From: Botryllus schlosseri
Taxonomy: Eukaryota
Assembly: GCA_051294905.1 (NCBI GenBank)
Contig: CM119374.1
Location: forward strand, 22,196,001-22,260,000
Direction of reading: 5' to 3'
DNA: 64,000 nucleotides
In this document: piece after piece, positions 1 to 64,000 of the stretch
Layout of the letters: the number at the start of each line of letters is the position of its first letter
Position numbering within the stretch: the first letter of the stretch is position 1
Notes under the pieces: generated by a model
Databases searched by the model: none
The model's input: only the letters and a program-made list of their open reading frames with translations
What the model was told of the DNA's origin: nothing
Made by a program: the position numbers and the translations under genes

Positions 1-378
1 GACTGTAGCATAGCTATACAGTTAGTCGCGTATTTTATTTGCGGTTCTACGTGTGCTTGATAGACGTCTTCTTGCATGCATATTAAACTTTATATTGGTA
101 ATTTGATGCAAGATAAATGGCAAATTATTCTGTCTTTCACACAGCTAGCAGAATGTAATCGCTGATACGTCGAAAATTCAATTTGACTTGAATTGTGACT
201 TGACTCGTGACTCGACTTGACTTGACTTGACTTGACTTGAGTCACATCCAAAAAACGAGTGACTTGACTTGACTCGAGTCATCTTCGAAAATTGATTGAC
301 TTGACTTGACTCGAGTCAAAATGTGCAATGACTCGAGATGACTCGTGACTCGAAGGTAGTGACTTGATCCCAACACTG
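1..378 (-). mobile_element. Partial hAT-type MITE (GACTC/GAGTC-array family), truncated by the window start
   Basis: Reverse complement of 48779-49163; ends in the TIR ...GATCCCAACACTG at 378; arrays of GACTT/GACTCGAGTC motifs. Confidence 0.8.
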
Positions 379-630
379 GTGAGAGGTATGCGAGACACTA
401 AACTTAACTCATTATAGAATATCCCATAGTTGAACTATAATAGAATTCATTCATTGCTCCAGATAGCCAAGGTTTATTTGTCACCGTCTTATTTCGTCAT
501 AATTTTGGAATTATTGACATGGGTGCATAAATGTTTGCTATACATTATCCATCTGCAGATACAGATATATCTTATTCTAAGTATTCTGTTTTGTTCAATA
601 TATATTGCTATGATAACAAAACTATATTAC

Positions 631-3600
631 CTGCGAAATCCGTTCGGCAAAGGCCACAGCAAATTTAGCACCGTACGATTGGCAAAAGATATACAACGGA
701 CTGTCCTGTAAGAGCGTCGAAAAATAGAATGTCATATCTACAACCATACATTTCATAGGCACGGCACAGTACCGATTCATTCTAAGCATAAATACGGGAA
801 CTTGATCCCACCATGTAAGAGGATTAGCTGGTATTCAACGAACAAAAACCTAACCTGGAGGAAATATCATCAGTGTACGAGGCTAAACCATAACTGTTGA
901 ATCGACTTCCAGAGTGTAATTATAAGTGACGTGCATTCAGTGTGACATTACTCGGCTGACTGGCTGTTAATTTCGCCAATGGTTCTTATTAGATCATCCT
1001 AGGAGTTGCAATCCGCTGTAAGCCACGTAGCCGAAGAGTAATATGGCAATTAATCTATTTTTTCTGACATTTATTCAGGGACAAATAATAAGTTTAAGCA
1101 TACGTTTATGAAAGATATGAATATCGGAGGTTTGCGTAAATTTTCCCCTCACCTATTTTACAGAATAAATCGTTCCTAAGTAATTATGGCATGAGCCGAA
1201 TCTTAATCCCAATCCGGTCAAAGTTCATACCTGAAATTCAGGTAATTTCTGGTAAAAAGTCTTGAGCAAAACCAGCAAATCGTCTGCCGCCTGATCTACA
1301 TCCCTGGCAAAAGCTTCCTCACTAACGTAACTGTACCCGGTACCGACGGGTTGGTCGATGAATAGAGTGTGTGCCAGACCCGTCCATGACGTTGGCCTCC
1401 TTTCAAGATTCAGGTCCAGCGGCCCGATTTCTTCAAATAGACCATAGCCAGTGGACGCTCCTCCGGGACCACCCTAAACACGTAGATATTCATGAATCCA
1501 GTAATCCACAAGCCCTGATCATTGTGATCTAGAATCAAATCAATATAACTCGGATGGGGTCAGTAACGAAGTACTATACCAAGTACTATTTTGTAGTACT
1601 CATATACGTTCGACCTACGTACACTACTTACTCAAAGTCGTTTTGTTTTCAGATTAATTCCACTTCTATACTGGACAGTTTTTGTTAATAAGTTACTTTT
1701 CATACATTTCTAATTTTGGTAAGAACAATGTAGCTTTGGATATGTTTGCCTCAGTTCTATGACAGGAATTCTCATTGGAATCTCATCGAAAGTAGGATAT
1801 TTACCACGGTAACTGAATATATTTTCGAAGATTGCACCAATGTGTAGTTTCATTACTCATTTTGCGTTAGTCGTGTATATAGATACACCCTGTAATTAGT
1901 GTGATACATAAAGTAATGACCACGGATTAACTATAATACTATTCATTTTACCATCCTACTTCCACTTGGAGTAGCCTAGTTATGACAAGTCATGGAAATG
2001 ATTCACTGTTTATACCTGCAATTGAGTAGACATTTACGATGGTACATCTACTTCTACTTGTATACAAACGCTGTCTAATTTTGCCTCCGCTGCTGTTACT
2101 TCAACTGACCACTTTTTGTACGTCATACCTGTAACCATATCACTAACGGCGTGGGGTGTATCGCGGACATGTGGTTCGGCTTGAAACTGTCATCCTGGTA
2201 GTATAAAGCCCAAAACATATTCGCATTTTCCCGAACTTGAACATAACCGCTATCCGTACGAATACTTGACATCGCACTCTCAAACGGACTTGGCGACGAC
2301 GTAGTCGTTTGGGTGAGTTCTGAAAATAGTGGTTAATGGGATTGAATTTTGAATTCTGAGTTAAAGTGTAATTAATGGTAATGTTTTAAATCAAGGGCCT
2401 CCACCCGCAACCTGCGGATGGAATGACGACCACGGGGGAAGCTTTGCGGCCGGCGCAGAAGTACCAATTTTGAATGTAGTGTATAGCGCGCGAAAGAGTT
2501 CTCCGATTTGGCTTTCGGACTGCCATATTTTTAAAGCTCAAATGGACTAACAGAAGAGACAGCAATCACTAAAATCAACGAAATATACATTGCTGACTTT
2601 GCAAATAAATAGGTTTCAAAATATTTATTCAGTACAATGTAGCCCGAAACTTGCTTTTGGGCTCTGAGTGATTTACGACCAGGTATAAATCATGAATGTG
2701 AAGAATCCAATGTCTTGCAATTTCCGTTAACAATTCGTTTTAAAATGTTGGGCCTTGCGACATATATGATGCTATCACCGCGTTTGGTAGGCCTATATGT
2801 ACCGCGCTTGTGATTTTCCTTACCGCTTGTGATTTGCCGATAGTGATTTGCCTTACCTATCCTGATCCTGTGTTGTGATTTATCCTGTATCGTTTTAACA
2901 TTAATCCATTAGTATCGTGTACCACGCGCACAAGAATCAGCTATACATTACGATTAGTTTACCTACCTTCCACAGTTTCTGAGGTGAAATATATAGGTAA
3001 CACGATAACCATGAGCAAAACTGCAGTTATCGCCATTCCGCCGATGATGTACAAAGTGTGCTTTCGTGATGAGTCTTTGGGCTGTGAAACGCGTATAACA
3101 TGCGCATAACTAAGTTTGGCGGAATTATAGACGACTTAGCCTATACATTACACTAATTGCAGGCATTCAATATACATTCGTAGGAATTCCACTGTAACAC
3201 GCGTAAGGCCGTTTTGCGATACATATAATTAACTAGTTATTGTCCGTGATGCACCAAGCCACACACCCACATATATGCGATAAGCATCACTACAGAGCTG
3301 ATCAACAATAATAAAAATTACAATAAGCCGAAGTTCTATCTTGGTATATACTATACAAAAATACACCAGTATCTTCATTCGATCTACTAAAGCTACACGC
3401 ATAATATTCTGTGACATGACTGTCCCTATTGCATAGCGAGGACATGTTTATAGCATATATATACTTTTGATACTGTAGCCTTGATGATTTTCACGGAAAC
3501 TTTGAATAATCACCTGTGAATATTGATCTATATACTTTCGATAGTGAAATTCAAATTGGATTTAAAAAATACCCCTTGTCAGATTATTAAATGTGGTTGG

Positions 3601-3721
3601 TAATGTCATTTAAATATTATATTATACTATAATATTATAGATGTTATAGTATAGAAGTTTGAAAGACGCTTACCTGTACATTTTGTGAATGTGGGTGGTC
3701 TATCTCGTCAAACCCGCCCAT
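631..3721 (-). CDS. SCPEP1: Serine carboxypeptidase (peptidase S10, SCPEP1/RISC-like), 5' five coding exons; gene continues beyond the left edge
   Basis: Minus-strand exons 3674-3721, 2967-3081, 2129-2319, 1231-1473 and 631-705 join with GT-AG sites and matching phases. Translation has GYVQVRENANMFWALYY, PLVIWLQ|GGPGGASTGYGLFEEIGPLD, LFIDQPVGTGYSYV and PLYIFCQSYGAK, collinear with SCPEP1 motifs (WLQGGPGGSSTGFGNFEEIGP; LFVDNPVGTGFSYV; YIFSESYGGK). Symbol denotes family likeness; orthology untested. Confidence 0.88.
1555..1990. repeat. Degenerate AGTA/TACT-rich MITE-like repeat (similar patches near 14930-15080 and 44540-44760)
   Basis: Clustered AAGTAC/TACTC/AGTAG motifs recur at three loci; termini and TSD not resolved. 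Confidence 0.3.
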
Positions 3722-4328
3722 TATACTCAATTACTACTGCAAGAAAGACACAATAGCAATTGACCATCAAAATTGATTCGACTGTATATCAACTATTCAT
3801 GATGTGTCGATTGCACAATACACCTGTTTCTGATTTCTTAAAACACCGTGCAAACTTCTTTAGTCTAATATCTGCGTTTTAACATTAGATTTCGTTAATC
3901 TGACGGTTATGACAGCCTACGTCATTACAATATTGCTCGATGCAATCTCACTAAAATGTGATCGGTACTGTTTCCTTATGTTCTTTGAATGATCTAATAA
4001 GGTTCGAACTTAGGACAGGGGATATGCGGTGGACAAATATTGCATATATTGGAGGAGAGGAGACCAGTAAACAAAGTGTAAGATGATTCATAGAATTAAA
4101 CTCGATCGCCACCTACATGAAGAGTATCAGGTGCATTCCTACCTCTCTCACTTCTATATTGATTGCATAACTCAATATAATGTTGTCGGTACGGATGCTG
4201 CGAACCCTAACCGGATTTGTTTCGTGTGAACACAAACTTTGATTAAAGATGAGCGCGAAAATCACGACGGCACTATGGTAGTTCGAAGATAAATCGCTCA
4301 ATGCCTTCAATCTGTGTAATGTATAGGA

Positions 4329-5634
4329 CAGTGGTTCTCAACCGGGGGTCCGCGAAGAATTTTCAGGGGTCTGCAAAGCCCCTAAATTTAGAAAACGATT
4401 GATAACCGTAATTTTATTCCATTTTCAAAATAGAGAACTTACGAGGCAGTTTCGCTTCGTTACTGCAACAATTTCATGACTCGCACATCAACAGAATGAC
4501 CGTCTGAGATGAAACATCATATTGTGCAAATTTTATTTATCAAATTAACAATAGCTAATAAATATATACATATTGCTGTTTAGAAATGTTTTGGGAGGTT
4601 TGTGGAAAAAATAAAATGTAGAATTAACAAGGTCAATCAGCGTGACTTCAAATGTTTGCAAAAATCCATTTTTCCAGTGATATACATAACCACTATTCCA
4701 GAACAACTTCGAGATGAGCTGCTGGATGGAAATGACTAGAATGGACGTTATATGTTCAATAAAAAATATCTGTCTCAATTCTGGCGGCATATGTGTTGCG
4801 ATCATACCCAAAGGGTCGTCAGAAGCGTTGCCCATTATTATACCAATCGCCACCACCTATATTTGTGGAAATAAAGTTTCGGCACTCGCTCATGTCAAAT
4901 CGAAGGGGCGGATTTTCAAGACACTATAACACGTATTTCAAGAAATTCAGCTGCAGAATTCGCTACCGTCAACCCAATTTCTACATTAATAGTGTGATCT
5001 CAAGAATAGTCATGTTGTTGCTGTTTGTCACTAGCAGTGGTGGCCCTACGAACGGGGGGGGGGGGGGTGGGCGAGACTCACCTGGGGGCCTTATAAGCAT
5101 CTAACCGTAACTTCTGGGGCCCTCCGCCCCCAAGACCCCCCTTTCGCTTCTCTTATTATTATCTATCTTTACCACGGTAAGGTTCGGTCAGGTGCTGGAT
5201 TCGGCCATTTCTGTTATTGCATGTGTGCATAAGGATAGACTACATCAAAACTACGTCATTCTACCGCATGCAGAGACGTGATGATTATCGGGATACGGGA
5301 CTTATGTAACAAATGCAGAGATTTGATGATGATTGACACATCTGTACGTAATCATATTCTTGCTTGGTACACGGATTTCCATGTTTATTTGTTATTATCC
5401 TTGAAAAAAGCGCATCATTCAAATAGGGATGGCTTCGACCAGGGGGGCGGGCGTCCGCCCACCTCGCCCACCCCAAAAGCCACCACTGGTCACTAGCCTA
5501 CAGGTAATATTAGAAAAACACAGATGACGGTTGCACGATAATTGAGCTAAATTTGAACTAAAACTCGGGGGTTCCGCGGGGGTCCTTGACCGTCCAAAAG
5601 GGGCCCGCGAAAACAAAAAGGTTGAGAACAACTG
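4329..5634 (+). mobile_element. Non-autonomous hAT (Charlie/Buster-type) element with transposase C-terminal remnant
   Basis: TIRs CAGTGGTTCTCAACC / GGTTGAGAACAACTG; flanks GTATAGGA / CTATATGA (6/8). Internal frame ALPIIIPIATTYICGNKVSALAHVKSKGR (~4820-4910) resembles the Buster/Charlie hAT dimerisation motif (LPFATTYLCExGFSAL..IKTKxR). Confidence 0.8.
5035..5488. mobile_element. hAT-type MITE nested inside the 4329-5634 element
   Basis: TIRs CAGTGGTGGC / GCCACCACTG; exact 8-bp TSD GTCACTAG at 5027-5034 and 5489-5496. Confidence 0.9.
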
Positions 5635-7430
5635 CTATATGATATTGCCGGGATTTCCGTTCCATAAAGGCCCCTCATTTGCATACAGTGTTGTTGGGCC
5701 GATCAATGAACCCTCTGAGTCCAGGAACAATTTGGTACCACAATACCCAAATTACTGTGGTGTCATCAGAAAGGACTGACTATGCCACTGCCCGGAACTA
5801 TACGCAAAGAGAGAGATAGAGAGAACCTTTATTTGCCAACAGTGCAAATCAATATCATATACAACAAAAACGTAATCCTGTGAAATTAGACACATGGCAA
5901 GCAAGATATATACGGGATGGAGGCTGCTCGATACTAAAAAATCATCAAAGCCGAGCCACCCAAGCACGTGACGGTGACGGACACTAGTCATCATATTATT
6001 CATAACATAACCGCAATAATGTGATTTTCCGCGACATCCTCGAGAATCAATAAATTTCCGAGTATGCTGGGTTTATCTTAGTCTTGTGTTCACGTTCCTT
6101 TCCTGCAGTCACCATGATGCACATAGTTATAGATAACGTTACTTATTTCAGCTATTCAGATTTTCCGTAGGTGCATGGCGTGATAATAAGTGATACTCGA
6201 GAACTCGATTCGACCTGATGCTCAACGTTCAATTCAAAATCGAATCATCTATCTATTGAAACTCGATTTCTCTAACCTGCTTCAGAGAGATTTTGAATGA
6301 CAGGTTTGGAGGAAAAATGAGACGTATCCTATTTTCCTTACGAAGCAAATCCAAGTCGCTAGCTGTAATCACTAAAATCTATTCGAATAATCACAGAAAG
6401 CTATAAACGATGGAAAAGAACGCTCTGAGTTTGCTCGAAAGTAAATCGCAATTGGAACGGGGTGACATCCTTGGCAACGTGCGAAGAGTTAATGATCTAA
6501 AAGTAATTATTACGATGTTAACCGTAATTTCGAATCAGCCGAGCACCATCGAAGTAATTGGAATGAAACGGTGTAGGGAAATGTGAGAGACTAATGTATG
6601 GCGAGGCAGTGTTGGAAAACGCAGGACATCTCTTGACACGTCGAAGATAGAAAATTATGATGATTGGTGTTGATCGTGACAATGTCATCAGAAAATCCAT
6701 TTGTTTAAAGATAAAATTGACTATATATAGAGTGCAAATGATGGATTTAAGAGCGTGAGTTTAGGAGATATCGCTGCAGAGCCACACAGTGAGGTTTTAA
6801 GGTAATTGCGTTGTAGAAGCCGTTGGAAGTGATTGGTATATCAATCTGATGTTGACGTGGATTATGACGGTAAAAAAGCTGAACTTGAGATTCATGTACA
6901 CTTGTACAGGAAGGTAGTGGTGATCCACCTAGCACCATGACAAATTGGTTTCCGCTCATTTGTGAAATCAATCTGAGACTTGATCCGGAGTAGTAGTATC
7001 AGGTATATGTTCGATCTCGGGACGGTGCCGTGTTCTTGTACTTATGATAATATTTCTTCCAAGTTGCAGGCTTTATTTATAGTATGGGAAAAATAACTGA
7101 CCGGTGAAGTAGGTTCGTTTCAGTGGTGATACGGGGATATTACTCTCAATGAATATATAGTAAAAACAAATACTATATTGTATTAACATGAACCATGTAA
7201 AATGTAAGATAAAAATGTGGTTTAGAATGAACGTGTGGCGGCCAATTTCGTATTGTGTATTGTATTGTATCTGTACGTGATTTCTTAAGAAGATTGCATA
7301 GTTGAAAGAAATCGCCTTCATCGTGTATACCTGTGGAGTGGATTCACCCCGCTGGGCGGTAGCACATCCCTCGCGGCGCGGTGCGGCGCGGCCTAAATCG
7401 TCGAAAGTACACGTTATGTATATCCTAGAC

Positions 7431-8614
7431 CAGGGGTCTCCAACACGCGGCCCGCGGGCCGCATGCGGCCCGCGAGGTCCTATTTTGCGGCCCGCGACCT
7501 GATTTGAACAAATTTCAGAAAAACGCTTAGTAAATCATTTTTAAACGCTGAAAATTATTTCAATTGAAACATAATGTTGTTGTTGTTCGAAGTAAGCCAT
7601 TACACTGTGCCCAATATCACTATTCCTTACTAGTTGATACGGCTTCGACATGGTAATATCATTCCATGGATGAAGAATTTGCTGGTACGAATGGCATAAT
7701 ATTGCCTTGACGTGCAATGGCCCACCACTGCCAAGACCGACACGCGTGAAAAACGACTTCGGGCTCTCCAAAAGACCATGCTTTACGAGGAGATAGTTGT
7801 TTAGCAAGTAGGCCTACCGTGTCTAGCTAATCCAAATATTGATTCTTTAATCCAGGGGTGGCCAATCTGCGGTAGTAGAAGGGAAATTATGCGGCTGTCG
7901 ACACTTTTGATAACAACCCTACGTTTTCTAAGATACCCCCTGCATCAGCTCCATCGGTGAATCTGATCTCATTGGCCGAGAAAGGATAAATATTTTATAG
8001 TAATATGTGAAACCATACGAATATTGACGAAATTCACTAATAAACATGAAAAATTTTTCGCGCTTCGCGCGACTACAGACCGGGGTGTCCTGTGACTATT
8101 ACAACATAACTACTAACGATTTCGGTCCGCATAGTAAGCCGATGTGCATAAATTGATTAGTTCGGAGTGTACCGGCAATGGACATGGACAGGTTAACGTG
8201 GGCATTTGGCCCCAGCTAGTTTATCACGACTATAACAACCGGTATGCGGCCGCAGGCTACATGAGTAATCGAAAAGCGGCCATGAAGAGCAAAAATGTGG
8301 GCCACCCCTGTTTTAGCGGCTACAGAGTGTCAGGTATCGTGTACAGCTCATAGTTCAAAATATAACGAAATTGGAAATTGATGATCATGATACTTTTGTT
8401 GTATTTGTGTTTGTTCAATAAAGTATTATTTCTTTTGTGGTGACTATAACCGTCGCCTATGTTAGAGAGCACAGCATTGTAATAACGAAGAGTTATCAGA
8501 TGTGGTTGCTGAACTGCTTTGCCTACTTTTATATCGATATTGATGTCCTGCGGCCCGCGGCATCTCGGCATTCGGAAAAGTGGCCCGCGACCCATTTTGA
8601 GTTGGCGACCCCTA
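7431..8614. mobile_element. Non-autonomous hAT (Charlie-like) element
   Basis: TIRs CAGGGGTCTCCAAC / GTTGGCGACCCCTA; subterminal GCGGCCCGCG repeats at both ends; exact 8-bp TSD TCCTAGAC (7423-7430, 8615-8622). Confidence 0.88.
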
Positions 8615-10788
8615 TCCTAGACATTGTCTGAGAAAATATCATTTATGTTTGTCTTTAGATTTCCGCAGAACTTGAGCAGATTTCAGCGGAACTTGGGCTA
8701 TGTGAAGTGGCTGTCAGTGAAAAGGGACTTCCATTCGCGTCAACGACTGCCAAAGGCTATTTCAATCCACTGGCATCAGATCAAGGTGACTTCGTGTTCG
8801 CTGGAAACGAACTGCATCCGTGACCAAATGATTGGCGAGCACTTTCGGATATTTCACAAAGGAAGTTCCTTCGAAATCAACACGGGCAAACGCTGAATAA
8901 ATCTTGTCGCGCAATCGCCTCGCTATGCTATCACAATAGCACCGCTGAAAACTATTTTTGCAGATCGTTGCTAAAATGGACGCATACGGACTTTAAGCGG
9001 TACAGCACCGAACTTGATTTTAAATCTGTTAGTGGCGCGAAACTACGGCAAACCGCCATAAAGAGTGGACTTGCTGCATACCATATGGTATAGGCAACGT
9101 CTCATTACAAGGTTCAACTGCAAGAAATAGTACGGGGTGATCACAGCAATATAATAAGACATATAATGACTGAGTAGGAGACCTGTGATGCTCGGAGCAA
9201 CACGGGCTCGTTTCTGGATGCGAAGCCACTTGACTACGTTGCGAAATGGTCGGCCTGATGTCGGTATAATGAATGGAACGATGATTACTTACGAGTTCAC
9301 ATCTCGTATAAACCCATTGATGTGACCTTAGATGCGGAAAACGTCGTTGGACGCAGAAGACTTGTAGTACTCTTATCGATATCGTCGGAAACCATAAATG
9401 TCCAGGATATACGACATATATAACTGGTTTGAAGCAATGTAAAATATTACTTGAAGCCCGCAATCTCATTTCAAGCTGAAGATATCTGCTTCTGCTATTT
9501 TATGGCGGATATTTGCATTGTACTTTGGTTATATTTCATCTGCTTGGTTATCTATCATACCCGACTGGCGGTGTTCAATTTGAAATAAGCGTGCGGGATA
9601 CAACAGAGGGTTGGCAGCAAGAGTAATCGGTAAAGCGCGGATTGAAGTTGTCAATGAGCCTAGCGGGATTTGGACAGTGTTCTATGATCACAAGTAACAA
9701 TCCTAAGCCACAAATAGAATATCGTTCGCTTGAATTGAAATGAAAAACAACATCAGTAGTCCTAGAGTTCAAACAATCCGCTTGGTTTTTAACGCCAGCC
9801 TTGGATTTTTCAAAATGCACGAATACGATATCGTAGCGGTGACTGGCGAGCATTACCCTCTTGCGTTGTAATTACCAAACAAATATATCCAACAACATCA
9901 TTGTGATGGGGCATATCAAATACATATTAGGGGAACATTATCCTCGCGGATTAAATGCTAGTTGCACATGCAAATGCGTGTTCCAAAGTTCTGTCTGTTT
10001 TGTTATCAAGTCGTCTATAGCTTATATCCTCACACCAACGCGTAACGCAGAGGTAACGAGACCGTTATCTGTAATAAACAATTAAATTCGCTTGTTTAAT
10101 CGTCCGTTTGTTCTCTCTATTTGCATACTCACTGTCTGTCATATGTCTGCTATTGTGGTGGGTGCCCGGCACCATGATATTGCATAGTGCATTGATAAGG
10201 ATAACGAGCTAATCACCTCAACCTGCCGACCAAAATAACAAGCACATAGAAATCTCATGCATAAGCTAGTATGCACCGAAAACGAGACGCGTTCTGATTA
10301 TCAAACGAACTGTTGCGATTTCCGATCAAGTATATAATGGCAAAGCGCGTGAACTTGCCATTTCAGTAAAAAGATATGTGGTGAAAGGAGGTGGGACTAG
10401 GTTCAAGTATAGTCAAAGGGCAGTTTTGGTACAACTCGTAACGATATTTGCCGTGTGATCCCCGGACAGGGATATACTTTTAATATGTAAATATAACATA
10501 GAATTGATCCGTTGTACTATTTCATTTTGCATCGACCAAGAGTTCATTGGGTCAGGAAAACGCCAATATTGGCTCTTATGGCACTGTTGTGACAATAGTC
10601 ATGCAGTTACTCAGAGCCGAACGGAATTTCTTATTTTCATATTCGTCGGTAATTTATGGAGTTAGCATTTGTAAGCTATAGTCGACGTAGATGCAGATTT
10701 ATCAGTAGATACAGGCATTAGGCATGCACTTTTTCACCTTCCAATTTTAGTTTCAGAATATATTAAATATCGTTAGAAGTTTTGGGTG

Positions 10789-13700
10789 ATGCCTTTCGTA
10801 AGATACAAGTTTTCGAGTAGGAAAGAATATAAAACCGTCGCTTTCAACGGTATCGGAATATCTGTCGGGAAGTGTAAACGCGAAATTATGTTATTGGAGA
10901 AGTTAGACTTCCTGAGAGATGATCTGTGTTTGATGGATTCTCAAACCTCCGCTGGTGAGTAGCCTTTTGATAGGGTCTTCAGTCTTCACGTACATTCCTG
11001 TCGCCTTGATGACAACTTGGTTCGTATAAGCAAACGCCATAAACGGTACGCGATCCTTGATTAAATTTTGTTCCTCGTGGCCCATTACGCCAAAGTTAAG
11101 TTCAATACATTTCATGGGTACCTCCACGCGGGACAAACGAAAGCATGTTACAGCTGCATATAAGCAATCGTGATAACAATCCGCTCAAGCAGCACCGAAA
11201 ATTGAAATATTATGAGTTTCAACAGTCGAAGTTCTATCAGCTAGCTATTTCGCAACTAACTAGCGCTACCTTTTAGGTACCCCACGCTTTCATTGAATTA
11301 TCGAATAGCACATCCAACAGAGCCATCCCATTTCGGTACGAACCAGATGATTGACCGTTTATCCCGCCAACCTCCCCGCCATTTTGTTGGCATCCTATAA
11401 TAATTGCGTTGAGGATATGAATAAATCTTATGGTGAAACATATTGCCTCTCTTGTACGAATGATTATCATCCCAATTCTCGCATTTACAGTAAAAGCTTG
11501 TCGGAACAAAGTTTAACGTTTATTCGCCCGTAATCCACAGCCGACTTTTACAAGATGTTTTCTGCCACAATGCATTTCGGATCCAAATAACATGTAGCTT
11601 TTTGTTTTTACAGAGTTCAAAGACGAAGATGAATTGATTAAGCCGAATAGCGCAGTGGTCATCAGGAGAATGCCAAAGACAGTGATCCGGAAACAAAAAA
11701 TATATGTCGTGTAAGGCCAATATCACGAGTTCCTCTTATACATTTTATGCACGTCACGATTGTTTTTTCAGGGAAAAGAAATTCGAAGGACTTGTTGGAC
11801 CCGCAACAAAATCTCGTGATCAGGTACTTATATATCTTATTGACAATTTTAGTAAATCGGTATTCAGATATCTTATTTAACGCATAATAAATATTTCCCT
11901 TTGTATGTTATAGTTATAAATTATCGAAAGAGTCGCGTCAGCTTGCATTAACAGATATCTCAAGTATTTAGTTGGCGATGAGAAACATCATCGATTCTTC
12001 GCGGATTTGAACTTAGGTTAATTCGACTCAATGTAAAATTGTAAGCATTGGTCTTTTTCGTGGAATAATGTTTGACGTGATAATCTCGCGCCATAATTCA
12101 TCATGATCACATCTACATTGCTGAGACGGCTCATTGGAATATGACGAGTTGAGGGTGATTCGATGCAAGTCGTGCTAGACGTTAACTTCACACCGACTTC
12201 AGACTTGCTGATCTGCGGTCGCTGCGGTATTTGTGTAGCTTTACAGTGAACTTATGTATATCATTTCTTTTCATAGCAACATAACGAAGCTGAAAAATCG
12301 CAAGTATCAAGCTCAGATAAATCCGCCACCGAAAGGTTAGTGTCTCGATATGACTGTTAGTCACTTAATTCAGATCTGCACATCACATGAAAGGTGGTTA
12401 TTAGTTGCGTAGATAGCTACGGAAATTGATATAGTCGATATCTAAGATGAAATACCTTACCATCTTTCATGTGATGTGCGGATTTGACCTCGGATATATC
12501 AATCGTTCAGTTATGTAGTGGGAACGTCCTTAATACTGATTCCAACTTATATTCACAGCACCGAAGACAAGAAAACCCGAAAGCGTGAGTTTCTGCCTTA
12601 CGAAGAGGTTGGAAAGGACTGTATGCCGGTTGAATTGCTTTGCCCAATATGCCACCACGTTTTCGTGGACGCCGTGATTATACAATGCTGCGGAAAGAAC
12701 TATTGCCATGAATGTAAGTTTATACATCGGGCTATAACAATAACTTATTACAGCCCAAATACCGTATTATCATAAACAGAATAATTTATTACTGTACTTC
12801 GAACTGTGTGAACATTTTGAAAGAATAATGTGACATCATTTTCAGGTCTTCGAAACGAGCTATTACAGTCGAAAAGCCGACAATCACCCTGCTGCCCTCT
12901 GAAGGAAATATGTCCCGACTCTCTGGTGCCAAACAAAAACTTGCATATGGTAGGTTTTTCAAGCGGAGATAATTCTTCGAAAATATTTAATTTGTGTGAT
13001 TCCTTGTTTTTTAGATCGTCGAAAAATATCGCGCACGAGGTGGCTTGATGCGTAAAGATCGCAAGGACCAGTTACGGGATTTGGTGGTTAGCATCTGCGC
13101 TACCCAACCACCGACCTCCGCACGGGAGAGTACAAAGGCTGCTTACGGTTCGGCCAGAACAAAGACACCCGCCTTAACAACTTTCGTCGGTGGCAAATAC
13201 GTTGTCCAGACGAAGGCAGCCAAGACAGAGTCGGAACGGAAGCCAAGCGTCCCAACGGATTCCAGGTCTGCAGCGCCAAAATACTTCTTCGCCAAATGCA
13301 ATACCGCTGCGAAATCGCCGTACGCCAATTCTGTGCCATCTTCCAAATGCATCTCCCAAAACATTCTAAAGTCAGAAGATATTGTGACTAAGGTTAGCAT
13401 CTACAGTAGAGTTTGATAAAGCGTTTTGAAATATCAGTCGTCATCACTTATTCATTTTGTAATTCTGCAGAACAAACCAATGATGAAGACGAAGGCACAT
13501 TTTGCTGATCAACCTCAACCCGCCCTAACGACGTTCTTCGCTGGCAAATACGTTGTTAAGTCTAAGCCCGCCAAGGCACAACCGGAATTCAAGCCAAACA
13601 TCTCACCGGAATCCAAGCCTTCTGCACCAAAGTCGTTCTTCGCCAGATGCATTGCCGCTGCGAAACCACCTGACACGAATTCCGTGTCTGATCCCGCATG

Positions 13701-15994
13701 CATCTCTCAGCCCATTGTAAAGTCAGAGGTTATTGCGACTGAGGTTTGTATCTAGTGCGCGAAAATGCGTGGTAAAGTGTCATCCTCGCTTATTCATTAC
13801 TTTACTTCTGTAGGATAAACCAATGATATCGACCAAACCATGTGCTGCAAAACCCGCCTCAGCAACGTTCGCCGGAGGCAAATACATTGTGAAGTCGAAG
13901 CCAGCCAAGATAGAACCCGTATCTACGCCAAGTGTCTCGTCGGATTCTAAACCTTCTGCACCAAAGTCCTTCTTCGCCAAATGCATTGCCGATGCGAAGT
14001 CACCTGACACGAATTCTGTGCCTGATTCCGTATGCATCTCTCAGCCCACTGTAAAGTCAGATGATATTGCGCCTGAGGTTTGTATCCAGTGCGCATAAGC
14101 GTCTTGTGAAATATTCGTGTCATATTCGCATATTCATTCATTGTTCTTTCGCAGGATAAACCAATGATCTCGACGAAGTCTAATTGTGCAGCTCAACCAA
14201 AGGCCGGCTCATCGCCAACGAACTCTGTGAATGAAGTTACTGCAGCGGTGTCTGCGATACAATCTGCTGTGAAGTCCGAACCTATTCCCATGCGCGCGCC
14301 GTTCTCGAATATACAATTGCGGCCCGAACAGTGGTCGACAATAGTTGGAGCTTTGTCCACTGTAAGTATCCAATTGTTGTACAATTGTAAAACGTTAAAT
14401 TGTATTATATCTAAGATGACCAATTCTAACGTTGTTGTAGTTGATCACCCGCTATATTCGTGTTTTCTAGTTATAATCCAATCATTTGGATCCGCCCTGC
14501 GCTTGTTCACAGAAGCATCGTAATATAGTAAGGCCTTTTTATCGCAAATCATGTTTTTCAGTGTCTAACGATTGTTTCTATATCGCGGAATAATATCGGA
14601 AATCTGTCAATTTGTGTTTCTTTTCTGGTTTCTAACACTAATACCTTTACCATTACAGGTTGCATCTGCTGCAAAGACTCCATTCGTTAGCCAGTCAAAT
14701 CGCAGTGGTGTACAGCCTCCGCCATCATTTCCTGCAAATGCTCAGGCCAACGGTATGTAAAATGTTTGGCTTTCATTATCTTGTCGTGTCGCGGGGCGAC
14801 AGACCGGATTAAGTATAAAATGCCATCCTTTGCTGCTGCTTTCTGTTGAACATCATATTCGGATTCCTGGCATACCTATTGCGAATCTATAGCTGTCGAA
14901 TATACGCGATGCATTCTAAGTACGCAGCAGCGGTCAGTGGTCATTAGCGAAGTACTTGTACGTTTTTGGAGTACTCAAGTAGGGTTTGCCTGCTTTCATT
15001 ACTTGCTAATGCGGTTATGTTTTACACAACTTCCATTATTACTTGAAAGTGTCTTAGTCAAAGCTACTTACCATTTACAGTTTTGCTTTTGAAATGTTGA
15101 AAATATATATGTTTGCATAACTTACAGGACTGATTTAGTCATAATCACTGGGCGAAATAGCCCCTGTATCACTGTAACTGAATAGATATTTTGGAAATTG
15201 CCCTTATCTGCAATGTTATCAGTGATATTGCATGGGATGCACTTTGTAATTTCTACATCAGTCACCATTAACTGTAAAAAGTATGCGACCCCTCGACAAA
15301 GTCTGTTTTGTAACTACTTTCTTGAGTTCAGTACCATTCACACCTTCCACTTTAGACATAGTTATGACATGCATTGTACATCGCTAATTCTACTTGTCAT
15401 TGTGTAGAAATATACGGCATGACTTGCACTCCTACGTGAGTACCAACTCTGAATACTTTGACCACCTTTGCCGACCTATTGCGAATCGAATTCTCGAATG
15501 TACGCTCCATTCCGTAACTAGGCCTGCATGTCGCTATGCCTTCCAAGTACATGTTACATATGAGGACGATATTTTTTCCAGTCTTCAAAACACGCAGAGG
15601 CACCTTGCGAGAACTGCAGCATCGCGACATCGGCCCTAATAAATTTGATCAACGAAGGTTCGAGCAGGATAGGCTCCAGGAAAACATCCCACCGCCTCCA
15701 CAATTCAGGCGATTCGCAACGTGTGACAGGAGGCCTCACCCCGGGGTGACCAGTCGAAGAGTTCTCGGAGAGCGAGCTATTCCCAACCATCACGCACATT
15801 ACTTGAATACTCGCAGACCTGGTGTTAATCACGGGTATGAAAATGGAGGACAGATGCACGATGGAAGAAGATACTACTCATCAGAGCAACAAAATCAATG
15901 GAGCCGTGAACAAAGATACAATAACCACGGAGTTTACCGACCGTATGGTGGACCGTGTTCCTCTATTGCACATCAGGAAGAATCTCACAGGTAG
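10789..15994 (+). CDS. RBBP6: RBBP6/Mpe1-family protein (DWNN ubiquitin-like domain + RING), divergent; 12 exons, 753 aa by my model
   Basis: Exons 10789-10954, 11614-11710, 11772-11823, 12277-12335, 12559-12713, 12846-12949, 13015-13392, 13471-13743, 13814-14077, 14155-14361, 14659-14752, 15582-15994; all GT-AG, phases consistent, 2262 nt open to TAG. The N-terminus MPFVRYKFSSRKEYKTVAFNGIGISV...EFKDEDELIKPNSAVVIRRMP matches the DWNN domain (MSCVHYKFSSK...EYTDDNALIPKNSSVIVRRIP). ELLCPICHHVFVDAVIIQCCGKNYCHECLRNELL...PDSLVPNKNL matches the RBBP6 RING. Probably a divergent paralog rather than the canonical ortholog. The last exon could alternatively splice onward at AG|GTAGG (15990/15991). Confidence 0.9.
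13150..14200 (+). repeat. Tandem exon+intron duplication (~340-bp unit, three copies plus a partial fourth) inside the RBBP6-like gene
   Basis: Repeated peptide (TF.GGKY.V..K.AK...SKPSAPKSFFAKC.A.AK.P.TNSV....CISQ..VKS) in exons 7, 8 and 9; exons 8-10 start N/DKPM; the 70-78-nt introns between them are also similar. Confidence 0.9.
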
Positions 15995-17389
15995 GCTACT
16001 ACTTGATAAAAAATATTTCTTAGGACTTTCAGAATGTCACGGGGGCCTTTAAACATATGCTCAAGATCATGTTGACCCTGGTGTCTATCACTAGCTATTT
16101 TATTGTCATATTCCATTCGTGCAATGCCGCATGAAAAAACGGTCAAACTTGGTTTATGAGCACGGAATTGCGTTTAAACGACCATGTTGATCACATTGCT
16201 GAATATAGCCCACAATCTAACCACTTTTCGGAACAGCTCTGCCCTTTTTGCCTCAAGAAGTTGTATCATGGAAGCTAACACGACATCGCCTTTATTTTCA
16301 GACCTCCTGCCAAGAAGCCACGAAGAGTATATTAGTTTCCTGATATATTGTACCAGTTGTAGGCTACGGCATTCTAGCTGTGGTCGGAGTTGGAGGAATG
16401 ACATAATCACCGCGTGCTGCTATGCAGCAGCTTCATATGTTCTTCAACCGACACAGCGCTACTGACTGGTTTTTATTGGCCTTGATATTGAAATGTTTTC
16501 AAACACGTGTTATGAATCACATCGGTATTGTATATTTAATTTATATGTTATCTAATCTAATCATGCGGTTCGTATGAAGTTTATGTTTCTAATGTTAATA
16601 TGCGATTAAAACTTTTTTTGCTTCGCTGAATCGCGCGGTAGTAAGGTAATTGCGAGACCATATATGTTTTGGGTTGGATTTTAACGCACCAACCAAGAAT
16701 CTCCAGCCCTGAAATCATGCAATCTGCAGTTTCAATAAGTATTCGTACAGTCTTGCTAATCCTGCGAATCATCGCACGTGTTTTTTTAAATGTAGATCAT
16801 TTGTCAACCCCGCGTGCAGCATGTGTCGTCTTTGTATATGTTCCTCACTTTAATTTTGATCTGAAAGGGGAACGACATATTTCGATTTCAGACACCTGTG
16901 ATTTTTCTATTATTGTAGTGTCAGCGTCTGAACAAAATCACGATAATTTAGGCAACACATTACGGATGACTGCGTTTCGATGCCATACACAAACACACGG
17001 TTTTATATGTGTATTTCAGCAACAATGCTTTTAACGTTATCTCATGTTCGCGTTTGCTCGTTACAATTTTGCTCTAAAACAGGCACAAGTCTTTTCAATT
17101 CGTGTGATTATTTGTGCTTTTCCAATCCGCAAGATAGCAGTCTCACGAGGCAGGCAGGATCGAAACAAAAGCTTATTAATTTTTAACAACTTATTGCGAA
17201 TAATTGTTGTGCCGTGCATCTGTCATCTGTCATCATCGGGACGAGAATTTAAATTTGATCATTGATGCGCCTCGACAATGAACTATCACGATATCTATTG
17301 TAACATTCATCCCGAAGTATTATTCTACTCATGTGAGGTACAGAAGGGGTAAGTAAAACGGTCAATGTTTATACTCGAGAATCACTAGA

Positions 17390-17655
17390 GGCGCAGTTGG
17401 CGAGTGGCGCAGTTGGTTAAACACTGTAGTCGCGACATCGATGGTTGATGGTTCGAGTCTCGGCTCGGCCATGTTTCTATGTGTCGGAGGTTTATCTGGG
17501 CTCCTCATCGCCGATCCCGCTGTAATACAGCGCATTGAAAAGCCCAGACGAAGAGAGAGCCGAGCTAGAGGTAATCCCGTCGATTTCCTGGACTTCAAGT
17601 AGAAGCCGGGATTTTCACGAGGTACAAAACCACTTCAAGTAGAAGTAAACAACAA
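17390..17655 (+). mobile_element. tRNA-derived SINE, family 1
   Basis: Pol III A-box-like TGGCGCAGTTGG and B-box-like GGTTCGAGTCT, followed by a non-tRNA body shared with 49164-49337; CTTCAAGTAGAAG occurs twice near the 3' end. Confidence 0.75.
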
Positions 17656-19290
17656 TAGGTCGGGAAAATTACGCAATTAGTTTAAATAGGTAGCTTTGTA
17701 TGAGGCATCGCTGACTTTTGTTAGCCAATCGCCGGTGTCAGCTTTCAAAATTGCAAGATGGATGACCAAAGATGGCGACACTTCTGGATGCAATTTTCGA
17801 AATTGTATTCTGTTGCCGTCATGTAGCTTCAAATCGACTGGCTTCATGAAAATTTTACTGATAAAAAGGATGCAAATCCGTCCAAATATTACAGTCTACC
17901 AAACAAATCCGAAGTGTAAAATGGAATTAGTTAGACTTCAAACGCTGCTGAGGTATAAGTGGAGGTAATCTAAAATCCAAACCTCCGAGTAAATGAGGAA
18001 ATTAGAGACGAATTCAACTTGAGTGCTACGAAAAAGTAGATATATAGTTAAATTCTTAGCACCGCTATCCTTACGTTCCAATCGTAGTTCGACCCAAGTA
18101 TTGACTCGCCGTGTACAATGCAGCTATACTTGGTCACCAACAAGAGATGTAACGATTTATGCAAAATCATATCAATGTCTATAACAGATAATCTAGAAAT
18201 GATATGCGCAATATACTGGATGTCTTCGCTAGATAGCGTGCACAATATAATCGAATTTGCAAGTTTTCTTGTAATTGCCACGGCCACTTCATCACGAATG
18301 ACCTGGTTGATTCGCCCATAGGATTACATGGAGGCAGTTGATGCGTCGGACGGTTTTTAAGTTAACTCTAGCATTTATGTATAAAAGTGCTACATTGGAT
18401 ATCGAAAAAGGTATACATGTAACATAACAACAACTCAGATTAAATGATAAATCATACAACTTGAAGCGCTGTAAAGTCAGAAATTATGGGCTACCGGAAT
18501 GACCTTGCTTTTTCTCACAATAAAGCAGTAGTAACGTATTGAGTTCGATGCACAATATCCATGATGGAAAAATGGGATTTTCAATGCCAAGGAATAGCAA
18601 TGTATAGCAACAAAAACCTCGTGCCATCCATCGACAAATTTATAGCAACTAATCACCTACAAATTGGATTTTGTGCAGGAATATGTAGGAAATAGGAATG
18701 TGTTTAAACTTTATAAACAATGGTATAGACCAGTGTTTACCAATCTGTGTACTGATTGGACTGCTCAAGGGTACCGGGACAAATGTGGTGACGGTGCAGC
18801 TTCTTATGAAACCAGCATGTTATGACTCGTCATGTTCCAATAGCATGTGATCATTACACAACTTGCGTGATTTCTGTAAAAATTAGGAATTATCTCACAC
18901 GAGCTTGCTCACATTCTTCGAAGTCACGTTATATTAATTGCTTGTATATGGAACTATGTATAAAAACTTCGTGGCATTTCCATCTCGTAGTTGCTTATGA
19001 GTTTATTTAACACGTATGATGTAGGAATGCTGCGTGCTGCTGCAAGGCTTTGCTACTGGTGAACAGGAGTTCGACCTGAACATGAATGTGAACACAGACA
19101 TGTGACATCACGGAATTTTACAAAGGTAACTGCAACACAAATTACTTTTATGCCTTCCTCTCTGGTATCACCGGAGTAATAGCCATTATTCAGAGTAATC
19201 TTAGTGTCACTGATATCACTGTTGACGGTGTGAAATGAATGAAATGTACCATCATTAAGTTATAACAACTTGTCAGTTAAATTTTACGAA

Positions 19291-19526
19291 GAGAGATCAG
19301 ATATATTTTCGCCTGCATCATCAATATGCTTTGAGGACGGAGATGCGATACTACCGTAAGGTCATATGTAGTCTGCACCACCGTTTTCCTCCCCCGTGCT
19401 ATCCGTAGATGCTGAGCGCTTAGCGAGATAGCCGCGGACACCAGTTATCTAATCTTTGGTATCACCCGGTCGTGGATTGAACCCACGACCTGCCGATCAA
19501 GGAGTCAGACGCATCATAATCATACT
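19291..19526 (-). mobile_element. tRNA-derived SINE, family 2
   Basis: Homologous to 59155-59393; minus strand has B-box GGTTCAATCC, then a core ...CCAAAGA...CTCGCTAAGCGCTCAGCAT... and a CT-rich end. Confidence 0.7.
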
Positions 19527-20477
19527 GTCTTGCTCGACCCACACACACCCCGTACTCACACTCAACATTGTTGAGCTTATCATAGAATCTTTTAACCTCA
19601 GGATCAGTCTGGCACGCAGGACCCAAATATTCTTAGCAGTTTCATCAGAAATGACAAACCTGCCAAAGCGATGGAATAAAAGCTTGCATTCTTGCGCACT
19701 TTCAGGCCAAGTATTGGCAGCGATCGAGGCACTTCATGATTTTATTCACTACCGCAATAGTATGTTGTAATATCATGCAAAATTAACGAGAATCAAAATT
19801 ATAAAGGAAATCTGAACAACGGGCATACTTCCACGTAATACAACTATGCATGGCGGGGACAAAGGTTCGGCAGAATAGGGTACACACTATGCTACACACG
19901 AATTGATGACCATTCCGATTGTCCACTATTGAAGTGACTATATGTGTCTTATACCTGGTATGGGTGGAATTTCGGATCTTTTGAGCCACCTCTGAACATT
20001 AACGAATATCAATAACATTTTAAACAGGGTATTTCTTTTAGCCAAATGTAACATATTGGCAGGGTCAGACCAACAACTTCACTAAATTCGTTTTAAGAAC
20101 CACCATATCGCCCAGTCTATATTTATATTGGTGATGAGAGAATCGACAAACCGCAATCGTAATAACATGAATCGACTACTCTAGGAATCCATAAAAAACG
20201 CCATTCTTCCATTCCATGTAATAGAAATTCGAACCCAGGATTCGTCCCACTGCATTACCAGGTCGATTTGGTAAATCAAGTGAACTTATTTATTAGGGAT
20301 GGCGTGAACCGCTGAAAGGTTCAAGTTCATGTGAACACGAACCTTTTTGAAAGGTTCCGTGTGAACGCAAATGTGAACCTCATGACGTCACGTGACGTCA
20401 TATTGCTAATTCCAACCCTACATTTCAGTGAAGTGATATATACACGATACCTATAGCGACCACTCTGGCCACATACA

Positions 20478-21023
20478 TAAATAAAGACACTTTTTCAAAA
20501 TTTTCAGACTTGCAATACCAGAGGAAAATCCTGAAGAAATGGTGAATTTTTCCCACTTTGTGGTTGGTTGACTAAAAAAAGATCAAGTTTTCGGCTCAAC
20601 TACCGAATTACGGTTTTTCTTTCTCATTATCCGTTGGTTGACTAAAAAAAGGTCAGCTCTCCGAATTAGCTCTCGAAATGGCCCTTGGAGCGTTACTTCA
20701 GTGCTAATTTACCGTATCTTAGTCGAATTTTGTCCTATATTTAACCAATATTCTCAAAGAAGAGGACATTTGGGCGTCCTCCGAGGACACTTTCAAAAAC
20801 GTCAAAAAGAGGACAAATCCTCTTAAAAGAGGACGTATGGTAACCAATGTTCCCACTAATTTTTGGCGAGTCTGCTCACACTCACCAACTCACTGCGCAG
20901 ACCCGTGAACAACAGTGCGTAACGACTAAATAAAAGGTCATCGCTTCGGAATTTTTGTGCGCAACTTAGATTTTCTGTGCGCAGAGGCCGTGCCGCTTAG
21001 AGGGAACATTGATGGTAACCCTA
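20478..21023. mobile_element. Truncated element ending in ATGGTAACCCTA (GAGGAC-array family), nested in 20294-22958
   Basis: Its right part (GAGGACA...GGACAAATCCTC...GTATGGTAAC) matches 48410-48657; left terminus not found. Confidence 0.6.
20845..21011. mobile_element. 167-bp hAT-type MITE inserted into the terminal repeat of another element
   Basis: TIRs CAATGTTCCC / GGGAACATTG; exact 8-bp TSD ATGGTAAC (20837-20844, 21012-21019). Confidence 0.9.
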
Positions 21024-21053
21024 CCACTACATCATAATGCTGCAATGTTGAAG

Positions 21054-22176
21054 CAGTGGCGTAGCAGCATGTGCTGGCGCCCATGGCATTTGTTGAAAAT
21101 GCCCCTCTCCCATCCCTAAGTATACCGCAGCAAATTTCGTCATAGTTTCATGTCCAAGCAATCTTTTCAGTAAAAATAATTGAAATAATATGCCGCATTT
21201 CAGATGTTCTGTATTGCTTGCGAAAGAAGCCTCACCGTCTCAGCGTTTATAAGGCCAAAAATAATAAAGACAAGAAATGGTGACCGAATGTATTAGGCAA
21301 ATAAAGAATCAATAGCCGCTCAAAACTGAACTTTTCGGGCTTTCGCAGAAGCGAAATCAGCGATAATATCCTAAAAATCAAATTTTGATCGTGGTCTCTT
21401 TCTATAGAAAGAATGGATATAGCTGATAGCCGATCATCATTCATGGTAGAACGTCATTAAGACGCTAACAGTTTGAGCTTTGTGAAGCTCCTCTCACAGC
21501 TCGCAATTAAAACACCAATGGTCAGACAAAGTTTCAGACACGAGCATAAATACGGTGTCGAATCAAGTAGGTGTGATTTAACTTACCACTGTAAAACATC
21601 AAACGCTGTTTCATTGCGATCAAACGTAGCTTCCCTGCTCCGCACCAGCCTCTTAAATCTGTCCATTTCCGCAGCCAACTCCAATTTAACAATACTGATC
21701 TTAATCGAAAGCTATTGTTGCCCTGATTCCGGAAATACAATTTAAAAGCTGGTCAGGGCAACGGAACCCCCCCCCCCGAAATATCCGTCAAAGTCTGAAA
21801 GTCCGCATTGTTCCGAATAATCGCTCGATAAAATTTCCATTATAAAGGTCAATTGAACATCATGTTGCGACGCTCTGATTCTTGGAGCAATTGGTCTTGA
21901 CGGCCATTTCGGCGTGGTACCATTGCCATGCTCGGTGCCCACATTTTAATTTGTGTTTTCTGAATCAGTGCGACACTAGCTTTCGATTAGGACCAGTTTG
22001 ATTAAATTGTAGCTCTCGGGTCGCCTGCTATATGACTACCAATTACGTTGCTTTTAGCCGGCTGTGTACACTGTGCACTGTGCGTGCAGTATGCATGCAG
22101 CCTCATTTTGCTGCCTCCTTGGAGCCTGCCGCCCCTGGCGCAGAGCCATAACCGCCAAGTGGCTGCTACGACACTG
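21054..22176 (-). mobile_element. Internally deleted hAT transposon with pseudogenised hATC dimerisation domain
   Basis: TIRs CAGTGGCGTAGCAGC / GCTGCTACGACACTG; TSD TGTTGAAG / TGCTGAAG (7/8). Minus strand reads ASCERSFTKLKLLAS**RSTMNDDRLSAISILSIERD, the hAT C-terminal motif with two stops. Confidence 0.88.
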
Positions 22177-23086
22177 TGCTGAAGTACATACTGACTTTTT
22201 AAACGTCGCCAAATGTATCAACTGGAGCAATCAAAAGATATAATAATCCCATAAATTCAATATCTTCCGTCGCTTTGCCAACAATTTCGACGAGGACTTG
22301 CAAGGGAACATAAGCTTACGCCTTAACGGTCTTGGCCAGACCGGACAATATATATTCGGGGCTGAGTGTTGCTACGTTAAAATTGAGCAGAGTGTAATGC
22401 TGGTTTTACCCCTTTAACAGGTTCTACAGCAATAACCAACACCTCAATCGTACGGATTTGGTTTTTATGATACAATAAACATATGAATTGGAGATGGACC
22501 CCGTATGCCTGCTAGACTTTTTACATCAGACAACGATATCAATTTAATTGATTGGTGGAAAAAGCATCATTCGCTGACTACCTACATGTAGTGTATGCCA
22601 CTCCTGATGTTGTGTGATTGCGGGTCAAGCTCACAGCAGATAGTCACTAAATATTCACAAACAGAAAGATGGATATTTCGAACAAACTTTTGTAACAAAG
22701 CAGGTAAAATTTTTGAGATTGTCTAGGTGCATGCTCGTTTAGTGTTGATTTTTCATGCTGCCAGCACCATGCACAGAGTAGCCCGAAGTTGAAAATCAAT
22801 AAATTTCGACCAAAGATGTTATAATGACGTGAAAATTGTACTATGAAAAAGGTTCACAGTGCAGAACCTAGCAGGGTTCGTTTGTGAACGTGAACCTCTA
22901 AATTTCCGAGTTTCGCATACAGAACGCGACCGTGAACCTCGCGTTCACACCATCTCTACTATTTATACCTGATACGTTACAAAATTAATTTTAAATGAGT
23001 GATTACAATCCGTGACCCGGGATCCACAAAGAAACAACGAGATTATTTTGAGAATCATCATTGGAAGTAGGACCTATATCCATTAC

Positions 23087-23609
23087 TAGGGCTGGGCACA
23101 ATGATTCGAGTACTCGAATCTGAATCGAGTATTAATTTCAATGATTCGAGTCGAGTAGTAAAAAACGATTTTTTCGAGTACTGAAATTATACCATTCTAG
23201 CCACTAAAAGTTAATTTATCAACGAGAATTATAGTTTCTATACTAATTTGCACTGTTGAAGCCTTGAAACCTTGATTGGACGTATCGTAGCATACGAAAC
23301 ATAGTACAAAGCTACGAACTTTACTGGAAATAGCACATTTCCGAAGTCATGATCATCCCCCAACATTGTCACCGAGTTCAATGAAATCGGTATGGTCGAA
23401 AAAATACCAAAGTATATAACATGTGATGGATTACATACATTATATTATTTGTGGTCGCATGAAAGATACATATTTGAGCTTCGACATATTACATTCAGTT
23501 ATGACGGCATAATGGGTGAATGGGTGATGTTCGATTACTCGACTCGACTCGAAGCCTATTACGTGATTCAGAATCGAATCACTCAGGTACTCGATTTTTC
23601 CCAGCCCTA
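23087..23609. mobile_element. hAT-type MITE (TCGAGT-array family), copy 1
   Basis: TIRs TAGGGCTGGG / CCCAGCCCTA; exact TSD TCCATTAC (23079-23086, 23610-23617); homologous to 37896-38412. Confidence 0.92.
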
Positions 23610-25793
23610 TCCATTACCGCTAAATTCCTTTTGAGGTCGAGATTAAAGGTTTGGGGGTTTTCTAAATCATATGCATCACAAACAGCATCAGTCATTTCCT
23701 ACGAAATGTCAATTATACATGCGCAATTGCGCATACAAATGCACTTGTGTTCTATGCAAAAGCGCGCGATTTTCTTTGTTACCAAAAAGAGACGTGAATT
23801 GTCGAACTCAAACACATACAATCAATCGGTATTTGACAATTCCACATTCAAATTCGTGTCTCTTATGACTTCAATTTGTGTTATGATGGACCGCGATGCA
23901 GGTCGTGGCTTGTGGTCGCGAGATGGTTACGTCACGTGCGATGCATTCTATCGATATATCGATGGGATATAGTTTGTTAGCGAAATTCTGATGTTGTTGC
24001 GGTACCGAAACGGTAGCGTCTGAGTCGATCGAAATGCTAAACTGAAGTGGCGTTGCGTGATTAGCCTCGAGTTAAATTTCTAACGGTGAAAGAAGCTGTG
24101 TTAGTCGTGTAATGTCTCACTCCAGAACCTCTGCTCAGTGCTGAACTTGGTGTAAATACGTGACTCGATTGTTAGTTTCAGAGTGCATCCCTACGGGTAT
24201 ATTATGGATAAAGGCATATCACGTTAAGTCATGTTCGATGGAATATTACGACAGAATGACGTCTTAGCGATTACGATCGTTTGTATTTTCTCCGCGTCTT
24301 AGCAGCGGTTTTAGTACAATTAGTTATTGTCAGAATGTATCACAGTCTCAGATCAGGAATTATCTCCGGGTTACAGAGATAGTCGGGATTCATCCCACGT
24401 TTGAATTTTCGGTATTATCTGGATCTTGCTGTTTACAATCGTGAGGTCTGGCGAATAGGCTTTGGAAAACTGTGTCTATCCATGTTGTCCATTGGTAACG
24501 CAAATGTGTGCGACAAGCCTCAAACGGCAAAGACACATAGTACTTATGGCAATATTGGGAATTCGACATCATATTCCAATAATAGCAAGTAGGCTACAAT
24601 CATGTTCCAAATTTTGTCACAATTGCTGAATCTGACAATGCGTAATGATTTCTCGGTTTAATTACATTATGGATCCGAATTACGCAATGATCATCCCAAT
24701 TCGAGTGGTCACAAACGGACTATTCCTATAAATGCGGTTGTGAAAGCTAATTAGATACTTCACATCGCCACTTTTAAGAATGCGAAATAAAGGAATCGCT
24801 GGCATACTTTGATAGATTATACATCGAATGCATTTCGAAGAAATTTCTCAGGCAATCAATTTATCCTCGTCAACGACCATTTGGAAGCACGTGAAGCGTA
24901 ATATCTCCCGTTTAAAGTTTTATGCTTGTCTCAATCTTTTCCATGACGCAAGTTCATCTGTAAGTCATTGATCAGTGTATATATGCCCGCATAATAGTAT
25001 TTAACAGAGAATCTTGGGATTCAGGAATTTTACTCGCGAGATTATACTGTGCGATGTGCGTGTTCGGCGTAGATATAGATGATGCGATTCGTATAAGTTT
25101 AACACAGAAATCAGACTGGAAGTCTGGAACCGATTTTCAAGTTGTCACGAAATATCAGCATGACTCATTACAATATATAATAATGCATGCCAGATCCGTA
25201 ATCAGAATGCAATGTTTGTATCACGAGATTGGTATACTATGTCGTCAGACACTTGTATGAATGATATCCGTAATATCGTTTCACGAAGGCAGGGATATGG
25301 TTCTAGAGATAGCCAGCTAAGTCAGAGAAGTCAGTTGGTCCTTGGTAGCATGCGGAAAGTTTCAAATACATATTCCACGAGTGCATCCGAAACTTCTACG
25401 TGATGCTGACAACATTCCCGTCCTTCTTGCTGACAGTGTTTGACTTGATTATTATAAATGTTAGAATGGAGTGGAGGCATTCGAAGATTTAATGTCGATT
25501 CCATGTGTACGAAGTCTCACCAGCAGACGCGTAAGCGTTCGTACCTTCGAGACTCATTATATTGAAAGACATTGTTTGCTGGATAAAAACAGTTCTTCGG
25601 GAATGCCATGCTACTGTAGGATTTCCTTCGATTAATTGATCAATTTCAACAGGATTGTAATGAATTGACCACATTAATTCGGATGGCGCTTAGTGCACGA
25701 TTGACCGAAGGCCGAATGGTTCGGTGAAAAATAATAACGGCGATGTTTATTGCGTAGCTCCTTCTGCTCGTTACATGAAGTCACAACTAAAAC

Positions 25794-26803
25794 TAGGGAT
25801 GGTGCGAACCTCTGAAAGGTTCAGGTTCGTGTGAACGCGAACCTTTTTGAAAGGTTCTGTGTGAACACGAACGTGAACCTCATGACGTCACGTGACGTCA
25901 TATTGCTAATTCCAATCCTATCTTTCAGTGAAGTGATAGCCTATATCAATGTACAAGTACACTTGTACAGTGTGCGATACCTAGCGACGACTCGGGCCAC
26001 ATAATGCCACAATGCTGAGGTACATATTGGAGTTTTAAACGTCGCTAAATGTATCAACTGAGACAATCAAATGATATAATAATCCCATAAAATCAATATT
26101 TTCCGTCGCTTAGCCAACAATTTCGACGACGGCTTACAAGGGAATAAAAGCTTACGCCTTAACGGTCTAGCCCAGACCGGACAATGTATTGGGCGTCTGA
26201 GTATTGCTACATTGATATCAAGCAGAGTGTAAAACAGGTTTCTATACTTGCTACCGATTTTACTCCATTAACAAGTTATACAGCAGTAGCCAACACCTCA
26301 ACCACGGATTTGGATTTAATGATACAGTGAACCTATGCAGTCAAGTTTGACCCCGAACTTCTGCTAGATTTTTTACATCAGAAAACGATATTAATCTCAT
26401 TGATTGGTGGAGTAAGCATCATTGCTGACTACGCATTTCGCTCGTGATGTTGTGTGATTGCGGGTCAAGCTCACAGCAGAGAGTCACTAAATGTTCACAA
26501 AGGGTAATAAAGCTGGATATTTCGAGCAAACATTTGTAACAAAGCAAGTAAAACTTTTGAGATTGTCAAGGTGCATGGTCGTTTACTGTTTATTTTTATA
26601 CTGCCAGCGCCATGCATAGAGTGGCCCGCAGTTGAAATGCAATAAATTTGAACGAAAGATGTCATAATGAAGTGAAAATTGTAATATACGCGAAAGGTTC
26701 ACAGTGCAGAACCTACCAAGGTTCTGTTGTGAACGTGAACCTCTAAATTTCCGAGGTTCACACACAGAACGCGAACGTGAACCTCGCGTTCACACCATCC
26801 CTA
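25794..26803. mobile_element. hAT-type MITE (GTGAAC-array family), uninterrupted 1010-bp copy
   Basis: TIRs TAGGGATGGTG / CACCATCCCTA; exact TSD ACTAAAAC (25786-25793, 26804-26811). Confidence 0.92.
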
Positions 26804-27586
26804 ACTAAAACACATCAGCAAGTTTGTGTTGCCAAGGTCATTTGTTCGCTTACTATTTTGCCTGTTCACGAACTCAATGCACTGCTACATACTGCTTACC
26901 AAAAGTGAAAATAAAATATATTCGTATATACTCATTGAATTTTTAAGGCAATTTAAACTACCACATAATGGTTATCAAAATCCCGATTTAGTACTTGATG
27001 CTGCTACTATACTGGAGTAGACGAAATGGTACTACTTTCTACTCGTCTAGAAGTAGCGAGATTCTAGGCATGACAGATATAATTGAAGTAGATGTTAAAC
27101 ATGAACGCTTTATCGAGTTTTGATAAAAATAATGATTAGTGAGAGCCAAACGTTATTGAATTAGTTTCGCCGAACTGGTCTGGACAACATACTCTTAAGT
27201 CTAGGGCCATTATTATTATTATTAATCATCCACCTATCGCAGCATGGTATATTGTATGTGACTGTCTTGAAGCTGACAGTAACTATGGGCTGATCTGAGA
27301 ATGTTTGCGAATTCTAAATGTCTATAGGGGAAACTGACCATCTATACATAAACCTTGAGCACGATATATATTTTCCAAGTGTCCGGGGCTATTAATCATA
27401 AATACCGCACGCAAATTTAGACACCAACACCCCGGACATGACCGAGGTAAGCTGGCTGTATGACAGTTTTATTGTAATCTCGCCCATACTCCGGTTTCAT
27501 TCTTCGTGCGTTCTGTCGAAACTCTACTGAAATTTATTAACTTATTTTGCAGCGCAGTTCCGAGAAATTGTAATCTGATAGTACAC

Positions 27587-30500
27587 ATGGTAATGCTTAC
27601 AAATGCGTTGCTTTTGATCAGTATCTGTGTTACGCTGGGTGCGGTAATCACAAGCAGCACGGATGCAAAACTGCTCCATAATACGACCGCCCTTCGCGAT
27701 GTGGCAACTATGCCCGGAAATATGTCGTCGTCAGTGTTTATGACGCCACAGAGGGATAAGTTCAGTAGATTGTTCTGCTACAAAAGCAGTGAACCAGAGC
27801 CTGAATACAGAAATAGATGCTGCGCATCTGAGGTGTACCGATTTCGTTTATCTTGGCAACATGGCGGTTATTTCCTCACGACGTTGCTCGAAAGGTTGCA
27901 GCGATGGAACTGTGATGAATTTCGACAGGAATGCAACACACCGTCATACAATTTCACCGCGTTTAATAGTGTTGTGTATGAACGGTTTTGCTTTCCCGAT
28001 TCAATGCACCGTCAATGCAAAGGCAAGGTTTTGACACTAGCTCAGAATCATCGGTTTCCGAATACCACTGGCGAATGGACCGATGTGATTGAACATATTA
28101 ATCCCGAATATTTATCCGGAGATGAATTGAAAGATCCTTGTATTTCGGTCGCACTCTTTGATCGATCATCGGGAGGCGTTGGAAGATTTCAGGAAATTGT
28201 GGAAGTTTATCTGCCATTTTGTGGACTTCAATGGAATGGATATGACACCACTGTATCGATGAGAAGTGGAGTTTCGGTCTGGACTGGTCTATCGTTCGGG
28301 TACGGTTTTAGACAAAAGTATAATATAGATAATATATTACTGCAATCTTCCATATTTATGACCTTCTTAAACTTTTAAAGGCGCACCCTACGTTAGTAAC
28401 AGATTTCGCCCCAACCCCTTATGGTCACTATAAAAAAAATCATCGCAAATGGCAGCTATAGGGTGTGTGCAATAAAAGTGTATAATTTCATGAGGAATCA
28501 AGGGTGTGCAGCGCAGTGTGCATTGTGCAGTAGGGGAATTCGTAAAAGAATCCCAGCACATAAATTATGGCTCAATTCTAACGAGTATAGCCGCGGTTCA
28601 ACATGACATTGTAATTTCGACCTTTTTTCAAAATAATAGTATTTACGGTGACCAATTTTGTCATTTCTCATGGCCAAACATCGTGTTCCAGGCATCCTGG
28701 AATGGTTACTGATGTATACTGTACAGCACATACATAACATACATGGATAGCTGGTTCGTGGTACAGAACTTGAGTATAGCTTTCAATACAACATCCATTG
28801 TAAAAGAATATTTATTGAACCCGAATACTTTTCGGGTGCCTCATTTCAAGAGTTAGCGGCACACTGAAGGGATTTAAACAGATCTGACTGCAAAAACCAA
28901 AAAGGCAAAGTATGACGCAACAATCAAAATCACAGACCACGAAATTCGCATTGTACCAATGGCAACAATAAGAAACTAGAAGTATACGAACATACGGTAC
29001 TATGGTTGCCAGTAAATTCGGCCACCGGTAAATTCGGCCATCGGTCACTTCGGCCCTCGGTAAATTCGGCCAGGGCCGGGGTAACAATAACATTACCTAA
29101 CCCTAATCCTAACCCTAATCCTATATAACCCCTAACCTCCAAATCACTTGATAATAATATAATTATGTAATTAATTCGCATTAATAGTTGGTAATACATT
29201 TTTACACAAAATTCTCCGAGGGCCGAATTTACCGATTAAATTGGTCCTCGGTAAATTCGGCCCCGTAAATATCCGCGTTATCTGCGGTGACTGCGTGATA
29301 TACGCACACCCTGTCCTCCAAATCACTTGATAATGATATTATTATGTCATTAATTCACATTAATAGTTGGTAATACGTTTTTATACAAAATTCTCCGAGG
29401 GCCGAATTTACCAAGTAAATTCGGCCATCGGTAAATTCGGCCCCGTGAATATCCGCGCGATCTCCCGCGATTACGCGATCTACGCATACCCTGACCTCCA
29501 AATCACTTGATAATAGTATAATTATGTGATCAATTCATGTTAACGGTTGGTAATACATCTTAATACAATATTCTCGGAAGGCCGAATTTACCGAGGGCCG
29601 AAGTTACCTACGGCCGAATTTACCGGTGGCCGAATTTACTGGCAACCCGGTACTATAGTAGCGACGCAATTTGTAAATAAACAGTTACACTCACGAAAGA
29701 ACACGCACTAATGAGAAATTTGTAGGTTATAGAGGAAATCTTTTTGTCTGCATAAAATAGGTTTGTTCAACTGAATAAAAGTAGACTCCAACACTTTTAA
29801 ATGAAACAAAGATCTGCCACGCGCAATGACAGTGAACATATTGTCATTATAGTGATGTGCACAGTAGGGTGGAGTGAAAATGACTTTTTTTTTCAAATCA
29901 AAAAAGGCCTTCCTCAATCCTGACAAATGACCTAAAACTTCAATGAAAAGTGACTTCAGGGTGTTGCCCCCATTTTCCAGCCGGCAACCCCCCAATTTCT
30001 GCGTGTGGGGGTGTAAAATGGCCATCTCGGCAACCGCTGCTCGTAGAGTCATGATATATAGCTCAAAATCTGCGGAAGCATCATGTTTCTATCTGTCTTC
30101 TGAAGAAAGTTTTCTCTATTGTGAACACAAAATGAGTTATAGCCAAAAAACTATATATACGCACATTTTTGTTGAAATTCAGCATTTATTCTGACGAATT
30201 GTGATCTGTCATTAGTTTTTTTTTTAAAGTAAAGTAACACACTGGCAATACCGAATATTGGGCCCATATTACAAATATATTCACAACACAGTCCTTTTAA
30301 AATCGGTTCAAAACATCATAATGAAACATTCACATTGAACGTCTTATATTAAAAATGCATTCTTTTGTCAAGTTTTTTCATCAGTTTACGAGACTTAATT
30401 TTTCGGCGAATGAGGCCATCTCGTCTTTGAAATCCCGAAACGTGCCCTGATGCTTCTGTTACGAGCTTTACATGATGTTCCATGCACTGTTTGATTGCGG

Positions 30501-33500
30501 CATGGATGAAACAAAACCAGAGGCTTCTCGCGGCATTCTTCTAACTCTGCATCAGTTAAGTGCTCAATCGCCGGAGAAAGTTGTTGATATAAGGTTCAAT
30601 ATCAACCAACTCGTGGTATACCTTTGCTTCCAAGTTCAACTTTGAGACGCAGAATAAACGAACAGGACCGCAGTTCAATTGGTTGGAACCGCTATGACTC
30701 TCAATGTCCAGGAGTGAATTTTATTCAGCGGCATGTTTTCGAATCGCCAGCACCTTGGTCACACCCAATTGAAAAAAACTACGTGGAAGTGTATCTTGTT
30801 GGCCAGTTACTCAATTCAAAAAGCTCTCGCCACCACTTATGGCCTTTCAAAAGCTCCCATAGGAAATTGTTAGTGACTTAAGTAAGGACCAGTTATATGC
30901 TTATAAATGTGCTGGGCAATTATTCAAGGAAATGCTGATGATGATCTGGCTTACTTGGAGGTTGGACCACCGGTTGCGCATTCAAGATGGCAAACTTTAG
31001 GATGCAGTGCAGAGTTTTACGGTATTATGTAACAGTTAATGAACCGCATTTAAACCTGGAGATTCTGGTTCGTTTTTGCCTTGAAGTATATTTTCCAACT
31101 TGGTTTGAGATCAAGGGAAACAAACATATAACACATGGACCCAGAAACATCTTCAACTTGATTAAACAGGTTTTGAATTTCTCTGACCGAAACGTTCGAA
31201 AAATTGCTCCGAATGTGGTGATAAGAAACGGTTATTCCGCACACCCCGAAAATATTATGATTGCAATGCTGGTAGATGATAATGAAGACATACGAAATAA
31301 GGGTGTGACCAAGGTGCTTGCGTTTCGAAAACATGCCGCTGAATAAAATTCACTTGTGGACATTGAAAGTCATAGCAGTTCCAACCAATTGAACTGGGGT
31401 CCTATTCGTTTATTCTGTGTCCAAAAACCAAGGCATACCACGAATTGGTTGATATTGAACCTTATCAACAACTTCCTCCAACGATTGAGCACTTAACTGA
31501 TGCAGAGTTAGAAGAATGCCGCGAGAAGCCTCTGATTTTGTTTCATCCATGCAACAATCAAACAGTGGAACGACATGTAAAGCTCGTAACAGAAGCATCA
31601 GCACTAGTTTCGGGATTTCAAAGACGAGATGGCCTCATTCGCCGAAAAATTGAGTCTCGTAAACTGATGAAAAAACTTGACAAAAGAATGCATTTTTAAT
31701 AAAAGTCGTTAAATGTGAGTGTTTCATTATGATGTTTTGAACCGATTTTAAAAGAACTGTGTTGTGAATATATTTGTAATATGGGCCCAATATTCGGTAT
31801 TGCCACTGTGTTACTTTACTTTAAAAAAAACTAATGACAGATCACAATTCGTCAGAATAAATGCTGAATTTCAACAAAAATGTGCGTATATATAGTTTTT
31901 TGGCTATAACTCATTTTGTGTTCACAATAGAGAAAACTTTCTTCAGAAGACAGATAGAAACATGATGCTTCCGCAAATTTTGAGCTATATATCATGACTC
32001 TACGAGCAGCGGTTGCCGAGATGGGCCATTTTACCCCCCCCACACGCAGAAATTGGGGGGTTGCCGGCTGGAAAATGGGGGCAACACCCTGAAGTCACTT
32101 TTAATTGAAGTTTTAGGTCATTTGTCAGGATTGAGGAAGGCCTTTTTTGATTTGAAAAAAAAAGTCATTTTCACTCCACCCTAGTGCACAGGCGAGGTTT
32201 TCACTCAGATGCTGACCAATTGACGAAGCATATGCTTGGTAATCGTCATAGCAGTCTGTTTTGGCAGCCAATTTGCACTGACGTGCGAGCTCCGTGCGAT
32301 CACTTGCGCAAGTTTTTGACCGAATCAATTTGGGGATATGCTGCTTAATACGCTCAAACAATCTTTGAGGTGTACGTCCTACATACCTACTATCACAGTG
32401 GCACTTGTATTGGTAGACAACATTACTTGCATTAAAAGTAGGAAGTACATCTTTTCGAGAGTTCATGTTCATGAATATCTAAATTTGAATCTTTTTTCAA
32501 CAACAATCATATCACCGATTTTCATATTTATTGTTCACAAATACAGCGCGAAAAGAGAGGTTTTAGTGAACACCTAGAAGTTTCAGTACAGCTCCAACAC
32601 ATTCAGCTTTCAAGTACGCAACATTACCCTCTGAAGGCTTTGCGCCTCCGTTTATGCACCATTGACCGGTATGGTTATTGATGCTGTTCTAAATTAGGTG
32701 TCATATCTTTTACATGGTCTGGAAATCAGTCTTCATTTTCGATATAGAGGATGTTCGCGGAACAAAAGATCGGAGAACATAGGCTTATCCAATTTAAGGA
32801 ATCCATACTAATTTCAATACATATTTCCACTTCATTGAGTCATTCAGCATAAATTCTTGCCAGAAGCAATTTATGTGGATTATAATTACCGCTATCGTTA
32901 GACAGTTTGTAACGGTCTTGGTGGTACTTCCTCGTAACGTATCAATCATGAGCTTTAGTCCACAATCGATTTCAGCTGTGAATGCTTTACAAATATGCGT
33001 ATAACGTAAGTTTTCGACTCCACCATGAATTGCACTCAATGCGCCGTTACGCATATGTCGCATACGCGTGTCTTCACGTTAAATTTGACAACAATCTTTC
33101 TTTCGATGCGTATTAACTCATCAACAAATGGCATGCTTTTGGCAGGCAATCGGTGTCGGTTACTTTCGCAATGCAGGATGCATCTCCGCGACTAACGCAA
33201 AAGAATTAGGTAAACTAAAACTAAGGTACAATCTCAGAAAATATATTCAGCAGTTACTGTGATGGCTATTTCTTATAACAATTGCACACAAAATAGTGAT
33301 GCCGAAACTATATACGTTCACTTTTCAAATTCCAAAGCGCAAAAAGTAAGTAGATTCACCCAGTACATTGTTCAAGTAGAGGTTAAGGCAGTCTAAAACA
33401 TACCCAATTGAGTAAGCAGGCAAATCCTACTTGAGTAGTTTGATAATGAGCATCTCTGCCTTGAAACGTGATTTATGTTGAAAACTGAAACCAGAAATGC

Positions 33501-35375
33501 TAGTTTTAACCTGATGCGCACTGCCTGTGGAACTGATGTCGGGAATTACCGTGTTTGTCACTAGTCGTGAGTCACAATACCATGCACAATTGCACATACC
33601 AATCGCGGCTATCACGACAAGCTTCTCTGATTGCATGCCGTAACGACTTAATACGCTTCACGGGCAGGTGAAATTGGATTATGAATTCGTTTCGTTTGGA
33701 AACTTGAACTCGAATAATTATTCTTATGTACGATTAGCAAATAAGATGATCGTATAGTTGTCCTCGGGTATGGGCTATCGCTATATTACGTGGACATCTT
33801 GGATGTTCCCTGACGACACGACCCGGTATAGACATTATAGGCTGGTCGCCAATACCGGGCTACATGATCTAGTCGTGCAGATTATATACATTGGTGGATC
33901 ATTATCAATTATGTTTTGTCAAATGGATCGATAGGTTTCACATTGTACGGTAGTGTAGTAGTATATTGTGCCTACATGGCCCTACCAAGTTGTCTTGGCG
34001 AGTTATATGTCGGTATCACAAAACATATCATCCCAGCATCACAACATAATCGTGATACGGACCAGCCCATTAGAAAGGCAAGACGAATTGTCCACCCCCG
34101 GCATAAGTGGCGAACGGATTGTCACATCGCGAGAGCTATTCTATGTGTCAATTTCTTTTATTGTACAGCCACTTTGTGTTAGTGTGTCCTATCAGTAGAA
34201 AAAGGTTGACAACCACTAGATTTGACATTTTCCATTTTTTTTAACTCTTCAGATGCAGGGGAGCTCTCATTTTCTTCATGGTGCTAATGGGGTTGCTCGG
34301 AATCGCAACAGTTGTCGCTAACGGAACGATACTCGCCGTGTTCGCATCGAACAAAAAGCTGCGAAACAGTCAAGCCATATTTCAAATGTCCTTAGCTGTC
34401 GCGGACCTCATCGTTGGACTATTGGTGTGGCCTAATATGATTGTAATGCAGTGTCTGTTGTTTTTATACCCACGGAATATGGGAGACGTTGTAACAGAGG
34501 AAAGACTGACGGTAAAAGGTATTCGAACGTATTTTCCGAACTTCGGTACAGACAAACTGGAGAGAAGATATCCAGCTCTTAACTCGGCCCAATTTAATCA
34601 CGATTACAGGATGTTTTTAGGGTTTATTATGCTTCTGTCTATTCTGGTATCCATCATGACACTTATGGCTGCTAGTTTTGACCGCCTCTACGCTATTTCT
34701 TTCCCACTCCGACACCGAAGGAAAAACCCTAAAACAACAGCCATTAAGGTCTGTGTCGCAGTATGGTTACTATGTATTTTCTTCTGCATACTCCCTATCG
34801 TTATCCCGGCATTGGAATACAACACAATATCATCTATATTCGCATCGGCGGATGGTACTTATGGCACAACACTGGCATTGGTAGCTCTTATCGTTCCGAT
34901 GGTGATGACATGGGTGGTTTCGGGAGCAACTTACGAAACATCGCGACGCCACGGTCTGCGCACGAAGAGCATGTTTGCAACGGCAAAGACTAATTCCTCT
35001 AAAAACGAAAGAAGACTAGCTAAAACCTTATGTCTCATGGTTGGAGTGTTCACGATCAGTGTTCTACCGGCCATCATATGCGTGGTCTGCGGAGCTTTTT
35101 TCATCAGGACTGAGTGGGCGAACCCTGCTTCTATCGATCTTGCTGCAATGAATGCGTATTCGTCAGTTGAGTATATTGCGGTTATAGTACTGACTATGAA
35201 TAGTTTGTGGAATTGCCTGATCTACAGCCTGAGAAATATGGGGTTCCGAAAAGCAGCCAGGAACATTTTCTCCCGAGAAGACTCTCGTAGAAACAGTTCC
35301 CACGGCACAACGAGGCTTCACACCACCAGCACTACTGTTACTTCTAAGCGGGTTACGCAGAGTATACCTAAATGA
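27587..35375 (+). CDS. Class A-like GPCR with N-terminal 10-Cys ectodomain, paralog A (2 coding exons, 611 aa by my model)
   Basis: Exon 1, 27587-28299: signal peptide MVMLTNALLLISICVTLGAVITS, stalk, Cys-rich domain. Phase-2 intron 28300-34252 (GG|gtacgg ... ttcag|A). Exon 2, 34253-35375: seven hydrophobic segments with N1.50 (VANG), LAVAD, SFDRL, SVLP and NSLWNCLIY. The same junction is found in paralogs B and C. Confidence 0.85.
29004..29647. mobile_element. Foldback-type non-autonomous DNA transposon with 9-bp TSD (Mutator/Merlin-like), in GPCR-A intron
   Basis: ~70-bp TIRs starting GGTTGCCAGTAAATTCGGCC; exact 9-bp TSD CGGTACTAT (28995-29003, 29648-29656); three internal ~180-bp tandem units starting at 29136, 29315 and 29495; (CCTAAC/CCTAAT)n at 29096-29123. 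The superfamily is inferred only from TSD length and the GG terminus. Confidence 0.8.
29708..32472 (-). mobile_element. 5'-truncated Penelope-like retroelement fragment (GIY-YIG endonuclease end), split by the 29865-32183 insertion
   Basis: 32472-32184 reads NVVYQYKCHCDSRYVGRTPQRLFERIKQH...SSIGQHLSENLA. It resumes across the TSD at 29864-29708 as CAHHYNDNMFTVIARGRSLFHLKVLESTFIQLNKPILCRQKDFLYNL*, the typical Penelope GIY-YIG C-terminus. Confidence 0.85.
29865..32183 (+). mobile_element. Foldback hAT (hATm-like) derivative: ~900-bp inverted arms both containing the transposase 3' end, plus a 534-bp transposase spacer
   Basis: Termini TAGGGTGGAGTGAAAATGAC / GTCATTTTCACTCCACCCTA; exact TSD GTGCACAG (29857-29864, 32184-32191). 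Arms 29865-30766 and 31301-32183 are reverse complements. Frameshifted transposase pieces include DLSKDQLYAYK, GPPVAHSRW, EVYFPTWFEIK, RNGYSAHPENIMIAML and HPCNNQTVERHVKLVTEAS. The hATm label is from recalled family features. Confidence 0.88.
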
Positions 35376-35925
35376 AAACTTCTGCTGCTATGTCCGTCTC
35401 CCATAGTGTTGAGCCCGAGCATGTACTGTAGAAGCCCATTGCCCGCATATCCAGATAGATAGCCACTAAGTCGACGTATGTGGTTGTCCGGTTGAGTGGG
35501 TTTATGCATTGTTAACTGCTCAATTGCTTTTTGTATGCAATCTCTTCATTTATCGACCGCGTGTATTGTTAAATTATCCGGACAGTTTTTTTCATAAACG
35601 TCTTTAACTTGTGTCATGTGCATAGCATAAGTACCATTCGCATTTGTGATCACTGTAGGTATGTGGATGATAACTCCAAGACATATTTCCCTAGATATAC
35701 TGTTATAAGTGATAATACAAAGTCTAATGATTGCAATTGTCCGCCTATCTTACACCAGCGTCGTGTAGTTCCGTAACAGTGGACTTGATTGGGAAAGCTC
35801 GCACCAATACAGCTATTTTGTTATTGTTATAACAGATTACATCTACCAAGCCAGGATATTCAGTGTGGTTGTGTGGGTGTCTGGAATTAAATTTCACGAA
35901 ATATTACTGGGCTCTTTCAAAGTGG

Positions 35926-36329
35926 CAGAGATGAGCGGATTTGAAATTTCCTTGTCCTAATCCAATCCAAATCCGAACCTTCAAATCCTAATCCAAAACT
36001 TTTCCATATTCAAGTCCATGTCCAATCCTAATCCGATTCGAACTGGAAATTCAGAAAAAATACTAATTTATGCAATGGAGGGATTCGAAAATTTTCTTTC
36101 ACAACCAACGATTCACTTGATTCAAGATAACGTAGTAACCATAAGTACAATAATAACTGATCTGAATAAAGTTTGTCGCCATTCGCCACACGACATTTCT
36201 ATCTCCCAGGAAATAGGTAAATCCAATCCAAATCCTAATCCGTTCTGAAAAAAATGTCTAATCCAAATCCGACAAAATTTCACAAATCCTGTTTTTTCAA
36301 AACCTAATCCTAATCCATGCTCATCTCTG
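35926..36329. mobile_element. hAT-type MITE (AATCC-array family)
   Basis: TIRs CAGAGATGAGC / GCTCATCTCTG; TSD CAAAGTGG / GAAAGTGG (7/8); arrays of AATCC motifs. Confidence 0.85.
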
Positions 36330-36696
36330 GAAAGTGGATGTATTTTTAGCGAATCCAACCAAACTACTCTAAGGCGCCGTCTTGCGTGGGTTCGTAAAAT
36401 CATTTCGTCCCGTTCACCTCCAGACGCATTGTCAAAAGCGAACACCTCGCCGATTACTACACATCAGCACATCCACTGTAATGTAGCGCCGTGGTGTTTC
36501 CAGTCGAAGTTATCTCTGCCCGTCGAGTTGAATATTCATCTCAACATGACACCGCCGCGGTTTTTAGATCTCATCTAACAAGGCTATTACAACGGTTGTC
36601 CCGTTACTATGCGCTACAATCTCAGTAGGTCACGATAACCATTCACGCCATCGAGTATCACTTGCTTATTCAACCGGAACCCCACACAATAACGCT

Positions 36697-36710
36697 GTTG
36701 ACATAGCGAC
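36697..36710 (-). promoter_or_regulatory. Candidate RFX X-box upstream of the CFAP97D2-like gene
   Basis: Minus strand GTCGCTATGTCAAC matches the X-box consensus GTYNYYATRRNAAC at 13/14 positions. It lies just upstream of a putative non-coding exon donor (ACAG|GTACT ~36770) and ~520 bp from the ATG. A second looser motif, GTTACTATGCGCTAC, is at ~36603. Confidence 0.4.
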
Positions 36711-37230
36711 CCGTTCTATTGTTAATCATCCGTGAGATCCGTCAGCGATACGGTCCGGGATAATAAGACAGGTACTTGACAGCAACAGACGTATATTGGT
36801 AGTTTTTCAGGGATACCCATGTAATTGGATTGGTTAAAACAGCGCATATATCTGCAGCAGTTTTTTATTTACTTCACCCCAAGAGCTAAGCTCTAGTCGG
36901 ATATTGATTGAGAGTTGCCCTATGTTACACAGTCAGCGTAATTGACTAGGAGAGTTCAATAGTAATGAATTAGCAATATTTTCACGTTGCTGCTGTCCAT
37001 AAGTTTTATCTGACTGATTCACGCTCTCGACTATCTAATCGCCCGCATAATACGTTAGTTAAGAACTCAAATGGTGGTTATTCAACGTCACTGGAGGTAT
37101 CCCCGTCTACATAATGGTAACTTAATACTAATTAGACGCATAATGAATCTCGAACCGCCTAATTAAGATGACGATCCCGGATTGACTTTCAGTTATTCCC
37201 CTATATACCTTCTATGTAAGATATATCAAC

Positions 37231-47408
<10,178 letters not shown>

Positions 47409-48409
47409 ATATGAATTGCAATATTGAAATCGCTCGGCCCAAGTTGCTGTTTGTCGTTAGGCTGTAGTAGAAGCTACTTCTTTAATTCTAATCTTTGCTT
47501 GCGTTGCACAAATTTATTTCGCTTTACCCTGTACGGTAGTGTTCCGATCTAGATTGCTGGTCGTATAGGCAGATCAAACCAATCAAGTGTCTTCCAGACT
47601 GCCTGGCGTGGTTTTAGCGTACGAACAAACACAGTATTACATATTTCAGTATTACACCTTAATCACCGTTCTTCCGTTTATAATTTGGTTATGTTTTGGT
47701 GCGTTGTGCTTGTTCTGGCAGAATCATGCCCTAAAACTTTACAAACGAGTCGAAGACTACGAAATGTCACTTTTGTGACTTGAAATACCGTATTCAACGG
47801 AATGTGTTGAACGTTTTCCGACTATATCTGTTCAATGGCGGTCATAGTACGTGATAGCAATGAAGCTTTAAGTCTTGATCACTTCTGACTCTTCTGTCCT
47901 TGGTGTTTTCATCAGTAGTAATGTGATGTTGAAAGAAACTTACTATGTGATGAGGTATGTTACTGTGCATAATAAATGAAGAGAATTTAGCTGAATCACA
48001 AACTGCCGAGTGTTGTCGATGTTACGGGTGTGTATTCAACCTTGTGTTAGGGCTGGAATGAAGTTAAAGTTTAGCGTGTTGTTCGGATCTTTATTTTAGC
48101 AAGGACTGCGCGCAAGAAATTTCTAATCAATTATTATGGTTACCCAACAAATGTCGCGTAAGCAAAACACATTGAAAATCCAACGTCGAGTACGGCAGGC
48201 GGGCAGAATAACTTTGTTCAGTTGAGATGATCTTCAAGGCAGTACTTCATCAATTACATTTCTTTGAATGAAATTTTCCAAACGTTTTCCTGGTCACGCT
48301 ATTTCCTGGGTGATTATTGAAAGAAAATATCGATATCCGCACATACATAGGAATACCATATTTTGGAATCGAGATAGGAGGACACTAATTAGCTGATCAA
48401 GACTGAAAT

Positions 48410-48657
48410 CAACGGATTTTGAGTTGACTAAAAACAAGGTCGTCACTTACGACCGACTCCCGAATTACCCGCTCGAACGTCCGTATTTGCTATTTAGCGT
48501 CTTTTATGCCCATTTTCAGTCGAATCTGTCCGTTATCCTAGCTGTAGAGGAGGCCGAATTGACAAAAATGAAGACAATTAGGCGTCCTCGGAGGACATTT
48601 TCAAAAACCTGAAAAAGGAGGACAAATCCTCGTAAAGGAGGGCGTATGGTAACTCTA
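48410..48657. mobile_element. Right-end fragment of the GAGGAC-array element
   Basis: Similar to ~20630-20844; ends GTATGGTAACTCTA. Confidence 0.55.
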
Positions 48658-48778
48658 GCTAATGGTATATGTATTATAGGCAACACAACGAGCATGTGTC
48701 AACCGATACAACCACGATAAGGTGTTCTTTAAATAAAAAATCCAAGGTAGCACAAAGCTTCAAAACCCGATCGATTAC

Positions 48779-50024
48779 CAGTGTTAGGATCAAGTCACTA
48801 CCTTCGAGTCATCTCGAGTCATTGCACATTTTGACTCGAGTCAAGTCAAGTCAATCAATTTTCGAAGGTGACTCGAGTCAAGTCAAGTCACTCGATTTTC
48901 GGAGGTGACTCGAGTCAAGTCGAGTCAAGTCAAGTCAAGTCACGAGTCAAGTCACAATTCAAGTCAAATTGAATCATCGACGTCTGGGTGATGATTCAAA
49001 TTCATAACATTTTGCCAGCTGCGTGAAAAAGATTAATTGGCCATTTAGCTTGAATCAAATAACGAATATAAACGTAAATATACAAGCAAATAGGTGATGT
49101 ATCGCACGCGCACACGTAGAACTGCTAATAAAATACGTGATTAACTAGTTACATGCTACAGTCGGGGAAGCGAGTGGCGCAGTTGGTTAAACACTGCAGT
49201 CACGACACCAATGGGTGATGGTTCGAGTCTCGGCTCTGCCATGTTTCTATGTGTCGGAGGTTTATCTGGGCTCCTCATCGCCGATCCCGCTGTAAATACA
49301 GCGCCTTCAAAAGCCCAGAGGAAGAGAGAGCCGAACTCTTGAAAGATGGCAGCTAAAGATCACGATGAAAGAGCTAAAAGCAAAAGAGACATCTGACGTT
49401 AATGAATTCATGTACTGGGCGCAAATGACTATAATAGCGATAAGCGCCAATGATGTGTCAATAAAACAAACAAACATGTAACAAACAAACTGTAATTATC
49501 AGCCAAAATAGAGGATCGAATACGAAGCTTCGAGAAGTTTAAACAAATTGATATACACTACCCATCTACACATATCCGTGAGAATATAAACGCATAAACT
49601 ATATTCCTTCGATTTAAATCCTAGAGAGGGTTGGTAAAGGTGAGCACTGCTCAATGTAAGCGCTGAGTCGACTAAGAAACAGAGATACGTTTCTATTAAT
49701 CTACTACTACTACGACAACGTAAGCCGTGATGATTTCGTTTGCGGCCAATTTATTTGTGATGTAACAATGGAGGGCCAGTGAAATGTACAATAAAAGGAT
49801 GACTGGTTGCTCTCACATGTGTCAGCGCCGTATCGCGAATAATCCGAACGTATACACATGATACAATGATTTAGTCGACACAGTTTGCTTATTGATGACT
49901 TGAAATTGACTCGTAAATTTTGCTCCGAGTCACGAGTCAATCCACATTTTTGAAGCGTCGAGTCAAGTCAAGTCAAGTCATTTTTGCAAAGTGACTCGAG
50001 TCAAGTCGAGTCATCCCAACACTG
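48779..50024. mobile_element. hAT-type MITE (GACTC/GAGTC-array family) carrying a nested SINE
   Basis: TIRs CAGTGTTAGGAT / ATCCCAACACTG; exact TSD TCGATTAC (48771-48778, 50025-50032); homologous to 1-378. Confidence 0.92.
49164..49337 (+). mobile_element. tRNA-derived SINE, family 1, nested in the 48779-50024 MITE
   Basis: Near-identical to ~17400-17570 (A box TGGCGCAGTTGG, B box GGTTCGAGTCT); shorter at the 3' end. Confidence 0.78.
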
Positions 50025-50559
50025 TCGATTACCATAGTGTTTTCGATCCCTTCACATCGCCACAGGTCGTTCATTCCACGACACGTCAGTAAAATACGAA
50101 ATCACTCAGAATCTCGCAACCACGCAACCACCTCATGTTGTCACTCCTTATATATGTTCACCACGACATTAACTCAACCTTGACGTGACGCGCGAAACTA
50201 TGCAAACTAATTTGTTCATGATTGCGATCATGTCTTATCGGGTGAAATTTGGAGCTCTTCATCGGCTATAGCCATTTCGCGCAAAATCAATTCAAATTTG
50301 CTATAGTAAATTACAGATGCCACAACTCCCTCTATGCCAGTAAACATGATCGATGGTCATCTATATCACGTGCATGTGCAATGTGCATCCAGTGTGCAAG
50401 ACGAGGGCTGAAGGAACACATCGATTGGAGTAGGGAACTATTGATAAGAGGTATAATATCTACGAGAATTATGGTTTCAATGTTCTTGAAACATCGATTG
50501 GTCGTATCACAGCTTCAAATACGTGTACTACGAAGACACGCACGTTAGTGGAAATGATC

Positions 50560-50760
50560 AACCCACAGCATTGTCACAGTGTGCAACGAAATAGGTATGG
50601 TCGAAATGAATACCAAATTAACTTTGTGTGTTGTTGAACTGGCATTTATTATTTATTCATGGTCGCATAAAAGGTACGCATTTGAACTTTTCGAATTGGA
50701 TGACGTCATAATGAGTGATACTGTAATACTCGACGCCACTCGAAGCCTACTTTTTTCCGA
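50560..50760. repeat. Degenerate internal fragment of the TCGAGT-array MITE family
   Basis: GGTATGGTCGAAA...ATACCAAA...GGTCGCAT...TTTGAACTT...TGACGTCATAATGAGTGATACT resembles 23390-23560 and 38200-38370; no TIR or TSD. Confidence 0.5.
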
Positions 50761-53700
50761 ATGGAATCAAATGCTCTTACCAATAAGCTGCTTGTTCGAT
50801 GTTATTTCTAAATTATTTTATTTCCGATAATCCGACATCCTTCATATACGATACGGCTACGCAAAAGCGCTACGATCATTGCGATTCCTGAAACAGGTCA
50901 AATCATGTGAGCTTGCAGTCTGTCGACCATCAGGAGCCTTAGATTTCCGCGATTTATTTGTCATCGGCAGAAAGATATAAATAGGACACAGAGAAAAAAA
51001 TCCGTATATCTTCGTACAAGTCATACTAAAGCAGTAAAGGCCATGGTAAAATGTAGCGGGTAATCAGAGTTAACAATATCGCTCCCGACGCTTCCGGAGC
51101 ACGGCCTCACAAGCGGTACTGTTTTTGTAGAGTTGTAACTCTTCGTAGAATCTGTTTGGCTTCTTGGCTTAATAGTTTTTAACCTTGCCGGAAACTTTTG
51201 CAGCAGACTTGCGCGGCACGGGCGACTTTGGCTTTGTGGAGACGGCCTTGATTTGGACCTTGAACATCAAGCTAAAATACAAGAAATTAGAGTTACTCAG
51301 TGTAGATAAGATACAGTTTGATGCGTTGATGAAGATATAGTTCCGGCTGATTAGTGCATTTAAAAGCTTACAATCTAATGACATGTGTTACTACGACAGT
51401 ATATTAACATGGGTGCAGTCAATAAATAAACACGTACAAATTTCAGAATCGGTACATCAACCTGATCAAGGCGTAACATCATGACTGATATAACATATAT
51501 ATTGTGCCAGTATTTGTATTATACAAGGTGATCAATCTGATCATTAATATTTCACATTAGCATGAGCAGACCATCCATCCATCCATCGAGACTGATATGC
51601 CACTGTCGAACCAGAAATGCTTCATCAGTTATCTAATCTTTTTATTAGCCGGGTCAAATCGCGTCACAAAAGTGGTTTCGCAATTACTTCGAACCATTTG
51701 TGGTGCATATCTGGTTCCAATTTGGAGCTGATTAAGTGGGATAATTCCTTGCTAAGGAGAATGGAACCCTCTTGGATCCGTGGACCCACGATTAAGAAAC
51801 TCTGCTTTGAATATATGCAGAGTCAATCTGTCAAACTAATTATACCCAAATTGAATCCAGATAGGTCATATAAATCTCAGCATTTGAATTAGAAAACACT
51901 GACGTCGATAACCGTAAATATAAATAGAATCTAGTATTGATGCTTCAGCAAATATTTATCGAAGGATTATTTAGATGACTTGAAAATTCAGTTGAAAATT
52001 TGACTCCAAGTCAGGAACTATTTGATATTTCTCACACATCGAGTCTGACTCAAGTCTAATTATGTTATGGTATTGATTCGAGTAAAGCCAAATCATTCGC
52101 AAAATATGACTCGAATCCTCCCAGGATTCATTTCAACCTGGAACTTTGCGGTATAACAATTGGAGATATTCCATAGTTTTAAGCAGGCTTATTTAAAAGA
52201 CACTCAGTACGACAAGATCATGAACGTAAAGGTCAAGGTCAAATATGCAGCACCGCATTCTATGCCATGAATCTGCATGGAATGCCTGTTACTGGCGCAT
52301 GTGGGATTTCAGTATTCACTGAGCCAGTTTCGACTTGAATTTGTCAGGAAATAAATACGCTGACTGAGCCACTCGACATGACATATGAATTGTTACTCAC
52401 AATTCGCAAATGTATTTGTGCTTTACTTTTCGTCCTTGCTCCGAACACGTTTCTGGCTTCCAATGCGAACCTTTGTAGTTTTTGCTGATTGCAACTCTTT
52501 CAATGGCCGTTGGTACGTCTCCGGGATGCAAAATTCTGAAATTTTGATTCCTATTGTTAAACTAACTAAACTTATCCGCAACTATAGTCCGGAATATTGT
52601 CGGAAATACTTCACATTCAATTGCGTTGCATAACCTGGCTATAGAGTTGGAACGTATGCAAATCTAACATGAATGAAAAGGCCATACAATACAACTGTGT
52701 TTCAGACCAGTTGCGGGGACATCAAGGTTTATCAATCTGGAACTTGAATGTGAAACATTCATAATAATATTCCTAAGTAAATTCGAACCTTCCACTCAAA
52801 TTACTGTAACACGAGGTTCCCTTCTGATAATAATTATCACCATCAGAGTAATATTCAGTTGATCCACACTACCAATCGTGATCAGTGGCTACTAACAGTT
52901 ATATCATCCTTGTCGACATGAGCGCACCGGAAGTAATTAAAGAGCATCAAATCCGTCTTGTCATATATGATGTGACGAACAGACTAAAATCATCTCGAAT
53001 TATCCATTGATAGTATGATACGTCGATCGATCGTAATCAATAATTTCGCGGTTCTCACGAACAAGCGTTCACAGAACAGGTGAATTCAGTAAGACTGTTT
53101 CGACTTCTAGATCGACAGAATAGAGAGTGTGCCGGAGCACCCAAATTGTGATGATAATTAGGCGCACACGTTCCTGAGCAGCGACGTATTCCCTCATATT
53201 TTAGGATCAATGGGCGAGCAGAGTGTGGTGCAACTCAGAACACATTTTTGCAGTTTGCACTAAGCAGTTCTATCTCTATTTGAAGTGAGATGTAAGCTGT
53301 GCTCGGTTATATTGAGTAAGGCTTAATGTTAATTCAAATAATATCATGGTTTATTTTTTCTCAATTCAGAACGTCTTGTTGATGATATAACATTGTTTCT
53401 ATAACAAATTCACTTTACAATGATATTGGTTCGATAGCCTGTGCAGTGTGCAGGGTGCACAATGCACATTCGAGCTATTCGTAGTTTCCATCAAGATTTG
53501 CAGGTACGTCAATTACAACTTACAAGTATTGCCAACTGAAAAATGTAAAGCTTACTCAATGCATTGTAATATGGCGAAAATAAATCAAACATTTCCAATA
53601 TCAATAAAGAAAACAAGAGATTTTTCCTGAGCGCAGATATACTGTAGCTAGTCGCTCTGCCGAAGGTATACTGCAATAGCTTTACCATTGCTTCATCATT

Positions 53701-55291
53701 GTCGAATATTTTACAAATAGGCCTACACTCCAAGACGATATCTACGAAATTACCGAGATCATTCTCGTGCGGATGCATTACAAATTGGATGAAATGAACA
53801 AAGCGACAATGATTTATATAATCACGTATACGGTGCGATATCCGGATTTGTGAACATTCGGAATTATAGCAAATTGCACCCTCCGATTTAAATCCGGCGT
53901 GACATGGTGAGCATATGGCTTTCGTGAAAATTACAGCCGGAACCTGTAGTTATATATCTTTGCAATTGCACCGTGTTGAGAGAACATGGCGATAATAAGG
54001 AGCCCGGATCAAGGCGGCTTTTACCTCCAATAGATCACAGTCACAGATATAGATATATTCTTTGGGAGTCAGACTTCTTGTGTATGTACTATTTGCGCAT
54101 TTTACCATGTAGCTAGTAATATTTTATAGGTAACAGTATTCAGCGAACTGATTCAGTATTAACACTTACGTTAGGTCGAGAGTTTTCTTCACAGAAGTTT
54201 TTAAGTCTCTAGTGATTTCGTAGCTCGCAGCAGATCCATCCTCCCAAGTCCATTTTGCTCGACCTTCCTCAGTGCGATTGTACGACAGGCCTGTGATTAG
54301 TATAAAGAGTAGTGGGTATAAAACCTAGATTAATCTAATATAATCATCATCATAACTGAATACTTAACGGAATAGGCATTCCTGATAAGATCATTGGCCG
54401 TTATTATGAGATGAAATCCTGCATTTGGTTGCACGTAAAAAACTTATTATGCATATAGACATCGTCATCATGTTTTTATTTATATGCCGTTAATTAGAGT
54501 TAAAACTAGTCAGTTAATCAGAGCAGTCCACAATAAGCAGCAATTTTTTTGAATTTATACTAGATGCGTGAATGGTCATATGCATAGCCAGCCCGGGTTA
54601 GCATTTCGGGAGCTAAACTTTTATAATATAACGTGACCGCACGGATATCCATTATGACGTAGATAAACAAATGAGGGGCTCACTGTTCAACTCGAAACGT
54701 TGAGGGAGCATTGGCACCGTCCCTCTTGACTACACCACTGGAGTGATGACTCAGTGTTAACATAAAGTTTTTGGCCAGTTCATTCGAAGACGCCAGAATT
54801 ACAATCACTTACCTTTCAGCATGACCGAAATATTATTCACGCACACAGGATGTAATTATTAGCTGGTATATGGGTAATCAGCCGAGCTTATTAGCCTTAC
54901 CTATCCAGTAAAACGAATTATCTGTAGGGTCGATTTCCTTGATGTAATCGGCCAATGCGGTCAACTTATCGTGATCTTTGGCTACTGCAAGTCGGGCGTT
55001 ACCATCGGCGGAACACCTGGTAAATAATATTCCACATTAAAGGCCAGAGCAGTTTTGAGAAAGTGCGGCATCGCACCCACGAACGTTTGAATGCAGATAT
55101 ATATTGAGCGGCAAATAATATCGCATGGCAGCTGTACTGTATGCATCATATCAACCATTATTCTCTAAGATGCGAAATGTATATTAGGCATTTTATATTT
55201 ATGAGTCACCAATGACCTATTCAACAATTTTGTTTCAGCAACTTATATACCTGATTAAATTTATGTCTAACTACATAAGCAAAATGAAAAC

Positions 55292-57591
55292 ATGAATGCA
55301 TTATGCAGTTATTCATTCGTTATCACCATCGTGGCAATTTGCGTTGGTCGAGACTCCTCGGAAGGTACCATAGAATATAATATAAATACTACATCTGCAT
55401 TGTACAACGTCTCGCGTTACGCCAACGCGATCTATAATAAAGAAGCTCCCAACGACACGTCGTCACATATAACGGTGAACTTGGAAAAGACACCCGATCC
55501 ATCACATAATACGAAACGTCTCAATCCGTTACGTTGTCGCACTGGGCCGGTACCAGAAGAACCTTACATCCGACCGTGTTGCGATTACTATTATGATTTG
55601 TTTTCAAGTAGATGGACGGATGGAAATTATTACCTCACGACCTTTCTGGAGAGGCTGCAACGTTGGAATTGCACGCAACTGCACACAGAATGCGAAAGGC
55701 AGACATTCTCGTTTACGAAGTTTACAGAGTTGGTATATCAAAGATTCTGCAATCCAAATGAACTAATAACCAGTTGTATATCATATATTCGCGATGCCAT
55801 CACAAGGTATCAGTTTCTGGATTCTGAATATTCAAAACAATCCAATTGGACTTTACTGGTGGAGTCCTTAAATTCCGATATGATAAGCTGGCCTGATTTA
55901 CTGTCGCCGTGCGTTCAAATCGCTTTGTTTGATCGACAAGATGGTGGAGTCGGGCGTTACCTTGAGATCGCAGAGCCGTTTGTTCCGTACTGTGGTTTAC
56001 AGTGGAACGGATTTGACTACAGGACTGCGACGGAGAAAAATGTATCACCGTGGATGGCGATGAATGTGGGGTTAGTATTAGAAATCCTGCTAATGAAAAC
56101 CAAGCGTTACATATCATTTGCACAGAATTGAATGAAGATTGTCGTCTATTTATCTATATACAAAATTTTTATCCAACCCGTGAGTGAACAACCTATTTTT
56201 TCCAATTAAAATAATTGTTTATCTGGGATGCCTGGTGCTATTTAATTGTTTTGTCCAATCCCACCCCAACTTTCAATTGCTAAGAAAACCACTTCTGTAT
56301 TATCTTTAGATGCAAAGCCGGAATCGGGATCGGAATGCTCGTTATGGGATTAGGATCACTTTTTACAATCATCTGCAATAGTATAATTCTTTACGTTTTT
56401 GGGACTGCCAGGACCCTTAAAAACAGTCAGGCGACTTACAAAATATCATTAGCGGTGGCTGACCTTACGATAGGTATCGTAGTGTGGCCTAACATGATCG
56501 TCATGCAGTATTTAACTTTCTTCATTCCAAGATCTATGGGGAGTGTGATTCTAAGACCATATATATACGAAGGTTCAAACTATCCATTCGATAAGCCCAA
56601 TGTCACTTATCGATACAGCGGGGGGTCGTTTACCGATATCTTCCCTTCAGATTATTCACAAGCCATGGGATTTTTCTCAAATCTTGGCATCGTAGTGTCT
56701 GTCTACACACTCATGCTTGCAAGTATTGATCGATTACTAGCGATAGCATTTCCCATGAAGTATAGTAGACACAGGGCGGAGAAAATTGCTAAAATAGTAT
56801 GCGTCATGTTGTGGCTGTTGTCGTGCGTTTTCTCAGCGGTGCCGATATTTGCCGATATGAATCTCCGCTATACAGTTTTGTCGTCAATACTAATTGGTGC
56901 GACAGGGGAAGCAGCTTTAATACTACTTCTAATCGGCCTTGTGGTCCCCCTTATCATCACTCTGATTCTTAGCGTGTTAACATTTCTCTCGTCGCGAAAA
57001 CACGCGCGAAATCGGCGGGATATTATTGCGTCACAGCAACGCAATCATGCGTACGAGAGAGATCTCGAACGAAGACTGGCGAGAACTCTAATTCTAATGG
57101 TCGGTGCCTATACTTTTTCTGTGTTGGCACCGGTATGCTGTTCGGTCGCCGGGTTACTTTCCACGACCACGACTTGGTCTGACCCGAAGAATCTGAACTT
57201 GGCAGCCGCAAACGCGTACACTACCAGCGAATACCTTTCTGTTATCATCCTGTCGACTAACAGCATATGGAACTTTTTCATTTACAACTGGCGGAACAAA
57301 GCCTTCCGTGACTCTGTGACGTTACTGCGCAAGAGGATCAACAGCAAGCCTGGATTTAGACATGCACTTATTGCTATCAGGCGGCTAATATCAATGGCTA
57401 GAAGCGCAAAAAGCTACACGACCGTACAAATTAGAAGATACAGCGTCCCATTTCTATCCACGTCAATGTCTAACAACGTTGCAACTGTCTCTAGTGAAGT
57501 GTACGTCGCGACATTTCAACAGCGATCAAGCATGGGATCTGTTAACGTATTAGACAAGGAATGTCCAGTACAAAATCCGCAACCAGAATAG
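55292..57591 (+). CDS. Class A-like GPCR with N-terminal 10-Cys ectodomain, paralog B (2 coding exons, 686 aa by my model)
   Basis: Exon 1 55292-56070; 239-bp phase-2 intron (GG|gttagt ... tttag|A); exon 2 56310-57591 with ICNS, LAVAD, SIDRL and NSIWNFFIY. Ectodomain aligns with paralogs A and C. Confidence 0.9.
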
Positions 57592-58815
57592 TGTTTGTAC
57601 CCGGCGTCCAGCAGAAAATGATGATAGTAAATTATAAATTTGCCATCGTGTTGGAAAATCACGCGTTGATTACTGGATTCCCTCATTGAATATTTTTTCT
57701 TTGCTCAAGTATCGCTCAAGTCTCCTTTGATAGTCCTAGAGTAGACACACTACTAGTATTAACGCGACAACTTAAAAAGATTTCAAAACATGTGCTGCAG
57801 TAAATTAACGTCATTCGATGAACACTGAACAATATGTTTATAGCGAAGGCTTTGGATCACCAATCTTACGAAATCGGTGGTAGAGGTTTCTGGAATCATT
57901 ATTTAGCATCGTAGTTCGCGGTAGTTTAACATTGGATTTTACTCTCTCATGTTTGAACGTGCTAAAATTCAAATTTCGGACGCACATGCGAATTTCTTGA
58001 TACCTGTTTTGGATCTGCAACAATACATTTTTGTTGTTGTTGGAATTCCAATTCACTACTAGTTGCTGATGATTACCCCTGACGAGTGTTAGCCGAAAAT
58101 ATTCGGGCTCATTTCAATATGAAGATACTAATCAATTGTATGTTGGAATTCCGTGTCCAAATTTGCATCGCACTTCAAGCGCAACGGGTTTCCGGGACTC
58201 AAAATACTATATCCGCCAATCTTCTCCGCACAAAGCGCTTTTGTTACCCCATACTTTGAACATCCACTGTTCGTTGTGTATAGAGATAGTTTTCGTCTCA
58301 GTCGCGGTGTTGAAAAAAAGGTTTTGTTCTCGTATGTATGTGCAATGTGCATTGTGCGCTTGTGCAGTTTCCCTCATATATGCTTGTCACGAGGAGCATC
58401 GATAAGATGTGTTACGCAGTTCATACTCTCGTGTTTGTGTGAAATGAATATGCCTTGTTCTAAAATGATAGACACATTTCAATTTTTCAATCTGTTCAAT
58501 AGACACAATACACCATGGGACGATAAAAAACATAATCAGCGTGGACTTGATATTTGTATTTACGAAACAGGCCGTCGTAGTGCGTCGGGTTTAACCAGGT
58601 CAGAGGTCATACATATACGTGAAGCCTCGTCGTTTCGTAGGCTATATCTCGGCCTTCCGTACGCAACGTGAAACTATTGTTGCCACCAGAAACTATCGTT
58701 GCCACCAGATGGCAATCACGATATGAATACGTAGGACCTGTTTATTTCTACGAATTCTTTTGGATTATGGGCCCGAATTTACCGAGATGAAAGGGATTAC
58801 AATGCCGGATCGCCA

Positions 58816-58819
<4 letters not shown>

Positions 58820-58885
<66 letters not shown>
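58820..58885. repeat. (CA)33 microsatellite
   Basis: Perfect CA dinucleotide run. Confidence 0.97.
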
Positions 58886-58890
<5 letters not shown>

Positions 58891-59154
58891 ATACCACACA
58901 CCACACAGTGTATACTTAAACAGTCATACAACAAACATTACTACTCGGTCATCATGCATCAATAAACAAATTTGAACAGTTAGTTTTGAGAAATAACCGT
59001 GGTTGACCCACTAACCGTCAACAATCTCTGATCTCTGGCTACCAGTTGATTGGTAAGATATGCTTACAACGTACAAGACCCTAACAACCATTACTGAAAA
59101 TAAATCAATCTGCACGCATTGCACGGTGCAGCCTTTAAAGAGAGAGAGAGAGAG

Positions 59155-59393
59155 GGGGGTCAGATTTATTTTCGCCTGCACCATCGAGATGCTTTGACGA
59201 TGGAGATGCGATACGACCCTTAAGTAAGGTCATCTAGTCTACACCGCCAATTTCTCTCCTCCACGCTATCCATGAATGCTGAGCGCCTAGCAAGATAGCC
59301 GCGGATACTAGTTTTCGAGTCTTTGGGCTGACCCGGCCGGGATTGAACCCACGACCTCCCGATCAAGAAGCCGGATGCATCACCATTACACTA
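59155..59393 (-). mobile_element. tRNA-derived SINE, family 2
   Basis: Minus strand: A-box-like TAGTGTAATGGT, B-box GGTTCAATCCC, core CCAAAGAC...CTTGCTAGGCGCTCAGCATT, then a (CT)n tail (59139-59154 as AG on +); homologous to 19291-19526. Confidence 0.75.
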
Positions 59394-61529
59394 TATCGCT
59401 TTAAATATAGTTAAAAGTCGACGAGGGTTCCATGGCGTATCACGAGACAATATTTCGCATCGTACGCAGTGCACGAATAATTGTGTAATGTCGAGAGTGT
59501 ACACTGTATACAGTGTACACTGTATACTAAGCAACCGGATTCGAGATATGAACTAGTACATCTCGGAGGAGATTGCTCTCGTCACGATGTGCTGTTGATA
59601 ATTACAATCTACGGTGGGCGATATACTGCGAGAGGATCCAAATACTTGATTCCGCATTTACTCATATATCCAGAGACAAATCAAGTATCGTATTTCAACT
59701 TACACCAGTTGCTCTGGTAATAACTGTTACGCAAACTGCGCTGTGCGCTAATTTTTTTAAATGGAAAATTCTAACTATTTCTGATATTGGCTACGATATG
59801 ACGACACGGCTGTGTGTGTTTCGTGCCTGCGGTGTTTCGTACTGTGAATGGCAAGAGAATTAGGTCTGGGTACACGGCTTGAGTTTCAGCATGTAGTCTA
59901 TATGGTTGTAATCGTTATGATACTTGGTAAGCCTTTGATAATCTCTATTTATGATTAGGCTTACATAGTTTTGGGAATGTGCCCGAAGCTTCCCGAACGA
60001 CTGAAAGGCAATACTCAGCAAATCTCAAAGTCACGGTATTATCAAATAATATTGGCTATTGTTGTTATTATGGATTAAATCGGGGTGCATCAGTGGGATC
60101 AGATTCGATTGCGGTCCGAAACGGCGTCATCGCACGCTTCGTGGTTACGATTTATGACCGACGGTTACTCAGAATCATATATATCCAACGGCGATACATA
60201 TAGTATATGTAGCTGTAGGGTATACTCGATGCAGTCACGTTAACTCGAAAATAAAATAATGTGAAACTATTTGCATAATTTCATGGGAGGTATAATAAAT
60301 CAACTTTAACTCACCCTCATAGTAACGTGACTCATATCATTGTTACGATCGCATAAGGCACGATGTAAGTCAGCATCGAACAAGCGATAGTATATCCGTG
60401 CAATGAGGAGTATTCCGGTTGGTGCATATATAGCATAGGTCGAAATTCGCCGTATGACTACAGGCCCTATGCAACCAAATATTGGCCGTAAATACGACCC
60501 ATTGTCATATTTTTCACTAGATATTTAAAGATATGAAGTCTAGAGTTACTCGAACGTGCTCGCATGGGCCAAACCAGGACAGAGATTCATAGCGGGAGAA
60601 GTGTGACATTATAATGTGCTGTCGATGCCCAAGGAGAAGTGTAATGTAGTCTGGATTAAAAATGTAAGATAGATAGCCTTAAAATATGAGGTATTAAAAT
60701 GTTAATATAACATATAATTATATCTGCTGTTGGCACAAACTCTACGGCATAAAAGTATACAAACGATCAGAAGATTATTTCTTGCTGAAAACAAGTATAC
60801 ATCTGCATTTGTGCGAAATAGTATCTCATTATCGGAATCTTCTGTTGTTAGAGGAACGAAGGACATGTCCAATTCTCCATAGCATGTATCACATTTTTCT
60901 ATATATATTCCATGTCATGTATATCTAAGTACAATCTCTTGAATTCGGGTGAAAGTATTTTTATAGTAAGTTCCGTCAAGCACCGATGCAAGAATGAGGC
61001 ATCAAAGCAATTTTACTACGAACCGGACGTTACATCAACAAGACTCACGAACAGCTGTGGGACGAATTCGTTCGGCATACTAAGCCGTTATATGGGCTAT
61101 ATTTTGACTATCACTGAGACTTTAAAATAAAACCTTTTGTTTTATACGGCGTATAATTTATATCATCGCATGCGTATAAGTTTCATATAAACATTCAGGT
61201 TACTCGTAATTATAAGGATGTAGATTGTGCGAAGTCAGGATGTAATTATGAACGATAGCTGACTGCTTGTATATTCATTATATATTCACCATTTAGCCAT
61301 TAGGTTGGATTGAAAAGGACGGCGTTATAGGCCCGCAAATGTGCATGTGTGTTTCTGTTCATCTATGGTAGGAAATGTTTGCATATGCTAGTCATTAATT
61401 TCTATTGCCTCATTCCATTGGAAAGTATACCTTATTCGCATCTCGTGGACCTTAACATTGAGTCCTTGATCAAGTCAACGCATCTGCACGTCCACAAAAT
61501 TGAAGTACATCTTATTTGAAAATGCTAAA

Positions 61530-64000
61530 ATGGATTTAAAGCAAAATAACGTCATCCAGTGGATTGTCATATCTATGATTGCACTTGCAACGAGTCAAAC
61601 TACAGATCATCGCACTAACGAGCGACGTAATCCACCAACTACTGTCTCGGAACAGAATACAACAGAATCCGGGACGGATGCGGCTACCATTTTGCCAAAT
61701 TTTCCCATTTCGTCAAATGTTACCGAAACAGCTTTTACACATATTGAGTCTGTGAACAGTGATTCCACATATACCAACGCCACTGCAATCGACATTACGA
61801 CTTTGTATTACAACGCATCCAGCACAATTAGTCGTTTCGACCGCGCGGTGTGCAGGGACTATCCAATCCCTGTCGCTGAGTTCAAAGACGAATGTTGCGC
61901 GTACCAGTACCGGATATACACGCAACGTTGGATGGCCGGGTCCTACTACCTTGTCACTATACTGGAGCGGATGAAAAGATGGGGCTGTAGGGAGTTCAAG
62001 GATGAATGCGGTGCAAATCCAACTTGGCCTTTCACAGAATACTCAAGACGAATGTACGATCTGTTTTGTCGCCGTGATCATCTCGAGAGTGCTTGTTATG
62101 AAGAAGTCGAAGACACTGCAAAGAGCTACAACTTCATCCAGGAACCAACCAACGGGAGCTGGAAACACCTCATCGAGACACTGGATTCGAGTCACATGCA
62201 TTTCCGCGATCTCACAAAGTCGTGCATACAAGTTGCGCTGTTCGATCGCTTGGATGGCGGGCCTGGTAGATTCCATGAAGTTGTAGAGCCGTTCGCCCCG
62301 TTCTGCGGACTCCAGTGGCAGGGCTACGATTACAACACGGCGCAATATCGCGATGTCTCTCCGTGGACAGGCATGAGTATATGGTACGTAAAGTGCAGTT
62401 ATGAAGTAACCAAGGATTATACTCGGAGATTTGAGAATTGTCCGTGAGATCCTCAAGAGCTTATATTACAAAATGAACCGAGCCGCCAGAATATACATTG
62501 TTTGGTGAATTATATCCTGTCGGACTTAGGGTTGCATTTAAAACAAACGGTGTTTTGAAACACTTTGTTCAAAACATGTTTTAAACAGTGTTTCAAACAA
62601 AGGCCCTTAAAAAATTTGAGATTTTTTAAGTTGTAAAATTATGTCATAATTGTGTAAATACTTTCCAAAAAACATGCACCGCGAGCCTACGGACAATTGC
62701 CGCCCGATATGGCCGACGTATATCGATATGGGATGGTTGGAACCCTCGAAATTGTCGGTTCAACATTAATACTACAGATATTTCGTCAAACGAGCTACAT
62801 TTACCCTAGATTTTTAATAGTCAATGTCAACCACTACGACGTCAGAATTGAAAATTCGTGATGTCATGATTTAAAAAAAAAGAAAAAAGAAATAAAAACA
62901 AGTTTTAAACAAGGGCCTTGTTTTAAACATGTCTGTTTTAAATTGATTTTTGTTTTAAATGCATCCCTAGTCGGACTCATTTCCGTTATTAGACTTTTTC
63001 ACATCTTGTAATTTTATAATCATCCCGTAAGCATATTTCGTACATGTACCCGACATAGGATATAAGCCCTATGTGCAATATGTGCAACAGGCATTACCAT
63101 ATATTTCTTCGGGGCCACGAGACAAAAAGTTATAGACTACCCAACCATTTGTGGCTTCTACACGTTATTCATAACTACTTGTCAATATCATACTAGCGCT
63201 CTGTTTTTATTAGGGTATTTATCCAGTCCCGAATGCAGGGTTGTAACAATGTCACAAGGTTCCGAGTCACAAGTCAATCTCCCTTTTATAGTTTTGACTC
63301 GAGTCAAGTCGAGTCATTTTTAATTCACCACCGAATCAAGTCATAGTCCAAGCCAGTGAGTAGAGGGTCGAGTCCGAGTCATAGGGTTGTTACCCGAGTC
63401 CGAGTCAAAGTCATTGTCTTCACTGTTAAGTTTTGAGTTCAATCCTGTCCAATCCACTTTCTTCAGCTCTGCTCGAGGTATATAGAATGACTCGCATTCA
63501 TAATTTTTAAATTTTACTCAGTCTTAACAGTTTCTGGTCCTATTTTTAATAACCAGGACTGATTGACAAAATACCAATAATGTGGTGATTTTACTATTCT
63601 TCGAAGTTACAATGAAATGTGTGTCTTGGCCGTCCTAGTCTCGAGTCATATGACTTGCTTCGATTAATGGACAACCACACGAGTACAAGTCGAGTCAATA
63701 TCCAAATTGACTCGAGTCGAGTCGAGTCATTTAACGCAGTTGAAAAATTACTCGAGTCAAATCGAGTCACCTAAAATCGTGACTCGAGTCGGACTCTAGT
63801 CATCACAGCCCTGTCCGAATGCCAACATTCGATTCGACACAATAATTTTAACACACTATCGAATTCATAATGTAATTTTCTATTTTTCTAGGTGCCGTTC
63901 AAGCATAATAATATGCGTCCTCGTGATGGCGATAGCGGGGACCGCGACAATACTTTCCAACATCCTGATTCTGGCTGTATTTGGAACATCAGAAAGATTA
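61530..64000 (+). CDS. Class A-like GPCR with N-terminal 10-Cys ectodomain, paralog C (3' truncated by window end)
   Basis: Exon 1, 61530-62383: MDLKQNNVIQWIVISMIALATS, T/S-rich stalk, Cys domain. Phase-2 intron 62384-63891 (TG|gtacgt ... ttctag|G). Exon 2 from 63892 reads (W)CRSSIIICVLVMAIAGTATILSNILILAVFGTSERL, i.e. TM1 homologous to A and B. Confidence 0.85.
62527..62969. mobile_element. hAT-type MITE (TTTAAAACA-array family) in GPCR-C intron
   Basis: TIRs TAGGGTTGCATTTAAAACA / TGTTTTAAATGCATCCCTA; exact TSD GTCGGACT (62519-62526, 62970-62977). Confidence 0.9.
63236..63813. mobile_element. hAT-type MITE (second GACTCGAGTC-array family) in GPCR-C intron
   Basis: TIRs CAGGGTTGT / ACAGCCCTG; TSD CCCGAATG / TCCGAATG (7/8); GAGTC arrays like 48779-50024 but different termini and interior. 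Confidence 0.82.

Follow-up and report, generated by a model that had tools for sequence, protein, structure and literature searches.

Three tandem genes of Botryllus schlosseri encode members of a tunicate class A receptor family with a cysteine-rich ectodomain

To our knowledge, only a small number of class A GPCRs carry a folded ectodomain, mainly of the LRR and LDLa types. In Smoothened, which belongs to class F, the cysteine-rich domain (CRD) stacks on the helix bundle and contributes to the sensing of ligands, and the extracellular domain of class B1 (secretin-type) hormone receptors contains three disulfides. Large ectodomains on class A receptors are found in the LGR/RXFP receptors and in the LDLa-repeat receptors of Ciona, the latter including a tunicate-specific expansion (Kamesh et al., 2008, PMC2396169). 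A urochordate-only class A clade with members in Botryllus and Oikopleura contains the Ciona receptors Ci-LF-1-R, Ci-LF-2-R, Ci-LF-5/6-R, Ci-LF-7-R and Ci-LF-8-R, and the gene models of this clade are KH.C4.122, KH.C2.1037, KH.C2.1132, KH.C2.878 and KH.C2.212 (PMC6475428). The closest vertebrate BLAST matches of the Ci-LF receptors are cannabinoid, adenosine and adrenergic receptors, and they were reported to be siphon-specific (Shiraishi et al., 2019, PMC6475428).

In a 64-kb window of Botryllus schlosseri DNA, i.e., the whole stretch analysed, ORFs and junction sequences reveal three tandem two-exon genes (G1, G2 and G3) on the plus strand, placed as the first-pass annotation had placed its three-gene cluster (Table 1). 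All three encode a signal peptide followed by a variable stalk with predicted glycosylation, a cysteine-rich domain of ~185 aa and a class A 7TM bundle. We read them, with a probability of roughly 0.55, as intact tandem paralogs of a tunicate-restricted class A family in which the ectodomain, together with a long ECL1, would form a cap that captures or gates the agonist, the ligands probably being peptides.

The likeness to class F receptors (Frizzled/Smoothened) lies in a mostly helical domain with putatively five disulfides that is mounted on the 7TM bundle via a short, disulfide-stabilised linker; however, the bundle is class A here, the ectodomain matches the Frizzled CRD (PF01392) neither in sequence nor in fold, and it differs from it by another Cys spacing, a CC doublet and a beta-hairpin. 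With class B1 the proposed logic would be shared, i.e., a disulfide-locked N-terminal domain whose role is to capture a peptide and then present it to the helix bundle, whereas the present family shows no HRM match, a far shorter linker and a class A 7TM. LGR/RXFP and Ciona LDLa receptors are likewise class A with large ectodomains, but these consist of LRR and/or LDL-A repeats, none of which was detected by Pfam in the present family. The ectodomain is also undescribed in the 2008 Ciona repertoire paper (PMC2396169). Neither a Pfam match nor a fold match of the ectodomain to adhesion-type GAIN/GPS or HRM domains was found. Because no profile or fold match was found in the databases searched, an ectodomain of the Frizzled-CRD, LGR, class B or adhesion type was rejected.

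Table 1. Positions of the three receptor genes in the 64-kb window
Feature	Position	Strand	Content or basis
G1 exon 1	27587..28299	+	Start codon, signal peptide, short N-glycosylated stalk, nine-Cys ectodomain (ORF, donor, alignments)
G1 ectodomain core	27755-28297	+	Cys positions, alignment
G1 exon 1 end	28299	+	Donor GG|gtacgg; GG of split Gly codon
G1 intron	28300..34252	+	5.95 kb, phase 2, GT..AG; splice predicted
G1 exon 2 start	34253	+	Acceptor cag|A TGC
G1 exon 2	34253..35375	+	Final Gly-codon base, Cys10, class A 7TM, C-tail, stop codon
G2 exon 1	55292..56070	+	Signal peptide, stalk with three N-x-S/T sequons, ectodomain
G2 ectodomain core	55514-56068	+	Alignment, Cys positions
G2 exon 1 end	56070	+	Donor GG|gttagt; split codon Gly
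G2 intron	56071..56309	+	239 bases, GT..AG, phase 2; skipped in RNA
G2 exon 2 start	56310	+	Acceptor tag|A TGC
G2 exon 2	56310..57591	+	Cys10, class A 7TM, long C-tail, stop codon
G3 exon 1	61530..62383	+	Signal peptide, longest stalk (~80 aa, four sequons), ectodomain
G3 ectodomain core	61830-62381	+	Alignment, Cys positions
G3 exon 1 end	62383	+	Donor TG|gtacgt; TG of split Trp codon
G3 intron	62384..63891	+	1.5 kb, phase 2, GT..AG; splice predicted from homologous position
G3 exon 2 start	63892	+	Acceptor tag|G TGC
G3 exon 2	63892..64000	+	First 36 codons only (Cys10 and TM1); window end cuts gene

The intron lies in phase 2 and at the homologous position in all three genes (split codons Gly, Gly and Trp), and in each of them the first complete codon of exon 2 indeed encodes the tenth Cys, as had been claimed and as the junction sequences show. 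Among the three proposed junctions, that of G2 is documented by RNA: six raw RNA-seq reads with five distinct starts (run X16) connect 56070 with 56310, skipping 239 bases with GT..AG borders, and one 594-nt contig (run X5) also joins the G2 exons at the predicted sites. For G1 and G3 we infer that the splices are real, since in G1 phase and position are as in G2 and the product aligns continuously to Styela clava XP_039251399, and since in G3 intron phase and position match the homologous site. The spliced products, which align unbroken across the junction to Styela clava RefSeq models, comprise 611 aa for G1 and 686 aa for G2 and are free of internal stops. TM1 of G3 shares 39% identity with TM1 of G1 (tblastn). 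In the 64-kb window no further copies or pseudogenes of the family were detected by tblastn, no Pfam domains were found in its ten other long ORFs, and neither Rfam families nor tRNAs were found. The G1 intron contains a 180-bp tandem repeat (29130-29592), and CGAGTC-type repeat units are abundant in the G3 intron.

The ectodomain cores of G1, G2 and G3 align at 38–40% identity with 50 of 183 columns invariant and contain the motifs earlier described as near-invariant, whereas the stalks do not align, in agreement with the first-pass annotation. Its Cys spacing (C-x13-CC-x29-C-x6-C-x18/19-C-x8-C-x40/44-C-x26-C-x26-C) holds throughout, except that G3 has x42 at the x40/44 position. The description as a ten-Cys domain applies to these three genes; most often the relatives have 12 cysteines, spaced differently, and G1, G2 and G3 sit on a family branch that lost one Cys pair. 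The co-loss of cysteines across the family implies two pairs: the first Cys goes with the leading Cys of the CC doublet, and the Cys of "WCG" with that of "TCM". The number of cysteines within the domain itself is odd (9 here, 11 in most relatives), while the Cys preceding TM1 (Cys10 here) is retained in 96% of family sequences. Outside the ectodomain and this pre-TM1 Cys there is no column with at least 90% Cys, i.e., no conserved Cys in the extracellular loops. The odd count of the domain and the near-invariance of the pre-TM1 Cys therefore suggest a disulfide that staples the domain to the bundle, with the pre-TM1 Cys as the putative missing partner, as judged from the number of cysteines, the pTM and the place in the sequence. 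The core is conserved and the stalk is not: P0003, the nearest exon-1 homolog (an ORF product from another public sequencing run), is 84% identical to G1 exon 1, with 88% in the core versus 71% in the stalk. Nonsynonymous and synonymous polymorphisms number 5 and 1, respectively, in 28 stalk codons, but 1 and 1 in 186 core codons. Along the domain, the conservation profile reveals a variable helix-loop segment (core residues ~81–111) and a highly conserved C-terminal third composed of a helix (132–139) and a hairpin (149–168).

The 7TM parts of G1 and G2 match Pfam PF00001 (7tm_1) with E-values of 3.6e-24 (86.1 bits) and 1.6e-21 (77.4 bits), respectively, at a gathering cut-off of 30.5 bits. 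Weak sequence matches of the G2 7TM in the PDB were to TAAR13, GPER and beta-2 adrenergic receptors. The AlphaFold2 model of a full-length homolog, P0006 (pLDDT 80, pTM 0.78; 84 of 598 residues disordered), contains seven long helices after residue 224 and a helix-8-like segment; TM1 begins two residues ahead of the Cys, and ECL1 has ~38 residues with a hairpin. Foldseek places the bundle closest to structures of A2A and beta-adrenergic receptors, with a TM-score by target of 0.80–0.84 for adenosine A2A. The family consensus keeps the class A landmarks N in TM1, D in LAxAD (TM2), DR, W in TM4, P in TM5, P in TM6 and N...Y in TM7, and departs from them in DRL for DRY, SLLP for CWxP and NxFIY, without the Pro, for NPxxY. 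The TM3-ECL2 disulfide was not encountered, the presumed ECL2 stretches of G1 and G2 being devoid of Cys; this disulfide is missing in some other class A groups as well.

A profile built from the three cores matched 167 representatives of 50%-identity clusters with a best E-value of 1.4e-85, and the relatives among the matches listed range from 1e-85 to 1e-10. Of 20 clusters looked up, 18 are tunicate and the other two carry neither name nor taxon. The family comprises the genera Styela, Ciona, Clavelina and Botryllus, and probably also Phallusia and Oikopleura. Among the matches listed the domain is always N-terminal, and all 30 models of 535–727 aa have a receptor-sized remainder. Full-length family proteins already have entries in RefSeq and UniProt, where they are either uncharacterised GPCRs or GPCRs under a wrong name, with automatic names such as "cannabinoid", "histamine H2", "thyrotropin" or "beta-2 adrenergic" receptor-like. 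The phylogenetic tree unites G1 and G2 with Styela clava XP_039251399, XP_039261707 and LOC120338060 (support 100/99).

One exon supplies the signal peptide, the fast-evolving glycosylated stalk and the disulfide-locked ~185-aa domain, which a linker of about ten residues joins to TM1. In the proposed mechanism, the disulfide of the pre-TM1 Cys would staple the domain atop the helix bundle. Judging from cysteine counts, pTM and sequence position, the domain and the unusually long ECL1 may form a rigid cap, with the conserved C-terminal third facing the bundle. Fastened by the disulfide at the start of TM1, the domain would probably serve either to capture the agonist or to control its access, and would relay the signal to the 7TM, similar in logic to class B1 and class F ectodomains; the variable helix-loop segment would supply paralog specificity. 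A ligand-binding role of the ectodomain, as put forward earlier, is presumptive within this mechanism. Possible, though on the unlikely side, is that the ectodomain is instead a constitutive structural cap, an autoregulatory lid or a tethered inverse agonist or agonist, which would tune access, folding or trafficking without being the main site of ligand binding, while the agonist binds in a 7TM pocket as in aminergic/adenosine-like receptors. The very short linker, the high whole-chain pTM and the position of the most conserved domain part next to TM1 agree with such a lid, as does the conservation of the ectodomain between paralogs, which is as strong as that of the 7TM; at 38–40% identity each, this about equal divergence is as compatible with an integral structural module as with one that binds the ligand. 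However, a costly module of 185 aa and 5–6 disulfides is kept in every full-length ascidian member, being reduced in Oikopleura, and it contains a clearly variable segment, as would be predicted for a specificity surface.

Regarding the ligands of the proposed capturing cap, short secreted peptides are probable by analogy to the tunicate-only LF-peptide receptors of Ciona. The automatic names, the A2A/beta-adrenergic fold neighbours and the taxa of the present family agree with the published description of the Ci-LF receptors, and kinship between the two is plausible. In the text of the Ci-LF study without its supplements (PMC6475428) the ectodomain is unmentioned, the words "extracellular" and "cysteine" each occurring zero times. 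The further-reaching idea that a new fold from the tunicate stem lineage is the ligand-capturing module of a large family including tunicate-specific neuropeptide receptors is offered as speculative, and we regard it as rather improbable. Doubtful to a similar degree is that these proteins are not neuropeptide receptors at all but chemosensory or environmental receptors for waterborne cues, microbial or self/non-self molecules with the ectodomain as sensor. Many lineage-specific tandem paralogs (three here, three adjacent in Ciona, about 14 separate Styela clava clusters), the long branches and poor orthology between species in the tree, and the siphon specificity of the Ci-LF receptors (PMC6475428) speak for this, and large tandem expansions are compatible with chemosensory roles too. 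Yet the expression evidence for G1–G3 amounts to a few RNA-seq reads, and the sole functional data for any candidate relative, whose kinship is putative, are peptide responses.

The AlphaFold2 model of the G2 core (pLDDT 94.3, pTM 0.90) predicts a mostly helical domain with one beta-hairpin. Since it is mostly helical and has ten cysteines, the number of the Frizzled CRD, it might be a far-diverged representative of an established Cys-rich helical module such as the Frizzled CRD, the folate-receptor/NPC1-NTD or GFR-alpha, and the makers of VIA-align caution that scores of helical folds often run low. Such a relationship is nevertheless very improbable. Pfam gave no match for the three ectodomains and, for 57 family members at E<=1, no known cysteine-rich module, HRM, GAIN/GPS, LRR or LDL-A; the sole match of a PDB profile search with the ectodomain was at chance level; Foldseek against the PDB reached a best E-value of 2.8 with TM <= 0.25, and against AlphaFold DB clusters and Swiss-Prot returned family members alone. 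In the ESM Atlas, searched by features and by shape, no fold relative outside the family was found, no Frizzled structure was among the Foldseek and VIA-align matches listed, and the commonest Cys count of the family is 12 with another spacing. In a word-indexed protein search the exon-1 protein retrieved two ORF fragments only, and the Ciona ectodomain region matched itself alone. The full-length alignment drew mostly on words common to GPCRs in general, and these searches gave no source names that tie the family to LF or YFV receptors. No description of the ectodomain was found in the literature searched. A match to a named family, which the first-pass annotation regarded as decisive against its proposal, was thus found in none of Pfam, PDB, AlphaFold DB and ESM Atlas. 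Spliced reads, the lack of which it would likewise have taken as a refutation, do link exon 1 of G2 with its 7TM exon, and the proposed lineage-specific class A family with an undescribed disulfide-bonded ectodomain is supported.

The alternative that each gene is really two, with exon 1 coding for a secreted protein beside a receptor encoded by the 7TM exon and their fusion being an annotation artefact, is practically untenable and for G2 refuted, because, although ORF tracks do list the two as distinct ORFs, as was pointed out earlier, spliced RNA reads and the contig join the G2 exons, intron phase and position are the same in 3/3 genes, the exons are joined in RefSeq models from four tunicate species, and the exon-2 Cys makes the odd Cys count of the exon-1 domain even.

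The family would add an apparently new-fold domain, rigidly mounted on the bundle, in the closest invertebrate relatives of vertebrates, and it offers a structural hypothesis for the recognition of tunicate-specific signals. Since one exon encodes the domain, which is compact and modelled with high confidence, this hypothesis lends itself readily to testing. Furthermore, the annotation is corrected, as the four public receptor-like names given above mislead. If the deorphanised Ciona LF receptors belong to the family, ligands and assays are at hand for dissecting the domain. If the reading of a new fold for peptide capture is true, the sister group of vertebrates would have independently evolved class-B-like recognition on a class A, aminergic-like scaffold.

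Each of the three tandemly arranged receptor genes G1, G2 and G3 possesses two coding exons, separated by an intron that starts with GT, ends with AG and splits the frame after the second codon base (within a Gly codon in G1 and G2 and a Trp codon in G3). The first full codon of exon 2 encodes Cys in all three genes and is followed by TM1 (junction reading), as the first-pass annotation had described for the tenth cysteine of the ectodomain. In silico splicing yields products of 611 aa (G1) and 686 aa (G2) with no internal stops, and no further family copy or remnant was detected in the window by tblastn.

Coding exons of the three receptor genes (window positions)
Gene	Exon 1	Exon 2	Strand	Basis
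G1	27587-28299	34253-35375	+	ORF listing and junction reading
G2	55292-56070	56310-57591	+	ORF listing and junction reading
G3	61530-62383	63892 onward, cut by window end	+	ORF listing and junction reading

The exons of G2 are joined. In public sequencing runs of the same organism, the sole joint within window positions 55100-57800 connects 56070 to 56310, skipping 239 bases with GT..AG borders, and its support consists of six raw RNA-seq reads, which begin at five distinct positions, and a 594-nt contig that extends more than 250 letters to each side of it. The proposed fusion of exon 1 to the 7TM exon was thereby confirmed from reads for G2, while for G1 and G3 we infer the join, because their introns share position and phase with that of G2 and because the number of cysteines speaks for it. 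For G1 this is additionally suggested by the spliced product, whose alignment with RefSeq models of Styela clava (534 residues, 46% identity) runs through the junction without interruption. In run X16, RNA-seq reads show GG>CC at the adjacent bases 56473-56474, affecting Gly315 in the predicted TM2/ECL1 region of G2; as this change is absent from the contigs of other runs, it is probably an allele. Window positions 29012-29639, within the G1 intron, hold 2.6 copies of a 180-bp unit bordered at either end by short arrays of a 16-bp unit, a possible transposon-derived or satellite-like insert.

The three exon-1-encoded cores share 38-40% identity with 50 invariant columns and align nearly without gaps, while the stalks, with 2-4 N-x-S/T sequons, are unalignable, which bears out the initial description. 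The cysteine spacing reported there is exact in G1, G2 and G3 with the exception of one segment, which is x42 in G3. In relatives the commonest cysteine number is 12; G1, G2, G3 and their Styela relatives lack two of these, namely the consensus cysteines of 'WCG' and 'TCM'. The two are jointly missing in 18 of the 55 compared sequences, on at least three separate branches, and therefore would form one disulfide. Likewise, C1 and the first Cys of the CC doublet are jointly absent in six sequences. After removal of both co-lost pairs, seven exon-1 cysteines and the pre-TM1 Cys remain, the latter present in 96% of sequences; as the family sequences compared contain no conserved Cys in the extracellular loops, these counts suggest that the pre-TM1 Cys pairs with a Cys of the domain. 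The annotated isoform X2 of LOC120328901, Styela clava XP_039251400 (P0151/P0153), begins midway through the ectodomain and is missing the first six cysteines; this would be either an annotation artefact or the result of an alternative start that shortens the domain.

Comparing G1 exon 1 with its nearest homolog P0003, an ORF product from another public sequencing run, the core is 88% identical (94% in its last 78 residues) and the signal peptide plus stalk 71%. In reads and contigs of other individuals, the G2 stalk shows five nonsynonymous to one synonymous variants in 28 codons and the G2 core one to one in 186 codons; these numbers are small but agree in direction with the G1/P0003 identities. 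Across 57 sequences, helix 132-139 and the hairpin are the most conserved elements of the domain, and the N-arm and residues 81-111 the least conserved.

AlphaFold2 predicted the G2 core with a mean pLDDT of 94.3 and a pTM of 0.90 (57-sequence alignment) as about ten helices leading into a beta-hairpin (149-154 and 163-168), after which two short helices follow. With this model, Foldseek returned no relative from the PDB (best E 2.8, TM <= 0.25), fold searches of the AlphaFold DB clusters and Swiss-Prot returned family members only, and the ESM Atlas did not exceed TM 0.34. When all 57 members were compared with Pfam at E<=1, no family recurred in more than two of them, and the PDB profile search gave one chance-level match. 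The predicted domain thus seems to resemble nothing outside the family in these databases, and the match to an already named family that would have contradicted a novel ectodomain was found neither by Pfam, the PDB profile and Foldseek nor in the ESM Atlas. Since aligners can under-score helical folds, this is no proof of a new fold.

Among 1.84 billion cluster representatives, a domain profile built from the three cores matched 167 at E<=0.001, of which 41 reached E<=1e-30, and the match was N-terminal in every case. Short matches of 100-280 aa fit single-exon ORF fragments, those with known source being Logan assemblies, and among the matches listed each protein of 535-727 aa consists of the domain and a receptor-sized remainder. 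The lineage-specific family postulated earlier is supported by this search: of 20 clusters looked up, all those carrying a name are tunicate proteins, from Styela clava (about 14 distinct clusters), Ciona intestinalis, Clavelina lepadiformis and Botryllus schlosseri. AlphaFold DB adds A0A6F9DI97 and F6UX23 (TM 0.85-0.86) and a reduced version of the domain, E4YX06 (TM 0.45), which by accession series we take to be from Phallusia, Ciona and Oikopleura, respectively. Maximum-likelihood phylogeny places G1 and G2 with three Styela clava proteins (support 100/99). In Ciona intestinalis AP043569.1 (30676-52364), a tandem array of three members (542, 761 and 403 aa) adjoins a RIG-I-like helicase gene, so the family is arrayed in Ciona too. 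The family proteins are already public and uncharacterised, named 'uncharacterized protein' or, for instance, cannabinoid 1A/1B, beta-2 adrenergic, histamine H2, thyrotropin or S1P3-like, and these automatic receptor names are misleading. A description of the domain was not found in the literature searched, in agreement with its presentation as undescribed, and the family is best filed as class A GPCRs with a new type of ectodomain.

The receptor part scores well above threshold for Pfam 7tm_1, and among solved receptors it has weak sequence similarity to a mixed set (TAAR13, GPER, beta-2 adrenergic, 5-HT2A; E 7e-9 to 1e-5). The full-length model of the Styela homolog P0006 reached pLDDT 80 and pTM 0.78 with 84 residues disordered; this pTM is near the upper limit attainable with both domains confidently positioned against one another. 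In this model TM1 runs from residue 224, with the Cys at residue 226, ECL1 (297-334, about 38 residues) contains a predicted beta-hairpin, and adenosine A2A and beta-adrenergic receptors give the best superposition with the bundle. ECL1 comprises about 38-50 residues across the family (second exons of G1 and G2, and P0006), unusually long for class A. The family consensus retains N1.50, D2.50, DR, W4.50, P5.50, P6.50 and N...Y and has non-canonical micro-switches, i.e., DRL for DRY, a missing W6.48 and NxFIY without the Pro of NPxxY.

In the remainder of the window (1-27500 and 35400-55200), ten long ORFs gave no recognisable protein domain and no tRNA or Rfam family was detected, so that by these crude tests about 47 kb are without identifiable genes. 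A 37-bp tandem unit of GACTCGAGTCAAGTC-like motifs occurs at two distant sites (223-318 and 48832-48933), and its recurrence, together with similar CGAGTC-rich runs in part of the G3 intron (about 63250-63800), points to a dispersed repeat element. Between G2 and G3 there is a (CA)45 microsatellite (58820-58907).

Splicing joins a confidently predicted extracellular module in frame to a class A bundle, with a very short linker between them. A disulfide would staple this module to the start of TM1, and module and long ECL1 may form a cap over the bundle that captures or gates an agonist; the conserved C-terminal third of the module would contact the bundle and the variable helix-loop could be the source of paralog specificity. 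Five Ciona 'LF' receptors were deorphanised, belonging to a tunicate-only clade with Botryllus and Oikopleura members and with cannabinoid, adenosine and adrenergic receptors as closest matches (Shiraishi et al., 2019; PMC6475428). By its description this clade would fit the ectodomain receptor family; the paper mentions no ectodomain. Both the tandem expansions of the family and the reported siphon expression of the LF receptors (PMC6475428) would also fit a chemosensory use.
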